Positions 1 through 64,000 of a DNA stretch of 64,000 nucleotides are shown piece after piece. The DNA is from an uncultured Acidimicrobiaceae bacterium. Lineage in GTDB: Bacteria > Actinomycetota > Acidimicrobiia > Acidimicrobiales > RAAP-2. Within the stretch, counting starts at the first letter, position 1, and the number at the start of each line of letters is the position of its first letter. The notes under the pieces were generated by a model. That model was given only the letters and a program-made list of their open reading frames with translations, was not told the DNA's origin and ran no database searches. The stretch covers positions 44,837 to 108,836 of the forward strand of contig CAVWKX010000002.1 in NCBI GenBank assembly GCA_963755655.1, given 5' to 3'. The translations under genes were made by a program, and so were the position numbers.

Positions 1-1
1 G

Positions 2-907
2 GAGATCGCGCTCGTGATGCTGCAGGCCTATAACGACTGGGCCATCGACGAGTGGTGCGGGGAATACCCGGGCCGTTTCATTCCGCTCGGCATCGTGCCC
101 ATGTGGGACGTCGAGGCCTCGGTCGCCGAGGTGCGGCGCATCGCCAAGAAGGGGTGCCGGTCCATCAGCTTCCTCGAGACGCCCCACGTGCAGGGATTCC
201 CCAGTTTCCTGTCGGGCTACTGGGACCCGATGTTCGCCGCGCTGAGCGAGGAGAACATGGTGCTCTCGCTCCACATCGGCGCCGGCTTCAACGTCATCCG
301 GAAGCCCGAGGAGGCGCCGATGGACCACCTGATGGTGCTGGCCTGTCAGATCAGCGCCATCACCGCCCAGGACCTGTTGTTCGGGCCGACGCTGCGGCGG
401 TTCCCCGACCTCAAGGTCGCCCTCTCCGAGGGCGGGATCGGCTGGATCCCCTTCTACTTCGACCGTATCGACCGGCACTTCACCAACCAGGAGTGGATGC
501 ACTCCGACTTCGGCGGCAAGCTCCCCTCCGAGGTCTTCCGCGATCACATCCTGGCCTGCTACATCACCGATCCGTCGGGCCTGCTGCTGCGGGACCGCAT
601 CGGCATCGAGGGCATTGCCTGGGAGTGCGACTACCCGCACACCGACACGACCTGGCCCACCTCCCCCGAGTACGCCTGGAAGGAATTCCAGGACGCCGGT
701 TGTCGGGACGACGAGATCCACAAGATCACCTGGGAGAACGCCTGCCGCTTCTACGGGTGGGATCCGTTCCTCCACACACCGAGGGAGCAGGCGACCGTGC
801 GCGCGCTGCGGGCGGCGACGCCCGACGTCGACGTCACCCGGATGTCGAAGGACGCATGGCGCACCCGCAACGAGGCCGCCGGGATCGGCATTGTGAGCGC
901 GGTCTAG
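2..907 (+). CDS. amidohydrolase-2 family metal-dependent hydrolase (5' end outside window)
   Basis: Frame is open from the window edge (EIALVMLQAYNDW...). ECDYPHTD motif near the C-terminus is typical of PF04909-type amidohydrolases. GC3 is high. Confidence 0.8.
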   Translation, partial: EIALVMLQAYNDWAIDEWCGEYPGRFIPLGIVPMWDVEASVAEVRRIAKKGCRSISFLETPHVQGFPSFLSGYWDPMFAALSEENMVLSLHIGAGFNVIRKPEEAPMDHLMVLACQISAITAQDLLFGPTLRRFPDLKVALSEGGIGWIPFYFDRIDRHFTNQEWMHSDFGGKLPSEVFRDHILACYITDPSGLLLRDRIGIEGIAWECDYPHTDTTWPTSPEYAWKEFQDAGCRDDEIHKITWENACRFYGWDPFLHTPREQATVRALRAATPDVDVTRMSKDAWRTRNEAAGIGIVSAV

Positions 908-1009
908 CCTCCAGCACTCCGACGATCGCCATGCCGACAGATCAGACCGCAAGCACCCTGCAGTCGCGCCCGAGAAAGAGAACCACGTGAGTGAGCAGCA
1001 AGGAGCCCC

Positions 1010-2152
1010 ATGCTCCTGAACCTGAGCGAAGACCAGCAGTTCTTTCGCGAGACCACCGACCGCTTCCTGACCGAGCAGGTGCCGCCCGACACCCTGCGGC
1101 AACTCCGTCATGACCCGACCGGCTACGACCCCGCCTACTGGCGCCGTGGCGCCGAGCTGGGATGGACCTCGTTGCTGGTGAGCGAAGCCCACGGCGGCGG
1201 CACCATCAGCGACTCGGGCCTCGTGGACGCGGGCCTCGTCGCTTACGAGTTCGGCCGTCACGCCGCACCCGGGCCCTTGGCCGTCGTCAACGTGGTGGCC
1301 GCCGCCCTGAGCGAGCACGAAGCGGCGCCCCACGTGCTGGCCGGCCTGCTCTCGGGAGAGAGCATCGCCACCTGGTGCGCGCCGCCTTTCGGTTCGATCA
1401 GGTGGGAGCCGACCGTCGAGGCGAGCCGGTCGGGCAACGACCTCGTCCTGCGAGGTGAGGTCGCGATTGTGGAGTCGGCCGGCCAGGCGGACCACCTGCT
1501 CGTGACGTGCCGTGACCAGAGCGGTACGGGCGTGACCCAGGTCCTCGTGCCGGCAACGACGCCGGGGGTCACCACGGCACCGATGCACACGGTCGATCTG
1601 ACCCGGCGCTTCGGCGTCGTGAGCTTCGACGAGGTGACGGTGCCGGCGAGCGCGGTGGTCGGACCCGACGGCGAAGCCCGCTCGCAGGTCCACCGTCAGT
1701 TCGAGCAGCTCATCGTCCTGTTGAACGCGGAGTCGGTCGGCGCCATGCAGGCGGCTTTCGACATGACCGTCGAGTGGGCCTTCGACCGCTACTCGTTCGG
1801 ACGACCGCTGGCGTCGTACCAGGCCCTCAAGCACCGGTTCGCCGACATGTACATGTGGCTCCAGTCGGGCCATGCCACCAGCGACGCAGCCTGCGCCGCC
1901 GTGGCGTCAGGCGACCCCGGCGCGGCCGAGTTGGTGAGTGCGGCGAAGGCCTACATCGGCGAGTACGGCGCCGAGTTGGTGCAGGACTGCACGCAAATGC
2001 ACGGGGGCATCGGGGTGACGTTCGAGCACGACCTCCATCTCTTCCTCCGACGGGTGACGGTGAATCGTGCCCTCGCCGGAACGCCGGAGGACCATCACCA
2101 GCGGATCACCGCCTTCATCGATGCACGGGAGCGGGAAGGGGCGGCGGCGTGA
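1010..2152 (+). CDS. acyl-CoA dehydrogenase family protein (possible non-catalytic partner subunit)
   Basis: 380 aa with AAGGAG shortly upstream of the ATG. ACAD-type C-terminus HGGIGVTFEHDLHLFLRR. Its stop overlaps the next ACAD start (GTGA at 2149-2152). Confidence 0.85.
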   Translation: MLLNLSEDQQFFRETTDRFLTEQVPPDTLRQLRHDPTGYDPAYWRRGAELGWTSLLVSEAHGGGTISDSGLVDAGLVAYEFGRHAAPGPLAVVNVVAAALSEHEAAPHVLAGLLSGESIATWCAPPFGSIRWEPTVEASRSGNDLVLRGEVAIVESAGQADHLLVTCRDQSGTGVTQVLVPATTPGVTTAPMHTVDLTRRFGVVSFDEVTVPASAVVGPDGEARSQVHRQFEQLIVLLNAESVGAMQAAFDMTVEWAFDRYSFGRPLASYQALKHRFADMYMWLQSGHATSDAACAAVASGDPGAAELVSAAKAYIGEYGAELVQDCTQMHGGIGVTFEHDLHLFLRRVTVNRALAGTPEDHHQRITAFIDAREREGAAA

Positions 2153-3426
2153 GCGCCTTGCGAGTGGAGACATCGGAGGAGCTGGAGAGCCTGGAGGACT
2201 TCCGGCAGCGGGCACGGTCCTTTCTCCGGGCCAACCTGCGACGGGTCAGTCCCGAGGAGTTGCGGTGGGAGCGCAACAACAACGACGACGAGGCTGAGCT
2301 CGCCACCGTCGCCCGCGATCGTGAGATCCAGCGCATGCTGTTCGACGCCGACCTGGCCGGCATCTGCTTCCCCCGCGAGTACGGCGGGCAGGGGTTGTCC
2401 TTCGAGCATCAAAAGGTTCTCAACGAGGAGTTCGCGGGCTACGAGTACCCGCTGCGGGTGCAGATCCCCACGCTTTCGCCGTGTGCCGCCGTCATTCTCG
2501 AGTTCGGCACGGAGGAGCAGAAGCTGCGCCACCTTCCCGCCATTCTGAAGGGCGAGGAGCTGTGGATGCAGTTCCTCTCGGAGCCGAGCGGCGGCTCCGA
2601 CGTGGCCGGGGCGCTGACCACGGCCGTACGCGACGGGGAGCAGTGGATCCTCAATGGGTCCAAGGTGTGGACATCGGGAGCGTGGTGGTCGGACTGGGGG
2701 CTCTGTCTGGCCCGGACCAACTGGGACCAGCCGAAGCACCGTGGCTTGACGGTGTTCATGCTGCCGATCCACCAGCCCAACGTGGAGGTGCACCGCATCG
2801 AAATGAACAATGGCTCGCGGGAGTTCTGCCAGGAGTTCATGACCGATGTCATCGTCCCCGACACTGACCGCGTCGGCGCCGTCGACGAGGGCTGGACCGT
2901 GGGCACGCGCTGGATGTTCCACGAGCGCATGCTCTACAACTCGTCCCTCGTGACCGAGCCCGTCGGCCTGGCCCACGGGAGCCAGGATGCGAAGATCGTC
3001 TACGACATCGCCCGGGCGCACGGCAGCCTCGACGACGCGACGGCGCGTGACCACATCGGCGAGGCCCGCGTGCTGGAGCTGGTCGTCAATCAGCTGGCCG
3101 AGCGGGTCGGTGAGGGAGTGCGGACGGGCCGCATGTCCGACCAGGCGGCGGGGCTCGTGCGGTTGTTCAAGGGCACCTCGGTGTCGCGCGTCGTGACGCT
3201 GGCCTTCAACGTCGCCGGCGCCTCGGGCGCAGCCTGGACCGAGGGCGACATTGCCGCGAACAGCGCCATCAACTTCCTCATGCGCCAGGCAGGCAGCATC
3301 GGAGGCGGCACGACCGAGATGGCGCGCAACGTGATCAGCGAGCGCGTGCTGGGCATGCCACGGGAGCGTCGGCTGGACAAGGACGTGCCCTTCCGCGACG
3401 TGCCTCGTAGCCCCTCGACCAAATAG
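2149..3426 (+). CDS. acyl-CoA dehydrogenase
   Basis: GTG 2149 is in frame with track ORF 1774..3426, whose upstream part is run-in through the previous gene. ACAD middle domain is present. GGTTEMARNVISERVLGMP matches the catalytic-Glu region. Confidence 0.85.
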   Translation: MSALRVETSEELESLEDFRQRARSFLRANLRRVSPEELRWERNNNDDEAELATVARDREIQRMLFDADLAGICFPREYGGQGLSFEHQKVLNEEFAGYEYPLRVQIPTLSPCAAVILEFGTEEQKLRHLPAILKGEELWMQFLSEPSGGSDVAGALTTAVRDGEQWILNGSKVWTSGAWWSDWGLCLARTNWDQPKHRGLTVFMLPIHQPNVEVHRIEMNNGSREFCQEFMTDVIVPDTDRVGAVDEGWTVGTRWMFHERMLYNSSLVTEPVGLAHGSQDAKIVYDIARAHGSLDDATARDHIGEARVLELVVNQLAERVGEGVRTGRMSDQAAGLVRLFKGTSVSRVVTLAFNVAGASGAAWTEGDIAANSAINFLMRQAGSIGGGTTEMARNVISERVLGMPRERRLDKDVPFRDVPRSPSTK

Positions 3427-3454
3427 CCCCGCCCCGCAGCACATCGTCACCGAT

Positions 3455-3478
3455 CCGAATCCGAAGCCGAATCCGAAG
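3455..3478. repeat. CCGAATCCGAAG x2 tandem repeat (hexamer CCGAAK x4) overlapping an RBS
   Basis: Exact 12-mers at 3455-3466 and 3467-3478, immediately upstream of GTG 3490. Confidence 0.6.
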
Positions 3479-3489
3479 GAGTCCATTTC

Positions 3490-4347
3490 GTGCCCATCGC
3501 AGAGATCAACGGATTGTCGTTGGCGTACGACGTGATCGGGGAGTCGGGCCAGCCCTGGGTGATCACGCCCGGCGGGCGCTTCACCAAGGAGTCACCCGGC
3601 GTGCGACAGCTGGCCGAAGCGCTGGCCGAGCACGGCAACAAGGTGCTGATCTGGGACCGTCCCAACTGTGGCGAGTCCGACGTGTGCTTCGAGGGATCGT
3701 CGGAGTCCGCCATGCAGGCCGACGCGCTCGCCGGGCTGCTCACCCACCTCGACATGACGCCCGCCATCATCGCCGGCGGCTCGGGCGGTGCCCGCGTGTC
3801 GCTCCTTACCGCCGCCCGCCACCCCGAGACGGCGGCCGGCCTGGCGATCTGGTGGATCAGCGGCGGCGTCTACGGCCTCCTCTCGTTGGCCACGCACTAC
3901 TGCGGGGGATCGGTGCAGGCGGCTTGGACCCAGGGCATGGAGGCCGTGGCGGATCTGCCCGAATGGGCTGAGGTACAGGAGCAGAACCTGTCCAACCGGG
4001 ATCGCTTCCTGGCGCAGGACCCGGCGACGTTCATCGCGACCATGGAGCGCTGGATGCTGGCCTACGTCCCACGGGCCGACGAGCCCGTGCCCGGACTGCC
4101 CGTCGCGGACGCCGAAGCTCTTGGCATTCCGGCACTGGTCTTCCGCAGCGGGGTCAGCGACCCGCACCACACGAGGGCGACGTCGGAGGCCCTGGCCGCC
4201 ATTCTGCCCGGCGCCCGCCTCGTCGAGCCGCCGTGGGGAGATCGCGAGTGGATCGAGCGCGGCGAGGCACGAGAGGAAGGGCTGTTTGCCCGCTGGACCC
4301 TCTTGGCTCCGCAGCTCCTGGAGTGGAAGGCCGAAGTTCTGGGCTGA
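3490..4347 (+). CDS. alpha/beta-fold hydrolase
   Basis: 285 aa with a GTG start downstream of GAAGGAG. Nucleophile elbow is AGGSGGA (G-x-S-x-G). Confidence 0.8.
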   Translation: MPIAEINGLSLAYDVIGESGQPWVITPGGRFTKESPGVRQLAEALAEHGNKVLIWDRPNCGESDVCFEGSSESAMQADALAGLLTHLDMTPAIIAGGSGGARVSLLTAARHPETAAGLAIWWISGGVYGLLSLATHYCGGSVQAAWTQGMEAVADLPEWAEVQEQNLSNRDRFLAQDPATFIATMERWMLAYVPRADEPVPGLPVADAEALGIPALVFRSGVSDPHHTRATSEALAAILPGARLVEPPWGDREWIERGEAREEGLFARWTLLAPQLLEWKAEVLG

Positions 4348-4398
4348 ATCGTCCGCTTCTGCGCGCTCCCTTCGGGCGGCCGGGACCGTTCTTTCTCG

Positions 4399-4665
4399 AT
4401 GTCCAAGAATCCCTTCGACGCCATCGACGCGAACTTCGATCGCCTCTTGTCGGCGTCCTCAGACGAAGAAGTCATTGCATGCCGCGAGGCCTGCTCTCGG
4501 CGAATGCGGCGGATTGTCGCGAGGGAGAAGGAACTCGACCAGAACAGCTCTGGCGAAGCAAGGGCTCTGACGGACCGGGAAGCGATCGAGCGCTACGGCA
4601 CCGGGGCCCTGATCCTCAGAGCCTTGGTGCGAGGAAGGACGACCCGCTCTGGAGCGCCGGCCTGA
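4399..4665 (+). CDS. hypothetical small protein
   Basis: 88-aa ORF with no recognisable motif, convergent with the TetR gene. Confidence 0.35.
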   Translation: MSKNPFDAIDANFDRLLSASSDEEVIACREACSRRMRRIVAREKELDQNSSGEARALTDREAIERYGTGALILRALVRGRTTRSGAPA

Positions 4666-4677
4666 CTGGAGAGGATC

Positions 4678-5385
4678 TCAGTCGGCGACGAGATCCTCGG
4701 CTGGCGTGGCGACTGACCCCGTCGTCGCAGGTTCCTGCAGCCCGAGCGCGTTGACGAAGAGGCGGGTCAGCTGCTCCACGCCGAGGTCGAAGTCGCAGTC
4801 GACGAGCCCCTGCACGAACCACATCTCGGGGAAACGGTACGTCATCGCTCCGAGTCCGGCGGCGGCGATGGCGGGGTCGAGACCCGGGTCGGCCAATTCG
4901 TGTTGTTGCAGGCGACGTATGGAGTCGGCAATCTCTGCGGACGAGATGTGATGGCGCTCGTTACGGGAGGCGCGTAGGTCATCGTCGAAGCGTGAGACCT
5001 GTTCGATCACACCCATGATCCGGGCCTCGTCCCGGTAGCTCTCGAAGTTCCGCCGGATGCCCTCGTGGATCCGCTCGTAGGGGGATGCGGTGGAGTTCGG
5101 GTCGAGGATCACGCTGTAGAGCGGCTCTCTCAGTCGCTGCTCCACCTCGGCCGCCACCTCCCGGAAGACCTCTTCCTTCGATTCGAAGTAGTGGTAGAAG
5201 GACCCGTGCGACAGGCCGGCTCGCTCGGCAATGTCGGAGATCCGGGCATCGAGGAACCCGTCCTGCTCGAAGACCTCTTTTGCTGCCGCGAGGAGGCGCG
5301 CCCGCGTCTCGATTCCTTTGCGAGAACGAGGACCACTGGGCTTCTCGCTCGCGTCCGAGGCCGTCGTGGGATCGGGATCTGGCAT
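4678..5385 (-). CDS. TetR family transcriptional regulator
   Basis: ATG at 5385. HTH is ISDIAERAGLSHGSFYHYF. The track ORF extension to 5913 is run-in. Only a 5-nt gap separates it from the upstream gene's stop (5391), which suggests one operon. Confidence 0.9.
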   Translation of the reverse strand: MPDPDPTTASDASEKPSGPRSRKGIETRARLLAAAKEVFEQDGFLDARISDIAERAGLSHGSFYHYFESKEEVFREVAAEVEQRLREPLYSVILDPNSTASPYERIHEGIRRNFESYRDEARIMGVIEQVSRFDDDLRASRNERHHISSAEIADSIRRLQQHELADPGLDPAIAAAGLGAMTYRFPEMWFVQGLVDCDFDLGVEQLTRLFVNALGLQEPATTGSVATPAEDLVAD

Positions 5386-5390
5386 CGACG

Positions 5391-7055
5391 TCACGCGTCC
5401 TTCCGCTGCAACAGCAAGACGCCGGAGGGCGTCCCACCTCCGGAAGTGACCACGGCGGACTTGGCATCGGCCACCTGACGCGCGCCGGCGTCGTGGCGCA
5501 ACTGGGTCACCGCTTCGTAGAGGAAGCCGAAACCATGGCTGCGGCCTTCCGAGAGTTGCCCGCCGTGCGGGTTGACCGGGAGCTCGCCGTCGAGCGCGAT
5601 GCGACGGCCTCCGTCGAGCCAGTCGTAGGCCTCGCCGAAGCCACAGAATCCGAGGCCCTCGAGCCAGGAGATGGCATTGAAGGTGAAGCCGTCGTAGACA
5701 AGCGCCAGATCCACCTCGGACGGCTGCATATCGGTCCGCGTCCAGAGGTGCGCGGCCTGGCCGATGACCTGCGGCTCGTGGGTCAGGGTGTCCTGGTCCC
5801 ACGACACCCGCTCGAGGATCTGAGTGCCCACCGCCTCGATGCGCACCGCCGGGTGCGGGAGGTCGTCGGCCACCGACGCCGCCGAGACGATGACGGCGAT
5901 GGAGCCGTCGCACGGCACATCACAGTCGTAGAGCCCGAACGGGGAGGTGATGGGCCGCGCCGAGAGGTAGTCGTCCATCGTCATGGGGTCGCGGTAGATG
6001 GCGTTCGGGTTCAGGGCGGCATTGCGCCGTCCGTTGAGAGCGATCAACCCCAGCATCTCGCGCGGTGCGCCGTAGCGGTGCATGTACTGCGTGGCGTTCA
6101 TGCCGATCCAGTTGGCGGCGGACATGGCGCCGAAGGGAGCTCGCCATTCGCGGAACGGGCCCGAGACTCGTTCTGCCCGCTTCCTGCCGCCGCGCCCATC
6201 TGCTGCGGCGGCCTGCGCCGCTTGCGCCGTCAGGACGGCGAAGGTGGATTCCCACACGGTTCGGAAGCACAGGACGTGGCGGCAGAGGCCAGAGGCCACG
6301 GCCAAGGCCGCCGCAATGACCGAACCGCCCGGGCCGGGGAGGTCGCCGCCCCCGTTGATCCACGTGGGGTGGATGCGAAGTGCCTCTTCGACGGCACTGA
6401 TGCCCCCCTCGCTCATGCCGCCGCCACTCATTCCCGGATAGGTCGACAGTCCGTCGATGTCCTCGATCGTCAGCCCGGCGTCGGCGATCGCCGCCAGGCT
6501 GGCATCGACGGCGAGTGACAGCGGGTCGACCATCAGCCGCCGGCCGAAGGTGGAACGACCGATGCCACTCAGGACGACATTGTGCTCGAAGCGTTCCTCG
6601 CTCAGGGGCGCGCGGGGGAGCGGCCGCACTGGTTCATCGACACGGTCGACGGAGTCGAGCTCGCCGGTCAGCTCGAACAGGGGTAACCAGACGTCCTCTT
6701 GCTGCTCGAAGCGCACCGCGACTTTCTGTGCGATCTGGACGTCGGCCGGGTCGCACCCGACGATGTTGGTCGTGAGGTGGACGCGGGGGTCTTCTTCCAG
6801 CGCCACGTTGGCGATCACGTAGGGGGGATCAAGACCCGGCAGCCAGCGATGGGCGTTGACCGTGAACCCCACGATCGTCCCCCGGCCCGAGACAGGCGTC
6901 GGTTTCGGCGACCGGCTCCGGCAGTAGGGGCAGATGGGCACGGGAGGATGGACCAGCTGGCCGCAGTCGCTGCACCCCTGAATGCGCAGGACGCCGTCGG
7001 AGCCGGAGGTCCAGAACCATTCATTGGCTGGGGTCAGCTCAGGAAGCGGCCGCAC
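5391..7055 (-). CDS. DUF35 (Zn-ribbon/OB-fold) fused to thiolase-fold (SCP-x/Ltp-like) protein
   Basis: N-terminus has CSDCGQLVHPPVPICPYC plus an OB-fold region, followed by a thiolase-like domain (VVLSGIGRSTFGRR...NPHGGQLSEGRSHG). The likely start is GTG 7055, preceded by GGAAGGGG. The track start TTG 7154 is less plausible. Confidence 0.8.
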   Translation of the reverse strand: MRPLPELTPANEWFWTSGSDGVLRIQGCSDCGQLVHPPVPICPYCRSRSPKPTPVSGRGTIVGFTVNAHRWLPGLDPPYVIANVALEEDPRVHLTTNIVGCDPADVQIAQKVAVRFEQQEDVWLPLFELTGELDSVDRVDEPVRPLPRAPLSEERFEHNVVLSGIGRSTFGRRLMVDPLSLAVDASLAAIADAGLTIEDIDGLSTYPGMSGGGMSEGGISAVEEALRIHPTWINGGGDLPGPGGSVIAAALAVASGLCRHVLCFRTVWESTFAVLTAQAAQAAAADGRGGRKRAERVSGPFREWRAPFGAMSAANWIGMNATQYMHRYGAPREMLGLIALNGRRNAALNPNAIYRDPMTMDDYLSARPITSPFGLYDCDVPCDGSIAVIVSAASVADDLPHPAVRIEAVGTQILERVSWDQDTLTHEPQVIGQAAHLWTRTDMQPSEVDLALVYDGFTFNAISWLEGLGFCGFGEAYDWLDGGRRIALDGELPVNPHGGQLSEGRSHGFGFLYEAVTQLRHDAGARQVADAKSAVVTSGGGTPSGVLLLQRKDA

Positions 7056-7136
7056 GGGACCCCTTCCATCCGTCTCGGGCGTGGCGGGGGCGAGTGGCCG
7101 GCCACCGAGTGGAGCCGCCGAGCCCCCGGCCCGGTT

Positions 7137-7150
7137 TTGACGTCGACGTC
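7137..7150. promoter_or_regulatory. TTGACGTCGACGTC motif in the divergent thiolase/mmsA intergenic region
   Basis: Member of the recurrent TTGACGT motif family (see findings). Contains two overlapping GACGTC palindromes. Confidence 0.35.
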
Positions 7151-7351
7151 GCAATCGAACACGTTGGCTATGTTACGTGCCGTGGGAGGCCCCGTCCGAG
7201 TCTGTGCCGGCTGGACCCTCGGGTGGCAGGTCCTGCCGCGCGAGCCTGTTTTGTTCTATGGCTTGGCCGGTGGGACCTGGACCGTTGCCCGCCCCTTGGG
7301 GGAATCCGCCTCGAGACCTCACCCCCGATGCGGGCCGTAAGATCCGCGACG

Positions 7352-8878
7352 ATGGCGCAGAGCTCGACAGATCCGGAATCGGCTGGCCCTGGCCTGCGGC
7401 ACATCGGCCACTGGGTCGCCGGTCGGGCTGCGCCCGGCACCTCGGGCCGGACGGTGCCCGTCTACGACCCCGCCCGAGGGGTGCAGACCGGTGAGGTCGC
7501 GCTGGCTTCGGCCGCGGAGGTGGATGCCGTCGTCGCGGCGGCGGTCGAGGCATCACACGAGTGGAGATCCTCCTCCCTCACCCGACGGGCCAGCCTGCTC
7601 TTCCGTCTCCGCGAGCTGCTCGATGCGAGCCGAGACGAACTTGCTGCCGCGGTCACCCGTGAGCACGGCAAGGTTCTGGAGGATGCGAAGGGAGAGGTGG
7701 CGCGCGGCATCGAAAATGTCGAGTTCGCCTGCGGCATCCCAAACCTGCTGAAGGGATCGTCCAATTCGGAGATCTCGACTGGCATTGACATTCGCACCGT
7801 CCTCGAACCCCTGGGCGTCGTTGCCGGCATCACCCCGTTCAACTTCCCGATCATGGTGCCGTTGTGGATGATGGCCAATGCCATCGCCTGCGGTAACTGC
7901 TTCGTGCTGAAGCCGTCCGAGAAGGACCCTTCGGTTTCGCTCGTCCTGGCCGAGATCGTGCAGCGGGCGGGGTTCCCCGACGGCGTCTTCAGTGTCGTGC
8001 AGGGCGACCGCGAGGCGGTCGAGACCTTGCTGGCCCACACCGACGTGGCCGCGATCTCCTTCGTGGGCAGCACGCCGGTGGCGCGTCACATCTACGAGAC
8101 TGGGACGCGTCACGGCAAGCGGGTCCAGGCGCTGGGCGGCGCGAAGAACCACATGGTGGTGCTCCCCGATGCCGACCTCGACGCTGCCGCCGACGCGGCG
8201 GTATCCGCCGCCTACGGGTCGGCCGGCGAACGGTGCATGGCGATCTCGGTGGTCGTGGCAGTAGGTCCGGTAGCCGACCCGCTCATCGACGCCATCGCCA
8301 TCCGGATTCCCGACGTGGTGGTCGGTGCGGGTGACGACCAGGCGTCCCTGATGGGGCCGCTTATCACGGCGGAGCATCGCGACCGTGTGCAGTGGTACGT
8401 CGAGCGCGCGGCCGAAGAGGGCGCCAAGGTCGTGGTGGATGGGTCGGCCACTGCTCTGGAGCACGGGTTCTTCATGGGCTGCTCCCTGCTCGACGACGTG
8501 AAGCCCGGCATGCGCGTCTATGACGACGAGATCTTCGGACCCGTGCTGAGCGTGGTGCGGGTGCCCACGTTCGATGAGGCCCTCGCGCTCGTGAACGACA
8601 ATCCCTACGGCAACGGCACCGCATTGTTCACCCGGGACGGCGGCATGGCGCGGCGGTTCGAACGTGAGGTCCAGGTCGGGATGGTCGGCATCAACGTCCC
8701 GATCCCCGTACCGGTGGCGTCGCACTCCTTCGGTGGGTGGAAGGCCTCGATCTTCGGGGACGCGTCCATCTACGGTCCCGACGGCATCCGCTTCTACACC
8801 CGGCCCAAGGTCGTCACCTCCCGTTGGCCCGAACCGGGCCCGAGCAGCGTGCAACTGCATTTTCCGACCAACCGCTGA
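7352..8878 (+). CDS. mmsA: CoA-acylating methylmalonate-semialdehyde dehydrogenase
   Basis: 508 aa from ATG 7352; the track ORF from 7094 is run-in. Aldehyde-DH motifs FNFPIMVPLWM and VLKPSEKDP. C-terminal GINVPIPVP...FGGWKASIFGD is typical of MMSDH. Confidence 0.9.
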   Translation: MAQSSTDPESAGPGLRHIGHWVAGRAAPGTSGRTVPVYDPARGVQTGEVALASAAEVDAVVAAAVEASHEWRSSSLTRRASLLFRLRELLDASRDELAAAVTREHGKVLEDAKGEVARGIENVEFACGIPNLLKGSSNSEISTGIDIRTVLEPLGVVAGITPFNFPIMVPLWMMANAIACGNCFVLKPSEKDPSVSLVLAEIVQRAGFPDGVFSVVQGDREAVETLLAHTDVAAISFVGSTPVARHIYETGTRHGKRVQALGGAKNHMVVLPDADLDAAADAAVSAAYGSAGERCMAISVVVAVGPVADPLIDAIAIRIPDVVVGAGDDQASLMGPLITAEHRDRVQWYVERAAEEGAKVVVDGSATALEHGFFMGCSLLDDVKPGMRVYDDEIFGPVLSVVRVPTFDEALALVNDNPYGNGTALFTRDGGMARRFEREVQVGMVGINVPIPVPVASHSFGGWKASIFGDASIYGPDGIRFYTRPKVVTSRWPEPGPSSVQLHFPTNR

Positions 8879-8879
8879 T

Positions 8880-8903
8880 CCCTCCCGAAGCACTCGGTGA
8901 GGG
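8880..8903 (+). terminator. stem-loop just after the mmsA stop
   Basis: CCCTCCCGA-agcac-TCGG(T)GAGGG forms a 9-bp stem with a 1-nt bulge and no U-tract. Confidence 0.4.
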
Positions 8904-8983
8904 GGATATGAGTGGGGTTCGGAGTTCCGAAGCCGGTCGGATGGCCCGGGCGGCGGGAGGGTTGGGCCGGCAGTTCTATGACA

Positions 8984-9012
8984 TTGACGTCACAGTCAGA
9001 AATCAATATCCT
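8984..9012 (+). promoter_or_regulatory. sigma-70-like promoter giving a leaderless amidohydrolase mRNA
   Basis: TTGACG (8984-8989), a 17-nt spacer, TATCCT (9007-9012), then 7 nt to ATG 9020. There is no RBS. Confidence 0.5.
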
Positions 9013-9019
9013 CTTCACT

Positions 9020-10219
9020 ATGCCAAGAGTCTTGGATTTCCCTATCTTCGATGCCGACAACCACTTCTACGAGACCAGGGACTCGTTCACCCGACACCTC
9101 CCTGATCGCTACAAGGGAGCCATCGACTACGTCGACCTGCGGGGTCGGACCAAGATCATGATCCGCGGCACCGTGAGCGAGTACATACCGAACCCGACCT
9201 TCGAGGTCGTGGCGAAGCCAGGCGCTCAGGAGGAGTACTTCCGGAACGGCAATCCCGAGGGCAGGTCCTACAGGGAGATCATCGGAGAGCCGATGCGGGC
9301 CATCCCGGCATTTCACCACCCGGAGCCCCGTGTCGAGGTGATGAACGAGCTCGGCGTCGACCGGTCGCTCATGTTCCCCACGCTGGCGAGCCTGCTGGAA
9401 GAGCGCATGCGCGACGACCCTGAGCTGACGCATGCCGCGATCCACTCCCTGAACGAGTGGATGTACGAGGAATGGACCTTCAACTACGAGGATCGGATCT
9501 TTGCGACGCCTGTCATCACGCTCCCGATCGTCGAGAAGGCGATCGAAGAGCTCGAGTGGGTACTGGAGCGAGGGGCGAAGACCGTACTCATCCGCCCCGC
9601 GCCCGTACCGGGTTTCCGCGGCTCACGCTCATTCGGCTATCCCGAGTTCGATCCCTTCTGGCAGGCAGTTGTGGACGCCGACATCCTCGTGTCGATGCAC
9701 TCCTCCGACAGCGGCTACACGCGCTACACGAACGACTGGACCGGGCCGAGCGAGATGCTGCCCTTCAAGCTCGACTCGTTCCGCTATATGACCGGCGGCC
9801 ACCGCCCGATTCAGGACACCATGGCAGCGTTCGTCTGTCACGGGGTGTTCGCCCGCTTCCCGGATCTCAGGATCGCCTCCATCGAGGCAGGCGGGGAATG
9901 GATCAGGGCGTTCGTCAACCACCTCGGCGACACCCACAAGAAGATGCCGAACGCCTTCGACGGCGACCCGGTGGAGCAGTTCAAGCACAACGTCTACGTG
10001 AGCCCGTTCCACGAGGACGACCTCGGGGAGATCATCGACGTCATCGGAGCGGACCACGTCCTCTTCGGGTCCGACTACCCACACCCCGAGGGCCTGGCCG
10101 AGCCGTGCAGCTACATCGACCACCTGCCGGAAGGACTCGCCGACGACGACGTGCGGAAGATCATGGGCGGCAACCTGGCCCGGATCATGCGGGTCGAGCA
10201 GGCCGCCGCGGCGGTCTGA
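9020..10219 (+). CDS. amidohydrolase-2 family protein (FDADNH-type N-terminus)
   Basis: 399 aa from ATG 9020 (MPRVLDFPIFDADNHFYE...). Close paralog of 56580..57782. GSDYPHPEG motif lies near the C-terminus. Confidence 0.85.
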   Translation: MPRVLDFPIFDADNHFYETRDSFTRHLPDRYKGAIDYVDLRGRTKIMIRGTVSEYIPNPTFEVVAKPGAQEEYFRNGNPEGRSYREIIGEPMRAIPAFHHPEPRVEVMNELGVDRSLMFPTLASLLEERMRDDPELTHAAIHSLNEWMYEEWTFNYEDRIFATPVITLPIVEKAIEELEWVLERGAKTVLIRPAPVPGFRGSRSFGYPEFDPFWQAVVDADILVSMHSSDSGYTRYTNDWTGPSEMLPFKLDSFRYMTGGHRPIQDTMAAFVCHGVFARFPDLRIASIEAGGEWIRAFVNHLGDTHKKMPNAFDGDPVEQFKHNVYVSPFHEDDLGEIIDVIGADHVLFGSDYPHPEGLAEPCSYIDHLPEGLADDDVRKIMGGNLARIMRVEQAAAAV

Positions 10220-10335
10220 TTCGGCTCAGCCCGCTGCACTCCCGTCCATTGCGCCCGATCGGGCGCCGACAAGGTGCAGCGAAGAGTTTCTAACAGTAGG
10301 GTCACTCCCCGAATGATTCGCCAAGGAGCCGCCAC

Positions 10336-11244
10336 ATGAGCGATTACAAGTTCGTCACGTACGAGAAGCTGGACTCGGGGAAGGTGGCGCGCATCATGCT
10401 CAACCGCCCCGAGGCACGAAACGCCCAGAACCGGGGCCTCCTGGTCGACCTGAACGACGCGTTCATGGAGGCGGAGGCGGACGACGAGGTCCGAGTCGTC
10501 ATTCTGGGCGGCATGGGCCCGATGTTCTCCTCTGGGCACGACATGGGCTCGAAGGTCTCCATGGAGGAAGGCATGCCGGGGCCGAACCAGCACTACACGA
10601 GGAAGATCAACGGTGCGACGCGCAAGGGTGCCGAGAGCCTCATGCTCCAGGAGTGGCACTACTACTTCGAGAACACGCGGCGGTGGCGCAATCTCCGCAA
10701 AATCACCATCGGACAGGCGCACGGGGATGTCTACGCCGCCGGGCTGATGCTCCTTTGGGCGTGCGACCTCATCGTGTGCGCCGAAGGCACCCGCTTCGCC
10801 GATGTCGTTGGCACCCGGCTCGGCATGTGCGGTACCGAGTACTTCGCCCACCCGTGGGAGTTCGGACCGCGCAAGGCCAAGGAGCTCCTCCTGACGGGCG
10901 ATTCGATCAGTGGCGAGGAGGCGTACGGCCTGGGCATGGTCAGCAAGATCTTCCCGGCCGACGATCTGACCGAGCGGACCCTGGAGTTCGCCGAGCGGAT
11001 CGCCGTGCTGCCGTCGGTGACGTCGCTGCTCGTCAAGGAGGCGGTCAACCAGAGCGTGGACAACATGGGCTTCTACAACGCGTTGAACGCCTGCTTCACG
11101 TTGCACGAGCTCAACCACTCCCACTGGGCGCAGGTCAACGACGACGGCTACCCCGTCGCCAAGGAGGACAGCGGACTCCCGAACTGGAAGGACGCACCCC
11201 CGATCGTGCCGGCGGTGAAGGACAAGGTTCGCGCCGACTCTTGA
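10336..11244 (+). CDS. enoyl-CoA hydratase/isomerase family protein
   Basis: 302 aa with AAGGAG upstream. Crotonase-fold motifs ARIMLNRPEARNAQN and VVILGGMGPMFSSGHD. Confidence 0.85.
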   Translation: MSDYKFVTYEKLDSGKVARIMLNRPEARNAQNRGLLVDLNDAFMEAEADDEVRVVILGGMGPMFSSGHDMGSKVSMEEGMPGPNQHYTRKINGATRKGAESLMLQEWHYYFENTRRWRNLRKITIGQAHGDVYAAGLMLLWACDLIVCAEGTRFADVVGTRLGMCGTEYFAHPWEFGPRKAKELLLTGDSISGEEAYGLGMVSKIFPADDLTERTLEFAERIAVLPSVTSLLVKEAVNQSVDNMGFYNALNACFTLHELNHSHWAQVNDDGYPVAKEDSGLPNWKDAPPIVPAVKDKVRADS

Positions 11245-11281
11245 CGGGGCGCCATCGCCCGCTGAGGGTGGCCGGCCGCAT

Positions 11282-11297
11282 CACGTGCATACACGTG
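11282..11297. promoter_or_regulatory. near-palindrome CACGTGCATACACGTG upstream of the tandem TetR gene
   Basis: Two CACGTG palindromes 10 bp apart, with 14 of 16 positions self-complementary. Lies 23 nt upstream of ATG 11320. Confidence 0.4.
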
Positions 11298-11319
11298 CGG
11301 GCACAGCGACCGTCGTGAC

Positions 11320-12651
11320 ATGACGGCACGCGATGTTGCGTCGCCGGTGGCGGAGCGCGCCGATGCCGAACCCGTCACACGCCGGGCTCCCTTCTCGGAC
11401 AATCCGCGGGTGGGCGCGCGCGGGCAGCGGACCAGGCAGCGCATTCTCGATGCGGCGCTGCAGCTGTTCGGTGAGGAAGGCTTCCACCAGTGCAGTATCG
11501 CTCGCATCAGCGAACTGGCCAGCTGCTCGAGAGTCTCCTTCTACCAGTACTTCTCGGGGAAGGAGGATGTCTTCAGCAGCCTGGCCGGCCAGGTCGCCCG
11601 GCAAATCAGCGCATCGACGGAGGCCATCCACCCGCTGACGCCGGACACCGCCGGATGGGATTGTCTGCGGGCATGGGTCGGCCGCTACGGCGACATCCAT
11701 GCACGCTACGGTCCGATCTTCCAGGCGTTTCCGTCGACGTTCGAAGGTGACGAAGAGCTGACCGCAGCGGCGATGCGCGTGAGGGATGAGAGCGTGGCCC
11801 GGATTCGCTCCAAATTGTCGACCAGCGATCTGCCGCCGCGCCAACTCGATCCGCTGATCGCGCTGTTGCTGGCCAGTCTCGCCAGGACGCTCGATGACGC
11901 CGACACCCTTCGGGCGGCCGCGCCGGAGGCGTATCCGCGGGAACGGGTCGAGCTCGCCTTCACCAACGTGATGTACCGCTCGCTCTTCGGGAATGATCCC
12001 GTCGACGTGCTTGCGAAACACAGCACCCGTCCGCCCCGGGTGGAGTTCGGGCCGGACGTCGGCGCCATGATGCAGAAAGAAGAGGCGATTCGGGTTGGGA
12101 CCGACAAGCGCGCGGCGCTCAGGGCACTGGTAGAGAACGGCCGTGACGTGTTCGTGCAGCGCGGCTATCACGCCACCCGCGTGGACGACCTGGCTGCCGC
12201 CGCCGGCGTCTCCCACGGCGTCTTCTACCGTTACTTCGAGAACAAGAACGAACTGGCCATCGTCCTCACGGTGCGGGCGATGCGGTCCGTCAGCGACACC
12301 TTCGTGGGGATCCCCGACCTGAGGACTCCCAACGGCGCGGAGCTCCGCCGCTGGTTCCGGCGCTACAACGCCGCGCAATCGGGTGAGGCGGCGATGATCC
12401 GCGTCTGGGTCGACGCTGCCCTGGAGGACGCCAGGATGCGGTCGCTGTCCGCCGCCGCCCTGGACTGGGGGCGCCGGCGCATGGTGCGGATCCTCGGAGG
12501 GGGCGGGGCCGGCGGTGATGTCGATATCGAAGCGGTGGTGATGGTGGCCCTCCTGGGCGCCTTCGGGTCGCAGCCGAGAAGCGCCGCCATGGTCGACGCG
12601 GCGGCCAACATCGTGGAGCGCGGACTGATCAGTTCTCCCGGCGAGCGCTGA
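11320..12651 (+). CDS. tandem-domain TetR family regulator (two TetR modules in one chain)
   Basis: 443 aa with two HTH signatures: IARISELASCSRVSFYQYF near the N-terminus and VDDLAAAAGVSHGVFYRYF around residue 290. Confidence 0.85.
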   Translation: MTARDVASPVAERADAEPVTRRAPFSDNPRVGARGQRTRQRILDAALQLFGEEGFHQCSIARISELASCSRVSFYQYFSGKEDVFSSLAGQVARQISASTEAIHPLTPDTAGWDCLRAWVGRYGDIHARYGPIFQAFPSTFEGDEELTAAAMRVRDESVARIRSKLSTSDLPPRQLDPLIALLLASLARTLDDADTLRAAAPEAYPRERVELAFTNVMYRSLFGNDPVDVLAKHSTRPPRVEFGPDVGAMMQKEEAIRVGTDKRAALRALVENGRDVFVQRGYHATRVDDLAAAAGVSHGVFYRYFENKNELAIVLTVRAMRSVSDTFVGIPDLRTPNGAELRRWFRRYNAAQSGEAAMIRVWVDAALEDARMRSLSAAALDWGRRRMVRILGGGGAGGDVDIEAVVMVALLGAFGSQPRSAAMVDAAANIVERGLISSPGER

Positions 12652-12752
12652 GGGATCGAGGCCCGGGCTGTGGCTCGAGGAATACACATATCCCCAGTTC
12701 AACGGGCATTTCGTCCGCCGTGCACGGGTACGTCCGCATCGTTAGTATCTGA

Positions 12753-12773
12753 ATCGACGTCGATGTCAGAAAT
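12753..12773. promoter_or_regulatory. operator-like ATCGACGTCGATGTCAGAAAT upstream of livHM
   Basis: Contains the 12-bp perfect palindrome ATCGACGTCGAT. 17 of 21 positions are identical to 8983-9003. Confidence 0.45.
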
Positions 12774-12811
12774 GCCCGGCGGAACCGGCCGGTAGGGAGG
12801 GGTCCGTAGGA

Positions 12812-14818
12812 ATGCTCCAATTCGTGATCGCCGGTCTGGTGCTGGGAGGGATCTACGCGATCTGCTCCGCCGGCCTGGTCATCACGTACACGGCGTCCGG
12901 CATCCTCAACTTCGCCTTCGGTGCCATGGCGTACTTCATCGCCCGCTTCTACTACTTCCTCAACACCCAGCACGGCTGGTCCATCCTTCCCGCCGCCGTT
13001 CTCTCCATCGTCGTGGCCTCGCCCGCGTTGGGGGTGTTCCTCTACTTCGTTCTGTTCCGCCACCTGCGCCTGTCCTCGCCCATGATCAAGGTGGTGGCGA
13101 CGATCGGCCTGTTGGTGGCCATCCCGTCCATTGCCACGTTGATCTTCGGCAACCAGGCCATTCAAGCGGCCCCCGGTCTGGCTCCGCAGCCGGTTGCCGT
13201 GTACCAGGTCTTCGGCGTCGCGGTCACGCTCGATCAGGTCATCGTCTACGCCTGCGTGTTCGTGACCGTGGTCGCCGGCGCGCTGATCCTGCGCTTCACC
13301 GACGTCGGCCTCAAGGTCAGAGCGATGGTCGACTCCCCGGCGATGACCGACCTCTCGGGTGCGAATCCGAATTCCATCTCCATCGGGGTCTGGGCCGTCA
13401 GCACCTTGTTCGCGGGCTTGGCCGGTGTGCTGGCGGCACCGATCGTCGGGCTGGACCCCGACAAGTTCACGGTGCTCATTGCCGCATCGTTCGCTGCCGT
13501 GGTCGCCGCCCGGCTGCGCAACCTTCCGGTGGCGGTGGGCGTGGCGCTCCTGATGGGCATAGCCACCTCCCTCATTGAGGGATATCTCCCGCCCTCGAGC
13601 TCCTGGACGACGGAGTTCATCGACGCGGTTCCTTTCATCGTCGTCGCGATCGTGCTCGTGTACGAGCTCATCCGCCGGGGCCGGGTGGGCGAGTCGGACG
13701 GGTGGGGAGGGGCGCTCGATCGCGCCATCACACCGCAGGGTGAGAGCCGTCTGGCCGGATCAACCAGCAGCGTCGTCGAGTCGGCTTCGCTCGGCTTCTT
13801 TGGCAAGTACGGCGGGCCCGTGCTCCTCATCGCCGCGGTCGGCGTCGTCCCCCTCATCGTGCAGGGCTACTGGGTGGGCGTGATCGGAGCAGGCTTCGCC
13901 TACGCCGTGATCCTGCTGTCGTGGACGGTCGTCACCGGAGAGGGCGGCATGCTCTGGCTCTGCCAGATCACCTTCGCCGGCGTCGGGGCCCTGACCACGG
14001 CCCAACTGGCCAACAACCACGGGTGGCCCGTGCTGCTGGCTGTCGTCGCCGGTGGCGTCATCGCGCTGCTCATGGGCATTGTCGTGGGTCTCTTGAGCAT
14101 CCGTCTGGGCGATCTGTATGTCGCCCTGGTGACCCTGACCTTCGGGCTCCTGATGGAGAACCTCGTGTTCACGCTGCCCAGCTTCGTGAACCAGGGCTTG
14201 GGGCTCACCCTCAACCGGCCCGGCTTCGCCACCTCCGACCGCGCCTTCGCCTACCTGTGTCTGGCCGTGTTCGTCATCATTGCGCTCTTCATCGTCAATT
14301 TCCGAAGATCGACCACGGGTCTCGCGCTCAACGCAGCGCGATGGAGCGAGGCGGGCGCCAAGACCTCAGGGATCAGCGTCGTGCAGATGAAGGTCATCGC
14401 CGGTGCGTTGGCGGCGGGCATCGCGGGCATCGGCGGAGGACTGTTCGCCCTGTCACAGACGACGTTCCAGCCCAGCGAGTTCGCCACGTTCGAGGGTGTC
14501 GTCTGGCTGGCCGTCCTGGTGACGATCGGGGTGCGCTCGAACGCGGCCGCGCTGCTGGGCGGGGTGTCGCTCTCGCTGCTCCCCGCCGTCACCCAGAACT
14601 ACCTCCCGACATGGACGTCAAACGTCACGCCGGTGCTCTTCGGGCTCGGCGCGGTGTCGGCGGCCAAGTATCCCGACGGCGTCCTCGCCGAGCAGAGCCG
14701 GCGCCTGCGCAGCCTGATCCTTCGCGTGCGACCGCCGCAGGAGATAACCGAGACGGTCGACCTGAGCCCTCCGACCGCTGACGTCGCTCAGCCCGCCATG
14801 GCGGAGCACATCTCGTGA
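12812..14818 (+). CDS. branched-chain amino acid ABC transporter permease, fused LivH-LivM
   Basis: 668 aa and hydrophobic throughout. The N-terminal half is LivH-like (MLQFVIAGLVLGGIYA...) and the C-terminal half is LivM-like. GGGAGG RBS upstream. Confidence 0.85.
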   Translation: MLQFVIAGLVLGGIYAICSAGLVITYTASGILNFAFGAMAYFIARFYYFLNTQHGWSILPAAVLSIVVASPALGVFLYFVLFRHLRLSSPMIKVVATIGLLVAIPSIATLIFGNQAIQAAPGLAPQPVAVYQVFGVAVTLDQVIVYACVFVTVVAGALILRFTDVGLKVRAMVDSPAMTDLSGANPNSISIGVWAVSTLFAGLAGVLAAPIVGLDPDKFTVLIAASFAAVVAARLRNLPVAVGVALLMGIATSLIEGYLPPSSSWTTEFIDAVPFIVVAIVLVYELIRRGRVGESDGWGGALDRAITPQGESRLAGSTSSVVESASLGFFGKYGGPVLLIAAVGVVPLIVQGYWVGVIGAGFAYAVILLSWTVVTGEGGMLWLCQITFAGVGALTTAQLANNHGWPVLLAVVAGGVIALLMGIVVGLLSIRLGDLYVALVTLTFGLLMENLVFTLPSFVNQGLGLTLNRPGFATSDRAFAYLCLAVFVIIALFIVNFRRSTTGLALNAARWSEAGAKTSGISVVQMKVIAGALAAGIAGIGGGLFALSQTTFQPSEFATFEGVVWLAVLVTIGVRSNAAALLGGVSLSLLPAVTQNYLPTWTSNVTPVLFGLGAVSAAKYPDGVLAEQSRRLRSLILRVRPPQEITETVDLSPPTADVAQPAMAEHIS

Positions 14819-15692
14819 CGTTGGCCCCCAGTGCGGCACCCCTGCCAGGTACGGTGGCCGGGTTAAGTGAGCCCGCCCTTTCGGCCAGTGAGGTCACCGT
14901 CCGCTTCGGCGGGCTGACTGCACTCTCGGGGGTGAGTGTCGAGGTCCAGCCCGGGAGCATCGCGGGCCTGGTCGGGCCGAACGGCGCCGGGAAATCGACG
15001 CTCCTCGCTGTGCTGTCCGGCCTCCTGCGGCCCAATGGGGGACGTGTGCGCCTCCACGGCGAAGACGTCACGACGACGTCGTGCCGGGGCGCGCCAAGAA
15101 GGGCTTGGCCCGGACGTTCCAGCAGCCCGAGCTCTTCCTGGGACTCACCGTGCGCGAGCACCTGGTGTTGGCGCACAGGGCCCGAGTCGCCCCGCAGCGG
15201 CTGTGGCGCGACATGCTCGACCCCCGCTCGTTGCTGCCACCCTCCAAGGACGAGAACGAACGGGTGGACGCCCTGCTCGAGCAGCTGCACCTGACCAGGG
15301 TGGAGAAGGCGCCGGTGGCGGCCCTGCCTCTGGGCATTCTGCGCCTCGTCGAGGTGGGTCGGGCGCTGGCCAGCGAACCCAGCGTGCTTCTGCTCGACGA
15401 GCCGCTGTCGGGACTCGACATCAAGGCGTCGGAGAACCTGCTGGCCGTGTTCCGCCAGATCGTCGATCAACCGGGGCGCCAGGTCTCGCTCATCATGGTG
15501 GAGCACGACGTGGCGGCGGTGCTCTCGCTCTCCGACATCGTGTTTGTCCTCGACTTCGGCGAGCGCATTGCCGTCGGGACCCCGGAGGTGATCCGCAACG
15601 ATCCTGCGGTGCGGGCCGCGTACCTGGGCGACACCGAGGCGGCATCAGGTCCGCCCGCCGAGCCGGCCCCGGCCGACGGAGACTCGGCATGA
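14815..15692 (+). pseudogene. livG: LivG-type ABC ATPase interrupted by one frameshift near 15075-15085
   Basis: Track ORF 14815..15294 carries Walker A GPNGAGKST. Track ORF 15081..15692 continues with GLARTFQQPELF...LLLDEPLSGL in another frame. Confidence 0.8.
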
Positions 15693-16438
15693 CCGAATCC
15701 CTCTTGACCGTCGAGAACCTCGACGTCCGCTATGGATCGTCCCGCGCGCTGTTCGGCGTGTCCCTCGCTGTCGAACCGGGCACCGTGCTGGCCGTGCTGG
15801 GCGCCAACGGCGCCGGCAAGAGCACGTTGGCGCGCGCCGTCTCCGGGTTGGTCCCGCCGACTGCGGGACGGGTCGTCTTCGACGGCCAGGACATCACCGG
15901 ACAACCGGCGCATCGCATCAGAAAGCTCGGATTGACGTACATCCCCGAGGGCCGCGGCATCTTCCCGGGGCTGACCGTCGTCGACAACCTGCGCATGGCT
16001 GTCGGACAGGAGAAGCGGCACGAGCGCGCCGCGGCCATCGATCGCGCCATCGAGCGCTTCCCGGTGCTCGGGGAACGCCGGACGCAGCGCGCCGGGAGCC
16101 TCTCCGGTGGCGAGCAGCAGATGCTGGCCCTGGCCCGGGCGCTGGCCGTGTCACCGAAGCTCGTCATCGCTGACGAGATGTCGCTCGGCCTGGCCCCGAT
16201 CGTCACCGAGTCGGTCTTCCAGGCCCTGGAGGAGGCCCGCCGGACGGGCATCACGATCGTGCTCACCGAGCAGTTCGTGCACCGGGCACTGGCCATGGCG
16301 GATGCCTGTGTCGTCCTGATGCGCGGACAAGTTGGTTGGTACGGCCCGGCCTCGGAGGCCGGGCAGGAGGTCATCGACCGGTATCTCGGCGATGCCGAGC
16401 CGGCGACCCCCGCCCATATGGGCAGCCAGCTACCGTAA
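15689..16438 (+). CDS. livF: LivF-type ABC ATPase
   Basis: ATG 15689 overlaps the livG stop (ATGA). Motifs GANGAGKST, LSGGEQQML and VIADEMSLGLAP. Confidence 0.9.
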   Translation: MTESLLTVENLDVRYGSSRALFGVSLAVEPGTVLAVLGANGAGKSTLARAVSGLVPPTAGRVVFDGQDITGQPAHRIRKLGLTYIPEGRGIFPGLTVVDNLRMAVGQEKRHERAAAIDRAIERFPVLGERRTQRAGSLSGGEQQMLALARALAVSPKLVIADEMSLGLAPIVTESVFQALEEARRTGITIVLTEQFVHRALAMADACVVLMRGQVGWYGPASEAGQEVIDRYLGDAEPATPAHMGSQLP

Positions 16439-16459
16439 CGACTGTTCGGTGCACTGAGC

Positions 16460-16485
16460 GGGCGCTCGCCCGTGGCGGCGAGCCC
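16460..16485. terminator. GC-rich stem-loop between convergent livF and the enoyl-CoA hydratase gene
   Basis: GGG(C)GCTCGCC-cgtggc-GGCGAGCCC gives about 9 bp with one bulge. Confidence 0.35.
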
Positions 16486-16491
16486 TCACGG

Positions 16492-17334
16492 TCAGCTCCT
16501 CAACGGAGGCGCCACTCCGGGCGGACCGACTCGAAGGCCTCTTGGCCCTCGGCGATGTCCTCGAACCGCGTTACCGAGCGCGACGTAGGTCGAGACCTGA
16601 GAGAGGGCCTCGCGGCGCCCCACCTCGTGGGTCATCCAGATCGCCCGCAAGGTGCCCTGAATCGCCAGGACCGGTGCCGACGCGATCGCCCGCGCCACCC
16701 ACATGGCCCTCTCCATGAGTTCGGCCGCCGGCACGACCTCCGAGACGAGACCCATCTGGTGAGCTCGCTCCGCCGACATGCGCTCCCAGGCCCCGAGGAG
16801 CATGAGTCGAAGGACTTCGCCCAGTGGCAGTTTCTGCAAGAGGTGGGTCGACTCGAAACCCGCCACCATCCCGTAGGTCACGTGGGGATCGAAGAAGGTC
16901 GCATGCTCAGCCGCCACAATGACGTCCGACTCGCCCAGCAGGTAGAGCGCCCCACCACAGGCCATGCCGTTCACGGCGGTGACGATCGGCTTCCAGAGAT
17001 CGTTGGTCTTCGGGTTGATGTTGATCCCGGGGTCGTTGTACATGAACGGCGTCGAGACCGGCCCCGTCGACCCGTGCATTCTGTCGACGTTCTCGTCGTT
17101 GAAGAGGTAGTCATCGGCAATCCCCTCGTCCCGATCGATCCCCGAGCAGAAGGCCTTCTGGCCGGCCCCGGTGAGGACGACCACCCGGACATCGTCGTTC
17201 GAGCGGAGGCCTCGCCACACGTCCCGAAGCTCCGCCTGCATCTGTTGGTTGAATGCGTTGAGCACTTCCGGACGATTCAGGGTGACGACGGCAACGCCGT
17301 CATTCTCTTCGTACAGCAGCGTCTCGAACTTCAT
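16492..17334 (-). CDS. enoyl-CoA hydratase; the C-terminal ~20 codons appear frameshifted
   Basis: ATG 17334 (MKFETLLYEENDGVAVVTLNRPEVLNAF). Near 16560 the family-typical tail FEDIAEGQEAFESVRPEWRLR* lies in another frame and ends at 16500. Confidence 0.8.
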   Translation of the reverse strand: MKFETLLYEENDGVAVVTLNRPEVLNAFNQQMQAELRDVWRGLRSNDDVRVVVLTGAGQKAFCSGIDRDEGIADDYLFNDENVDRMHGSTGPVSTPFMYNDPGININPKTNDLWKPIVTAVNGMACGGALYLLGESDVIVAAEHATFFDPHVTYGMVAGFESTHLLQKLPLGEVLRLMLLGAWERMSAERAHQMGLVSEVVPAAELMERAMWVARAIASAPVLAIQGTLRAIWMTHEVGRREALSQVSTYVALGNAVRGHRRGPRGLRVGPPGVAPPLRS

Positions 17335-17354
17335 GCAAGGCTCCCTTTTTCCCT

Positions 17355-17376
17355 GTGCATCCAGTGGCGGATGCAC
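17355..17376. promoter_or_regulatory. inverted repeat GTGCATCC-n6-GGATGCAC upstream of the hydratase gene
   Basis: Perfect 8-bp arms, located 21 nt upstream of ATG 17334. Confidence 0.3.
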
Positions 17377-17444
17377 CCGGGACAGCGCGGGCACCACACT
17401 AGCGACGGCGTCTCACCAGCTCCGGTGGGATGGGATGGGATGCG

Positions 17445-18059
17445 TCAATCGGCGGCGGGCAGGTCGTGGATGACGGACACCTTCTGGTCGTCGAAGCTCA
17501 GCAGGTGTCGCAGCGGGGCCGACTCGGGCGACGGGTCTTCGTAACTCCACGCAATGTCGGCCAGCTCGACTCCGTCGACCGCGGCGTTCCAGTACGTCGC
17601 GGTGCCCTTGTACGGGCAATAGGTGCGCGTCGCGCTCTCGGTCAATTCGGCGCGTACATGCCCGCGGTCCACATACAGGCGGGGCTCGAGGGCCGTCTCG
17701 TAGACGACCATCGTCTCGGTCGTGTCGACCAGGGTGGTGCCGGCGGCCTCGACGCGCAGCAGGCGATGCGAACGCAGGCTGTCCACGCGGTGGTACGGGT
17801 TCCGGACATGCCCGAACATCTGCTCGTTCTCCTCGAACCAGGCGTCGACGGCATCCCACGGCACTGTCACGAACCCGGGGGCTTCCTCGCAGTCGTCGGT
17901 CGGAGCCCCGTCGACATCGCCGGCGGGGAAGGCCAAGGCCGGTGGTCGGCCAGGACGGTGCAGCAGGAGGGCCCGCTCGCTCTCGACGACGGTCCCGCCG
18001 TCCTTGGTCGCCGTGACGCGCCGGCGGAACGGCTCGATGTACGAGACCCTCTCGGGCAT
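17445..18059 (-). CDS. DUF427 domain protein
   Basis: 204 aa from ATG 18059. YCPYKGTATYW motif. The track ORF extension to 18779 is run-in. Confidence 0.75.
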   Translation of the reverse strand: MPERVSYIEPFRRRVTATKDGGTVVESERALLLHRPGRPPALAFPAGDVDGAPTDDCEEAPGFVTVPWDAVDAWFEENEQMFGHVRNPYHRVDSLRSHRLLRVEAAGTTLVDTTETMVVYETALEPRLYVDRGHVRAELTESATRTYCPYKGTATYWNAAVDGVELADIAWSYEDPSPESAPLRHLLSFDDQKVSVIHDLPAAD

Positions 18060-18118
18060 GGCGGCGGTGAACCGTCCGGCGGGTTGGCCGCTGAGCGGCC
18101 CCCGTCCCGTGGTGAGGC

Positions 18119-19287
18119 TCACAGGGCAGTCCGTGCGTCCATCGGGCCCTTGGCACCGCTCGGGAGCGGTCGCACCATCGCATCGACGGAGAAGGAAGCC
18201 ACCAGCGCGCCGTCGAGGTCGTAGACCCGGTTCTCGGCGTGGGTCGTCCCGGCCCCGGCGAATGTCGAGTGGTGGTGATAGAGCAGCCAGTCGTCGACCT
18301 TGACCGGACCGTAGAACGACAAGCTGATGCTGTTGATCGCCATGGAGAGCGTGCGGTGCGCCTGATCCTGGCTGACGCCTTCGTGCGGCCGCAAGGCAGC
18401 GGCGATCGACATGTGGCCCGTGAACTGCGCCAGCAGGCCGGCGTGGAGGGCGGGGTCGTCCGGGACGTGGCGGAAGCGAACCCAGGCGTCGACGGTGGGC
18501 GGCCCGACCGGCCCGTCCTGTTCGCTCGAATAGCCGCCGTCGACCACTCTGATGTCGCGCCCGGTCACTGCCCATATCGTACGGGGGGCACTCGTAGGGT
18601 CCCGGGCACGTCCGGAGCATCGGCGGCGTGGCGGACGACGTCGTCTGAGGGCGTGTCGAGGAGCACCGTGCCCGCGGCGCAGAGACGCCCTCCTTGAAGC
18701 ACCTGGACCGAGAGGGCGGCGAACGTGCGACCCGGAGCTGAGCTCGACTGCAACTCGAACTGGAGCGGCTGACGGGCATCGGCCGACGCGCAACAACATT
18801 ATGGTGGCCGACATGACCCGGCGCCCCGGGGCATGCCGGCTGGCGGCGACGATGGCCTGCCCGAGCATCTGGCTGCCCTCGACGACGGGTCGTCGCTCGT
18901 CGCTCCGGGCGACACCGAAGAAGGTGAGCCCGTCGTCAGCGGGACGGACATCCATGACGTCGACGAGATGCGCGGCATCGCCCCAGGTCGGGAACCGCTT
19001 CACCGTTACGTCGTGGGCAGCATCGCCCTCGACCTCGTCGCTGACCTCAATCCGTACCCGGTCCTGATCGAAGGCCGCGTGGTCGGCCAGCTCCGGGAGC
19101 GGCTTCGGCCGGCAGGACGCAGCCGGACCAAGCCCTCCGAGACTCCTCGAAGTCGATGTCGGCGAAGGGGAAAGTAGAGGACGGGGAGCGCGCCGGGAGC
19201 CTCGGCACACAGGCACCGATCGGACTGCGCCACGATCCGTCCGTCCCACCAGGCGCTCGCTCGGTACGGGTAGCGATCGATCTTCAT
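18119..19287 (-). pseudogene. DUF427-like N-terminus fused to acyl-CoA thioesterase II (TesB-like), at least 3 frameshifts
   Basis: Pieces lie in three frames: MKIDRYPYRASAWWDGRIVAQSD...VLYFP, then FADIDFEES, then RFPTWGDAAHL...VVEGSQMLGQAIVAA. Segment GRTFAALSVQVLQGGRL appears in ORF 18565..18753. The C-terminal double-hotdog tail is in ORF 18119..19249. Confidence 0.7.
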
Positions 19288-19310
19288 GCCCGAGACGAGA
19301 AGGGCTCAGC

Positions 19311-20054
19311 TCATCCGGCGGGGCGGGGCGCGACCGTCACCGACGAGATGGCGACGCCGCCGTGGTGGAGGACCGTGTCGACGACGCTGATGAGATCCTC
19401 AATGCCGACGAACGAGCCGCTCATGTAGTTGCGTGCGAACCACAGCGGCATCACCTCGGCCGCCAGATCCTGATCCCAACCGTCGGCGAACCCGGGCACC
19501 GAGTCGCCTTCGCCACCCATGCACTCACCGACGATGACCCGGCTGAACCCGACCGTCGGGTGCTCGGCCCTCCAGGCCTCGACGAGCTTGTCGAGGGCCG
19601 CCTTGCTGACCGCGTAGGCGCCCAGGCCAGGCCACGGGGGAGTCACCGACGCGCTCACCGACGAGAGGTAGACGGCAGTGCCGGAGGAGTCGGTGAGATG
19701 AGGGAGTGCCGCCGCCGTCACCAGTGCGGCGCCGATCACGTTCGTGTCGAAGACATGCCGCCACGTGTCCGCGTCCATGTCGGCGAGACGGACGAGGGGG
19801 CCGACACCGGGCGCGTACACCAGGGCGTCGATGCCGCCGAGTCCGTCGGCGGCCTCGTTCAGCGCGGATCGGCAGGAATCGGTGTCGGTCACGTCACAGG
19901 TGATGGCCAACGTCCCCGGGCCTGCCTCCTTGGCGGCCCCTTCGAGTCGCTGCTGCCGGCGTGCGAGCAAGGCCGTCTGCGCACCACGCTGGGCGAGCCC
20001 GATACCGATGCACCGCCCGAGTCCACTCGATGCTCCTACGACGACCGTGCGCAC
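19311..20054 (-). CDS. short-chain dehydrogenase/reductase (SDR)
   Basis: GTG 20054 lies 5 nt after GAGGAGGGG. Motifs VGASSGLG (cofactor binding) and YAVSKAAL (YxxxK). Confidence 0.85.
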   Translation of the reverse strand: MRTVVVGASSGLGRCIGIGLAQRGAQTALLARRQQRLEGAAKEAGPGTLAITCDVTDTDSCRSALNEAADGLGGIDALVYAPGVGPLVRLADMDADTWRHVFDTNVIGAALVTAAALPHLTDSSGTAVYLSSVSASVTPPWPGLGAYAVSKAALDKLVEAWRAEHPTVGFSRVIVGECMGGEGDSVPGFADGWDQDLAAEVMPLWFARNYMSGSFVGIEDLISVVDTVLHHGGVAISSVTVAPRPAG

Positions 20055-20275
20055 TGCCCCTCCTCGGATTCGGCTGACGGCGATGTTAGACAACTTTGGC
20101 CGTGTTCGACTCAACGGGCGCCCGTCGACCCGGTGCCCGCGTCGCGGTCGACAGGGTGATCAAGCGGTCACCGCGGGCGGCCCGGGTGGGTCTTCGCTCG
20201 AAGGGTAGATTGACGTGAGTGTTAGATCCTGGCTGGACCGGTTCCTTCGCTCGCCATCCTCGCCGCCTGGTCGGT

Positions 20276-20332
20276 GAGAGCGACGCGACCCCGCCCCGGG
20301 GGGTCAAGGGGACGCGGGGCCGAGTCGCTCTC
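20276..20332. other. 57-nt extended imperfect hairpin in the SDR/rhamnosidase divergent intergenic region
   Basis: GAGAGCGAC (20276-84) pairs with GTCGCTCTC (20324-32). Nested inside, CCCCGC (20289-94) pairs with GCGGGG (20314-19). Confidence 0.4.
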
Positions 20333-20411
20333 TTGAGGTTGCCATCCCGTCGTTGCAACACCGTTTCGATTGGCGCGCTGCCCTGTTCGGAATGCCGTAA
20401 GAAGGCCGTAA

Positions 20412-23027
20412 GTGACCCGCGGTCCTGATCCTCGGAGGTCCCCACCCGGGCACCGACCGACCAGTCTCGCGGTCGAGCACCTCGGGGCGGCAGTCCTCGG
20501 ACTGGGCGATCGGCTGCCGCGGTTGTCGTGGCAACTGCCTCCTGGCGCGACCAAGCAGGAGGCGTACACCGTCGAGATCGACGGCCGCTCCTCCGACCGG
20601 GTGGAATCCGATGCCTGCGTTCTGCGTCCCCTGGCCCGGGGAATCCATTGACGTCCGCGGCAACGGATCGTCTGGCGGGTAAAGGTCTGGACCGACGGCA
20701 CCGAGAGCGACTGGTCCTCTTCGGCCTGGTTCGAGACCGGACTGCTCGACCGCGGCGGACTGGACCGCTCGTTTCATCGAGCCCGTGGAGACCGAGCGCT
20801 CGGCCCACCTGCTGCGCCACACGTTCGGGCTCGGCGTACCACCTGCGCAGGCCAGGCTCTACGCCACGGCGCACGGGATCTACGAGACGTTCCTCAACGG
20901 CCGGCGCGTCGGCGACGTGGAACTGGCGCCAGGTTTCACCAGTTACCCAACCACGCTCCACGTCCAGGCATACGACGTCGGAGCGCTGCTGGTGCGGGGC
21001 GACAACATCTGGGAGGTCGTCCTCTCGGACGGCTGGTGGCGCGGCCGAGTCGGCTTCTTCCAGTCCGTCGACGGCTTCGGCAGCACGCTCGCTTTTCTCG
21101 GGCAGCTCCACGCGGACGAAATCGTCGTCGCCACCGGCGGCGATTGGGAGTCCTCCAAGGGAGCGCTGCTGGCCGCCGACCTCATGGCAGGGCAGTTCGA
21201 GGACCACCGGACCCGGCCCGAGGCCTGGCAGCCCGTGACGGTCGCCGACCACGACCTGGGCTCCCTGGCCTACTCCCCGGCACCGCCGACGCGCCGGGTA
21301 CAGGAGCTCCGACCCGTTGCCGTCACCCGAGCCAGTCCCGATCGCCAGGTGGTCGACCTCGGGCAGAACATCAACGGCTGGCTGCGCCTGAGCGACGTGG
21401 GGCAGCGCGACACGGAGCTGACGATCGTGCTACGGCGAGGCCCTCGACCCGTCGGGCGACGTCACGCAAGACCACCTTTCGCCCGACCTCTTCGGAAATG
21501 GCATGCAGGTCGGCATGGTCGATCGAGTCGTCGCGGCCGGCAGCCCTGGGGAGGTATTCGAACCGCGGCAGACGACACACGGCTTCCAGTACGCCGCGCA
21601 TCGAGGGCCACTCCGGTCGACTCACGCCCGACGACGTCACCGGCGTGGTCGTCCACACGGACCTGCAGCGCACGGGCTGGTTCCGCTGCAGCGACGATCG
21701 GCTCAACCGGCTGCACGACATCACGGAGTGGTCGTTCCGCGACAACGCCTGCGAGATCCCAACCGACTGTCCCCAGCGCGAGCGGGCCGGCTGGACCGGA
21801 GACTGGCAGTTGTTCGTGCCCGACCGGGGCCTTCCTCTACGACGTCGCGGGCTTCTCCGTCAAATGGCTGCGGGACGTGGCGGCGGAACAGCTCGACGAT
21901 GGGCGGATCACCAACTACGCGCCGGACCCGCTACGGCAACGGGTGGGGAGTACGGTGCGATGGCCGCAGATGCAGGGGTCGTCCGGCTGGGGTGACGCCA
22001 TCGTGATGGTCCCGTGGGAGCTCTGGCGTGCCTACGGCGACCACGACGTGCTGGCCGAATTCTGGCCATCCATGGTCGTCGTGGGTGGATTTCGCGGCGC
22101 GGGCGGCGCGCACGCACCGTCACCCGAGCCGCGAGGCGGCTCGCCCGGAGCCGGCGCCGCACGAAGCGTTCATCTGGGATGGGACCTACCACTGGGGCGA
22201 GTGGCTCGAGCCGGGTGCGCAGCCCCACGACCACGTGCAAGCTGGACCAGGGCTCCGTCGCCACTGCGTTCCTGCACCACTCCGCCGCATTGGGCGCCCG
22301 CATCGGCCGCCTGCTCGGCCATGACGCTGAGGCAAGGCGCTTCGACGACCTGGCGGCGAACGTCTTGGAAGCGTGGCGGACGGAGTTCATCGGACCGGGC
22401 GGCGCCCTCACTCCGGACACCCAGGCCAACCACGTCCGCGCCCTGGCCTTCGGCCTCGTTCCCGACGAGTTGCGCGCGCGGACAGCGGAGCGGCTGGTGG
22501 AGCTGATCCGCGCCGCCGGCACCCATCTCGGCACGGGGTTCCTCGCCACGCCCTACCTCTTGCCGGTGCTGGCGGACACCGATCACCTCGACGTCGCGTA
22601 CGAGTTGCTGTTGCAGGACACGCCGCCTTCGTGGCTGGCCATGGTCGAACGTGGGGCGACGACGGTTTGGGAGTCGTGGGAAGGCATCGACGAGGACGGA
22701 CGCCCGCACGACTCGCTGAACCACTACAGCAAGGGGGCAGTGATCTCCTTCCTGCACAATTACACCGCCGGCATCGCTGTCCTCGACGGCCAACCCGCCT
22801 ACCGCCGCTTTCGTGTCGAGCCCCGTCCCGGGGGCGGGATCACCTGGGCCGAGGCGGTGCACGACTCGCCCTACGGGCGGATCGAGTCTTCCTGGCACGG
22901 CGATGGGTCGAGGTTTCACCTCACGGTGACCGCACCGCCAGGGACGGTGGCCGAGGTCGTGTTGCCCGACGGCTCCCTCCGTGAGCAGGGACCGGGCACC
23001 GTGACCTATGAATCCCGGCTCACTTGA
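20412..23027 (+). pseudogene. alpha-L-rhamnosidase (GH78), at least 9 frame changes
   Basis: Family-typical blocks are spread over all three + frames: PRLSWQLP, VKVWTDGTESDWSSSAWFETGLL, LYATAHGIYETFLNGRRVGD, IPTDCPQRERAGWTGDW, GWGDAIVMVPWELW, HLGTGFLATPYLLPVL, TTVWESWEG. Confidence 0.8.
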
Positions 23028-23076
23028 GGGTGCCGCGGGGTCTCGGCCTTCTGGCGCCGACTCCGGATTCCTCGGA

Positions 23077-23090
23077 TGCGAGCGCTAACA
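23077..23090. promoter_or_regulatory. LacI-type CG-centred operator candidate TGCGAGCGCTAACA
   Basis: Lies 42 nt upstream of ATG 23132. Resembles the sites at 30513 and 47994. Confidence 0.3.
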
Positions 23091-23131
23091 TGGCGGATGC
23101 GCGCACCTGAGGTGTGCCGAAAGGGGGCAGC

Positions 23132-24269
23132 ATGTCGAAGACGCCATCATTTCGGTGGACGGGCACGTCAGGGCCTCACGGAGCGACTACCGGAACTACG
23201 TCGAGAAGCGATTCCTCGACGCCTTCGATGACTGGGCCAGGGCGGAAGAGGCAGCGGGCGCGCCCGAGAGCGGCAATCTGAGCGCGGGACTGGACCCGAC
23301 ATCGCAGTGGGATTCGGAACTCCGCCTGAAGGACATGGAGAGCCAGGGCGTTGTTGCCGAGGTGCTCTTCCCGAACGGACTGCCCTTCCAGGCGAGGCCG
23401 GCGGACGACGTGGGCTCGTTCTCGGACCCCGAGATAGATCGGCAGGCCCGTCTCGCTTACAACCGCTGGCTGGCCGACTTCTGCGCGCAGACGCCGGGTC
23501 GCCGTGCCGGGCAGGCGTTGATTTCGTTCGACGACGTCGATCTGGCCGTGAGGGACATTCACTGGGCGAAGGAGCAGGGCCTGGGCGGCGTCATGATGCC
23601 CGCCCTGCTTCCCGGTGGAACCTTCTTCTTCGATCCCGCGCTCGATCCGGTTTGGTCCGCGTGCGTGGACGTCGACCTCCCGATCAGCCAACACGGTGGG
23701 ACGGGTGCGCCGACCTACGGCCCTCCGGGCTTCGGCGCCATCATGACATTGGCCCTCGAGCACTCCTTCTACTCGGGCCGCTCGCTCTGGCAGATGATCC
23801 TCGGTGGGGTGTTCGAGCGCTTCCCGGATCTCCGGGTGGCGTTCGTCGAGACCGAGGCCGATTGGATCGCCCCGGTCATCCGGAAATTGGACCGCCGCCT
23901 CAGCTGGGGCGACGACTGGACCGGGTGGGCCGCCACCATGCAGCGCATGCGGCAGTTCGCCGGTCGGCCCGCGACTACTGGGCGGCCAATTGCTTCGCCG
24001 GGATCTCGCCCTTCACCGACGAGCAGGTTCCCCTGCAGGAACTTGCCCGGCCGAGCGCCGAGTACGACGCATTCGCCATCGGTTGTGACAACGCCATGTT
24101 CGGCGTGGACTACCCGCACTTCGAGTCGGTGTTCCCCGAGACCAAGGTCGCAGGTGGACGCGCTGGTGTCGCATCCGTCCATCACGGCCGAGGTGTCCCG
24201 GAAAATCATGTGCGGGAATGCGGCGCGCTGTACGGCTTCGACGTGGATGCCCTGCGACCTGCATGCTGA
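23132..24269 (+). pseudogene. amidohydrolase-2 family protein, about 4 frameshifts
   Basis: ATG 23132 follows AAGGGGG, then the frame shifts within the first codons to AIISVDGHV. Later shifts occur near 23960, 24150 and 24225. The VDYPHFES motif is present. Confidence 0.75.
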
Positions 24270-24310
24270 GCGAGTCGGCTTCGACATCGAGTCCTCCGGG
24301 CGGTCCTCGT

Positions 24311-25569
24311 CTACCCGCTGCCCGTAGCCGTCAGTCCAGCGCGTTGCGCCGCAGCCACCTGACCGAGCCAGCGGGCCGACGGTTTGACCGTCCGGGCGAA
24401 CGTCTCATGGTCGAATGCGATGAGCCCGAACGTCTTGGCATAGCCGGCATTCCATTCGAAGTTGTCCAGCAGCGTCCAGTGGACGTAGCCGCGCACGTCG
24501 ACTCCGTCCTCCACGCACTCCGCCAGACCCTTGAGAGCGGCGCGGGTGTAGGCGAGCCTCGCCGCATCGTCGTCGGTCGCCATGCCGTTCTCGGTCACGA
24601 GGACGGGCACGCCGGCGTGTTCCGCGGCGAGGCGGACCGTGTGGCCGAGTGCTTCGGGGTAGACCTCCCATCCCGGTCTGCATGGTGGCCACCCCTTCGG
24701 AGACCGGGAGCTGGCCTTCCGGCCCGATGCGGGTCCGGCTGTAGGTCTGCACCCCGACGAAGTCGTCGTCGGCCGAGACGGCGAGCCAGTCGGTCTGACC
24801 CAGCCGGCGCGCCTCGCTGCCAGCGCTCCTCTCCGCCCTCCGCCGGCTGCAGGTCGACGAGCGCCAGGGTCCATCCCGTCTTGACGGTCCCGGTCGTCGA
24901 CTTGATCGCCTCGACCGCCCGTCGGTGTGCGTCGGCCATCTGCTCGAGGCCGGCCGCCACGATCCCCATCCGATAGCGGGACGGGTCGTACCCCCCGACG
25001 CCACCGTGTCTCTCCTCCACGGGCTCCGCTGCGGGCGGGCGGTCTCCCGTCCCCATGGCGAGGACCCCGGTGCTCCGCATCATCGCCATCAGGTTGGGCT
25101 CGTTCAGCGTGCAGACCCAGGACAAGAGGTCACCGACGTGTTGGGTCACCCGAGCGGCGTAGGCGGCGAACCGCTCCGGCGCGTCCGCCGCGCTCCAACC
25201 TCCTCTTCCTGCCATCCAGCGAGGAACAGTGAAGTGGTTGTAAGTCACCACGGGCGTGACGCCCTGGTTCAGGCAGCTCTCGATCATCCGCTTGTAATGG
25301 TCGAGTGCGGCGCACGAGTAGAAGCCCGGCTCCGGTTCGATGCGTGACCACTCCAGGGAGAACCGGTACGCGTTGAGCCCGAGCTCGGCGAGCATCGCGA
25401 TGTCCTCGGGGTAGCGGTGGTAATGGTCGCAGGCGTCACCGGACGGTTCGTTGAACGTGGAGTCCGTGGCCCACTCCATGGGCCACAGGTCGGCGTTCAC
25501 GTTTCCTCCTTCGACCTGGTGTCCGGCCGTCGCCGCGCCCCAGAGAAAGTCGTCCGGAAAAGATGTCAT
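24311..25569 (-). pseudogene. GH1 beta-glucosidase, at least 2 frameshifts (near 24820 and 24675)
   Basis: MTSFPDDFLWGAATAGHQVEGG, TLNEPN (acid/base) and VTENG (nucleophile) lie in different frames (ORFs 24595..25635, 24405..25004, 24311..24874). Confidence 0.85.
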
Positions 25570-25629
25570 TGGGGTCCTTCCTGCGCGGCGGAGATTCGAA
25601 GAGAGCAGTGTGACACCCCAGAACACCCT

Positions 25630-25645
25630 ATGCAAAGCTTTGCAT
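25630..25645. promoter_or_regulatory. perfect 16-bp palindrome ATGCAAAGCTTTGCAT (LacI-family operator type)
   Basis: Lies 61 nt upstream of the beta-glucosidase start. The 14-bp core is identical to 56429-56442. Confidence 0.55.
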
Positions 25646-25797
25646 TCACGTCATTGCACGGATCGTAGCTGGGCTCGTGGCAGTCGGATGGAACCAAGTT
25701 CGAGCGGACATCAAAGTGTGTCTTCCTGTGCGACGGAGGCCTCCGACGAGCGCGCCGGTCGGAGCGCACTTCTGGGGCGACCGTCTAGCGTGCGCCC

Positions 25798-26307
25798 ATG
25801 GCCGAACCACGCCGGCTGAGTTTCGATCCGATCGCGGAAGCAGAGCGTCAATGGGGTCTGCATGGTTGGTCGGACGAAGCGCCGGGGATGGCTGTCGTGA
25901 CCTCCATCATGCGGTTGCAGCAGATCTTCCTGGCGCGGGCAGATGCCGTTCTTCGCCCGCTGGGCCTCACCTTCGCCCGCTACGAGGTGCTCATGCTGTT
26001 GTCGTTCTCGCGTCGGGGCGTCTTGCCCTTGGGCAAGATCGGTGAGCGCCTGCAGGTCAATCCCGCCAGCGTGACCAACGCGGTCGACCGCCTGGAGGCC
26101 GACGGCATGGTCACCCGCCGGTCAAATCCCGAGGACGGACGGGGGCGGCTGGCCTCCCTGACAGATGCCGGACGGCGGAGCGCCGCGGTGGCCACGGATG
26201 CCATGAACGAGCAGGTCTTCTCGGACATCGGGCTGGCTTCGCCGACGGTGCCGCAGCTCTTCGAGCTCCTGGCAGAGCTCCGTGGTGCCGCCGGGGACTT
26301 CGAATAG
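25798..26307 (+). CDS. MarR family transcriptional regulator
   Basis: 169 aa. Winged-helix region is LGKIGERLQVNPASVTNAVDRLEADGMVTR. TAGCGT lies 6 nt upstream of the ATG, suggesting a leaderless transcript. Confidence 0.85.
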   Translation: MAEPRRLSFDPIAEAERQWGLHGWSDEAPGMAVVTSIMRLQQIFLARADAVLRPLGLTFARYEVLMLLSFSRRGVLPLGKIGERLQVNPASVTNAVDRLEADGMVTRRSNPEDGRGRLASLTDAGRRSAAVATDAMNEQVFSDIGLASPTVPQLFELLAELRGAAGDFE

Positions 26308-26323
26308 GGAGCCTGGAAACTAG

Positions 26324-26340
26324 TTTGACGTTGAAGTAAT

Positions 26341-26342
<2 letters not shown>
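26324..26342. promoter_or_regulatory. TTTGACGTTGAAGT motif abutting a TAATAT -10-like hexamer
   Basis: 12 of 14 positions are identical to 56500-56513. TAATAT (26337-42) lies 7 nt before the second ATG (26350). Confidence 0.4.
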
Positions 26343-27978
<1,636 letters not shown>

Positions 27979-27985
27979 TGCCCCT

Positions 27986-28048
27986 CGCCGGCCTGGTGCT
28001 GCCGTGGGCACACCGCTGGGACCGGGCAGCCCGCGACGGCGGCCGGCG
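27986..28048 (+). other. nested GC-rich stem-loop between the mutase and ferredoxin genes
   Basis: CGCCGGCC (27986-93) pairs with GGCCGGCG (28041-48). GCTGCC (27998-28003) pairs with GGCAGC (28025-30). Confidence 0.3.
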
Positions 28049-28099
28049 CCGGCTCTCGCATAGCCTCAGCCGATCACTCTGGAGTTGGAGGTAGTCCTG

Positions 28100-28291
28100 A
28101 TGCGTGTCGTGGTTGATTTCGATCTGTGCGAGAGCAACGCACTCTGCATGGGTCTGGCGCCCGAGGTCTTCGAGGTACGGGACGACGACCTGCTCTACGT
28201 GCTGGACGAGAACCCTCCCGAGGAGCTGCGCGAGAAGGTCATGGCTGCCGTCCGGGCCTGCCCCAAGGCTGCCATCTCCATAGAGGACTGA
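28100..28291 (+). CDS. small single-cluster ferredoxin
   Basis: 63 aa from ATG 28100 (GGAGG upstream). Cys pattern is DLCESNALC...ACP, typical of actinobacterial 3Fe-4S/4Fe-4S ferredoxins. Confidence 0.8.
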   Translation: MRVVVDFDLCESNALCMGLAPEVFEVRDDDLLYVLDENPPEELREKVMAAVRACPKAAISIED

Positions 28292-28327
28292 AGCAGCCCG
28301 GAGGGCCCTCCCCTCGGAGTGCGGTGG

Positions 28328-29585
28328 CTACCCCTGGACCGTGGTGGTGCCGGGCAGGTCGGTGCCGCAGAAGGGCTGGCTGGAGACGGCGACGAAGGAG
28401 GTCTTCTCCGCCTTCATGTACCACCCGCACGACTTCGGGAGGTCCTTGCCGAAGTCGTTCGTGTAGTTGATGTTCTCAGGGAGCAATCCGTTGGCGTTGT
28501 AGCTCTTGATGCTGCGCAGCGCCTTTATGACATCGGCGTGCGAGGCGGTCGGACCGGCCATCTGCAGGCCTTTGATCATCAGGTCGGCCCCGAGCCACGA
28601 CTCGTACTGGCTGAAGGACGGGAACTCGTTGCCGGTGAAGTGGGCGTACTTGTCGAGGGCCGCCTTCATCTGCTCGGTGCCGGCATTCGGGAGCGAGAAG
28701 GGGCGGAACGCGGTCTCGAAGTAGCCACCCTGGACGGCCTTCCAGGCCGGGGTGCCGATGACCTGGGAGTCGTACCCCGTCGGGAACACCATCACCTTCG
28801 GCTTGACGCCTTCCTGCTGCAGCGCCGTCGCCAAGGCGTCATTCGAGTTGTCGTCCAGGCCGGCGTAGTAGGCATTGCAGCCCGCCTTCTTGGCGGTGAG
28901 GGCGGGAGTGGTCATCGCCACGGACCCGAAGGGGATGGACGTGTCGAGCACACCCGACTTGCCGCCTGCGTGTTCGAACGACAGGTTGGTGCCGATGGCG
29001 GAGCGGCTCGACGAGGGCGAGATGCCATAGCCGTACGAGCAGACGACCGTGCCGCCGTGCGCCTTCATGAAGGCGCCGATGGCCGTGTTCACCGGGTACT
29101 TGGTGTCGAGGCTGCCGACGTCGGAGGCGAACATGTTCGTGAACCCTGGCGTGCCCCACTCCGGCCCGTCGAAGAAGCCGCCGGTCACGGGCAGGCCCGC
29201 CTGTTGGGGGTACTTGTCGGCCAGGAAGAACAGTGGGCTGATGGACACGATGCCCGCCGGATTCTTCGAGACGGCGTCCTGGACGGCCGTGGCGATCTCG
29301 GTCGGACTGGTCTGGTCGTCGAGGACAACGCCCGTGATCTTGTGGCCGTCGATGCCGCCCTCGGCGTTCTGCATGGCGATGCGGGCGTCGAAGCCCGCCG
29401 GCGCGTTGCTGAACTCGGACGAGCCTTCGCCCGTCAACGAGGTGATCATCACCAGGGTGATCGGTGAGCCCGACGCCGCCAGCGCTGGCAGTCCCGCCCG
29501 CCAGGCTGGTGACGCCGGCGCCCGCAGTGAACGCGAGCGCCGCCAGTGCCAATCTGCCCCGAATCTTGTTCGATACTGTCCCCAT
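28328..29585 (-). CDS. Liv-type (branched-chain amino acid family) ABC solute-binding protein; apparent frameshift inside the signal peptide near 29495
   Basis: ATG 29585 follows GGAAGGA and gives MGTVSNKIRGRLALAALAFTAGAG. The mature part (LPALAASGSPITLVMITSLTGEG...) continues in the frame of track ORF 28328..29644. Confidence 0.75.
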
Positions 29586-29669
29586 GGTGCGGTCCTTCCC
29601 TCCCCAGAAAGTGCCACCCGACCCCCCGTCGGGACCATAGGCATACACGTTCGGAGCGGGCTGTGTGGG

Positions 29670-30389
29670 TCAGGCCTCTGCGACCTGGAGTAACGCGTCT
29701 GCGACCTTCTCCGGCTCGGTGATCATCAGGTCGTGTCCGGTGTCGATGTCCCAGAGCCGGCCCTCGGCGCGGGCCGTCGCCATAAGGTCCGCGTCCCTGG
29801 TGGCCAGCGTCGAAGTGCAGACGATGTGGTATTGCGGAATGGCCCACAGCGCGGCCTCGTTCGTGAGCTCCAGTGGCTGCTCGAAGCATTTCCAGGGATG
29901 CGCTGTCAGCCGCTCGGCCATCCAGGCCAGGTCGTCGGGGTCCGTGACGCCGTAGAGCAGGCCGGCATCGGGTGCCGGGAGCAGGACCAGCTCCATGCCG
30001 TCGACGGTCTCACCGAAGGGGCGGACCGCATTGATGACGGGTCCGGCGACGTCGGCGAGTGACTGCCCGTTGAGCGGATTGGCGGCGTCGAGGAACACCA
30101 AGCGGCCTATCCGGTCCGTCACCCTGTCGGCCGTGCCGGTGATCACCATCCCGCCGTAGCTGTGCCCGACCAGAATCACGTCGCGCAGGTCTTCGAATTC
30201 GAGCACCGCCGCGATGTCCTCGATGTGACGGTGGAGATCCACCTCGGCGTTCAGCAGGTGGGCCCGCTCGCCCAAGCCGGTCATGGTCGGCGCGTAGACC
30301 ACGTGGCCCTGCGCCTGGAGGAGGCGGGCGACCCGCTGGTAACACCAGCCTCCGTGGCCGCCACCGTGCACGAGCACATAGGTCGCCAT
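29670..30389 (-). CDS. alpha/beta hydrolase (methylesterase/esterase-like)
   Basis: MATYVLVHGGGHGGW N-terminus and nucleophile elbow LVGHSYGG. Confidence 0.8.
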   Translation of the reverse strand: MATYVLVHGGGHGGWCYQRVARLLQAQGHVVYAPTMTGLGERAHLLNAEVDLHRHIEDIAAVLEFEDLRDVILVGHSYGGMVITGTADRVTDRIGRLVFLDAANPLNGQSLADVAGPVINAVRPFGETVDGMELVLLPAPDAGLLYGVTDPDDLAWMAERLTAHPWKCFEQPLELTNEAALWAIPQYHIVCTSTLATRDADLMATARAEGRLWDIDTGHDLMITEPEKVADALLQVAEA

Positions 30390-30512
30390 GCCCCTCCTCC
30401 TCATCTGCGCCCGACGCAGCCGCCTGGTGCGATCTGCGGGTCAACGTGACACTGCGTCTCGCTCGAAAGGGACTGACGCCGGCGGGGGTGCAACGTCAGA
30501 TCGACGGGGTCA

Positions 30513-30526
30513 TGGTAGCGATAACA
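30513..30526. promoter_or_regulatory. LacI-type CG-centred operator candidate TGGTAGCGATAACA
   Basis: Lies 27 nt upstream of GH2 ATG 30553. 5 of 7 half-site positions are symmetric. Confidence 0.4.
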
Positions 30527-30552
30527 TCCCTGGTGGCATAGGATGCCGCTCC

Positions 30553-33022
30553 ATGCGCCGCACCCCCTTCAACGACGGCTGGACGGTCGGAACCAAGGCG
30601 AACTCCTTTGCGGAGATGATCGCGGGAGCGGGCTCGGCGCCGCTGCCGGTGACCCTGCCCCACGACGCCATGATCGCCACCGAGAGGTCGCCCGCCGGGC
30701 ACGCGGCGACGGCGTATTTCCCGGCGGGCAGCTGGGAGTACAAGAAGTCGTTCGAGCTCTCGCCGAGCGACGCCGGGAGCGCCGTCTTCCTGGAGTTCGA
30801 CGGCGTCTACCGCGATGCGCTGGTGCGCGTGAACGACGCCATGGTCGCCCACCGGCCGGGCGGCTATTCGGACTTCACCGTCCAGGTCGACCATCTGTTG
30901 CGGTTCGGTGAGCCCAACGAGGTGAAGGTCGAGGCACGCGCCCACGACGACAGCCGGTGGTACTCGGGAGCCGGCATCTACCGCAGCGTCTGGTTGCTGC
31001 AGGCGGGCCGGGTCCATCTGGTGCCCGGCGGCCTGCAGCTGGTCACGCCGGAGATCGATGACGACGTGGCAATGGTGGCCGTCAGTGCCGAGGTGCGGAA
31101 CCAATCAGTGGGGACGTCGAACGCCGTCCTCCGCGTGGAGATCCTCGATGCGGACGGGAGGTGCGTCGCCACGGCGGAGGCGCCGGTCACGACGGTGCCG
31201 GGCGACGTCCTCACGGCCCGGCAACGGCTGTGTGTCCCTGCACCACACCGGTGGGGTCCCGACGATCCCTACCTCTACACGTGCCGGGCCAGCTTGCTGG
31301 AGGGCGACCGGGTGGTGGACGAGGAGTCGACGACGTTCGGGATCCGGACGTTGACGGCCGACCCCACGCGGGGATTGCGCATCAACGGGGAGCCCGTCCT
31401 GCTCCGCGGCGCCTGCGTCCACCACGACAACGGCCTGCTCGGTGCGGCCACCATCGACCGCGCCGAGGAACGACGGGTCGAGCTCCTCAAGGAGGCCGGG
31501 TTCAACGCGATCAGGAGTGCGCACAACCCCTTGAGCAAGCCGATGCTCGCGGCCTGTGATCGTCTCGGGATGCTCGTCATGGACGAGACCTTCGACATGT
31601 GGACGCAGCCGAAGAGCGAGCACGACTACGCCCTGCGCTTCCCCGACTGGTGGGAGGCGGACGTGGAAGCCATGGTCCGCAAGGACTTCAACCACCCGAG
31701 CGTGATCCTGTACAGCATCGGCAACGAGATCCCGGAGGCGGGGACGCCGATGGGTGCACGCGTCGGCCGTGCGCTGGCGGAGAAGATCCGGTCGCTCGAC
31801 ACCACGCGGTTCGTCACCGAAGGCATCAGCGGGCTCCTCGTCGGCGGTGCCGAGCTCTTCGCCCAGCTGGCCGAGAGCCGCGACAGTGCGGCGCGACCCG
31901 AGGAGAACCCGGACGAGGAGACGGGCGTGAACACCGCCATGACGCAGATCGCCGATCGGCTCAACGACCTGATGACGGCGCCGGTCGTGGCCAAGAACTC
32001 CGCCCAGACCGCCTCGTATCTCGACGTGGTCGGGTACAACTACATGGAGACGCGGTTCGCCATGGACGGCGAGCTCTATCCGAACCGCGTGATCGTCGGC
32101 AGCGAGACGCATCCCGCGGCGATCGACACCGGCTGGGCGGCGGTCCGCCGGCATGCCCACGTGATCGGGGACTTCACGTGGACCGGCTGGGACTACCTGG
32201 GCGAGGCCGGGATCGGCCGCACCGTCTACGGCCAGACCGGGTTCGACGCCCGGCATCCAGTCGTTCCTGGGCGAGTACCCGTGGCGGACCGCCTGGTGTG
32301 GCGACATCGACATCACGGGTCACCGGCGCCCCCAGTCGTACTACCGCGAGATCGTCTTCGGGCTGCGGGCGGACCCGTACCTCGCCGTGCAGCGACCCGA
32401 GCACCACGGCGAGGTCGGCGCCGGCACGCCGTGGTCCTGGAGCGACGTGGTGTCGAGCTGGAGCTGGGCCGGGCACGAGGGCGCGCCGGTGACGGTGGAG
32501 GTCTACGCCGATGCCGACGAGGTCGAGCTGCTCGTGAACGGCCGCTCGCGTGGGCCGGCAGCCGACCGGCGCGCGCGCACCGCTACCGGTCGGCGTTCGA
32601 GACAACGTACGAACCGGGCCTGCTGGAGGCCGTCGCCTGGCGCGACGGAACCGAACGCGGTCGCATGGCCATCCGCTCGGCCAAGGAGCGAGGTGCTGCT
32701 CGACGCCGACGTCGATCGCCCGGTCATCGCGGCCGATCCCGAAGACCTGGCCTTCGTGACCCTCGGTCTGGTCGACGGCGACGGCACGCTCCACGTGGTG
32801 CGCGACCGACGCGTCGACGTGCAGGTCGACGGGCCCGGCGTGCTGCAGGCCCTGGGCAGCGCGAACCCCGCCACCGAGGAAGGCTTCGCGGGGACGAGCT
32901 GCACCACCTTCGACGGGCGCGCCCTGGCCATCGTCCGGCCGACCGGCGCGGGGCGGATCACGCTCCGCGCCACGGCGGAAGGGTGCGAGCCGCAGCAGGT
33001 CGAGATCGATGCCCGCTCCTGA
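30553..33022 (+). pseudogene. GH2 glycoside hydrolase (beta-galactosidase-like), about 4 frameshifts in the last 800 nt
   Basis: Intact to about 32250 (NHPSVILYSIGNEIPE, WTGWDYLGEAGIG). Blocks YPWRTAWCGDIDITGHRRPQSYY, HRYRSAFETTYEPGLLEAVAW and DLAFVTLGLVDGDG then lie in alternating frames. Confidence 0.8.
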
Positions 33023-33040
33023 GCTGCGAGCGGGTCGGCC

Positions 33041-34032
33041 GTGACCTGGGAGCTGCGCTGGCATCCGTTCCGCGGCCAGTGGGTCCTCTTCACGTCCCAC
33101 CGGGACGCCCGGCCCTGGATCGGCGAGATCGCGGCCCCGGAGGAACCACCGGTCCCCGACGACAACGCGCTGGCGCCCCTCGGCACGCGGCTGCACGGGA
33201 CCAATCCCGACTACCGGGGGGTCTACGTGTTCACGAACGACCTCCCGGTGTTCTCGCCGGACGCGCCGGTGCCCGAGTCCGAGCCGAGCGGACGACGTCT
33301 ACCGGACACGGCGCGCCGCTGGGCACGGCCGAGGTCGTCTGCTACCACCACGACCCCACCCGCTCGATGGCCGACCTCACCGACGACGAGATGGCGGCCA
33401 TCGTCACCACCTGGCGCGATCGCACGGAGGCGTTGCAGGGGCAGGAGGGCGTGGCGCACGTCCTCATCTTCGAGAACCGGGGCGCCATGGTCGGCACCTC
33501 GAATCCGCACCCGCACTGCCAGATCTACGCCGGCTCGATGGTGTACGCCACCATGGCCCGCGAGGCGGAGGTGGCGCGCGAGCACCACCGGCGGACGGGG
33601 CGCTCGCTGCTGGCCGAGGTGATCGAGCGGGAGGCGGACGGGCCCCGCGTCGTCAGCGAGGGTGACCATTTCTTCGCCTGCGTCCCGTGGTTCGCGCAGT
33701 ACGCCTACGAGGTGCACATCCTGCCGCGGCGGCCCGTGACGTCACTGGTGGACCTCGACGAGGACGAATGCCGTTCGCTCGGGCTCGTCCTGCGCGACGT
33801 GGTGCGGCGCTACGACGCGTTGTGGGGCTTTCGCCTGCCCTACGTCCTGGCGGTGCATCAGGCCCCCGTCGGCGACCATCCGCACTACCCGTTCCATCTG
33901 GAGCTGCACCCGCCGCTCCGGGCTCCGGGCCTGCGCAAGTACCTGGCCGGTCCCGAGGTGGGCGGCGGCTCCATGACCAACGAGTCGGACCCCGACCAGA
34001 AGGCGGAGGAGCTCCGTGCCGCCCTCGCCTGA
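33041..34032 (+). pseudogene. galT: galactose-1-phosphate uridylyltransferase, 1-2 frameshifts near 33290-33320
   Basis: GTG 33041 gives TWELRWHPFRGQWV. The HPHCQIYAG (HxHxQ) block sits in the frame of the 30388..34032 run-on ORF. Confidence 0.8.
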
Positions 34033-34940
34033 GGAGGCCCGCCGGCTCCTCTGCGCGCTCGGCGAGCACGTGCGCGACCTCGTCGTCGGCTCCCGGGGCA
34101 TGGACATGGCGGCGGTGGCGGGGGAGACGGTGGCCGACACCATCTACGCCATCGACCGGGTGGCGGACGACGCGCTCCTGCAGTGGTTCGAGGAGCACTG
34201 GCCTGACGTCGTGGTCGTCTCCGAAGGGCTCGACGAGCCCGTCCAGGTCGGGAGCAGCCACGCCTGGACCGTGATCGTCGACACCATCGACGGCACGCGG
34301 GGGCTGATGTACGACAAGCGACCGGCCTGGTGCCTGGCCGCCGCGGCGCCGCCGGGCGGCGGTCTGGCGGACATCGTCGCGGCGGCCATGACCGAACTGC
34401 CCACGGCCAAGCAGGGCGCGGCCGACCAGTTGAGCGCCACCCGTGGCGGCGGCCTGCGGGCCGAGCGCGTCGACCTCGCCCGCGGCGGGCGACAGCGCGC
34501 TGGACGTCCGGCCGTCCGCGGCGACGGACCTCGAGCACAGCTTCAGCGGTCTGGCGAAGTTCTTCCTCCCCGGCAAGACGGCCCTGGCCGCGCTCGAGGC
34601 CGAGCTGTTCCGGAGGCTGGGCGAGACCCAGGTCTTCGACGACCAGTACCTCTCGACCGGCGGGCAGCTCCACGAGCTGATCACGGGCCGGGACCGCTTC
34701 GTCGCCGACCTGCGCCCGCTCGTCACGGACGACGGTCTGGCCTGCCATCCCTACGACGTCTGCACGTCCTTGTTGCTCGAAGAAGTGGGTGGCGTCGTCA
34801 CCGATCCCTGGGGCGACCCGTTGGCCGTGCCGTTGGACAACGTGACCCCGGTCGCCTGGGTCGGCTACGCCAACGAGGCGCTGGCGGCGCGGATCGGCCC
34901 CGTGCTGGCGGAGCTGGTGGACGAGCTGCGTGCGGGGTAG
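34016..34940 (+). pseudogene. inositol-monophosphatase/FBPase-fold protein, 1 frameshift near 34480
   Basis: VDTIDGTRG (DPIDGT-like) is in ORF 34016..35203. The C-terminal HPYDVC...WVGYANEAL is in ORF 34443..34940. Its start overlaps the galT end. Confidence 0.65.
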
Positions 34941-36038
34941 CGCGCCCGGGCGTCTCGACCTCCTCGGTGGGGTGGCGGACTACTCGGGCGCGCTCGTGCT
35001 CGAAATGCCGACCCGCCAGCGCACCGAGGTCGTCGCCCATCCCGACGACGCGTTGGTCGTCGGCCCCGTCACCTTCCGCCGCGCCGATCTCGAGCGCCTG
35101 GCCGGCCTCCCCTTCGCCGCTCTGCGCCGGGAGCTGGCCGCGTGTCCCCGCTGGACGCAGTACGTCGTCGGTGTCGCCCTGGTGCTGGTGCGCCACGGGG
35201 TGATCGAGGCCCCTCTGGTCCGGCTCGAGATCACCTCGGACCTCCCGGTGTCGGTGGGAGTCGCCTCGAGCGCGGCGCTCGAGGTGGCGACGGCCCGAGC
35301 CCTCGGCGCAGCGGCACGTCGAGCCGCTCCGCCTGGCGGCGCTGTGCCAGGAGGCGGAGAACCACGTGGTCGGCGCGCCCTGCGGGATCATGGATCAGGT
35401 CGCAGTGGTGTCGGGCACGGCCGACGCCGTGCTGCCGATTCTGTGCCGGCCGGCGTCGGTGGCGGATCCGGTCGCGTTGCCGGCGGGGCTCGAGATCGTC
35501 GGCTGGCCGACGGGCGCTCCCCACAACGTCGGCGGCGTGCCGTACGGGCGAGCCCGCGCCGCCGCCTTCATGGGCAAGCGCATGGTGGAGGGCGCCGCCG
35601 GGCGCGCACGTGGCCCTGGGTGAGCCAGCTGCCGCGGCCGGCGGTGGCAGGACGCTGCCGGACGTGCTCGAGGGCCGGGCCTTCCTGGAGGAGTGGGGCG
35701 ACACCGACGACGACGTCACCGTCGGTGCGACCAGGACGAGACGTATCCAGTGCGGGCCGCCACGTTGTTCGGCGTCGAGGAGCACGTGCGGGCCGTGGCC
35801 GCGCTGGCGGCATTGCGCGACGGGGAGCCGGAGCGTCTCGGGCCGCTGATGGAGGCCAGCCAGGACGGGTACGACGCCATGGGCCTGGGCCATCCGAGCG
35901 CGACGGCGATCGTCGAGGAGGCGTTGGCCCGTCCCGGCGTGCTCGGCGCGCCGCTCCAGTGGGGGCGGCTGCGGTGGCACCGTGGTGGTCCTGTGCGTGC
36001 GTGGCGCGTTGGACGACGTGGACGGGCTCATCCGCTGA
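34930..36038 (+). pseudogene. GHMP-family sugar kinase (galactokinase-like), at least 4 frameshifts
   Basis: APGRLDLLGGVADYSGALVLEMP, PVSVGVASSAALEVA, GAPCGIMDQ and a C-terminal block in ORF 35693..36172. Its start overlaps the previous gene. Confidence 0.7.
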
Positions 36039-36540
36039 GTGGCTGCGTCCGGCGAGCGGGATGTCCACGGGCGGAGCGGCTACCCGAGGACCAGTGGAAT
36101 CGGATATCGGGTGCGTTCTCTTCGTTGTCGCCGTCGGTTGCTCCGACTGGCACGAACCCGTGGCGCCGGTAGAAGGTCCGTGCCCTCGAGTTCGATCGAA
36201 ACGTCCACAGGTCCAGCTTCCCGTCGCTGAACTGCTTGGCGTGCTCCAGCAAGGCCGAGCCGCAGCCGCATGCCCGTTCGGTCGGGGTCGACGTAGAGCT
36301 GGTCGACCCAGTCTCCCTCCAGGACGAGGAGCGCCACGAGCCGCCGCCCTGCGTCCATGACCCACGTGCCGCCCTTCGGGATCACCTCGGATGCGAACCA
36401 GGACAGCACCTCTTCGGCGTCGTGGACGGGAGCGGGGATGGCCGGGATGGATGCCATGCGGGCTACGGACCCAAAGGCCGGCGACGCGCCGGAGCATCGT
36501 GCCGATGAGCGAGGCGGATGGCGCGTGGCGGGCATTCCCT
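36028..36540 (-). pseudogene. GNAT family N-acetyltransferase, frameshifted
   Basis: QLYVDPDRTGMGCGSALLEHAKQF is only reconstituted across two frames (ORFs 36080..36652 and 36028..36252). The N-terminal end is uncertain. Confidence 0.55.
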
Positions 36541-36615
36541 TCCACCCTCCCAGCCTGCCTCGACGCGGCCCACCGTGCTGGCGCCCTGCCGTCTGCACGG
36601 TGATTGCGCACCACG

Positions 36616-36972
36616 ATGTCGCAGCGACCGGCAAGACTGCCTCCCATGGCATTCGGGCAGCAGCAAGGACCGCCGGCGACGGGGCGACAGGTGCAGGAGC
36701 TGTTGGCTCTGCTGCAAGAAGCCGGGCACAGCGACTTCCGAGATGCGCGCGGTCCGATGGGGTTCACCCAACGGCAGGCTGGAGGCAAGTTCACCCGCGC
36801 CGAGGCGGATGCACTCCTGGAGCAGTTGCGTGACCAGGAGCCGGAAGTAGAGAAGGCGATCGAGGTCCCGATATGGCGGCGGTCGGTCCAAGACGACGTA
36901 CTGAGTCAGATTCCCGCCGAACGGCTCGCCATCGAACTTCGCCGCCGCGGCTGGACGGTCGCCGAACCGTAA
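36616..36972 (+). CDS. hypothetical protein
   Basis: Coding-like composition (ELLALLQEAGHSDFRDARGPMGFTQRQAGGKFTRAEADALLEQL). No domain recognised. ATG 36616 or 36646. Confidence 0.5.
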   Translation: MSQRPARLPPMAFGQQQGPPATGRQVQELLALLQEAGHSDFRDARGPMGFTQRQAGGKFTRAEADALLEQLRDQEPEVEKAIEVPIWRRSVQDDVLSQIPAERLAIELRRRGWTVAEP

Positions 36973-37318
36973 AGCTTCCGGCGAGCGGGGGGTCGTCGGT
37001 CAGTTCGGATGAGACAGGCTGTACCGTTTCAGCCGTGAAGCGCGGTGGGCTCCCTTACGCTCTCCTGGGCGTGCTGTGAGCGGCCGTCGGCATCGCTGCC
37101 GGCCTTGGGGCGGCGGCCTCGCCGGAACGGGCCATACCTCCGAATCGTCCACGAACTGTTTCGGTCGCTCCTTGCCGATCGAGCGCTCACTCCGCTTGTT
37201 CATACGTGATCTCGACTCGCTGGCAGTCGGCACCCTGACACGGCCAGATCACACTGAGCCCCAACCGAGCGGGGAGACGCCGGCGGGAACTCGCTAGCGT
37301 TCGGGCGGGAGGCACGCC

Positions 37319-38509
37319 ATGGTGGACGAGCGCTCGCTGCAGGGTCACTGCAGGCAACTGGTCGAGGACCTGATCGCCCGGAACGCCCTCTGGTCGGAGC
37401 CGGTGCGGCAAGCCTTTCTCGCGGTGCCCCGCCACCCCTTCGTTCCCCGGTCTCCGGTCGACGAGGCCTACAGGGTTGACCGGGCCATCCCGACGCATTT
37501 CGACGAACGCGGCGTCTCGATCTCTTCCTCGAGTGCGCCCACCATCATGGCGATCATGTTGGAGCTGCTCAATGCGGCACCGGGCCAACGGGTCCTCGAG
37601 ATCGGAGCCGGGACCGGCTACAACGCAGCCTTGCTCTCCCACCTGGTGGGTGAAGCAGGCGCTGTCACCTCCATCGACATCGACGAAGAGGTGGCGCGAG
37701 AAGCGTCGCACCACCTCGCCGAGGTGGGTGCATCACGGGTCGAGGTCCTCTGCCAGGACGGCTGGTTGGGCGAGGCTCGCAACGCTCCGTTCGAGCGCAT
37801 GATCGCCACGGTCGAGTGCTGGGACATCTCACCCCATTGGCACCGCCAGCTCACCGATGGTGGCGTCCTCGTCCTGCCCTTGGCGCTCGGACCCGGGCTC
37901 ACCCTGGCGGTCGCCTTCGAGAAGGTCGGACAGAGCCTCGAGAGCATGTCGATGGCCTACTGCGGCTTCATGCCGCTTCGTGGACCTCATGCGGGCCCGG
38001 AGAACCGGACGTTGGTATCGCGGTGGGATGCCATGGTTGCCGATCGTCGGGAGGAGTCCAGGTGGCTGGCGGTGGTGCCCGAGGCGACTCCGGAACGGTG
38101 TGACGCCCTTCGGGAGCTGCTGGCCGGCGGTGTCACCCGAAGGGTGGCGGCACCTCGACTGGTTGCGGGCTGGAACGTGCGCCTCGTTCTCGAAGAGCCC
38201 GATCCGATCCATCTCTTCGAGGTCGGGGGCACGCCGCCCCGCAATGCCATGGGCCTCTTCGATCCTGATCGACGGAGCCTGGCCGTGGTCGAGGGCGAAT
38301 CGATCATTTCATTCGGTGCGGAGACATGCCTTGAACGCGTGGTCGATCGCCTCACGACGGGCGAGCCATTCGACCTGCGGGAGCTCCAGATCACCGCCAC
38401 GCCGAGTCGACCCGGTCGTGGGGGCGCCGCTCTCCTTCGCCGCCCGCATATCGACTTGGCGCTCAGCTCTCGACAGGCGCCATCCTCACGTCGGAAATCG
38501 CCCAACTAG
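37319..38509 (+). CDS. protein-L-isoaspartate O-methyltransferase (PIMT) homolog with ~180-aa C-terminal extension (RiPP-associated type)
   Basis: GGGAGG lies 7 nt upstream of the ATG. PIMT blocks AFLAVPRHPFVP and the SAM motif VLEIGAGTGYNAALL. At 396 aa it is far longer than canonical PIMT (~210 aa). Confidence 0.85.
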   Translation: MVDERSLQGHCRQLVEDLIARNALWSEPVRQAFLAVPRHPFVPRSPVDEAYRVDRAIPTHFDERGVSISSSSAPTIMAIMLELLNAAPGQRVLEIGAGTGYNAALLSHLVGEAGAVTSIDIDEEVAREASHHLAEVGASRVEVLCQDGWLGEARNAPFERMIATVECWDISPHWHRQLTDGGVLVLPLALGPGLTLAVAFEKVGQSLESMSMAYCGFMPLRGPHAGPENRTLVSRWDAMVADRREESRWLAVVPEATPERCDALRELLAGGVTRRVAAPRLVAGWNVRLVLEEPDPIHLFEVGGTPPRNAMGLFDPDRRSLAVVEGESIISFGAETCLERVVDRLTTGEPFDLRELQITATPSRPGRGGAALLRRPHIDLALSSRQAPSSRRKSPN

Positions 38510-38856
38510 CTGCTGGACGCCCGGCATCGGATGCACGTGCGGGCTGTCGGCAGCGCGACCAGGCGTTCCTGCGGGATCGCAGCGCCACACTGTTCGCACA
38601 CACCGTACGTGCCGTCTGCGATCCGCCCTTGAGCACGTGCAAGTTCTTCCAGATACATACGTCCTTGGGCCAAGAGTGTGGAGACCCTCGCTCGTTCGAA
38701 GGCGACCGTCGAACCCTCGGGGTCATGTTCGTCGTCAGAGTTGGCGTGAGCGGTCCCCGCAACGATGTCGTCGAATTCGGCACTCAATGCCTCGATCCGA
38801 GCGGTGGTCGACTCCTTCTCCGCCTGGACGAGGTCTGATGGGCTCAGTTCGGTCAT
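38506..38856 (-). CDS. TraR/DksA family C4-type zinc-finger protein
   Basis: CEQCGAAIPQERLVALPTARTCIRC (CxxC-n17-CxxC) preceded by a coiled-coil-like region. Confidence 0.85.
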   Translation of the reverse strand: MTELSPSDLVQAEKESTTARIEALSAEFDDIVAGTAHANSDDEHDPEGSTVAFERARVSTLLAQGRMYLEELARAQGRIADGTYGVCEQCGAAIPQERLVALPTARTCIRCRASSS

Positions 38857-38909
38857 GCCGTCAGTCCCCGGGAGCTGGGGCTCGGATCGCTTCGTCGGAG
38901 TTTGCCGAT

Positions 38910-39140
38910 GTGTTCCCTCCGATCCGGCGGCGAGTCGTTAGTGTCAATGCGGTGGAGCCTAACGGGACGCGCGACAACTTCCCCGTGCACATCACCAAGG
39001 GGCATGAGGCTGAGGCACTGGCGGCCCAGCGGAGGGAGAAGCCGAGCCGTCTGGGCAAAGCCGTCTTGAAGCTGTTGGGGTTCAAGGGCGAGGTTGGCTG
39101 TGACCACGTCGGGGGCGCAAAGAAGAATCCAGACAGGTGA
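38910..39140 (+). CDS. possible small hypothetical protein
   Basis: GTG 38910 lies 9 nt after GGAG. This tail of the otherwise spurious ORF 37857..39140 has strong GC3 bias. No known motif. Confidence 0.25.
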   Translation: MFPPIRRRVVSVNAVEPNGTRDNFPVHITKGHEAEALAAQRREKPSRLGKAVLKLLGFKGEVGCDHVGGAKKNPDR

Positions 39141-39353
39141 CTACGACGGGGTGAAGCGAAGACCCCCCAACTTCCCATCGCGGTTTTCTCACAGCGTTCC
39201 GGAGGCGTGGTGAGCGTTCGGCCGAATCCGCCCAGCTTCGGTGGGTCGTCAACCGATGAAGGCGTCGTCGAGGTCGAGTTGTCGCGAAATTGGGTGAAAG
39301 GGTCCGTTGGTAGGGGTGTGCTTTCGCCAGCGGATTCGTAACCTGGACGCACC

Positions 39354-39671
39354 ATGGACAAAGAGACGATTGCGCGGGCAACCAAGCTGCTGGCCAAGGC
39401 ACAAGCCACGACCTTCGATGGTGAAGCCGCCGCCCTTGCGGGGAAGGCCTACCGACTGCTGGCGGATGCGCTCAATGCCCACGACGACCAAGCTGCATCG
39501 GCCGGAGCCGCGCGGAAGAGGGAGCGCCGTCACCTGGCCGACCGCAGATCGTCCTCAGGGTCCTCCGTTCAGGGCGTGCCTCGTCGCAACGCGGAGCAAA
39601 CGACGATCGACACCCGCCGTATCAACTACATCGACCTGGCTCCCCGAGGTCAGGTCGATCTGAGGATCTGA
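39354..39671 (+). CDS. DUF2786-like protein
   Basis: N-terminus ATKLLAKAQATTFDGEAAALAGKAYRLL matches the DUF2786 signature. Confidence 0.65.
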   Translation: MDKETIARATKLLAKAQATTFDGEAAALAGKAYRLLADALNAHDDQAASAGAARKRERRHLADRRSSSGSSVQGVPRRNAEQTTIDTRRINYIDLAPRGQVDLRI

Positions 39672-39757
39672 CGGCCATCACACTGCGGAGCGGTCAATGT
39701 CTTTGTCCCGTGGTGCCAGACCGCCGCGATGATCTGGGTCACCTTGTGGCGTGGGAG

Positions 39758-40269
39758 TCAATCCGACCCAGTGGCGGCGAAGAGGGATTTGTACATCTCC
39801 GCCATCTCGGGGACTTGATAGTGGGCCTGGAGTCCGCTCGGGTTGGGGAGAAGCCACAGAAGAGCACCGCCGAGGAGTTCGGGCTGGAGACCGATTGTCG
39901 CCTTTGGTCTGGAGAACGCCGTCCGGTATGCCTGGAGCCCGAGGACCGCGACGCAGCGGGGCCGCAACATCTCCACCTTGGCCTCCAGCAGCGTTGCGCC
40001 TCCGCGCAGTTCGGAGCCGCTGACCTCGCTGGCGGCGGCGGTCACCCGCCCCACGAGGTTCGTGATGCCGATACCCAGTGCGGGCAAGATGGGCTGTTCG
40101 TCTGGAGAGAGAACTGTCCTAGTGAACCCACCGGCGCAGAGCAACTTCCAGAACCGGTTCCCACGCCGGGCGAAATGCAGGCCGAGCTCCCCCGAAAGTG
40201 TCCCGGGATTGATTCCACAGAAGAGACGCGCAGGTCGGGACCGACCAGATCGGCAAGAGCCTGTTCCAT
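39758..40269 (-). pseudogene. mug: G/U mismatch-specific DNA glycosylase (Mug), 1 frameshift near 40222
   Basis: ATG 40269 gives MEQALADLVGPDLRV, then the frame shifts to LFCGINPG...NRFWKLL...LLPNPSG. Confidence 0.75.
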
Positions 40270-40326
40270 ACTGCGAGAAGGTATCCGGCAGGTCGAGATG
40301 CGCGCTGACCGGGCGAGAGGAGAGGC

Positions 40327-40986
40327 ATGACGTCGACGCCACCAGGGGGCTGGTACCCCGATCCGTCTGGTCCTCCCGGGCTGCAGCGTTGGTGGGACGG
40401 TGCGCAGTGGACCGGGCACACCCAGATGACAGCCATGCCTCCCCCGCAGGCCCTCCCGACCCAACTCGGGCCGCCATTCGTCAGCTACGGCCTCCGCCTC
40501 GGAGGATGGCTCATCGACTGGCTCATCGTCGGCGTCGTCTCCGGCGTCATCATCGCCTTGAGCGGTGCGTACAGCCACACGAGCACCACCGCCACGTATG
40601 CCGACGGTTCCGCCTCCCACTACGCGAGCTTCAACCTCAATTGGGAGGGAATCTCTATTCAGGTAGCCGTCGCGTTGCTGTACGGCATGTTGTTGTGTGG
40701 TTCGAGGCGTGGCCAGACGGTGGGCATGATGGCCGTGGGTATCCGAGCCGTCGACATCGGTAGCGGCGAGTCGATCGGGTACCTACGGGCGGTGTGGCGG
40801 GCTTTTTTCGAATACTTCATGGCCGTGCTGCTCTTCATCCCGTGGATCATCGACATGCTCTTCCCCCTCTGGGATCCGATGCGCCAGTGCTTGCACGACA
40901 AGGTCAGCCGTACGCTCGTGATCGACGCCAGGGCCCAGTGGCACCCAGGAAGCGAAAGGGCACTCCATCGGATTTCTCGAGCTTGA
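40327..40986 (+). CDS. RDD family membrane protein with DUF2510-type N-terminus
   Basis: GGWYPDPSGPPGLQRWWDGAQWT followed by an RDD-like TM core (RLGGWLIDWLIVGVV...). GGAGAGG RBS. Confidence 0.85.
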   Translation: MTSTPPGGWYPDPSGPPGLQRWWDGAQWTGHTQMTAMPPPQALPTQLGPPFVSYGLRLGGWLIDWLIVGVVSGVIIALSGAYSHTSTTATYADGSASHYASFNLNWEGISIQVAVALLYGMLLCGSRRGQTVGMMAVGIRAVDIGSGESIGYLRAVWRAFFEYFMAVLLFIPWIIDMLFPLWDPMRQCLHDKVSRTLVIDARAQWHPGSERALHRISRA

Positions 40987-40999
40987 GCTCGGCTGCCTC

Positions 41000-41626
41000 C
41001 TACATCTCACCGTGTCCGACCGGACCTGCTGGCTCGTAGGTCCCGATGACGATGCTGCCTTCGGTGACGGTGAGATCGACGGCGCGCAGCGTCGTGGGCA
41101 AGATGCCATCGTTGAACAAGCGGCGCCCGGAGCCGAGGACGACCGGGAATGTCATGAGACGGAACCGATCGACGAGATCGTGCCGTAACAGCGTCTGGAG
41201 CAGATTGCCGCTTCCCCAGATCTGCAACTCGTCGCCGGCCTCGTCCTTCAGCGTTCGGACCGATGCCACCACGTCGCCGGTCACGAGATGAGCCGTGTCG
41301 GGGTGCTCGCCGCGCCAGGTCGCATCGGCCTCGCTGAGGGAGTCGGAGACGACGTACTTGGGCAGCGAATTGATAGCGGTGGCGAGAGGGTCGGCGGGAT
41401 CGGTCTGATCAGGCCAGTGGCCGCGAAAGATCTCGAACGTTCGACGACCGAACAGGAACGCGCTGGCATGGCTGTTGAGCTCCACGACGAATTCGCCGAC
41501 GGCTGGGTCGACGAACGGGGCCTGCCAGCCGCCATGGATAAAGGCGTCGCTGGGATCTTCATCGGGTCCACCGGGCGCCTGCGACACGCCGTCGAGGGTC
41601 TGGAACGTCTGCACGGTGAGCTTCAT
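41000..41626 (-). CDS. dihydrofolate reductase-like (RibD C-terminal domain) protein
   Basis: MKLTVQTFQTLDGV...LFGRRTFE...LQIWGSGNLLQTLL...FPVVLGSGRRLF. Confidence 0.85.
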   Translation of the reverse strand: MKLTVQTFQTLDGVSQAPGGPDEDPSDAFIHGGWQAPFVDPAVGEFVVELNSHASAFLFGRRTFEIFRGHWPDQTDPADPLATAINSLPKYVVSDSLSEADATWRGEHPDTAHLVTGDVVASVRTLKDEAGDELQIWGSGNLLQTLLRHDLVDRFRLMTFPVVLGSGRRLFNDGILPTTLRAVDLTVTEGSIVIGTYEPAGPVGHGEM

Positions 41627-41830
41627 ATGTCGGAACCTAGCGGTGCCGGCGGGTCTGCCCCGTCCCGATCCGCGTTTCTGGTCGAGGTCTCGTCTCCCGG
41701 TGGCGCGCAACCAGCCGGGTCCGGGCCTCGCTCGGTGGAATACTTCCCGGGTGGATAACTGGGCGCGCCCCTCTATGGCGAGCCTTGCCGCGAATGTGCC
41801 TTTACATGGTCAGCTGGACTCGCAACCACA

Positions 41831-42256
41831 GTGTCGCTGATGCGAGGGATGCCCGACTCCATCGACGAGTTGGTCAAGGACGCGACGGGAACCGAGCGAC
41901 TGCCTCACCTTGGGTGGAACGTGTCCGGCTACATCGCCCACATGACGGACAACACGCGGATCTGGTCGGAGCGGCTCGTCGCCGTGGCACGCGGTGCTGA
42001 TACCCACGTCGTCCCATATGACCCTGATCTTCTGGCGGAGTCCAGGCACTACAACGAAGTGGCCCTGCAGGGAGCGCAATGGTCGCTGCGGATCGCGGTT
42101 GATTCCTGGCTGAACGCGGTCAGGGAGGCGGATGCTGCCTCAGTGGTGATGTTGCACTCAGAGCGGGGAGAGATGGAGCTTCACGATGTTGTGGCGTCGA
42201 ACACCCATGATGCCGTCCACCACCACTGGGATGTCACGCAGATTCTCCGGGGGTAG
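41831..42256 (+). CDS. DinB-like (four-helix, metal-binding) protein; start uncertain
   Basis: His-rich helices (YIAHMTDN...HDAVHHHWD). The frame is open upstream to 41759 (YGEPCRECAFTW). An out-of-frame ATG at 41775 suggests a possible start-proximal frameshift. Confidence 0.55.
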   Translation: MSLMRGMPDSIDELVKDATGTERLPHLGWNVSGYIAHMTDNTRIWSERLVAVARGADTHVVPYDPDLLAESRHYNEVALQGAQWSLRIAVDSWLNAVREADAASVVMLHSERGEMELHDVVASNTHDAVHHHWDVTQILRG

Positions 42257-42307
42257 TGAAGACAGATCACCGGCCTCAGGGCCGCTTCGCCTTGAGCACC
42301 GAGGCGG

Positions 42308-42868
42308 TCATGCGTGGGTGACGCGATAATGCAGGTAGACGATTCCACTGCGGAGTTGTCGCTCGTTGAGCAGCTCGAGGCTGAGGCGCGACTTCGTGGG
42401 GAGGGCATGTTTGCCGCCCCCGAGCACGATCGGCCAGTAGTAGAGGTGGCACTCGTCAACCAGCTCCGCCGCAAAGGCCTGGGCGGCGAGATCAGCTCCT
42501 CCTACCGTGAGATCCCGGCTTTCGCCCGTCTTCATCTGCCGAATGGCCTCCACATCGAAGCTTTGCTCAAGGGCGGTCTGGGCGCTCGATGCCGAAGCCA
42601 GTGTCTTCGAGAACACGATCTTCCGGGCCGCTCGCCACATGTTCGAGAAGTCCACGACCCAGGACGGCTGGTCGGCGACGGGTGCGGTTTCCCAGTAGAC
42701 CATCGCCTCGTACATGCCACGTCCATAGAGGTACGTGCCGACCTGTCGCTGTAGGCCGTTGATGGAAGTGAAGTACTCCTCGTCAGGGTTCCCCCAGTTA
42801 ATGCCGCCGTCTGGATCCTCCATGTAGCAGTCGAGCGACGCGTTCGCTATGTAGATGAGCTTGGCCAT
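42308..42868 (-). CDS. dihydrofolate reductase-like (RibD C-terminal domain) protein
   Basis: ATG 42868 follows GGAGG. MAKLIYIANASLDCYMEDPDG...LYGRGMYE...LTVGGADLAAQ...YYWPIVLGGG. Confidence 0.85.
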   Translation of the reverse strand: MAKLIYIANASLDCYMEDPDGGINWGNPDEEYFTSINGLQRQVGTYLYGRGMYEAMVYWETAPVADQPSWVVDFSNMWRAARKIVFSKTLASASSAQTALEQSFDVEAIRQMKTGESRDLTVGGADLAAQAFAAELVDECHLYYWPIVLGGGKHALPTKSRLSLELLNERQLRSGIVYLHYRVTHA

Positions 42869-42965
42869 GCTGAGCCTCCGAACCGGGACCTCGACCGAAG
42901 TTAGTTCGCGCGGGCCGACCGGGCAGACGTACTCCCTCCCACGGCGCTGGGCGGCACCCCGTACC

Positions 42966-43427
42966 ATGAGAGCGATGGTCAGGGTCGGGGGAATCGATGA
43001 CGCTGTGTGGACCGAGCCATCGGGCAATGTCGCGCCAGGCGGGCGTACGACCCGAAGGCAGCGAATCACCGTCATTGCGTTTCTGGTTGTCGTCGGAGTG
43101 GGGGTCGTCTATCCGATCGGAGCCGCCGCCTTCAGCCGGAAGGACTACGGAACGTTTGCCTTTTGGAACGTGCCGAGCCGGATTGGCTACTGCGGACGGA
43201 CGTATGAAGACGGCGGCCCGGAACAAGGGAGCCCCGCCTTGTTCGCGTCCCATGACAGCGAGGCCGGTGCGCATTGGAGCCGGCTGTCCTGGACCTTCAG
43301 TGGGCGCTCGATTTACGCCGTCACCGCCGCGCCGAATCCGCCGACGATCACGGTGTGCACGATGGTCCTGTACATCCCGCTCGGCGGGGGTAGGTGGGAG
43401 ACCTACTCCCTCAGTGGCGGGCCGTAA
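42966..43427 (+). CDS. hypothetical membrane-anchored protein
   Basis: One N-terminal TM helix (ITVIAFLVVVGVGVVYPIGAAAF) then a ~100-aa domain with no recognised motif. Confidence 0.45.
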   Translation: MRAMVRVGGIDDAVWTEPSGNVAPGGRTTRRQRITVIAFLVVVGVGVVYPIGAAAFSRKDYGTFAFWNVPSRIGYCGRTYEDGGPEQGSPALFASHDSEAGAHWSRLSWTFSGRSIYAVTAAPNPPTITVCTMVLYIPLGGGRWETYSLSGGP

Positions 43428-43488
43428 CGGCAGTCGCTCGTACGCCAATAGCGCCAGCTATCGCGGCCTGTCGATTCGACCGGGTTGG

Positions 43489-44232
43489 TCAGACCGCTCG
43501 GACTTCGGCGAGCCGCTCAACTGCGTAGCCGTCGTCCCAGCAAACGGCAGCCTCCCATGCAGCCGATGCTTGCTCGGCGATGTCGCGCGCCACGCTGTCG
43601 AGATCGGCGGCGTTGTGAGGAAGCACGAGGTCAAAGTCCGGGACATCGACGTGCGACTCGTCCCAGTCGATCAGTGCCACGCGATCCGCGGTCACGCGGA
43701 CGTTTCCAGGGTTGTTGGGGTCGCCGTGGACGACGCAGGTCGGACGTCCGCTGAGGCGGGACCATGCTGCCCGGCATCGAGCAACGCCTTCAGAGGGCAT
43801 GGCGCGGAGGTCGATCTTCGTCCCGGTTTCTTCGTGCAGGAGGTCGGTCGACGACCGCCAGCCCGGCCGTTGCGGCCAGCCCTGTGTCAACCGATGCAGC
43901 TGACGGAGTGCGTCGGCAACGCGACGCCAGTCGTTCTCCGTCTCGGGTGGTCCTCCCTCGACGTAGGTCATGACCACCAGACCGTCGGCGAACAGCCGGC
44001 CGTCCGTTGTCGCGATCGGCACCGGCACCGTCAGACCCTCACGTTCCAGGTGTTGGAGGAGCTCGGTCTCCCAAGCGAGGTCAGCGTCACTCCTGGCACC
44101 GAGACGACCAACGGCGAGATCCCCGTTGACGCGGACGCTCCACACGTCGTTGGCCACTCCGCCAGCGAACGGTTCGATGCGAGCGACATCGTCACCCCAT
44201 TGCTCGAGCGCCTCCCATCCCATCGACGACAT
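43489..44232 (-). CDS. aminoglycoside/choline-kinase-type phosphotransferase (APH family)
   Basis: VVHGDPNNPGNV (HGDxxxxN) and LIDWDES (DxD) motifs. Confidence 0.8.
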   Translation of the reverse strand: MSSMGWEALEQWGDDVARIEPFAGGVANDVWSVRVNGDLAVGRLGARSDADLAWETELLQHLEREGLTVPVPIATTDGRLFADGLVVMTYVEGGPPETENDWRRVADALRQLHRLTQGWPQRPGWRSSTDLLHEETGTKIDLRAMPSEGVARCRAAWSRLSGRPTCVVHGDPNNPGNVRVTADRVALIDWDESHVDVPDFDLVLPHNAADLDSVARDIAEQASAAWEAAVCWDDGYAVERLAEVRAV

Positions 44233-44298
44233 CTTCGCGAAGTTCCGAACATTCCGCGACGAGGCACGGTCACGGAGCGCTCGATGCAGCTGGGGCGC

Positions 44299-45312
44299 TC
44301 AGCCGGGAGGCTCTGCCGTGCTCCCACGGACGACAAGTGCGGCGGGGACGACGACGTGTCGCTCCACCGGATCATTGTCGGCGAGTGCGAGCAGCAGCTC
44401 GACGCTACGGCGCCCAACTTCGCCGAAGTCCTGACGGACCGTCGTCAGCGGCGGCAGGAAATAGCCCGATTCGGGCGTGTCGTCGAATCCGACCACGCTC
44501 ACGTCCTCGGGGACCCGTCGACCCGCGTCATGGAGGCCTCGGATCACCCCGAGCGCCGTCTGGTCGTTGGCGGCGAAGATGGCGGTCACCGCCGGATCGG
44601 CGGCGAGCCGCCTTCCGGCGTCGTAGCCCTTGCTGGGCCCCCAGTCTCCCGCCACGGACGTTCCGCGTTCCGCTGGATACGACCGGAGTGCTTCCGACCA
44701 GCCTCGCAGGCGCGCCGTGGCGTCGATCCAGCTCTGTGGCCCGGCGACGTGATGCACGGTGCGGTGGCCGAGGTCGAGGAGGTGTCGCGTGGCGAGGCGG
44801 GCCCCCTCGAGCTGGTCGATCGTGACGGTCGGCGTGCCGATGGCCGGATCGCCTCCCACCACGACGAGGGGCATGTCCCCATCGAGCCGGGCCGCGGCCT
44901 CGATGACGCGTTTGACCGGTGCGACCACGATGACTCCCTGCGCATGGGACGCCCGCAAGCGGTCGAGCGTGGACGCCATGTCATTGCCGCTCCTGCTGAG
45001 CGTGACGAAGCTCAGCAGATGACCGGCCTCTCGCGCCGCCGCCTCAATGCCGAAGAGCATGTGGGACGGTCCGAACTGCTCGGTCTCGACGGCCATCACC
45101 CCCAATGTCCGGGATCGGCCGCCGGCCAGTACCCGCGCCGCCGTGTTCGCCTGGTAGTCGAGGGCGATCACCGCCTCCTCGACGCGGAGCCGGGTCTCTT
45201 CGGCGACGCCGGCGAACCCGTTCAGCACGCGGGAAACCGTCATGACGGAGACGCCGGCTTGGGCGGCGACGTCGGCCATGACGGCACGGCGCGGTGGCAT
45301 GTCGGCCGTCAT
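44299..45312 (-). CDS. LacI family transcriptional regulator (downstream of xylAB)
   Basis: 337 aa. HTH is VMADVAAQAGVSVMTVSRVLNG, followed by a periplasmic-binding-fold sugar domain. Intact. Confidence 0.9.
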   Translation of the reverse strand: MTADMPPRRAVMADVAAQAGVSVMTVSRVLNGFAGVAEETRLRVEEAVIALDYQANTAARVLAGGRSRTLGVMAVETEQFGPSHMLFGIEAAAREAGHLLSFVTLSRSGNDMASTLDRLRASHAQGVIVVAPVKRVIEAAARLDGDMPLVVVGGDPAIGTPTVTIDQLEGARLATRHLLDLGHRTVHHVAGPQSWIDATARLRGWSEALRSYPAERGTSVAGDWGPSKGYDAGRRLAADPAVTAIFAANDQTALGVIRGLHDAGRRVPEDVSVVGFDDTPESGYFLPPLTTVRQDFGEVGRRSVELLLALADNDPVERHVVVPAALVVRGSTAEPPG

Positions 45313-45340
45313 GCCTCGGTGGAGTCGAACTTGCGATAGG

Positions 45341-46764
45341 TCATTCCGGAGCCTCCGCAACGGCGTCGGCGTAGGCGGCCCGGATGGCGGCATGGTCGAC
45401 GGTGCCGTCCGGCTCGACGGTTTCGCCGCGGCCCAGTCCCCACGCCTCGGCCACCTGCGTCGACATCGCGTCCGTGGTGGACTGCGGCGGCCTGGACTGC
45501 CGCACCGGCGGCGACGAGCTCGTTCTCGAGCCGGCACCCGGACGGGGCGTCCGGTGAGGTCGGCCACGACGCGCCTGTAGGCGGCGCTGCGGGCGGCACC
45601 GCCGACGAGGAACACGCGTTCCGTGTGCCGTGTCGGTGCCGAGCGCGTCCGCCCCGGCGAGCAGATTGCAGACCACGCCTTCGACGGCGGCCCGGGCGAG
45701 TTGGGCCGGTGTCACGTCGGTGCGCAAGCCCGTCAGCACGCCAGTCGCATCCGGCCTGTTGGGCGTCCGCTCGCCGTCGAGGTAGGGGACGAGCACCAGA
45801 CCACCCGCGCCGGCCGGCGCCTCGAGGGCCAGTGCGTCGAAATGCGCCTGGTCCACTCCGAGCAGCCGCGCCACGGCGTCGGTCACCTTGGTCGCGTTCA
45901 TGGTGCAGACCAGCGGCAGGTAGCGGCCGGTCGCGTCGGCGAAGCCGGCCACCGTTCCGGTCGGGTCCGCTGGCGCTTCGGTGGAGACGGTGAACGCCGT
46001 GCCACTCGTGCCGAGGCTCAGCGCCAGGTCGCCCGGCCGGAGGCCGAGGCCGAGGGCGGCGGCCATGTTGTCGCCCGTCCCGGCGGCCACCGTGATCCCC
46101 GCGCCGCGCCACTCCCCGGCGATGGCGTCGGGTGCGAGCACCTCGGGGAGCGCCGCCCCCCAGTCGACGTCGTCGCTGACGAGACGCAGGAGGTCGTCCC
46201 GGTAGCGGGCTTCTCGCGGCGACCAGTATCCCGTTCCCGAGGCGTCCCCCGATCGGTGGTCCGCCGGCCCGTGAGCCGGAAGGTGAGCCAGTCGTGCGGC
46301 AACAGAACGGTCGCGACGCGCCGGAAGGTCTCGGGCTCGCAGCGGTGGAGCCAGTGCAGCTTGGCGATCGTGAAGCTCGGGAGCGGGACGCTTCCGCACG
46401 CGGCGGCCCAGCCGGCCTGACCGCCCGGCAGCGCGGCCAGGAGCATGCCGGTGTCGGGTGCGGATTCGGTGTCGTTCCAGAGCTTGGCCGGACGCAGGAC
46501 GTCGCCGTCGTCGCCGAGGACGACGAGTCCGTGCTGCTGGGCGGCCACGGAAATGGCGGATGGCGTCTCTCTGGCCGGGAGGGCGGCCTCGGCGCAGGCC
46601 GCATGGAACGCGTGTTCCCACGCCGCGGGATGTTGCTCGCTGCGCGGCGGGGACGTCGGAGGGTGCGCGGCACGGCCGGACGCCACCACGGCGCCGGTAT
46701 CGACGTCGCGGACCTGGACCTTGCAGGCGGACGTGGACGAGTCGACCCCGACCACCAGGGGCAC
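45341..46764 (-). pseudogene. xylB: xylulokinase, at least 4 frameshifts
   Basis: GTG 46764 overlaps the xylA stop. Blocks [55 protein letters not shown] and ELVAAGAAVQAA lie in different frames. Confidence 0.8.
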
Positions 46765-47923
46765 TAGCGGGCCCCGAGCAGCAATTCGGTGACGAGCTGG
46801 TCCAGGCGTTCGTGCCCGTAGCCCTGTGCCGCCAGCGCGTCCTCGTCGTAGGTGCCCGCCAGCAGTTCGTCCGAGGCCGCCGGCCGGGGTCGTGGGCTCG
46901 GCCAGCTCGGCCACCTTGGCCACTCGGAGCGCCTCTTGGATCTCCGCGTCCTCGTGGAAGCGACGCGCCTTGTCGGCCAGGATCAGGTAGGTGCGCATGC
47001 AGCCGCGGGCGAAGTCCCATACGCCGTCGGCGTCTTCGGTGCGGTACGGGTGCGCGTCGAAGTGCCGCATGCCGTCCCACCCGGAATCCTCCAGGAGCTT
47101 GACCACATAGAAGGCGTCACGGATCCCCTCGGAGCCGAACCGGAAGTCCTGGTCGAACTTGCCGATCCGCTGCGCGTTGAGGTCGATGTGGAAGAGCTTG
47201 TGCTGCCAGAGGGCCTGCGCCACTGCCTGCGAGAAGGAGAGGCCGCTCATGGTCTCGTGCGCGAACTCCGGGTTGAGCCCGACCATCTCGGGACGTTCGA
47301 GCATCCCGATGAAGGCGAGCGCGTGACCTACCGTCGGGAGGAGGATGTCGCCGCGGGGCTCGTTCGGCTTGGGCTCGAGCGCGATGCGAAGGCGAAGGTC
47401 CCGCGCCACGATGTGCTCGCACACGAGATCGATCGCCTCCTTGTAGCGATCGAGGGCGAGCCGCACGTCCTTGGCCGCCTCGGCCTCCATGCCCTCACGG
47501 CCACCCCACAGCACGAACACCTCGGCGCCGAGCTCGGCGCCGAGCTCGGTCGCCTCACACGCCTTCTTGACCGAGAGCCGGCGCACCCGCGGGTCGTTGG
47601 CCGTGAACGCCCCCTCCTTGAAGACGGGCCGCCAGAAGAGGTTCGTCGTCACCATGGGGACGTGCATGCCGGTCGCGTCGAGCGCGCGCCGGAACCGCTT
47701 GAGGATGTCGTCGCGCTCGTTGGCGCGAGGAGCCGTACGGGACGAGGTCGTTGTCGTGGAAGCTCACGCCGTATGCGCCGAGCTCGGCGAGCCGATGCAC
47801 CGAATCGACCGGATCGAGCGGCGCACGCACCTCGGTGCCGAAGGGATCCCGGCCGGGATTCCCCACGGTCCAGAGCCCGAAGGTGAAGTGGTCTTCCGGT
47901 CGCGGGGTGAAGAGCTCGGTCAT
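46764..47923 (-). pseudogene. xylA: xylose isomerase, 2 frameshifts (near 47730 and 46885)
   Basis: [40 protein letters not shown] and FHIDLN are present. The C-terminal [10 protein letters not shown] lies in a third frame. Confidence 0.85.
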
Positions 47924-47993
47924 GGTCCTCCTGTCGTGGCTCCGCCCGGGTCCGCCGCCATGATCTCGGCGCGTTGTCCCAGGCAGCGGCCGA

Positions 47994-48007
47994 TGATAGC
48001 GTTATCA
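47994..48007. promoter_or_regulatory. LacI-type CG-centred operator candidate TGATAGCGTTATCA
   Basis: Centred in the divergent xylA/oxidoreductase intergenic region. 12 of 14 positions are self-complementary. Confidence 0.5.
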
Positions 48008-48072
48008 GCGCGAGAAGTCTTCTCGGAGTGGAAGGGATCCATGCCTCGTCACGGCGCCAAGGGCCGCACACA

Positions 48073-49044
48073 ATGATCCGCTGGGGCGTCATCGGACCGG
48101 GCAGCATCGCCACGGGATTCGCGGAGGCGATGCAGTGGGCCGAGGGAGGCACCATCACGGCCGTGGCCTCACGTTCGGCCGAGCGGGCCGAGGCCTTCGG
48201 CGACCGGTTCGACATACCGACCCGCTACGGCGACTACGACGCACTCGCCGCCGATCCCGATGTCGACGTCGTCTACGTCGCCACGCCGCACTCCCGCCAC
48301 GAGGTCGACACCATCGCCCTCCTGCGGGCGGGCAAGCACGTCCTGTGCGAGAAGCCGTTCGCGCTCAACGCCCGCCAGGCGGCACGGATGGCCGAGGAGG
48401 CCCGGAGCCGGGGGCTCTTCCTGATGGAAGCCATCTGGAGCCGGTTCCTTCCGGCCTACCGCTCCCTGGTCGACGTCATCGGGGCGGGTCGCATCGGCGA
48501 GCCGCTGCTCGTCGAGGCCGATTTCGGGTTCCGGCGACCGGTGGATCCCGATCACCGGCACTTCGCTCGCGAGCTCGGCGGCGGCGCGCTCCTCGACCTC
48601 GGGATCTACCCCATCCAGCTCTGCACGCTCGTCCTGGGCCCGATCGAGCGGGTCGTGTCAGATGGCGTGGTGGGCGAGACCGGCGTCGACGAGGTGGTCA
48701 CCGCGTTGCTGCACCACCCCGAAGGAAGGCTGGGCGTGGTCAAGGCGGCCATACGGGTCAACCTGACGTGTACGGCTCGCATCGCGGGGACCGAAGGAGT
48801 CATCGATCTTCCGGCGATGATGCACTGCCCGAACTCGCTCACCGTCTCGAGCGCGGCCGGCGTCGACCACATCGACGCGTCCTACGAGGGGAACGGGCTG
48901 CGCTTCGAGATCGACGAGGTGCACCGATGCCTGGCCGAGGGGCGGACCGAGAGCGACGTCGTCTCTCTGGACGAGTCCATCGCGCTGGCCACGACGCTGG
49001 ACACCATCCGGGCCGACCTCGGCGTGGTGTACCCCGGAGAATGA
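48073..49044 (+). CDS. Gfo/Idh/MocA family oxidoreductase
   Basis: MIRWGVIGPGSIA Rossmann N-terminus and the CEKPF motif. 323 aa, intact. Confidence 0.85.
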   Translation: MIRWGVIGPGSIATGFAEAMQWAEGGTITAVASRSAERAEAFGDRFDIPTRYGDYDALAADPDVDVVYVATPHSRHEVDTIALLRAGKHVLCEKPFALNARQAARMAEEARSRGLFLMEAIWSRFLPAYRSLVDVIGAGRIGEPLLVEADFGFRRPVDPDHRHFARELGGGALLDLGIYPIQLCTLVLGPIERVVSDGVVGETGVDEVVTALLHHPEGRLGVVKAAIRVNLTCTARIAGTEGVIDLPAMMHCPNSLTVSSAAGVDHIDASYEGNGLRFEIDEVHRCLAEGRTESDVVSLDESIALATTLDTIRADLGVVYPGE

Positions 49045-49061
49045 GCGAGCGGGACGGTGCC

Positions 49062-50285
49062 CTACCGGAGCCGGTAGAGCACCTCGCCGGCGTCGGGCAC
49101 CACCAGGGCGTCGGGGTCGGCCAGCCAGGTCGTCGAGGTCGACGGCGTCGGGCGCGAGGTAGCCGAGGTTCGCGTGTCGGACCAGGGCCTCGGGGATGCC
49201 GGTGGCGAGCGTCACGTGCACGCGCTGGTGCTCACCCGTCGCCCGGTCGTACGTCCCGGCTCCGAAGAGGTGGGTGGAGTGCGCCAGCTCGCCCAGCGGC
49301 ACGTCGCGGTAGCGGTCCCAATGAGCCAGGAAGAAGTCGCGGCAGTGGTAGCCGATGTCCGTCAGGCGAGGGTGCATGGCCGCGATCTCGGTGATGTGCG
49401 GCGCGTACAGGACGACCTCGCCCCGTCGGCGACGACGGGCTCGACCTTGTAGAAGCCCTTCGCCCCGGTCCACAGGTCCGGGTAGCGCTCGGGGACCAAC
49501 GAAAGGACGCGTGCGACCGGCCTGTCGAGATACTCGACATGCGTCTCGGCCGCGACGTCCGCCGCGTCGGCCCACGCCTGCTCGGGCTCCCCGAAGGAGA
49601 GCGACTCCAGCCCGCCGCTGACGTGCTCCACGACGACGCACAGTGCGTGGCGCTCGCCGGGCACCAGGCCTGCCGCGGCATCCACCAGGGCCCGCACCGG
49701 CGTGATGCCCCGGGTCCCGATGATTTCGCTGCTGGTGATCAGGGCACCGAGCCAATGCGTGACGTCGATCATCTCCTGGCCCGACAGGCCGGGAAACAGG
49801 TACTTGTTGCCGCCGGAGAACCCGATGACCTCGTGGGGGAGCACCGGGCCCACAAGCAGCGTCACGTCACTCTCGACGACCAGCCGGTTGATGCGCACCT
49901 CGATGGAGTCATGGATCCGTCCCCCGGAGAGCTCCCTGACCAGCTCGCCGGGCAGCGTGCCCACGTGCACGAAGGTGCCGTCGTCCCACCAGGCGTGGTT
50001 GCGGGTGGGAATCGATGCCGGCCCGACGAGCGCAGCGATGGCAGCGTCGGACATGGGCGCGTGCGTGCCGAGCGCGACGACCGCAACGCAGGAGCTCGCC
50101 CGGCCGCCGACCCCTTCTTCGACAGCCTGGAGGAGGAGCGGCAGCGGGCATTGGCGGGTGCCATCGGGAATGACCACGCACAGCGACCGGCCGGCCAGGT
50201 CCAATCCGGCGACCTGCGCCCGCACGAAGGAGCGGACCACCTCGGGGTCGAGGGTCTGACCGGGCCCCCCCACGGCGACCGTCAC
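49062..50285 (-). pseudogene. LarA-like (DUF2088, nickel-pincer-dependent 2-hydroxyacid racemase/epimerase family) protein, 2 frameshifts
   Basis: GTG 50285 follows GGAGG and overlaps the upstream stop (GTGA). HEVIGFSGGNKYLFPG block is present. Shifts occur near 49430 and 49125. Confidence 0.65.
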
Positions 50286-51689
50286 CGTTCCGCCTCCAGG
50301 AGCGCGGGTCCCTCGGTGGTCAGGCGTCGCAGCGCTGACGCCACCTCGGCGGTGAATGCGGCGTCGGCGAGCGATCCGAGCGCGAGGTGGCTGAGCTCCT
50401 GCAGGTCGTCGCGGCGCGAGGCGGCACGGAGCGCCTCGGCGATCGGGTCCTCCAGTTGCTGGCAGGCGCACGCCGCGCACCGCGACGCCTGCGGTCGCCG
50501 CGATCCAGATGGCGGCCACGACGGCGAACCTCGTGGTGGGGAGCGTCCGTTCTCTGCGGCCGGCGACGACCGGAAGCAGGCGCTGGGGCAGTTTGCTCGA
50601 GCCGTCGGCCCCGACCTGCGCGCACCTGTGGCCGAGGGCCGGGTTGGCGAACCGTCGCAGAGCCTCGTCGGCGAATGCGGCCGGCTCCAACGCGGCAGGG
50701 AACTCGGCCGACCTCGAGCGTGTCGTCGACGAGGCCCCGCACGAAGCGCGCGATGGTCGAGTCGGCCACGGCGTCGGCGATGGTGTCGTGGCCGAGCCAG
50801 CAGGCCGCCGTACGCCGCGGCCGAATGCGGGCCGTTGAGGAGCCAGAGCTTGCGCCGCTCGTAGGGGGTCACGTCGTCGACGAGCCGGACGCCGACGTCG
50901 CCCAGTGGAGCCAATCCGGCGACCGACTCGCATGATCCAGGAGCGGTGTCGCTCCGTGCTGACTGCAGCCAGGTCGAGCAAGCCCAAGCCTGTCGGCGAT
51001 GTCCTCCACGTCGCGCTCGGTCGGCGCGGGCACCATCCGGTCGACCACCGAGCTGGGGAAGAGGACCTTGTCGGCGATCCACGGTGCGAGGCTGGGGGTC
51101 GATGCGCTCGGCGGCCTCGAGGACGCGTGCGCGCAGGACGGTTGCCGTTGTCGAGGAGGTTGTCGAGCGGAGCGAAGACCGGAGGGTCCAATCCGTCCCG
51201 CCGGCACTGGGCCAGGGCCAAGGCGATGAGCGCGGGCATGGTCGCCGTGCGCCTTCGAGGGTCTCGGCGTGTCGAGGGAGGGCTCGTAGCCCTTCTCCGT
51301 GATGGTCAGCGTCACCAGCCTGGTGGTCGGTGCGGTCATTGCGTCGAGCGCTGCGGCCGCCCCGGTCTCCATGGAGGCCAACGCGCCGATCACCTCGAGC
51401 GACGGTGTCCTCGCCGGGCTCCCGCACGGCGACGGTGAAGAGCCCGTCCTGTGGCTCGAGTTGGTCCTGCGCCCGCCGGACTCCTGATGGAGACGCCCCT
51501 GATCAGCGCGGGCCGGCCCCGGCGCAGCAGCGTCGTCGGCGTAGACGGCGAGGTGTGCCCGGGCGAACGCTCCGAAACCGAGGTGGGTGATGCACGGTGC
51601 GCGAGAACGGTCGTAGTCCGGGAGCGCGTCCGCCTGGGCCTCGGTGCAGCGTGCTGCTGCGCAACCGTTGCCGTTGCTGCGGCTGTCAT
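50282..51689 (-). pseudogene. mannitol dehydrogenase family oxidoreductase (fructuronate/tagaturonate reductase-like), many frameshifts
   Basis: ITHLGFGAFARAH, VTLTITEKGY, VDRMVP and LWLLNGPHSAAAYGG blocks are scattered over three frames between 50282 and 51689. Confidence 0.65.
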
Positions 51690-51733
51690 CCGTCCCCTCG
51701 GCGGCGACAGGACGCCGTGTAGGGTCGGGCGTC

Positions 51734-54483
<2,750 letters not shown>

Positions 54484-54503
54484 GCTGTCTCCCCGTGCGT
54501 CGG

Positions 54504-55022
54504 CTAGCCGTGGTCCGGGCGAGGGGTCAGCAGTCCCAGCACCTCGTCCGCGATGGATTCCGGGGCGCGGCCGTCGGTGTCGATGATCGCGGTGGCCACC
54601 TGCCGATAGAGCTCGGAACGCATCTCGGCCATGGCGGCGAAGGTCTCGGCCGGTCGGTCTTCGAGAAGCGGGCGGTGATCGCCCGGGCGGACCCGTCCGG
54701 CCAACGTCGACGGGCTGGTTCGGAGCCAGACGACGAGGCTGTCGGCGAGGGCGGCGCGGACGAGGGGATCGAGCACCACCCCTCCCGGCGCAGCCAGCAC
54801 CGTCGGTGTGTCCTCCCGCAGGGTCTCGAGCACCACCTCTGATTCGAGGTACCGGTAAGCCGCCTCGCCACCCTCCTCCCAGAGCTCGCGGACGGTCTTG
54901 TTCATGCGCACGGTGATGACGGTGTCCACGTCCACCAGCGCCCGTCCGGTGCGCTGCGCCACGAGCGCGCCCACGGTTGACTTTCCCGATCCCATCAGAC
55001 CCACCAGCACCACGGTCTTCAC
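54504..55022 (-). CDS. shikimate-kinase-like P-loop kinase
   Basis: GLMGSGKSTVG Walker A plus VDVDTVI...ELWEEGGEAAYRYLESEV, as in AroK. Sits between uxaC and uidA. Confidence 0.75.
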   Translation of the reverse strand: MKTVVLVGLMGSGKSTVGALVAQRTGRALVDVDTVITVRMNKTVRELWEEGGEAAYRYLESEVVLETLREDTPTVLAAPGGVVLDPLVRAALADSLVVWLRTSPSTLAGRVRPGDHRPLLEDRPAETFAAMAEMRSELYRQVATAIIDTDGRAPESIADEVLGLLTPRPDHG

Positions 55023-55024
55023 CC

Positions 55025-56425
55025 TCAGACCCTAAAGGCCTGGCGCGCCAGGTTGTAGGCGAGGTCTTCGGCGGTCTCGACCGCCTCCTCTTCCTGCAGG
55101 CGGTGCTCGGCCACCAGTCCCGCCAGGTATCCGGCTTGCAGCCTTCGGGCCACGTCGTGACGGGCGGGGATGCTCAAAAGGGATCGGGCATCGTCGTTGA
55201 ACCCGACCGTGTTGGCGAACCCTGCCGTTTCGACGACCGATCGATAAAACCGCCCGATGCCTTCCGGGCTGTCGAAGAACCACCACGGTGGCCCGAGACG
55301 CAGCGCCGGGTAGTGGCCGGCGAGGGGCGCCAGCTCGCGCCCGTAGGTGGATTCGTCGAGCGTGTACACGACAACGGTCAGTCCGGGCTCGTTGCCGAAC
55401 CGGTCGAGCAGCGGCTTGAGGCCACCCACGTAGTCGGCCCTCGTGGGGATGTCGGCGCCCTGGTCCGGGCCGAAACGGGCCGCCACGGCGGGATTGTGAT
55501 CCCGCCACGCACCGGCATGGATCTGCAGCACGAGCCCGTCGTCGAGGCTCATGGCTGCCATCTCGACCAACATCTGGCCCCGGAACAGTTCGGAGTCACC
55601 CGGCTGTCCCTGTCCGGCCGTGATGCGCGCGAACAGATCTGCTGCGCCCCGAGACGACAGGTCGGCCGTGGCCGGTGTGGGGTGCCCGTGGTCCGAGGCG
55701 GTCGCCCCCGCCGCGACGAAGGCGGCGCGCCGGCTCCGCAATGCGTCGAGATAGCCGGCCCAGCTGGACGTGTCCGACCCGGTGAGCTGGCCCAGCGCGG
55801 CGACGCGGGAGTGGAAGCCGGGCCGGTCGGGGTCGACCACGTCGTCGGGGCGGAAGGTGGGCACGACCCGCCCTGACCAACCGGACTGGCGGAGCTGCGC
55901 GTGCGACGCGAGCGGGTCGAGGGCGCCATCGGTCGTGGCCAGGAACTCGATCCCGAAGCGCTCGAAGAGCGCACGCGGCCGGAAGTCCGCTTGCGTCAGT
56001 CGGGCCGAGATCTCGTCGTACAGGACGTCGGCGTTCTTCTCGTCGAGCCGGTCCTGCACGTCGAAGACCTCTTGGAGCGTGTGATCGAGCCAGAGCTTCG
56101 ACGGAGTGTTCCGAAAGAGAGCGATGTGCGTCGCGAGCTCGCGCCAAATCCGCCGGCCGTCGGTGACCGCCGGCGTGCCGTCGAGTGGTTGCACCCCCAG
56201 CGTCTCGAGGGGTACGCCCTGGCTGTAGAGCATGCGCAGGACGTAGTGATCCTTGGTCACCAGCTCGGTCGCTGGGCTGTCGAGGGCCACGTCACCGGCG
56301 AACGCCGCCGGGTCGCAGTGGCCATGGGGGCTCACGATGGGAAGCGCCTTCGTCCCTTCGTACAGTGCGCGGGCCATCCGGCGGACGCCGGGGTCGGCCG
56401 GAAGCAGGCGGTCCGGGTGGAGCAT
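55025..56425 (-). CDS. uxaC: glucuronate (uronate) isomerase
   Basis: 466 aa from ATG 56425, intact. IVSPHGHCDP (HxH) and FNDDARSLLSIP blocks. The track ORF extension to 57046 is run-in. Confidence 0.9.
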   Translation of the reverse strand: MLHPDRLLPADPGVRRMARALYEGTKALPIVSPHGHCDPAAFAGDVALDSPATELVTKDHYVLRMLYSQGVPLETLGVQPLDGTPAVTDGRRIWRELATHIALFRNTPSKLWLDHTLQEVFDVQDRLDEKNADVLYDEISARLTQADFRPRALFERFGIEFLATTDGALDPLASHAQLRQSGWSGRVVPTFRPDDVVDPDRPGFHSRVAALGQLTGSDTSSWAGYLDALRSRRAAFVAAGATASDHGHPTPATADLSSRGAADLFARITAGQGQPGDSELFRGQMLVEMAAMSLDDGLVLQIHAGAWRDHNPAVAARFGPDQGADIPTRADYVGGLKPLLDRFGNEPGLTVVVYTLDESTYGRELAPLAGHYPALRLGPPWWFFDSPEGIGRFYRSVVETAGFANTVGFNDDARSLLSIPARHDVARRLQAGYLAGLVAEHRLQEEEAVETAEDLAYNLARQAFRV

Positions 56426-56427
56426 CG

Positions 56428-56443
56428 ATGCAAAGCTTTGCAG
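56428..56443. promoter_or_regulatory. palindrome ATGCAAAGCTTTGCAG (LacI-family operator type)
   Basis: Starts 3 nt upstream of the uxaC start codon. The core TGCAAAGCTTTGCA is identical to 25631-25644. Confidence 0.55.
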
Positions 56444-56495
56444 GGCCGGCTGCCTCGTGCCACGTCGTCCCGTTGTGCCCGCAGGCATTGTCCTG

Positions 56496-56513
56496 TAATA
56501 TTGACGTCGAAGT
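56496..56513. promoter_or_regulatory. TAATAT hexamer followed by a TTGACGTCGAAGT motif
   Basis: Lies upstream of amidohydrolase 56580. Shares 12 of 14 positions with 26324-26337. Confidence 0.4.
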
Positions 56514-56579
56514 TGAAAACCGTCCGCGGGCCGCGCCTCGAACGTCGGCGCTGCGGTCCACGTCATCTCGGAGGTGGCC

Positions 56580-57782
56580 ATGCCAAAGCCCATTGTCGAC
56601 TTTCCCGTCTTCGACGCCGACAACCACATGTACGAGACGACGGATGCCTTCACGAAGTTCCTGCCGCCCCAGTACTCGGGGCTGATCAAGTACGTAGAGG
56701 TCAACGGCCGCACCAAAATCGCGGTGCGCAACGTCATCTCCGAGTACATCCCGAACCCGACGTTCAACGTGGTCGGCCGGCCCGGAGCCTCGGAGGAGCT
56801 CTTCAAGCACGGCAATCCGGAGGGCAAGACGCGCCGCGAGCTCATGGGAGAGCCGATCCGCTCGCCCGAAGCGTTCTTCTCGCCCGAGCCGCGCCTCGCC
56901 CTGATGGACGAGCTTGGGCTCGACCGCGCCCTCATGTGGCCGACGCTGGCGAGCCTTCTCGAGGAGCGCCTCGCCGACGACCCCATCGCCACGCACATTG
57001 TCGTGCACGCGCTGAACGAGTGGATGCACGAGCACTGGACCTTCAATTACGAGGGCCGCATCTTCGCGTCCCCGGTCATCACGCTGCCCATCGTCGACAA
57101 GGCGATCGAGGAACTCGAATGGGTGGTCGAGCGCGGGGCCAAGCTCATTCTGATTCGACCTGCTCCCGTTCCCGGCTACCGCGGCTACCGGTCGTTCGCT
57201 CTCCCCGAATTCGACCCCTTCTGGCAGCGGGTGACCGAGCTCGACATCACGGTCGGCATGCACGCGTCGGACGACGGCCTGACCCGCTACTACAACCAGT
57301 GGGAGGGGAACTATGGCGGCGAGCACCTCCCGTTCGCCGGGCAGTCCGCGTTCATGAACATCGCGCATACCCAAGGTCGAGGGATCTTCGACACGGTGGC
57401 GTCGCTGATCGGCCACGGCTTGCTCAACCGGTTCCCGACTCTGCGCATCCTGCCTGTCGAGAACGGCGCGGCATGGGTACGCCCGCTCATCGACGCTCTC
57501 GGCCGCTCCTACGAGCACGAGCCGGCGCTGTTCGCCGAGGACCCGATCATGGTGCTCAAGCGGAACATCTGGATCCACCCCTTCCACGAGGAGGACCCGC
57601 GCGGCCTCATCGACCTGGTCGGTGTGGACCGTGTCGTGTTCGGGTCGGACTACCCGCACATTGAGGGGATGTCTGAGCCGCTGTCCTACGTCGACGAGCT
57701 CGAGGGCCTGTCCCACGACGACATGGCGAAGGTCATGGGCGGCAATCTTGCCGATGTCATGAAGATGCCCTTCGCCGCCTGA
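56580..57782 (+). CDS. amidohydrolase-2 family protein (FDADNH-type), paralog of 9020..10219
   Basis: ATG 56580 lies 5 nt after GGAGG. MPKPIVDFPVFDADNHMYE...GSDYPHIEG, colinear with the 9020 gene. Confidence 0.85.
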   Translation: MPKPIVDFPVFDADNHMYETTDAFTKFLPPQYSGLIKYVEVNGRTKIAVRNVISEYIPNPTFNVVGRPGASEELFKHGNPEGKTRRELMGEPIRSPEAFFSPEPRLALMDELGLDRALMWPTLASLLEERLADDPIATHIVVHALNEWMHEHWTFNYEGRIFASPVITLPIVDKAIEELEWVVERGAKLILIRPAPVPGYRGYRSFALPEFDPFWQRVTELDITVGMHASDDGLTRYYNQWEGNYGGEHLPFAGQSAFMNIAHTQGRGIFDTVASLIGHGLLNRFPTLRILPVENGAAWVRPLIDALGRSYEHEPALFAEDPIMVLKRNIWIHPFHEEDPRGLIDLVGVDRVVFGSDYPHIEGMSEPLSYVDELEGLSHDDMAKVMGGNLADVMKMPFAA

Positions 57783-57790
57783 GCGTCTTT

Positions 57791-57818
57791 GGTGTCGATG
57801 CCGCGTGGTGTCGATGCC
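57791..57818. repeat. tandem direct repeat GGTGTCGATGCC x2 with a 4-nt spacer
   Basis: Exact 12-mers at 57791-57802 and 57807-57818, just after the amidohydrolase stop. Confidence 0.6.
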
Positions 57819-57976
57819 ATATGCCGGCTTTGCCGGGGGTCATGCTGCCCGTGGTCAACCTGTAGTGGTGCCGTGGTGCAGAGGTTGCGGCTGTACTCAG
57901 TCCGCTCCCAGGCTGATTTCTGCAACGCTTGTGCGCGTCGGATGCAGCACGGGCGAGCGAGGCGGAGCGAGAAGCA

Positions 57977-58606
57977 GTGGCGAATGCGACGGGGCGGCGG
58001 CTCTCCTGGCTCACCAAAGGCATCGCCGTCGTCCTGGGCGCGCTACTGGCGGGAGCAGGGGCCTACGCCGCGACGAACTGGGTCGTCGGGTTGACGAGTA
58101 ACTCCTCGGGTGAGGCCCAGTCGGCCACCATCTCCAACGTGACCATCAGCGCGGTGGCCAGCCCCACCGCGACCAACCTTCTGTACCCGGGTGGGACCGG
58201 TGACGTGGTGGTGACGATCAGCAACGGCAACCCGTACCCCGTGACCATCACGGCGCTGCAGCTGCCGACGAGCACCACCTACGCCACGGGCTACACGACG
58301 AGTGCCTTGAGCACGACGCAGGCCGGTTGCTCGGCCTCGTCGCCGAGCACTGTGGTGTGGAACTTCTCGACGACGACGAGCGGGAGTAGCCACACGCTGA
58401 CGACGCCGCTCACCGTGGCCGCCAGTGGCAAGGCCAACAACCCGCTCACCGTCACCTTGACCAACGACGCCGCCATGGGCTCGTCCGCACCGCTGGCCTG
58501 TGCCGACACCTACTTCTCCATGCCGTCGTTGACGGGCATCACCGCCACCGGCGGCGGAACGGGCACCGCGACCACGAGTCCTGCCACCGACGGCTGGACG
58601 AGCTGA
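57977..58606 (+). CDS. exported or membrane-anchored Thr/Ser-rich protein
   Basis: N-terminal anchor GIAVVLGALLAGAGAYAATNW, then beta-rich T/S-rich sequence with 2 Cys. The start is uncertain (track TTG 57929, GTG 57977). Confidence 0.5.
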   Translation: MANATGRRLSWLTKGIAVVLGALLAGAGAYAATNWVVGLTSNSSGEAQSATISNVTISAVASPTATNLLYPGGTGDVVVTISNGNPYPVTITALQLPTSTTYATGYTTSALSTTQAGCSASSPSTVVWNFSTTTSGSSHTLTTPLTVAASGKANNPLTVTLTNDAAMGSSAPLACADTYFSMPSLTGITATGGGTGTATTSPATDGWTS

Positions 58607-58614
58607 CTGCGCCC

Positions 58615-61152
58615 TCAGACGTAGTCGCTGCGGCGCATCCAGACCAGCGTGGCCCAGCCCCAGATCGGGGGCAGGTAGGCCGTGCACACACGTTCGATGA
58701 AGACGGCCGCCACCGCTTCATTCTGCGGGATCCCGGCCGCGGTGAGGCCGGCGATCAGCCCCACCTCGACGACACCGGCTCCGCCGGGCACCGGGGCGGC
58801 GCCGCCGATCATGGCGGCCAGCGTCAGCACCACAATGAGGGTGGCAAAGCTGGCGTGCTCGCCCACCGTGTGCAACGACGCCCCGAGGCACAGCGCGATC
58901 AAGACCTGGCTGCCCAGCGACCCGCCCAGCACGTAGGCGATCTTCCGGGGCTCCACCGCGATGGCCTTGACGTCCTTCCAGATCGTGACGAGGTGGGGCC
59001 GGGCCTTCTCCGTCGCCAGCCGCCGGACCCGGGGAACGAGGGTCACCACCGCAAGTAAAAGGGCGATGGCCAGGACGGCGAGGATGATGATCCAGACGAT
59101 GCCCTGGTGCCCGGCACCGTCGTTCGACGTCGGTTCGTGGAAGTCGCCGATGGCGAACGGAAGGCAGACCAGGAACAACACGCCCTTCACGACCCAGCTC
59201 GCGGTTCCGGCGATGGCCCCCGAGCTGATGGCGGCAGGCGCGTCGAGCCCCTGCCGTTGGAAGAAGCGCACGCGCACGGCGAACACGGCGGCGTCACCGC
59301 CGACGAACGAGGTGAACATGTTGGAGGCCTCGAGTGCCACGCAGCGCCCGAAGGGCAGCGGCCCCATGACCGCTCCGGTGAGGGCCCAGGCGCCCGTGAC
59401 CACGGGGAGCTGCGCCAGCACGAAGGCCCCTGCCACCCAGCCCCAGCTGGCACCGCGGATGACGCTCAGCGAGCCCGAAGCCTCGGTGAGGACGCCGATA
59501 ATCAGCCACAGGCCGACCAGGCTGCCGACGACCATGAGCAGGTTGGGCCAACTGATTCGCTTTGCCTCGACCAGCTTCGGGACTTCGACACCCGCTGCGG
59601 TGGCGAGGGACCCGCGCAGCGTCTTGAGCAGGCCTTTCTGCGACCGGGCCATGCGCTCGGTCTCGGGATCGAGCGCAGAACGCTGGAGCCGGGTGAGCAC
59701 GGCCTCGATGGTCTCGGTGTCGAGCACCCGGCAGGCCGAGGACACGGCCCGGTCGACGCCGACCACGACGGCTGCGGTCGCCACCGCGGCGGCCAGGTCG
59801 CGATCGGTGCGCATGGGCGGCGCCGACGACGAGGCGCGTCGGAAATCGCGGAGTAGTGGACCGTGGGCCGTGGTGAGCACGGTCTCGGGACTCAGCGCGC
59901 CGTGCGAGATCCCGGCCTTGCGGAGCACCAGCACGGAGCGGAGGAAGCCGTCGACATCGTCGTCGCCGACTTCGTCGGCCTGCAGTTGGCAGAACCGACG
60001 CCCGTCGGGCAGGCGCGTGACGAGGGCGGCATCGTGCGCCGGTCCGCAGCGGCCCGCCGCGACGATCTCGGGGACCAGGGCCCCGGCGTGGGCCGCCAGG
60101 AACGTGAGATAGGCCTCGTGTTCCACCTGCTGGAGCCGGTTGATGATGAGGGTGGGGCCGGAGTCGCGATAGATGCAGAACCGCCAGACCTTGCGCAGCC
60201 ACTGCGCGTCGGCGGCATCGCGTCCGTAGACCGCCAACTCGACCTGGTGGCCGTCCGCATCTGTGCCGGCGAAGGCCGCCACCCCCCATTCCTGGCGGGG
60301 CATGGAACTGAGTCCATGCACCTCGACCTGCAGGTCGCGCACGGACTCGGTCACCTCCACGGCCGACGGCAATCCGTTGGGCGCGCCCATGGCGAGATGA
60401 CAGGCGGCCGCCGTGCCCCAGCCCACGACCACGGCGGCGATGACGCCGAGCGGCAGTCCGTAGCCGCCGACCACGGCACACAACGCCGCAACCGCCACCG
60501 CGCCGGTCACGAGTCGGTGCATGGGGCGGCTCAGATAGGGCAGGCCCGCCAGGGCGACGGCGGTAGCCACGGCCAGCTGCACAATGGGGAAGCGCGGGTT
60601 GAAACCGTCGAAGGCTGCCATGGGAGGACGTCCGCCGGAGGAACCCAGCAGGGCGTCGAGCAGAAGGCAGACGGCGAGCGCGGCCAAGCCGGCCACGGCC
60701 ATTTGGCGCACCGCCCTCAGCCGCGGCACGAGCAGGCCGACGAGGACCAGCGGCGCGATGACCCCGATGGATCCCACGAACCACAGTGCGGTGATCAACC
60801 ATTGGATGCCCGAGGGTGCGGGAGTGATGAGCTCGGTGACATGGATCTCCACCGAGGTGTTCGCCTGCACCAGCGGGATGCAGATCACCACGAGCACCGT
60901 GGCGAGTCCGACGCGTACGGCGTCGGAGGCGCGTCGCCGTGACGTCCCGCCTCCGTGGGGCCCGAGGAGGAGCGAGCGGATCCGCTGGTTCCACGTCGTG
61001 GAGCCGACGTCGTCGGGGACGGACTTCACGCCGGCGTCGGCGGTCGCGGTGGAACCCATGATCTTCACGTCGGAAGGTCGTGCCGCGGTCTTGCGCCCGA
61101 GGATGGGAAGAACGGGGGATGCACGACCGCAATCTTGGCCGGTCCAGCCCAT
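58615..61152 (-). CDS. large polytopic membrane protein: N-terminal TM bundle, central kinase-like soluble domain, C-terminal flippase-like (LPG-synthase TM / UPF0104) domain
   Basis: 845-aa intact ORF. The C-terminal half resembles the MprF-type flippase TM region. ATG 61059 is an alternative start. Confidence 0.75.
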   Translation of the reverse strand: MGWTGQDCGRASPVLPILGRKTAARPSDVKIMGSTATADAGVKSVPDDVGSTTWNQRIRSLLLGPHGGGTSRRRASDAVRVGLATVLVVICIPLVQANTSVEIHVTELITPAPSGIQWLITALWFVGSIGVIAPLVLVGLLVPRLRAVRQMAVAGLAALAVCLLLDALLGSSGGRPPMAAFDGFNPRFPIVQLAVATAVALAGLPYLSRPMHRLVTGAVAVAALCAVVGGYGLPLGVIAAVVVGWGTAAACHLAMGAPNGLPSAVEVTESVRDLQVEVHGLSSMPRQEWGVAAFAGTDADGHQVELAVYGRDAADAQWLRKVWRFCIYRDSGPTLIINRLQQVEHEAYLTFLAAHAGALVPEIVAAGRCGPAHDAALVTRLPDGRRFCQLQADEVGDDDVDGFLRSVLVLRKAGISHGALSPETVLTTAHGPLLRDFRRASSSAPPMRTDRDLAAAVATAAVVVGVDRAVSSACRVLDTETIEAVLTRLQRSALDPETERMARSQKGLLKTLRGSLATAAGVEVPKLVEAKRISWPNLLMVVGSLVGLWLIIGVLTEASGSLSVIRGASWGWVAGAFVLAQLPVVTGAWALTGAVMGPLPFGRCVALEASNMFTSFVGGDAAVFAVRVRFFQRQGLDAPAAISSGAIAGTASWVVKGVLFLVCLPFAIGDFHEPTSNDGAGHQGIVWIIILAVLAIALLLAVVTLVPRVRRLATEKARPHLVTIWKDVKAIAVEPRKIAYVLGGSLGSQVLIALCLGASLHTVGEHASFATLIVVLTLAAMIGGAAPVPGGAGVVEVGLIAGLTAAGIPQNEAVAAVFIERVCTAYLPPIWGWATLVWMRRSDYV

Positions 61153-61188
61153 CCCGCCAGGGACGAAGGCTAAAGACTGTAAATATGA

Positions 61189-61217
61189 TTGACTTAGTCA
61201 GGTTTAGCGTCTAGCCT
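61189..61217 (+). promoter_or_regulatory. sigma-70-like promoter giving a leaderless CDO mRNA
   Basis: TTGACT (61189-94), a 17-nt spacer, TAGCCT (61212-17), then 7 nt to ATG 61225. Confidence 0.5.
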
Positions 61218-61224
61218 CTCCCAG

Positions 61225-61804
61225 ATGGCGCCCCCGGGTCCCCCTCTCCTCGCCAGAGCGGGCGCGAGCCCGGTCACGGTCCCCGAGCGCCGTTCCCGCC
61301 TCGACCCGCGGGAGGTGGCCAACCATCTCGCTCCTTCCGTGCGCTGGCCGGGTGCGCTCGACACCCGGCGCCGCGCTTGGCGGCTGATGGCCCGCACCCC
61401 CGACTTCGACGCCTGGCTGATCGCCTGGCCCAAGGGCGGGAAGGTCGAGCTCCACGATCACGGCGTGTCCACCGGAGCAGTGAGCGTCATCCGCGGGGCG
61501 TTGGTCGAGGCGGTACCCCGGCGCGACGATGCGGGACACCTCACCTTGGTCCGCCGCGAGTTGCAGGCTGGCGCCACGCTCGGCTTCGGTGTGGGACACG
61601 TGCACGATGTCACCAACGAGTCGGACACGCATGCCCTCAGCCTCCACGTCTACAGTCCAGCTCTGACCTCCATGACTTACTACGAACTGGCGGGAGACGA
61701 ACTTGGTCGCGCGCGACGTGGCGTGGTCCACCGACGGCAGCGGCGAATTCGAGCACGAGCGCGACGTGAGGACCGTCGGCCCGGAGGCGGCGGCCGCCCG
61801 TTGA
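61225..61804 (+). CDS. cysteine dioxygenase type I-like cupin; the C-terminal tail appears frameshifted near 61700
   Basis: WPKGGKVELHDHG...GHVHDVTNES cupin His motifs. The protein-like tail LVARDVAWSTDGSGEFEHERDV...* ends at TGA 61802-04 and overlaps a TTG start (TTGA). Confidence 0.65.
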
Positions 61805-62198
61805 CAGCGCACAGCGCCGACGACCTGCTGGCCCGGGCGCGAGCCGGACATCCGGCGGGTCGAGCCGGACGAGCTCGAGCGACTCCATGCCGACGGCGGC
61901 CTGGTCGTCGACATCCGGCCCGCCGCCCAGCGGGCTACCGAGGGTGAGCTCGGCTTCGGCCTCATCGTCGAGCGCAACGTGCTCGAGTGGCGCTTCGACC
62001 TGACCGGGGAGCCACACCCTGCCGGAGGTCAGCAGCTACGAACAAAGCGTGGTCGTGGTGTGCTCGGAGGGCTATGCCTCGAGCCTGGCCGCAGCGTCGC
62101 TACGCCAGCTTGGCTTCAGCAGAGCCGGCGATCTGCGCGGCGGCTATCGTGGCCTGGCGCCGCTGGCGCGACCGGGCGCCCGCGCGCCGACAGCGTGA
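61801..62198 (+). pseudogene. rhodanese-like sulfurtransferase, about 2 frameshifts
   Basis: ADDLLARARAG, IRRVEPDELERLHADGGLVVDIRP, ERNVLEWRFD and the active-site block VVVCSEGYASSLAAASL lie in different frames. Confidence 0.6.
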
Positions 62199-62265
62199 GC
62201 TAGCCGACCAGCGGAATCCGCGCCGCACGGTCGTCCGTGCATCGGCGGGGGGCCGTCCTCGCGGG

Positions 62266-62911
62266 TCACGCCCGCGTGAAGCGCGGCGCCGCCTCACCGT
62301 GCAGGCGCCCCGGCGGCAGCAGGCGCCCGCAGGCGACGAGGGCCAAGGACCTGGGCCGACCCCCCACCACGGCACCGGTGCCCGACGACCACTTCAGGTC
62401 GTCCGCCCGTAGCGCCACGTCGCTGAGATCGACCCCGAACAGGTTCGGCCCATCGTCGGCTTCCACGAGCGCGAGGACCGTGCGGAGGCACGGCTCGGGC
62501 ACCCGCCGCGCCAAGCGGCACCGCCTCGGTGATGTCGAGCGCGTGGATCACGCAATGGGTCAGTGCGGCCTCGGCGCCACCACCCGGTGGCTCCCATCCG
62601 TGCAAGACCGGGGAGCGGAGGTCGGCGAGCAGGGTGCCGTCGGCAGCGCGCCGTCGCGTGCCGCAACGGCGTCGGACAGGCGCGTGAAGTCGCCGCCGGC
62701 GCGCCTCGAGCTCCGCCATGAAGGCCGGACCGTCGTAGCGCGCCGGCATGGTCACGTGGGCCACGACTTCGCGGGTGCGCCACTCCTCGCACAGCGACGG
62801 CGCGTCCCAGACGTCCGGCCCGGCGGCCTCCAACAGGTCGGCCAGCGCGCCGTACTCGTCGGCGATGGTCCGGCGTCGCAGTGCGTCTGCGGCGGCACCG
62901 GCGCCGCTCAT
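62266..62911 (-). pseudogene. mycothiol-dependent maleylpyruvate-isomerase-type (DinB/MDMPI N-terminal) protein, frameshifted
   Basis: PSLCEEWRTREVVAHV and LTHCVIHALDITEAVP blocks. The C-terminal part is in ORF 62266..62514. Confidence 0.55.
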
Positions 62912-63376
62912 CGCGGCGACCAGCCCGCCGAGATACGCAGCGAAGCGGTCGAGCGACGAGAGGAAGCCGGCCTGGGCCTCGCGTGCCAGGAACGCCTCGG
63001 GCACATAGGTCTGATGGATCCTCACTTCGGTGCGCTCGCGGGCCGAGCGCCACGAACTCGGCGCGCACCCGCATGCCCGAGTGCGACTCGGTCCACACCA
63101 GCAGCTCGGGCGCGCGCACCTCGTCGAAGACGGCCCGGGTCGGGTACTCGCTCCCGTCGGCGTCGTTGACCATCACGGTCTCGAACACGCCGCCGGGCCG
63201 GGCGTCGACCGTGATGCGGTCGCGCGGCGCGCTGCACGCCGGCGGGTCCCCAGAAATGGGAGAGATGGTCGGGGTCGGTCATGCAGCGCGAAGACGAGCT
63301 CGCGTGGCGCGTCGAAGACCCGGCTGAAGTGCAGCTCGCCCGCGTTGCCCGTCGCAGCCCCGCCGCGCTCAGCCAC
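62908..63376 (-). pseudogene. SRPBCC/AHSA1-like protein, about 3 frameshifts
   Basis: GTG 63376 overlaps the ArsR stop. Blocks FSRVFDAPRELVF, MTDPDHLSHFWGP, VDARPGGVFETVMVNDADGSEY and VRIHQTYVPE lie in three frames. The 3' boundary is approximate. Confidence 0.6.
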
Positions 63377-63734
63377 GGGCCCGCCCGCTGGGCGCTTCCG
63401 GCGCCGGCTGCAGGTCGGCCAGCAGCGCGTCGAGCTTGTCGAAGCGCTCGTCCCACACCCGCCGGTTCGTGGTGATCCAATCCAGCGCGCCGTCGAGCGC
63501 GCCGGCCTCGAGATGGCAGGGCCGGAACTGTGCGTCGCGCCGCCGCGAGATCAGGCCGCTGCGCTCCAGCACCTTGAGGTGCTTGGAGATCCCCGGCAGC
63601 GACATGGCGAAGGGGGCGGCCAGCTCGGTCACGGTGGCGTCGCCCCGGGCCAGCCGGCTCACGATGGCGCGCCGGGTGGGGTCCGCCAGCGCGGCGAAGG
63701 CCGCATCGAGCGGGTCGTCGGTCGTGGTCGTCAC
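63369..63734 (-). CDS. ArsR/SmtB family transcriptional regulator
   Basis: LADPTRRAIVSRLA...LPGISKHLKVLERSGLI. 121 aa, intact, GTG start. Confidence 0.9.
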   Translation of the reverse strand: MTTTTDDPLDAAFAALADPTRRAIVSRLARGDATVTELAAPFAMSLPGISKHLKVLERSGLISRRRDAQFRPCHLEAGALDGALDWITTNRRVWDERFDKLDALLADLQPAPEAPSGRARG

Positions 63735-63740
63735 GCGCGT

Positions 63741-63778
63741 TATTTAACCTTAGGGTTAGTTAGCTGTCAAGTTAAATA
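63741..63778. promoter_or_regulatory. AT-rich inverted repeat TATTTAAC-n22-GTTAAATA
   Basis: Perfect 8-bp arms in the divergent ArsR/FMN-reductase intergenic region. The spacer contains TTAG repeats. Confidence 0.45.
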
Positions 63779-63866
63779 CCGGGCCGGCTCTGCTACCGTG
63801 CGTCCTGGCGGGGAGCACCGTTCCGGCCGCCGGACCACCACCAACGGGATAGAAAGGCGCAACGGC

Positions 63867-64000
63867 GTGCTCTTGCAGGTCATCACCGGGACCACCCGGG
63901 AAGGTCGGTTCAGCGAGCGGGTGGCGGCCTGGGTCATGGGCCGGCTGGGGAGCACGACGCGTTCGACGTGGAGCTGGTGACCTGCGGGACCACCCGCTCC
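63867..64000 (+). pseudogene. NADPH-dependent FMN reductase-like, 3' truncated by the window and frameshifted
   Basis: GTG 63867 gives LLQVITGTTREGRFSERVAAWV, then HDAFDVELV and DLRDHPL lie in shifted frames. Confidence 0.45.

Follow-up and report, generated by a model that had tools for sequence, protein, structure and literature searches.

Real gene decay in bacteria also brings nonsense codons and deletions, an expansion of IS elements, relaxed selection and lesions inherited in a tree-like manner, and indels that arise naturally in bacteria tend to be deletions and to lie in runs prone to slippage. Known programmed frameshifts, for their part, are single, conserved and motif-dependent, and the textbook error profile of Nanopore sequencing is one of homopolymer deletions. 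In the MFD long-read catalogue, which is Nanopore-only and for which Flye (--meta --nano-hq) was followed by a single Medaka round, a reduced coding density has been reported for lower-coverage MAGs (PMC12313526); with R10.4 chemistry a depth of about 40x is needed, and bins of lower coverage need short-read polishing (PMC9262707). We analysed a 64,000-nucleotide stretch of DNA from an uncultured soil Acidimicrobiaceae bacterium, called here the window, in which the original prediction had seen genes that could be read only by hopping between frames and had left two explanations open, consensus indel errors (the favoured one) and recent pseudogenisation. It now seems very probable that the frames were broken by single-base consensus errors left in a long-read (Nanopore-type, Flye-style) metagenome assembly, rather than by mutation of the organism's own DNA. 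The long-read origin of the window is itself suggested by the near-identical contigs, which are ENA assemblies with Flye-type names, and by its relatives, which are MFD Nanopore MAGs.

Reading frames followed across the window with a GC3 frame plot and a codon-usage Viterbi decoder were stable to about 15 kb and then switched rapidly. A purpose-written frameshift-aware protein-to-DNA aligner, which took intact orthologs from related contigs as references, revealed 78 single-base frame shifts (67 of sign +1 and 11 of sign -1) in 22 genes between 15086 and 63286; the frame hopping announced beyond about 15 kb is therefore real and had been understated. The affected genes are the following.

14815..15692, plus strand, livG (ABC ATPase): one -1 at 15086 (G5 to G4)
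16503..17334, minus strand, enoyl-CoA hydratase (ECH): one +1 at 16572-16576, near the C-terminus
18122..19287, minus strand, tesB-like acyl-CoA thioesterase (4HBT_3 + 4HBT_3C): five +1 at 18587, 18606, 18784, 19103, 19164
20451..23024, plus strand, GH78 alpha-L-rhamnosidase: nine +1 at 20625, 20644, 20657, 20751, 21430, 21599, 21819, 22078, 22241
23132..24324, plus strand, amidohydrolase-2: five, -1 at 23145, 23966, 24230 and +1 at 24147, 24261
24334..25569, minus strand, GH1 beta-glucosidase: three +1 at 24349, 24674, 24816
within 24817..32235, PBP6: +1 at 29477
30553..33019, plus strand, GH2 (first copy): four +1 at 32236, 32549, 32574, 32689
33041..34029, plus strand, galT: two +1 at 33272, 33318, in a length-variable loop
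34016..34937, plus strand, inositol monophosphatase family: one +1 at 34496
34930..36035, plus strand, GHMP kinase: six, +1 at 35314, 35721, 35731, 35951 and -1 at 35610, 35648
36082..36545, minus strand, GNAT acetyltransferase: four, +1 at 36268, 36461, 36486 and -1 at 36532
39761-40269, minus strand, UDG: -1 at 40226
45344..46764, minus strand, xylB (FGGY kinase): four, +1 at 45458, 45531, 45616 and -1 at 46250
46767..47923, minus strand, xylA (xylose-isomerase-like TIM barrel): two +1 at 46872, 47725
49065..50363, minus strand, LarA-like (Lar_N): +1 at 49137 and -1 at 49423, from 3-6 independent references
50285..51692, minus strand, mannitol-dehydrogenase-family gene: thirteen +1, the worst-hit gene, GC about 72%
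51690..52702, plus strand, LacI-2: three +1 at 52331, 52533, 52681
52701..54492, minus strand, GH2 (second copy): one +1 at 53634
61198..62178, plus strand, CDO_I + rhodanese gene: four +1 at 61702, 61846, 62006, 62148
62269..62900, minus strand, MDMPI_N (DinB-like) gene: +1 at 62515, -1 at 62636, +1 at 62701
62915..63550, minus strand, AHSA1/SRPBCC gene: three +1 at 63038, 63234, 63286

The genes previously called broken (livG, tesB-like, GH78, GH1, both GH2, galT, the GHMP kinase, xylA and xylB, LarA-like, the mannitol-DH family gene, LacI-2, UDG/mug, rhodanese and SRPBCC/AHSA1) are all found here, and those called intact (the mutase, uxaC, the 845-aa membrane gene, LacI-1 and PCMT) are indeed intact. 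Corrections of 1 bp are sufficient for the reconstructed proteins to align end to end with their orthologs, at 77-99.8% amino-acid identity; complete Pfam architectures are regained (5/5 domains in GH78), and none of the 22 corrected coding sequences holds an in-frame stop. Individual calls can be well backed, as for the shift at 61702, which rests on 9 references, short-read ones among them.

The clustering of the shifts, already noted in the original prediction, goes far beyond chance (index of dispersion 2.85, p=4e-13). None was found in the 8 ortholog-testable genes between 2.8 and 15 kb, and the probability that 0 out of 78 would fall in the first 15 kb is 9e-10; farther left, the ORFs 14-907 and 1010-2152 and the part of ACAD left of 2820 are without ortholog and are called intact only from the length over which they stay open and the stability of their frame. 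While the cleanness of the first 15 kb thus holds, its uniqueness does not, for there are three further long near-clean stretches, with 1 shift (24.8-32.2 kb), 1 shift (36.5-45.5 kb) and 0 shifts (53.6-61.7 kb).

1..15085, GC 65-68%: no shift; 8 genes aligned to orthologs, left of 2820 by frame stability only; about 99.9% identity to ENA contig_88945 (about 1 mismatch per kb)
24817..32235: MarR, methylmalonyl-CoA mutase, ferredoxin, PBP6, a hydrolase and the 5' two-thirds of GH2; its lone shift is that in PBP6
36546..45457, GC 64%: hyp108, PCMT-like, DksA/TraR, DUF2786, UDG, RDD, two RibD_C, APH and LacI-1; its sole lesion is that in UDG; about 100% identity to two other assemblies
53635..61701: a shikimate-kinase-like gene, uxaC, amidohydrolase-2, a 225-aa gene and the 845-aa LPG-synthase-TM membrane gene; coding sequences free of shifts

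Shifts become denser with divergence from sister strains: in bins of 500 bp, 43 shifts fall in 35 divergent bins versus 4 in 52 near-identical ones (Fisher 8e-9). Shift density also climbs with local GC, from 0.10 to 3.7 per kb (Spearman 0.61, p=7.5e-8), GC and divergence being confounded, and the worst blocks hold 4-6 shifts per kb. GH78, for instance, differs by 12.8% of its nucleotides from contig_88945. The rule has exceptions, since 30.5-32.2 kb and 53.6-61.7 kb are divergent yet clean and GH1, only 0.2% divergent from contig_88945, has three shifts, all within about 500 bp of a divergent block. It seems reasonable to argue that the block pattern would arise because the sequence context and the number of reads available locally set the accuracy of the consensus. 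Where GC is lower and co-occurring strains are near-identical (1-15 kb, 36.5-45.5 kb), pooled depth would allow clean polishing; for GC-rich, strain-private segments few reads would be available, and random and context-dependent errors of the basecaller or polisher may survive there at the 4-6 per kb of the worst blocks.

The lesions themselves have little in common with those of decaying genes. Every one of the 78 shifts is a 1-bp event, 67 of them (86%) are insertions, and nonsense codons, large deletions and IS elements are absent among them, as the original prediction had stated for in-frame stops and large deletions; longer length differences from orthologs occur only as multiples of 3, among them one genuine in-frame 12-bp loop deletion in the first GH2 copy (31895-31907). 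Most shifts are non-homopolymer single-base insertions, and about 39 of the 54 insertions resolved to the base are unlike both neighbouring bases. The homopolymer or GG-run context, earlier taken as a clue for consensus errors, does not generalise, and the shift given as an example near 19170 adjoins a GGGG run instead of lying inside it. Consensus error is nevertheless the one of the two proposed explanations that comes out strongly supported. As a separate observation, this profile departs from that of textbook Nanopore data, and to that extent counts against our explanation.

Substitutions tell the same story as the lesions. Relative to relatives and in the corrected frame, all broken genes show a dominance of third-position changes (mismatches at codon positions 1/2/3: GH2 31/19/102; GalT 14/5/54; FGGY 11/11/57; GH78 66/51/211), from which it follows that the affected frames are under purifying selection. 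The mannitol-DH gene of the window differs from that of L087, an assembly with which it has insertions in common, by 20/17/45, the same third-position bias as in the clean pair L024-L008 (52/44/138), so that relaxed selection, which would erode the codon-position bias of the affected genes, was not seen even between the two assemblies with common insertions. A genuine recent pseudogenisation, in which real frameshifts had hit carbohydrate and accessory genes and spared a core 15-kb block, is very hard to reconcile with this undiminished bias and with lesions of such uniform kind, and we reject it as highly improbable. It does account for the intact orthologs of relatives, which lineage-specific decay predicts, for the clustering of lesions in sugar-metabolism genes and for the few shifts common to another assembly.

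Comparison with sister genomes weighs further against decay. L004, a near-identical assembly, reads without a shift through all 17 genes that it shares with the window, livG and ECH are intact in the JGI contig L002, and L010 and L014 have 0 shifts. Lesions like these are also present in other long-read assemblies of this Acidimicrobiaceae lineage, but each assembly breaks its own set of genes (e.g., uxaC, LacI-1, PCMT, PBP6); the private 1-bp indels of these assemblies are likewise insertion-biased and mostly non-homopolymer (insertions to deletions: window 19:3, L087 26:2, L020 18:6, L053 14:0). Short-read contigs, which for the divergent blocks come from other strains, have no such lesions. 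The focus on carbohydrate genes is only apparent, and is due to the GC-rich, strain-divergent blocks lying there. For the mannitol-DH gene, 0 shifts in 13 JGI contigs contrast with 30 shifts over 11 long-read assemblies (Fisher p=0.003); for the core of the membrane gene, 0/7 short-read against 9/35 long-read MAGs are broken (p=0.31). Technology alone is nonetheless insufficient, since L004 is clean even though its contigs are named in the same Flye style and its ENA analysis number is a neighbouring one. The idea that ribosomal frameshifting or transcriptional slippage, programmed or tolerated, restores the frames in vivo has nothing in its favour except that each shift is of a single base: genes with up to 13 shifts share no common slippery motif, the sites are not conserved and the orthologs lie in one frame. 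Lacking motif and conservation, programmed frameshifting is refuted, and recoding in any form has practically no probability left.

A more delicate issue is that about a quarter to a third of the events are found again, at the same sites, in other assemblies. Five insertions of the mannitol-DH gene (50709, 50930, 51097, 51403, 51531) match insertions of L087 in both base and site, and about 10 of the 34 window shifts covered by L087 recur with the same site and base; further identical insertions link L087 with L086 (two), L087 with L020, and L009 with L020. Such sharing is non-tree-like and joins non-sister assemblies, and hence is not explained by inheritance, which is one more argument against pseudogenisation. 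It is tempting to attribute the errors mainly to a property of the DNA, such as a modified base or backbone or a GC-rich secondary structure, that would disturb the nanopore signal at particular sites marked by the recurrent insertions, rather than to depth, the more so as shift density climbs steeply with GC and the mannitol-DH-family gene is broken in 6/11 long-read assemblies. However, no sequence motif is enriched at insertion sites, where inserted bases follow base composition; L004 and several other long-read MAGs hold the same sequences without errors, so that more than the site is needed to produce an error; and the alternation of clean and dirty blocks is better explained by depth. 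We therefore consider a predominant role of the DNA improbable. For the recurrent insertions taken by themselves (the five above, 15086 and 16572), an unrecognised modification or GC-rich structure that perturbs the nanopore signal, or a few real strain polymorphisms, has a slightly smaller chance still; if true, the error map would constitute biological information on uncultured Acidimicrobiaceae.

At most a few shifts, namely those at 15086 and 16572, could be genuine. A reading in which most shifts are artefacts and a minority (livG 15086, ECH 16572, possibly UDG 40226) are real strain variants is unlikely. In its favour, the candidates sit in otherwise clean, high-identity blocks, and 15086 and 16572 are common to the window and contig_88945, two assemblies made independently and belonging to separate ENA analyses, both otherwise error-free in this 99.9% identical block, and are absent from L002. 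The ECH shift, moreover, alters only the last 23 or so residues and leaves a full-length ORF. Against this, errors that recur at particular sites have been demonstrated elsewhere in the data, and agreement between two long-read assemblies is thus no proof of a real indel; 15086 lies in a G-run, a classic site of systematic error, and livG belongs to an otherwise intact liv transporter operon; the UDG shift is private to the window, L004 being intact and contig_88945 having a different lesion in that gene.

Residual consensus error thus remains our preferred explanation, and the cluster of frame shifts is almost certainly a warning about data quality, not biology. Such genomes, including species-representative MAGs in reference taxonomies, may contain spurious frameshifts, at 1-6 per kb, in stretches that are GC-rich and private to a strain, next to blocks that can be perfect. 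Taken at face value, they would lead to false pseudogene calls and false losses of carbohydrate pathways, to split proteins in databases and to inflated counts of novel short proteins. Among relatives of the window, the scale of the problem is given by the broken membrane gene in 9 of 35 long-read representative genomes and the broken mannitol-DH-family gene in 6 of 11.

Like the pseudogene-rich reductive genomes of Mycobacterium leprae and of recently host-restricted symbionts, the window has family-typical genes that are frameshifted while the orthologs of relatives are intact; unlike them, it shows no nonsense codons, deletions, IS expansion, relaxed selection or tree-like lesions. With strain-collapsed or chimeric long-read contigs it shares the alternation, on a scale of 2-9 kb, of near-identical blocks with blocks of 6-13% divergence and a change of consensus quality at or near the block borders, although the mosaic could equally be real strain recombination, with depth varying otherwise. 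The likeness extends to low-coverage Nanopore-only assemblies (the IDEEL-test problem; Sereika et al. 2022, PMC9262707; PMC12313526), where single-base indels left in the consensus fragment otherwise normal genes and truncate gene calls, where errors depend on depth, as they probably do in the window, and are absent from the short-read contigs of relatives, and where the affected relatives come from the Flye and one-round-Medaka pipeline. The window differs from them in that the literature cited here stresses homopolymer indels, whereas its own events are mostly non-homopolymer insertions, track GC and strain-private blocks and, for about a quarter to a third of them, recur at the same sites elsewhere.

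The single-base frame shifts that interrupt otherwise family-typical genes of the window are very probably artefacts of assembly. Our catalogue of these shifts was drawn up with a purpose-written frameshift-aware protein-to-DNA aligner, which compared intact orthologs with the window; the references were L002, C88945, L004, L087 and a majority consensus of ten relatives, with parallel references at 61-64 kb. Exact lookups with the PCMT, 845-aa and LacI-1 proteins of the window had no match. The principal relatives, retrieved through other exact-protein lookups and homolog searches, span the following parts of the window:

2.8-47 kb: C88945 (ENA ERZ25039553 contig_88945; L001, L003 and L005 merged)
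26.6-47 kb: L004 (ENA ERZ25039470 contig_89219)
11.8-18.4 kb: L002 (JGI contig)
45-58.6 kb: L086 and L087 (ENA contigs; 90.9% and 94.6% nucleotide identity, respectively)

The aligner found 78 single-base shifts in 22 genes, from 15086 to 63286, 67 of them through an extra base and 11 through a missing one. Once corrected, all of these genes align over their full length to orthologs with 77-99.8% amino acid identity, no stop lies inside the corrected genuine coding sequences, and Pfam architectures are complete for GH78 (five domains), Mannitol_dh with Mannitol_dh_C, LacI, CDO_I with rhodanese, AHSA1, MDMPI_N, 4HBT_3 with 4HBT_3C, Lar_N, GH1 and AP_endonuc_2. Therefore, the frame hopping described in the original prediction is confirmed, and its extent exceeds what had been estimated there. 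The GC3 frame plot and a Viterbi decoder trained on the codon usage of the first 15 kb give the same picture, with single-frame runs up to about 15 kb followed by fast frame switching, which Pfam coordinates confirm directly in the 1214-aa ORF at 30388-34032: its GH2 domains end in mid-profile (GH2_C 8-159 of 302) and GalT follows from profile position 109 of 184. No shift was found in the eight ortholog-testable genes at 2.8-15 kb, while the ORFs left of 2820, for which the references supplied no ortholog, were judged intact by frame stability in these two analyses alone.

Six-frame ORF matching of relatives by tblastn proved too noisy at the 68% GC of the window because all frames are open and all of them "match"; it was replaced by nucleotide multiple alignment, majority consensus and the custom aligner. 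For 62.3-63.6 kb, the related assembly L020 gave an unreliable count since it is error-ridden itself and its ORF covers two genes, so that multi-reference support was used instead. Apparent clusters of blastn indels (e.g., 18 at 33.0-33.5 kb) turned out to be single multi-base length differences, spread out and some of them in frame. The 64 kb hold no tRNA gene. Short repeats vary among assemblies, namely an intergenic hexamer repeat (ATCCGA) at 3453, whose copy number is unlike that of contig_88945, and a GGGAT-type repeat at 17431-17440, which differs among the window, contig_88945 and L002. At 61198-62178 the frame-corrected sequence forms one ORF, with a cupin domain of the cysteine-dioxygenase type (CDO_I) followed by a rhodanese domain, an arrangement found in relatives as one long ORF (L020).

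Real, recent pseudogenisation focused on carbohydrate and accessory functions had been put forward as the other explanation. Natural frameshifts favor deletions and slippage-prone runs, and nonsense mutations and deletions accompany them; none of these expected features was found among the window shifts. The events are exclusively of 1 bp, 86% of the 78 are insertions, and about 39 of the 54 base-resolved insertions are unlike either neighboring base. Genuine differences from relatives do occur, as an in-frame 12-bp loop deletion in GH2 (31895-31907) and in-frame insertions of 12 bp and 24 bp near the MDMPI_N and AHSA1 genes (62876 and 63337), which shows that natural indels here keep to multiples of three, in contrast to the 1-bp artefacts. 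In the corrected frame, substitutions relative to relatives fall mostly at third codon positions (first/second/third: GH2 31/19/102, GalT 14/5/54, GHMP 10/6/55, FGGY 11/11/57, GH78 66/51/211). Independent copies are intact as well: L004 shows no shift across the 17 genes that it has in common with the window, and livG and the enoyl-CoA hydratase (ECH) gene are uninterrupted in L002. Moreover, uxaC, LacI-1 and PCMT, intact in the window, are broken in L087, L020 or C88945, so the lesions are not function-specific. The long-read sister assemblies all display the same signature in other genes, with private 1-bp indels that are insertion-biased and mostly outside homopolymers. Given the 1-bp-only spectrum, the third-position bias and the intact independent sequences, gene decay is very unlikely; consensus error, the other reading originally proposed, accounts in all likelihood for the shifts, in line with the intact L004, L002 and JGI copies and the signature in long-read sisters.

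The mannitol-DH family gene (50285-51692, minus strand) carries 13 insertions, the most of any gene. Every one of the 13 JGI contigs with the gene has it in a single frame (no shift in 15.8 kb), as against 30 shifts in 15.3 kb among 11 long-read assemblies (Fisher p=0.003). A JGI scan for a same-strain short-read contig over a shift-dense block returned only a relative, at no more than 89% amino acid identity. The intact 845-aa membrane protein (LPG-synthase-TM), searched against species-representative genomes, matched uncultured Acidimicrobiaceae MAGs named "MFD...bin", whose contig names are Flye-style, and a few short-read MAGs, the top match being at 86% amino acid identity. A first technology control with this full ORF gave spurious single shifts in a non-coding N-terminal extension, short-read contigs included. 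The ORF (58615-61152) probably starts about 28 codons past the first ATG, its homologs being of 817 aa, and the part upstream aligns like non-coding DNA. When rerun on the trimmed core under a stricter penalty, against species-representative MAGs (L006-L085; at least 70% identity; match region about 10001-12540 in each), the control went in the expected direction, the core being broken in 9 of 35 long-read versus none of 7 short-read representatives, a difference that does not reach significance (p=0.31).

Some of the consensus errors in long-read assemblies recur reproducibly at specific sites. Five insertions in the mannitol-DH gene (50709, 50930, 51097, 51403 and 51531) are common to the window and L087, with the same base at the same position, and about 10 of the 34 window shifts within L087 coverage recur there. 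Assemblies sharing identical insertions are independent and come from different ENA analyses. The sharing does not follow a tree: L087 and L086 have two insertions in common that are absent from the window, though the window is closer to both, while L087 and L020 share one, as do L020 and another related assembly, L009. The window insertions at 45531, 52331 and 36268 likewise match an independent assembly in base and position. Inheritance of the five would imply a gene out of frame for the whole divergence of the window and L087; yet their differences keep the third-position bias (20/17/45, p=2e-4 against uniform), equal to that between two clean assemblies (52/44/138). Taken together, bias and non-tree-like sharing point to context-dependent systematic error. 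A motif search at insertion sites found no enriched motif. A mixed-strain consensus that retains both SNP alleles was rejected as a source because the extra base is the same on both alleles at shared sites. The shifts at 15086 (livG, G5 to G4) and 16572 (ECH C-terminus), common to the window and C88945 but absent from L002, lie in a block otherwise 99.9% identical and error-free between the former two, and could be either systematic errors or true variants of the strain.

The first 15 kb is one of several clean blocks: no shift lies in 0-15086, nor in five further stretches (24816-29477, 29477-32236, 36532-40226, 40226-45458 and 53634-61702), while shifts are dense at 18.5-24.9, 32.2-36.6, 45.4-47.8, 49.1-52.7 and 61.7-63.3 kb. 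The 35 bins that are at least 1% divergent from C88945 hold 43 shifts, against 4 for the 52 near-identical ones (Fisher 8e-9). In 1-kb bins over 1-64000, the density of shifts increases monotonically with local GC: bins below 66% have 0.10 per kb, those of 72% or higher 3.7 per kb (Spearman 0.61, p=7.5e-8). The two effects are inseparable here, the covariates being correlated. The most economical reading is one of read depth, which we infer: blocks common to co-occurring strains would have pooled depth and been polished cleanly, whereas strain-private GC-rich blocks would have kept errors under thin coverage. Exceptions are GH1, near-identical to C88945 yet with three shifts, close to a block border, and 30.5-32.2 and 53.6-61.7 kb, divergent yet clean. 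The stretch 36546-45457, of about 64% GC against 68-73% around, has about 100% identity across three assemblies, each from a different ENA analysis, with both flanks 6-7% divergent, and resembles an island that spread recently or a block that was recombined. It encodes hyp108, a 396-aa PCMT-like protein, a DksA/TraR zinc finger, DUF2786, UDG, DUF2510/RDD, two RibD_C, APH and LacI-1; L086 carries another gene set between PCMT and xylB. The PCMT domain occupies only residues 13-221 of the 396-aa homolog (37319-38509); the C-terminal part, of about 170 residues, has no Pfam match.

The main worth of these findings is a warning on the quality of long-read MAGs. Reference-taxonomy representatives of the lineage also carry such errors (the 9 of 35 with a broken membrane-gene core). 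The MFD catalogue, from which the relatives come, is Nanopore-only, assembled with Flye --meta --nano-hq and one Medaka round, and its authors report reduced coding density in lower-coverage MAGs (PMC12313526). A benchmark by the same group puts near-finished R10.4 consensus at about 40-fold coverage, with short-read polishing required for lower-coverage metagenome bins (PMC9262707). Judging by its relatives, the window may come from this platform; its insertion-rich, non-homopolymer errors differ from the textbook Nanopore profile.

Follow-up and report, generated by a model that had tools for sequence, protein, structure and literature searches.

The window, by which we mean the whole 64,000-nucleotide stretch that was analysed (C2:44837-108836), belongs to a draft assembly of an uncultured Acidimicrobiaceae bacterium that comprises 35 contigs and 3.60 Mb at 68.5% G+C, with a completeness rated at 62.5%. 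We found that a palindromic 14-mer, TGCAAAGCTTTGCA, is present in the window in two exact copies, which lie upstream of a GH1 beta-glucosidase-family gene (site 1) and upstream of the glucuronate isomerase gene uxaC (site 2), as the first-pass annotation of this DNA had proposed for an identical palindrome before two sugar genes (Table 1). The full palindrome at site 1 is the 16-bp ATGCAAAGCTTTGCAT at 25630-45, and the extended sequence at site 2 is ATGCAAAGCTTTGCAG at 56428-56443. The distances given in the annotation are also correct: the GH1 ATG at 25569 is separated from the 14-mer by 61 nt, and the uxaC ATG at 56425 by 3 nt. Both sites are intergenic and upstream of their predicted target genes, and the LacI2 gene, 3.7 kb from site 2 and adjoining the uxaC-kinase-uidA operon, is clustered with these targets, as is typical of LacI-family regulators.

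Table 1. Genes, predicted operators and conserved boxes of the window, in order of position.
Feature	Position	Strand	Remarks
GH1 beta-glucosidase-family gene	24332..25569	-	start 25569; two frame changes; predicted target of operator 1
Conserved box GTG(T/C)CACACTG	25607..25616	-	between GH1 and operator 1, 14-15 nt from the latter
Operator 1 (predicted), TGCAAAGCTTTGCA	25631..25644	none	GH1-MarR divergent region; 33.2 bits
MarR gene	25798-26307	+	beside site 1; followed by an acyl-CoA mutase gene
LacI1, second LacI-family gene	44299-45312		intact; beside FGGY-kinase and xylose-isomerase-fold genes
LarA-like gene, putative hexonate epimerase (NCBIfam label)	49032-50285	-	frame-shifted
Fructuronate-reductase-like (uxuB-like) gene	about 50290-51689	-	divergent from LacI2; frame-shifted
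LacI2, LacI-family repressor gene	51734..52705	+	converges on uidA; predicted binder of both operators
uidA, GH2 beta-glucuronidase	52680..54483	-	one frame change; third gene of operon
Small kinase, shikimate-kinase fold (SKI), 172 aa	54504..55022	-	PF01202; second gene of operon
uxaC, glucuronate isomerase	55025..56425	-	intact, 466 aa; PF02614; first gene of operon
Operator 2 (predicted), TGCAAAGCTTTGCA	56429..56442	none	3 nt upstream of uxaC ATG; 30.0 bits
Conserved TGGCAC box	56457..56462	-	exactly 14 nt upstream of operator 2
Divergent amidohydrolase gene	56574-57782		far side of site 2 from uxaC

The gene assignments on both sides follow from profile matches. UxaC passes the NCBIfam glucuronate isomerase equivalog NF002794 with 504 bits against a cut-off of 387, and the intact uidA orthologue of the relative G010 reaches 877 bits on the equivalog NF007538. 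The intact 411-aa GH1 orthologue in G010 matches TIGR03356 (GH1 beta-glucosidase) with 282 bits, which is under the model cut-off of 478. The small SKI-fold protein, whose position between uxaC and uidA is conserved across loci, is possibly a sugar-acid kinase. The cluster of uxaC, SKI-fold kinase, uidA, fructuronate-reductase-like and LarA-like genes spans 49032-56425 in the window and is also present at L017:10000-17378; no operator was found before the fructuronate-reductase-like and LarA-like genes, though they belong to the same conserved cluster. The LarA-like protein scores 143 bits with the NCBIfam model "putative hexonate epimerase", below its cut-off. A UxuA-family mannonate dehydratase (PF03786) was found neither in the source genome nor in four relatives of 91-96% completeness. 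The lack of PF03786, together with the LarA-like/kinase cluster, suggests a non-classical glucuronate route, in which fructuronate would be converted to mannonate, then to an epimerised hexonate, and then phosphorylated, replacing UxuA, KdgK, and KdgA, although an enolase-type mannonate dehydratase may yet be encoded.

Both copies of the palindrome are real and far beyond chance. At up to two mismatches, the window holds 2 matches to the 14-mer against the 0.02 expected from dinucleotide-preserving shuffles, and none of 100 such shuffles of the window gave 2 matches. The genome-wide scan at up to two mismatches suggested by the first-pass annotation shows that the 14-mer is not common: in the whole 3,595,400-bp draft assembly, the copies at 0-1 mismatch are the two window sites and no others, and only three extra matches appear, all of them at 2 mismatches. 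We built a weight matrix of the operator from 69 sites in relatives; with this matrix, the next best position of the genome after the two sites (Table 1) scores 14.5 bits, and the scan of this 62%-complete genome revealed no convincing weaker operator sites. An exact-string literature search for the 14-mer found no paper.

The palindrome is an even inverted repeat, TGCAAA GC TTTGCA, with the TGnAAn/nTTnCA half-sites that are characteristic of LacI-family operators. In the 69-site matrix, 10 of the 12 half-site columns are conserved at 136-138 of 138, and the outermost T/A column at 131 of 138. The central base pairs are GC at both window sites instead of the usual CG. The earlier description of a LacI/GalR operator architecture with a centre other than CG is borne out, with canonical half-sites in the window and CG-centred sites, CGCAAACGTTTGCA, in distant orthologous loci. 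Of 1251 even-palindromic LacI-family motifs, Ravcheev et al. (2014, PMC4052901) count 1173 with a central CG, 49 with some other pair, and 29 that are degenerate; because 49 of the 1251 have other pairs, a non-CG centre is uncommon but known, and a CG centre, like autoregulation, is usual in the family without being obligatory. Most of the genus has a GC centre; GG/CC occurs in some members and in Microthrixaceae-labelled bins, and CG in more distant loci; in addition, mixed centres coexist, with CG, GG, and GC within single loci.

The palindrome is well conserved among the relatives of the source genome, which we take to be Microflora Danica long-read metagenome bins of uncultured Acidimicrobiaceae (isolate names MFD...). 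In a first draw, the exact 14-mer was present in 13 of 24 genomes of the genus, and the 16 genomes drawn from other families of the order had no copy; in a larger draw, 53 of 101 genus genomes carry the motif at no more than one mismatch. The genomes with the motif have 1-4 copies, always before genes of the sugar cluster, and in many genus genomes a single contig carries two of them, separated by 15-30 kb. In the fetched loci, the motif directly precedes uxaC orthologues that are only 64-81% identical at the protein level, and it also precedes GH1 orthologues of 65-94% identity, the site upstream of GH1 being present in G010, G011, G014, G003, G012, and G005. A uxaC-proximal site with both half-sites exact was found in 51 distinct upstream sequences, and the distance from the site to the uxaC start codon is 2-6 nt in the 23 sequences displayed. 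In G012 and G005, GH1 and uidA are divergent neighbours with one common site. Some genomes also have the motif before a GH3 gene, which is divergent from a GH78 rhamnosidase gene, or before an ABC-transporter operon. The comparative footprinting that the first-pass annotation had recommended thus finds the 14-mer kept at orthologous places in dozens of species-level genomes of the genus.

In several genomes (G083, at L055:14172 and 14238, G095, G104, G116, and others), the uxaC divergent region holds a pair of operators 50-115 bp apart, one belonging to uxaC and the other to the divergent GH3 or transporter gene; in G083, the centre is GG/CC at all three sites. Near site 2, a second conserved element, TGTAATATTGACGTCGAAGTTGAAAA, is located at 56486-56513 of the window, about 45-70 nt from operator 2 and upstream of the amidohydrolase gene (56574). 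This element recurs before the divergent amidohydrolase in several genus genomes (W, L041, L043, L044, and L053); it is distinct from the LacI operator and probably serves as the site of a different regulator.

We then compared the distribution of the motif with that of LacI2. In every fetched motif-bearing uxaC-uidA locus whose contig reaches far enough, a LacI2 orthologue is present, and it is always situated between uidA and the uxuB-like gene. In the 101-genome genus draw, the motif is present in 43 of the 44 genomes with LacI2 and in 10 of the 57 without it, in a count of LacI2 that leaves out one paralogue of 36% identity. In the one LacI2 genome that lacks the motif, LacI2 itself is matched only in part. 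As for the 10 motif-bearing genomes without LacI2, five show only one-mismatch matches, and in at least one of the other five, G020, a contig end cuts the locus. This co-occurrence is partly trivial, since LacI2, the uxaC operon, and the motif are neighbours and their joint occurrence in the genus partly reflects the presence of the gene cluster.

The evidence from outside the genus is sharper. We scanned 79 LacI2-anchored loci, with one genome per species, and found a TGCAAA-NN-TTTGCA site, with no more than one mismatch in the half-sites, in the flanks of 55 of the 61 loci whose LacI2 relatives have at least 52% identity. A further locus, L087, has two-mismatch versions only; five loci at or above 52% are without a site, two of them cut by contig ends and two with LacI2 in another gene context. 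The site is missing from the flanks of 18 Nocardiopsis paralogues (about 38% identity) and of one Actinomycetes MAG. In the Ilumatobacteraceae-labelled loci, the order is uxuB-uxaC-uidA (leftward), CGCAAACGTTTGCA, LacI2 (rightward), TGCAAAGGTTTGCA, and GH1 (rightward), so that the sites flank LacI2 directly and again tie GH1 to the glucuronide genes. The motif stands before both uxaC-kinase-uidA and GH1 in many genus genomes and in MAGs labelled Ilumatobacteraceae or Microthrixaceae. A contig labelled "uncultured Bifidobacterium sp." (L089, CAYVUO010000097.1) encodes a LacI2 relative of 54% identity together with uidA and uxaC, and has CG/CC-centred sites in the Acidimicrobiales arrangement; this contig may be mis-binned.

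From these associations, we consider it very likely that TGCAAA-GC-TTTGCA is the operator of the local LacI2 repressor encoded at 51734-52705. The motif shared across many genomes favours the earlier proposal that a single repressor would co-control the glucoside and the glucuronide/hexuronate genes. The first-pass annotation had named the frameshifted LacI gene as the nearest candidate; by co-occurrence it is indeed the best candidate, but its frameshift is probably an artefact of the assembly and not the mark of a dead gene.

The features of the LacI2 protein are those of its family. The intact 322-aa orthologue at L025:5364-6329 matches PF00356 (61 bits), as well as PF13377 and PF00532, and the window copy is 94% identical to it over residues 1-200. 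LacI2 possesses a LacI-type helix-turn-helix at the N-terminus and an effector domain that resembles type-1 periplasmic binding proteins, with the recognition helix VHAATVSRTIN and the hinge PNRAARGL. The hinge Leu, the residue that in this family enters the central base step of the operator, is present, in the form PNRAARGLITGRT, in the window copy and in most orthologues; one LacI2 sub-clade has AAQVM or AARVM at the hinge position, yet the same GC-centred sites. No helix or hinge residue tracks the operator centre, and GC-centred sites accompany both ARGL and AQVM hinges. The closest solved relative of LacI2 is CcpA bound to cre DNA (PDB 1rzr, E = 3e-42).

Autoregulation, which is predicted for 72% of LacI-family regulators, is not seen in this genus. 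The gap between the start of the uxuB-like gene (51689, minus strand) and the GTG of LacI2 (51734) occupies 51690-51736 and measures about 45-47 nt; in the window and nine relatives, this 47-nt gap contains no operator within 5 mismatches, and the only 5-mismatch matches lie more than 260 nt upstream of LacI2, in a single locus. The Ilumatobacteraceae-type loci have a CG-centred site 75-105 nt upstream of LacI2. In this genus, LacI2 is probably constitutive. The gap before LacI2 contains a TAGGGT box, and a conserved GTGTAGGGTCG (or GTGTAACGTCG) box is found about 8 nt before the LacI2 start codon in all 10 of the 10 loci compared, an arrangement consistent with a leaderless LacI2 transcript.

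The frame changes in the window need to be explained. Compared with the intact G011 orthologue, the window copy of LacI2 has three single-base (+1) insertions, at 52331, 52536, and 52680, and frame changes are also present in GH1, uidA, the GH78 rhamnosidase gene, a GH2/galT pair, the uxuB-like gene, and the LarA-like gene. The operators could be real but orphaned here, recent relics of a decaying regulon in which LacI2, uidA, GH1, the rhamnosidase, and the uxuB-like and LarA-like genes are genuinely pseudogenised. The distribution of the breaks speaks for such decay, as it is far from a uniform error rate: relative to G010, 9 of 23 window genes are broken by at least 19 breaks, mostly in glycosidase or sugar genes, while thirteen other genes of about 4,600 aa in total have none; moreover, the LacI2 insertions are not homopolymer slips. 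Against decay, the LacI2 insertions are private to the source MAG, and G071, G108, and G067, which are of low completeness, have other private +1 insertions in LacI2, while the LacI2 orthologues are intact in 35 of 44 genomes of the genus sample. The genomes with broken LacI2 have a marker completeness of about 70% compared with about 85%, which would follow if genes at large were broken by indel errors, and the genomes concerned are long-read metagenome bins. In addition, uxaC, the kinase gene, and both operators are intact in the source genome. Given these private insertions, here and in other bins, and the intact state of most orthologues in the sample, we read the LacI2 frameshifts as probable consensus errors of the assembly, and genuine decay of the regulon in this genome appears rather unlikely.

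The breaks are clustered at 18122-25569, 30553-34029, and 49032-54483 of the window, and an amidohydrolase gene at 23143-24297 is intact between the rhamnosidase gene, with 6 breaks, and GH1, with 2 breaks. The clustering might stem from accessory regions being covered less deeply, or from real decay.

The second LacI-family protein of the window, LacI1, could bind the palindrome in place of LacI2. LacI1 is intact and encoded 7-11 kb from site 2, and 37 of the 42 genomes with LacI1 have the motif; however, five genomes have LacI1 but no motif, four of which (G053, G059, G098, and G110) are also without LacI2, and six genomes (G005, G011, G012, G043, G064, and G069) have LacI2 and the motif but no LacI1. 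Within the 20-kb loci around motif sites, LacI1 was not seen except in the window; in L074, a 33%-identical LacI adjoins the GH1 site. In other families, it is LacI2, not LacI1, that the sites flank directly. LacI1 fits the co-occurrence more poorly than LacI2 and was set aside as the binder, a role that we judge very improbable for it.

Least credible of all is a reading of the palindrome as the site of a global or unlinked regulator from outside the LacI family (the neighbouring MarR, for example), as a non-regulatory repeat, as an RNA hairpin, or as a chance duplicate: MarR adjoins site 1 in G000, G010, G011, and G014 but is absent at the GH1 sites of G012 and G005 and at all uxaC sites, the few copies per genome always stand before sugar-cluster genes, and the chance expectation is that given above. 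MarR was rejected, as it shows no link to the motif outside these four genomes. The RNA-element reading was likewise rejected: Rfam has no match anywhere in the window, the palindrome folds no better than shuffles (z-scores of -0.45 and +0.32), and no terminator-like feature is present.

With LacI2 as the predicted binder, the sequences around the two sites suggest how repression might operate. The GH1-side box and its spacing are kept in 6 of 7 GH1 sites, and the opposite flank is not conserved. The GH1 layout consists of the operator (TTGCAT), 17 nt, TGc-CACACT, a leader with AGGAAGGA, and the ATG; the box may represent a -10 element (TGn-CACACT), with the -35 element (TTGCAT) inside the operator. 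On the opposite strand, the GH1-side box reads TGACAC/TGGCAC-N14-operator and points away from GH1, a direction that leads to uidA in G012 and G005 and to MarR in the window, and a back-to-back promoter pair is possible at the GH1 site. At uxaC, the layout consists of TGGCAC, 14 nt, TGC-AAAGCT-TTGCA, 2-6 nt, and the start codon. In the 51 uxaC-proximal sequences, the TGGCA(C) box has a top-base frequency of 0.86-0.94 compared with about 0.42 in the flank further upstream. TGGCAC may therefore act as the uxaC -35 element, followed by a 17-nt spacer and an extended -10-like TGC-AAAGCT in the operator, with a leaderless or near-leaderless start. A scan for E. coli-type (sigma-70) promoters returned nothing at either site, and the proposed boxes are recognised by conservation alone. 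As a counterpoint to the operator reading, site 2, at 3 nt from the start codon, is outside the usual -140 to -30 range.

Since the sites overlap conserved promoter-like boxes, promoter occlusion is the likely mechanism. A LacI2 dimer would bind both operator copies. At uxaC, the operator would cover the likely -10 region and the point where transcription of uxaC-kinase-uidA, with little or no leader, would begin; at GH1, it would cover the likely -35 element (TTGCAT, 17 nt upstream of TGc-CACACT). The bound dimer would block RNA polymerase in the manner of classical repression, and the repressor would be released by a sugar-acid effector, for which glucuronate, a glucuronide, or an intermediate further down the pathway are plausible candidates. 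Binding by LacI2, the sense of the regulation, the promoter elements, and the type of effector are all inferred from sequence comparisons.

The different centres, together with these promoter overlaps, allow a further, tentative reading. Within the LacI2 orthogroup, the centre might have moved from CpG (Ilumatobacteraceae-type) through GG/CC to a fixed GpC, with the helix and hinge essentially unchanged and with the operator doubling as a core promoter element in this genus, as an extended -10 (TGC-AAASST) for leaderless uxaC and as the -35 (TTGCAT) for GH1; we think it doubtful as it stands. If the GpC preference is real and selected, not just inherited, the orthogroup would offer a natural series on how the LacI hinge deals with a stiff purine-pyrimidine central step, and, if the reading is true, it would also suit the study of operator-promoter co-evolution. 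Two points are of mild interest in themselves, namely that the centre drifts among members of a single orthogroup and that the operator overlaps the proposed core promoter elements.

The result is a concrete predicted regulon for an uncultured, abundant soil lineage (Acidimicrobiaceae, Microflora Danica survey). The regulon would join beta-glucuronidase and glucuronate catabolism with GH1 and, in relatives, with GH3 and GH78 glycosidases and an ABC transporter. The presence of GH1, GH3, GH78, and glucuronide genes in one regulon points to mixed plant or microbial glycosides, not to a single sugar.

Among known systems, CcpA of Bacillus megaterium (PDB 1rzr and 1zvv) resembles LacI2 both in the recognition helix, SMATVSRVVN in CcpA and HAATVSRTIN in LacI2, and in the hinge, NAVARGL and NRAARGL, respectively. 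Furthermore, cre and the LacI2 operator have an identical 14-bp architecture, TG-N-AA-N-xx-N-TT-N-CA, but the centre of cre is CG instead of the GC found here. CcpA is a global regulator that needs HPr-Ser-P, whereas LacI2 appears to be local: a genome has 2-4 sites, and nothing points to a corepressor protein. In the case of PurR, the box of Gammaproteobacteria has the consensus aCGCAAACGTTTGCGt; its half-site GCAAA/TTTGC and its spacing match those of the LacI2 operator, and the CG-centred CGCAAACGTTTGCA of distant LacI2 orthologues is almost a PurR box. However, the PurR protein is only distantly related to LacI2 (E about 1e-23), and it responds to purines and governs nucleotide biosynthesis. 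A functional analogue of LacI2 is UidR/GusR of E. coli and gut Firmicutes, a TetR-family repressor that acts on the beta-glucuronidase operon and responds to glucuronides; it differs from LacI2 in protein family and in operator type.

The nearest counterparts by function are the LacI-family hexuronate regulators ExuR, UxuR, UxaR, and KdgR, which are predicted in RegPrecise, where six non-orthologous groups serve the pathway (PMC4052901). They are likewise local LacI-family repressors of glucuronate/galacturonate catabolic genes, recognised by the same comparative logic, and we liken them to LacI2 by function without assuming orthology. Unlike these regulators, LacI2 is predicted to add GH1, GH3, and GH78 glycosidases and an ABC transporter to its regulon, and its operator has a non-CG centre. 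The Acidimicrobiales are probably outside the coverage of the set of Ravcheev et al. (2014), and the LacI2 operator would be a clean further example of the uncommon LacI-family operators whose centre is not CG; sister families still show the canonical form. By the features tested, LacI2 and its palindrome appear to be an ordinary local LacI-family sugar repressor and its operator, with a slightly unusual centre.

Follow-up and report, generated by a model that had tools for sequence, protein, structure and literature searches.

Does a long PIMT homolog that lies apart from any recognisable RiPP biosynthetic gene modify a peptide encoded beside it, or does it act alone on substrates encoded elsewhere in the genome? 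The question is raised by a gene at 37319..38509 on the + strand of the window, which is the whole 64,000-nucleotide stretch of Acidimicrobiaceae DNA analysed here. The gene encodes an intact, SAM-dependent protein (iso)aspartyl O-methyltransferase of the long PIMT/PAMT clade with 396 aa, and its ATG start is preceded at 6 nt by a Shine-Dalgarno sequence, GGGAGG (37307..37312, + strand), in the place of which locus L100 carries GGAGGA. An earlier sequence-only reading had described an intact frame with a complete PIMT fold, and our analyses bear this out. Pfam PCMT matched residues 13-221 with 131 bits (E 7e-38), more than 3,500 homologs were returned by sequence search, and the AF2 model reached a pLDDT of 93.3. 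The best PDB profile match was 1DL5 (E 2.8e-46), which was also the top Foldseek match to the AF2 model, with 356 aligned columns covering both domains. The dN/dS ratio of the gene was 0.25-0.29 (∼0.27) in comparisons with L100, L002, and L008, which is indicative of purifying selection. Alignment with the 98% identical relative L001 revealed 75 indel columns within 31.9-36.6 kb of the window, mostly isolated and of 1-3 bases with some clustered, by which the reading frames of the GH2, GalT, IMPase, GalK, and GNAT genes are disrupted. Between 36.6 and 44.5 kb the count drops to 2 indels, none of them in the PIMT gene (10 substitutions), in agreement with the earlier remark that its frame is intact among broken accessory genes. 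No second PIMT paralog or canonical Pcm was found within the window. These data confirm the gene as a genuine and intact long PIMT of a small Acidimicrobiia subfamily.

The N-terminal catalytic PIMT domain comprises residues 1-225 (37319..37993, + strand), as judged from Pfam and NCBIfam alignments over residues 13-234. It carries the VLEIGAGTGYNAALL motif at residues 92-106, within which the GxGxG SAM-binding motif is present as EIGAGTGY (residues 94-101). Across 84 homologs, SSSSAP (pre-region I), EIGAGTGY (SAM-binding), and GGVLVLPL (post-region III) were invariant or nearly so, and all of the substrate- and SAM-binding PIMT motifs (pre-region I, regions I-III, and post-region III) are kept. 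In Foldseek comparisons, the model superposed on the PIMTs of E. coli, M. jannaschii, and P. aerophilum with a target-normalised TM of ∼0.9. The assignment to a RiPP-tailoring type, made by the sequence-only reading and left by it to HMM searches against RiPP families and Pcm, stood in part. The FxLD methyltransferase model TIGR04364 did give the best NCBIfam score, 253 bits against a cut-off of 320, ahead of the graspetide (ATP-grasp peptide maturase) methyltransferase TIGR04188 (157 bits against 380) and the housekeeping Pcm equivalogs TIGR00080 and NF001453 (114 bits against 159 and 143 bits against 188, respectively). The model of the long enzyme type known from Thermotoga maritima (TmPIMT), NF010550, scored 112 bits against 359. 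None of these curated cut-offs was reached by the 396-aa protein, and the FxLD alignment covered only profile positions 7-226 of 394, i.e., the N-domain.

The C-terminal domain (37994..38506, + strand; ∼170-175 aa), delineated by conservation, the AF2 model, and hhalign, is of a diverged PAMT/TmPIMT type without WxxxGxP. The C-terminal extension, earlier put at ∼180 aa, measures ∼175 aa and is kept in more than 100 full-length homologs, with GW..RL, G312, G333, R340, P350, and R..FDL conserved. Its core in the AF2 model is beta-alpha-4beta-alpha (beta274-alpha285-beta296-beta309-beta320-beta328-alpha336) with extra strands. A match of the extension to an unrelated domain would have spoken against a link to RiPP enzymes; hhalign instead aligned it with the C-domains of the WxxxGxP type (probability 89%, E 2.2e-6), and together with Foldseek this shows homology with the domain of RiPP-associated PAMTs and TmPIMT, in diverged form. 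WxxxGxP was absent from the window protein and the family consensus in alignments, and from L008, L010, and L011 by regex, whereas it is present in many other long homologs of the locus set. The site aligned to it reads RLTTGEP, where Pro (P350) is the only conserved residue. The dN/dS by domain, against L100, L002, and L008, was 0.17-0.25 for the N-domain and 0.30-0.39 for the C-domain, which shows that a C-terminal 'substrate-recognition' domain can lose WxxxGxP yet stay under selection. Used alone as a query, the C-domain found matches in only 58 representative clusters, and so small a subfamily is unusual for a housekeeping role.

We then compared the genomic contexts of full-length homologs at 42-98% identity in eight independent lineages. 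The window and its relatives at 74-76% identity have in common a block of gal operon, GNAT, and PIMT genes, in which the syntenic neighbours of the PIMT gene are 69-89% identical and the PIMT itself, at 75%, lies between these values. The nearest relatives in the genome collection are MAGs of Acidimicrobiaceae, Acidimicrobiales, and Acidimicrobiia, and the subfamily is so far almost exclusively from Acidimicrobiia (metagenome assemblies). The methyltransferase gene is thus an ordinary part of the chromosome that has been passed on vertically within a syntenic block. Among all eight lineages, the neighbours of the homologs were unrelated, and an all-vs-all BLASTP of ORFs of at least 30 aa from 13 loci yielded no cross-lineage neighbour beside the methyltransferase and its shadow frames. 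A generic methyltransferase/RibD_C-type ORF is seen in six loci, at varying distances from the methyltransferase. The genes named by the sequence-only reading as missing, those for ATP-grasp, lasso, and Lan enzymes, were indeed not found within ∼±15 kb in a Pfam scan of L001 (±6 kb) and ten further window ORFs (22-30 kb and 44-49 kb), nor was LanB, LanC, or an FxLD precursor in the same set. The scanned neighbours were genes of sugar metabolism, regulators, transport, and unrelated enzymes (e.g., methylmalonyl-CoA mutase). Lan, ATP-grasp, and lasso genes were likewise missing from all of the eight lineage contexts.

Taken as a whole, we consider it probable that the product is a functional protein carboxyl O-methyltransferase with two domains that works on its own, from a vertically inherited gene outside RiPP clusters, and that its substrates are encoded elsewhere. 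By analogy with the family, the N-domain would bind SAM and methylate an (iso)aspartyl carboxylate, and the resulting methyl ester would convert spontaneously into an aspartimide that hydrolyses to Asp or isoAsp. Substrate selection would presumably fall to the C-domain, a divergent version of the domain with which RiPP PAMTs and TmPIMT recognise their substrates. For the choice between methylation of L-Asp and of isoAsp, no sequence determinant is known (PMC13001092). Tentatively, and with a slight preference over a specific substrate in trans, the enzyme could serve to repair proteins with isoAsp damage in general, like the long TmPIMT; the modification of one specific protein encoded in trans is conceivable but has about one chance in three in our estimate. 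A conserved and specialised C-domain is more in keeping with a specific substrate than with promiscuous repair. Counted against the stand-alone reading as such is the position of the catalytic domain, which lies nearer to the FxLD model (253 bits) than to the Pcm models (114-143 bits).

Among characterised enzymes, the L-isoaspartyl repair enzyme TmPIMT (1DL5) shares with the window protein the order of a PIMT domain and, C-terminal to it, an alpha/beta domain; both are stand-alone, without a precursor, and they belong to one clade as defined by Lee et al. (2023). However, the two proteins are only 23% identical in the Foldseek alignment, the C-domain has ∼170 aa with extra strands in the window protein and ∼100 aa in TmPIMT, and the domain orientation differs (rmsd 9 Å). 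TmPIMT also retains WxxxG, of which the window protein has neither W nor G in register. The canonical short Pcm (E. coli, in the surE-pcm operon) has the same fold and motifs as the window N-domain, but with ∼210 aa it lacks a C-terminal domain and often accompanies surE; the window protein has 396 aa, and surE was not found in the methyltransferase neighbourhood (L001 locus). The best-fitting category is that of the PAMTs without a clue to a partner, which share with the window enzyme a C-domain of more than 100 aa and the lack of a RiPP core enzyme, precursor, or conserved neighbour. Such orphan long PIMTs have already been reported, with no hint of a partner for 3,653 of 9,408 long PIMT homologs (Lee et al., 2023; PMC10787088). 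That set was drawn from NCBI genomes, mostly of Actinomycetes, while the present subfamily comes from Acidimicrobiia metagenomes and has lost WxxxGxP. The premise that such a length marks a PIMT homolog as typical of RiPP loci was too strong, as 70% of long PAMT-clade enzymes have no known RiPP neighbour and the repair enzyme TmPIMT sits inside the clade (PMC10787088). The gene adds one more clear case, seen in eight independent contexts, to the numerous partnerless long PIMT/PAMT enzymes. Whether orphan long PIMTs perform TmPIMT-like repair or site-specific Asp modification is a question that the review of Zhu and Link (2026) left open.

The proposal of the sequence-only reading was a minimal two-gene system of the imiditide or pamtide kind, in which the enzyme aspartimidylates either an adjacent co-transcribed protein or a small peptide from the gap upstream. 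Both of the upstream ORFs it had put forward exist, the longer of them with a corrected start. The supposed 119-aa ORF is a conserved helical protein of 108 aa (ORF108; 36646..36972, + strand), recognised by its homologs, GC pattern, and AF2 model. Its start is the ATG at 36646 and not 36604 or 36616 because the homologs share an invariant MAFGQQ.GPPA N-terminus. The 73-aa ORF (ORF73; GTG start, 37076..37297, + strand) ends 21 nt, rather than 22, before the methyltransferase ATG. ORF108 lies directly 5' of the methyltransferase on the same strand in the window, L001, and L100/L101; in L100 the two genes are only 50 bp apart, so that they may be co-transcribed. Further points for such a pairing are the invariant Asp residues of ORF108 (e.g., in FRDARGP), the precedent of folded substrates in cysimiditides (PMC13001092), and, in L003-L007, an unrelated 118-aa ORF that stops 8 nt short of the homolog.

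ORF108, however, belongs to a family of 5,479 homologs, marked by the invariant N-terminus and a GHSDFRDARGPMGFTQRQA.GKFTR block, and this family occurred without a PIMT in three of the three independent contexts examined (L093, L095, L096-99); its adjacency to the methyltransferase is confined to one of the eight PIMT lineages. Its GC content by codon position (0.78/0.46/0.74) is a coding pattern and its AF2 model is a helical fold (pLDDT 76), for which no Pfam (best DUF3072, E 0.15), NCBIfam, or significant PDB fold match (best E 0.9) was found. A folded, widespread protein of 108 aa that is mostly found without a PIMT differs from the 30-75-aa, Gly/Pro/Lys/Asp-rich precursors, and we take ORF108 to be a member of a large and strongly conserved family and not a dedicated partner of the methyltransferase. 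The 118-aa ORF of L003-L007 is unrelated to ORF108 and restricted to that single lineage.

Composition and distribution speak against ORF73 as a substrate. Its GC content by codon position (0.64/0.65/0.73) has no coding pattern, its translation contains no Lys and 14% Arg, and among 87 loci searched by tblastn it occurs, besides the window, only in the 98% relative L001. It lies in a lineage-specific stretch of ∼300 bp between ORF108 and the methyltransferase (36991..37290, no strand assigned; defined by alignment with L100) that is missing in L100/L101 (86% relative). We consider that ORF73 is most likely not a gene. The direct repeat CGAGCGGGG bounds the stretch at 36982-36990 and 37266-37274; a mobile element was considered, but the stretch is unique in the window and all loci and was thus not shown to be a repeat. 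In the full gap between ORF108 and the methyltransferase (36973-37318, 347 bp), no promoter- or terminator-like sites were found, and neither was a structured RNA (no Rfam match at E ≤ 1; folding z-score +0.61).

The wider comparison is in line with these results. The tblastn queries for the 87 loci were ORF122, ORF73, the translated gap, the L003 118-aa ORF, and the DksA-like protein; the first three of these matched only the window and L001. In L002/L008/L009 and L092, the flanks of the homolog are gaps of 38-118 bp or overlapping genes, which leaves no room for a precursor gene. With differing neighbours in eight lineages, several of them without space for a small ORF, no conserved small ORF accompanies the homologs, an outcome that the sequence-only reading had itself named as speaking against its proposal. 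Imiditide precursors are sought as same-strand ORFs of 30-75 aa that contain Asp, are rich in Gly/Pro/Lys/Asp, and lie at most 500 bp upstream or 1,000 bp downstream; none was found near the window gene, as ORF73 is the sole ORF of suitable size and ORF108 is too long and helical. Same-strand ORFs that are Lys/Gly/Pro/Asp-rich or carry CxxCxGxG gave no convincing precursor near 80 homologs of the genome collection. The positive control of this filter failed, with homologs from Nonomuraea, Actinomadura, and Nocardiopsis also giving none, so that synteny and gap sizes, and not the filter, carry the negative result for precursors.

The enzymes of imiditides or type I pamtides (NmaM, SpaM) and of cysimiditides or type II pamtides do resemble the window enzyme in architecture, in length (300-450 aa), and in GxGxG, and neither has a further biosynthetic enzyme close by. 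They differ in having an adjacent, conserved precursor of 30-75 aa, Gly/Pro/Lys/Asp-rich or with CxxCxGxG, and in their taxonomic range (Streptomyces, Actinomadura, Nonomuraea, Nocardiopsis). A specific 41-aa C-terminal motif of imiditide enzymes has been published as a logo, and lasso-, graspetide-, and imiditide-associated enzymes carry the WxxxGxP that the window protein lacks. On this balance, the two-gene system is improbable, and since nothing supports a peptide-plus-enzyme arrangement, the gene joins the many long PIMTs without a known partner. Had a RiPP reading held, imiditide-type chemistry would have been extended to Acidimicrobiia and to a protein-sized substrate.

In a related alternative, the subfamily with its remodelled C-domain would be dedicated to protein modification and would turn a single Asp of some folded protein of the cell into aspartimide or isoAsp; the gene for that protein would lie in trans or be only loosely linked. 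ORF108, with its invariant GHSDFRDARGP block directly upstream in the window lineage, may be a candidate for such a substrate. We give this little credence; if true, it would imply a regulatory or structural protein modification, neither natural product nor repair.

A classical RiPP tailoring enzyme (FxLD lanthipeptide, graspetide, or lasso), left as a relic with its core genes elsewhere or lost, is very unlikely. The FxLD lanthipeptide methyltransferase (TIGR04364; OlvSA type) is the top-scoring curated model for the catalytic domain; JGI labels some cluster members as 'methyltransferase of FxLD system', and at least one Acidimicrobiaceae MAG encodes a true FxLD-type enzyme (L024, 354 bits). 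The C-domain, however, was not aligned by that model, and in calibration the genuine members (L068, L076, L059, L024, L026) scored 334-368 bits with end-to-end alignment, against 253 bits here. No core genes appeared in the eight contexts, and the whole subfamily is under purifying selection, which is contrary to a decaying relic. Equally remote is the repurposing of the PIMT fold, be it for a non-catalytic role or for a substrate that is not a protein or not Asp (e.g., a small molecule). The divergent C-domain, the narrow subfamily, and the want of an identified partner could speak for it, but every PIMT-specific substrate- and SAM-binding motif is conserved and the protein superposes closely on PIMTs.

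Two further neighbours of the stand-alone methyltransferase were considered. A functional pair with the divergent GNAT gene was rejected, as this gene is kept only in the synteny block of 74-98% identity and not in other lineages. Downstream, a convergent gene for a DksA/TraR-type C4 zinc-finger protein (38506..38856, - strand) overlaps the methyltransferase stop with its own stop by 4 nt. It matched Pfam zf-dskA_traR (E 1.7e-12) and, below the cut-offs, the yteA/DksA-like NCBIfam models. No DksA-like gene was found beside PIMT homologs in other loci by tblastn or the all-vs-all ORF comparison, and the zinc-finger gene is a mere neighbour.

The methyltransferase reading frame at window 37319..38509 (+ strand) opens with an ATG and runs without interruption for 396 aa, and a Shine-Dalgarno sequence, GGGAGG, lies 6 nt 5' of the ATG. 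Residues 13-221 match Pfam PCMT (131 bits, E 7e-38), the SAM motif VLEIGAGTGYNAALL is intact at residues 92-106, and about 175 further residues lie C-terminal to the catalytic domain; the protein is as the sequence-only reading had described it, a protein-(iso)aspartyl methyltransferase (PIMT) domain with a C-terminal extension. Across 84 full-length homologs the extension retains GW..RL at 284-289, G312, G333, R340, P350 and R375..D379. The long PIMT of Thermotoga maritima (TmPIMT, PDB 1DL5), which has been characterised as a repair enzyme, was the top PDB match in the profile search (E 2.8e-46) and again with Foldseek (E 2.5e-21), where 356 columns across both domains align. In the AlphaFold2 model built from the 84-homolog alignment (pLDDT 93.3, pTM 0.91), the second alpha/beta domain includes the beta-alpha-4beta-alpha core described by Lee et al. 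for RiPP-associated enzymes and TmPIMT (PMC10787088). Profile-profile comparison of the family's own C-domain with those of homologs bearing WxxxGxP, a motif reported to be important in TceM and LihM (PMC13001092; imiditide preprint), gave a probability of 89% (E 2.2e-6, 124 columns), with RLTTGEP opposite WxxxGRP, so that of the motif residues the Pro alone is retained, without the Trp or the in-register Gly. The fold, the 1DL5 matches and this alignment thus bear out the assignment of the extension to the RiPP-associated long type (PAMT-type) and not to an unrelated domain; it is a narrow, diverged variant without WxxxGxP. When the C-domain alone was searched against 1.84 billion representative proteins, 58 clusters were found at E <= 1e-3, and near-full-length matches (about 350-480 aa) always carried it at about residues 210-400, preceded by a PIMT-sized N-terminal region, the exception among the matches being one weak 1310-aa protein.

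We compared the neighbourhoods of full-length homologs from eight independent lineages (window/L001/L100; L002/L008/L009; L003-L007; L010; L011/L092; L046; L088/L089; L090). The PIMT neighbours differed and were unrelated between all eight, and included GNAT, a CMAS-type methyltransferase with a 118-aa ORF, PadR, MerR, an alcohol dehydrogenase gene overlapping the PIMT gene by 4 nt, and a long ORF without family assignment which is hemerythrin-like by eye. When all ORFs of 30 aa or more in 13 loci were compared with one another, no gene adjoining the methyltransferase proved to be shared across lineages. The gaps flanking the PIMT gene in L002 are 99 and 38 bp, and in L092 the gene overlaps its upstream neighbour and has 118 bp downstream; in neither locus is there space for a precursor gene. 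Lan, ATP-grasp and lasso genes, already noticed to be missing nearby, are absent within about ±15 kb of the methyltransferase, and there is no second PIMT within the window. The 118-aa ORF of L003-L007 (L003 4636-4992; a lineage with 54% identity and more than 20 metagenome contigs) ends 8 nt before the PIMT homolog, to which it is probably translationally coupled; it has no Pfam match, is unrelated to the 108-aa ORF upstream of the window gene and lies beside no other PIMT homolog. In both Nonomuraea long-PIMT loci a conserved 95-aa ORF (MLTLT..AAQAIRDLT...; L030 5536-5823 and L035 5589-5876, both on the - strand) lies immediately upstream of the methyltransferase gene and is transcribed divergently from it.

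Of 9408 long PIMT homologs analysed by Lee et al. in 2023, 30% belong to RiPP clusters already known; pamtide two-gene clusters account for 1539 and FHA-VWA clusters for 1410, 249 have rSAM genes as neighbours, and 3653 offer no clue to a partner (PMC10787088). TmPIMT falls in the same clade (PMC10787088) and is treated as a canonical PIMT (PMC10787088, PMC13001092). A partnerless long PIMT is thus documented and common, and length alone, which the sequence-only reading took as a hallmark of RiPP loci, implies no RiPP chemistry. The window gene fits this known orphan category, from which it is modestly distinguished by its small Acidimicrobiia-specific subfamily and the motif loss. We consider that it probably encodes a stand-alone enzyme, not part of a local RiPP system. 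It would methyl-esterify, SAM-dependently, an (iso)aspartyl carboxylate of a substrate, protein or peptide, whose gene lies elsewhere, after which an aspartimide would form spontaneously and be hydrolysed, with the C-domain presumably contributing to substrate selection. As to substrate and to Asp or isoAsp preference, we infer that general, TmPIMT-like isoAsp repair is a plausible if tentative role; modification of a specific substrate encoded in trans is only slightly less likely.

A local two-gene system with a gap peptide or the 108-aa protein, the minimal RiPP arrangement proposed earlier, is improbable. Both candidate upstream ORFs exist, but the larger one, read as 119 aa, had been given the wrong start: all homologs begin with the invariant MAFGQQ.GPPA, so the ATG is at 36646 and the product (ORF108, 36646-36972, +) has 108 aa. 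ORF108 is a real gene with coding composition and a dN/dS of 0.14, and has 5479 homologs, mostly 70-95% identical (including P0121-P0240 and those in L093, L095 and L096), and conservation across this very large family is striking, extending beyond the N-terminus to the C-terminal ELRRRGW and the block GHSDFRDARGPMGFTQRQA.GKFTR. The homologs occur in three unrelated contexts, each without PIMT, and ORF108 was missing at every other PIMT locus tested. Whereas imiditide precursors are 30-75 aa long and Gly/Pro/Lys/Asp-rich, the model of ORF108 (pLDDT 76) predicts a folded, helical protein whose residues 65-75 form a disordered linker; Pfam, NCBIfam and PDB fold searches gave no match. The 73-aa ORF (ORF73, 37076..37297, +) lacks coding composition, its GC at the three codon positions being 0.64/0.65/0.73 vs 0.71/0.50/0.79 in the PIMT gene, and was detected only in the 98% relative. 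It is carried by a stretch of ~300 bp (about 36991-37290), present in the window and L001 and unique among all sequence compared (window and loci). Copies of a 9-bp direct repeat, CGAGCGGGG, at 36982-36990 and 37266-37274 flank the stretch. In the 86% relative (L100/L101) the stretch is missing and the intergenic gap measures 50 bp; the stretch has no Rfam match and its RNA folding is not unusual. Taken with the lineage comparison, these results therefore indicate that no small ORF is conserved next to the homologs, an outcome that the sequence-only reading had itself named as refuting its proposal. A composition-based screen for imiditide-like precursors found zero beside homologs, including in genera where imiditides or cysimiditides are typical, and its negative outcome is therefore not validated.

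In the comparison of curated models, the FxLD-system (lanthipeptide) model TIGR04364 was the top NCBIfam model for the window protein, yet every cut-off was missed: 253 bits against 320 for TIGR04364, 157 against 380 for the graspetide-system model, 143/188, 135/282 and 114/159 (score/cut-off) for the housekeeping Pcm equivalogs, and 112/359 for the long Thermotoga-type model. The TIGR04364 alignment is limited to profile positions 7-226 of 394. In calibration, homologs from Streptomyces, Pseudonocardia and one Acidimicrobiaceae genome of the genome collection scored 334-368 bits with end-to-end alignment, and the window protein and two others from its own family (L003 and L092) scored 253-277 bits, aligning mainly via the N-domain up to position 226-291. 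The protein therefore lies outside all curated subfamilies, the difference being the C-terminal domain. That the enzyme tailors the product of a remote classical RiPP cluster, or is a relic of one, is very improbable, and another substrate class equally so. The methyltransferase encoded by another Acidimicrobiaceae MAG (L024 5971-7206) aligns over its full length at 354 bits and is truly of FxLD type, so the Acidimicrobiaceae have long PIMTs of both the RiPP and the orphan type.

The methyltransferase gene is chromosomal, vertically inherited and under selection, and is not a mobile cluster. Its closest relatives in the genome collection are from uncultured Acidimicrobiaceae MAGs (73-76% identity), followed by Acidimicrobiales and Acidimicrobiia MAGs (48-53%). 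Collinearity with the window extends over 13 kb in the 98%-identical metagenome locus L001, and the block GH2, GalT, IMPase, GalK, GNAT(-), PIMT(+) is common to the 74-76% relatives L002, L008 and L009; between L001 and L002 the PIMT, at 75% identity, lies inside the 69-89% spanned by its syntenic neighbours. Against L100, L002 and L008, dN/dS was 0.25-0.29 for the whole gene, with 0.17-0.25 in the N-domain and 0.30-0.39 in the C-domain. Relative to L001, window 31895-36588 contains 75 indel columns, mostly isolated and of 1-3 bases, some clustered, which disrupt the reading frames for GH2, GalT, IMPase, GalK and GNAT; to the right of ~36590 only 2 indels occur (36600-44500), with ~1% substitutions over 36.6-38.5 kb. 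This boundary in indel density, just 5' of ORF108, may reflect an artefact of assembly or polishing, a chimera of strains, the edge of a recombined segment or true decay of the genes. At L095 4001-4677, a 75%-identical ORF108 homolog is convergent with a DksA/TraR zinc-finger gene (4-nt overlap); the same pair occurs at window 36646-38856 with the methyltransferase gene in between, the DksA/TraR stop overlapping the methyltransferase stop by 4 nt. This comparison points to gain or loss of the PIMT gene between these neighbours.
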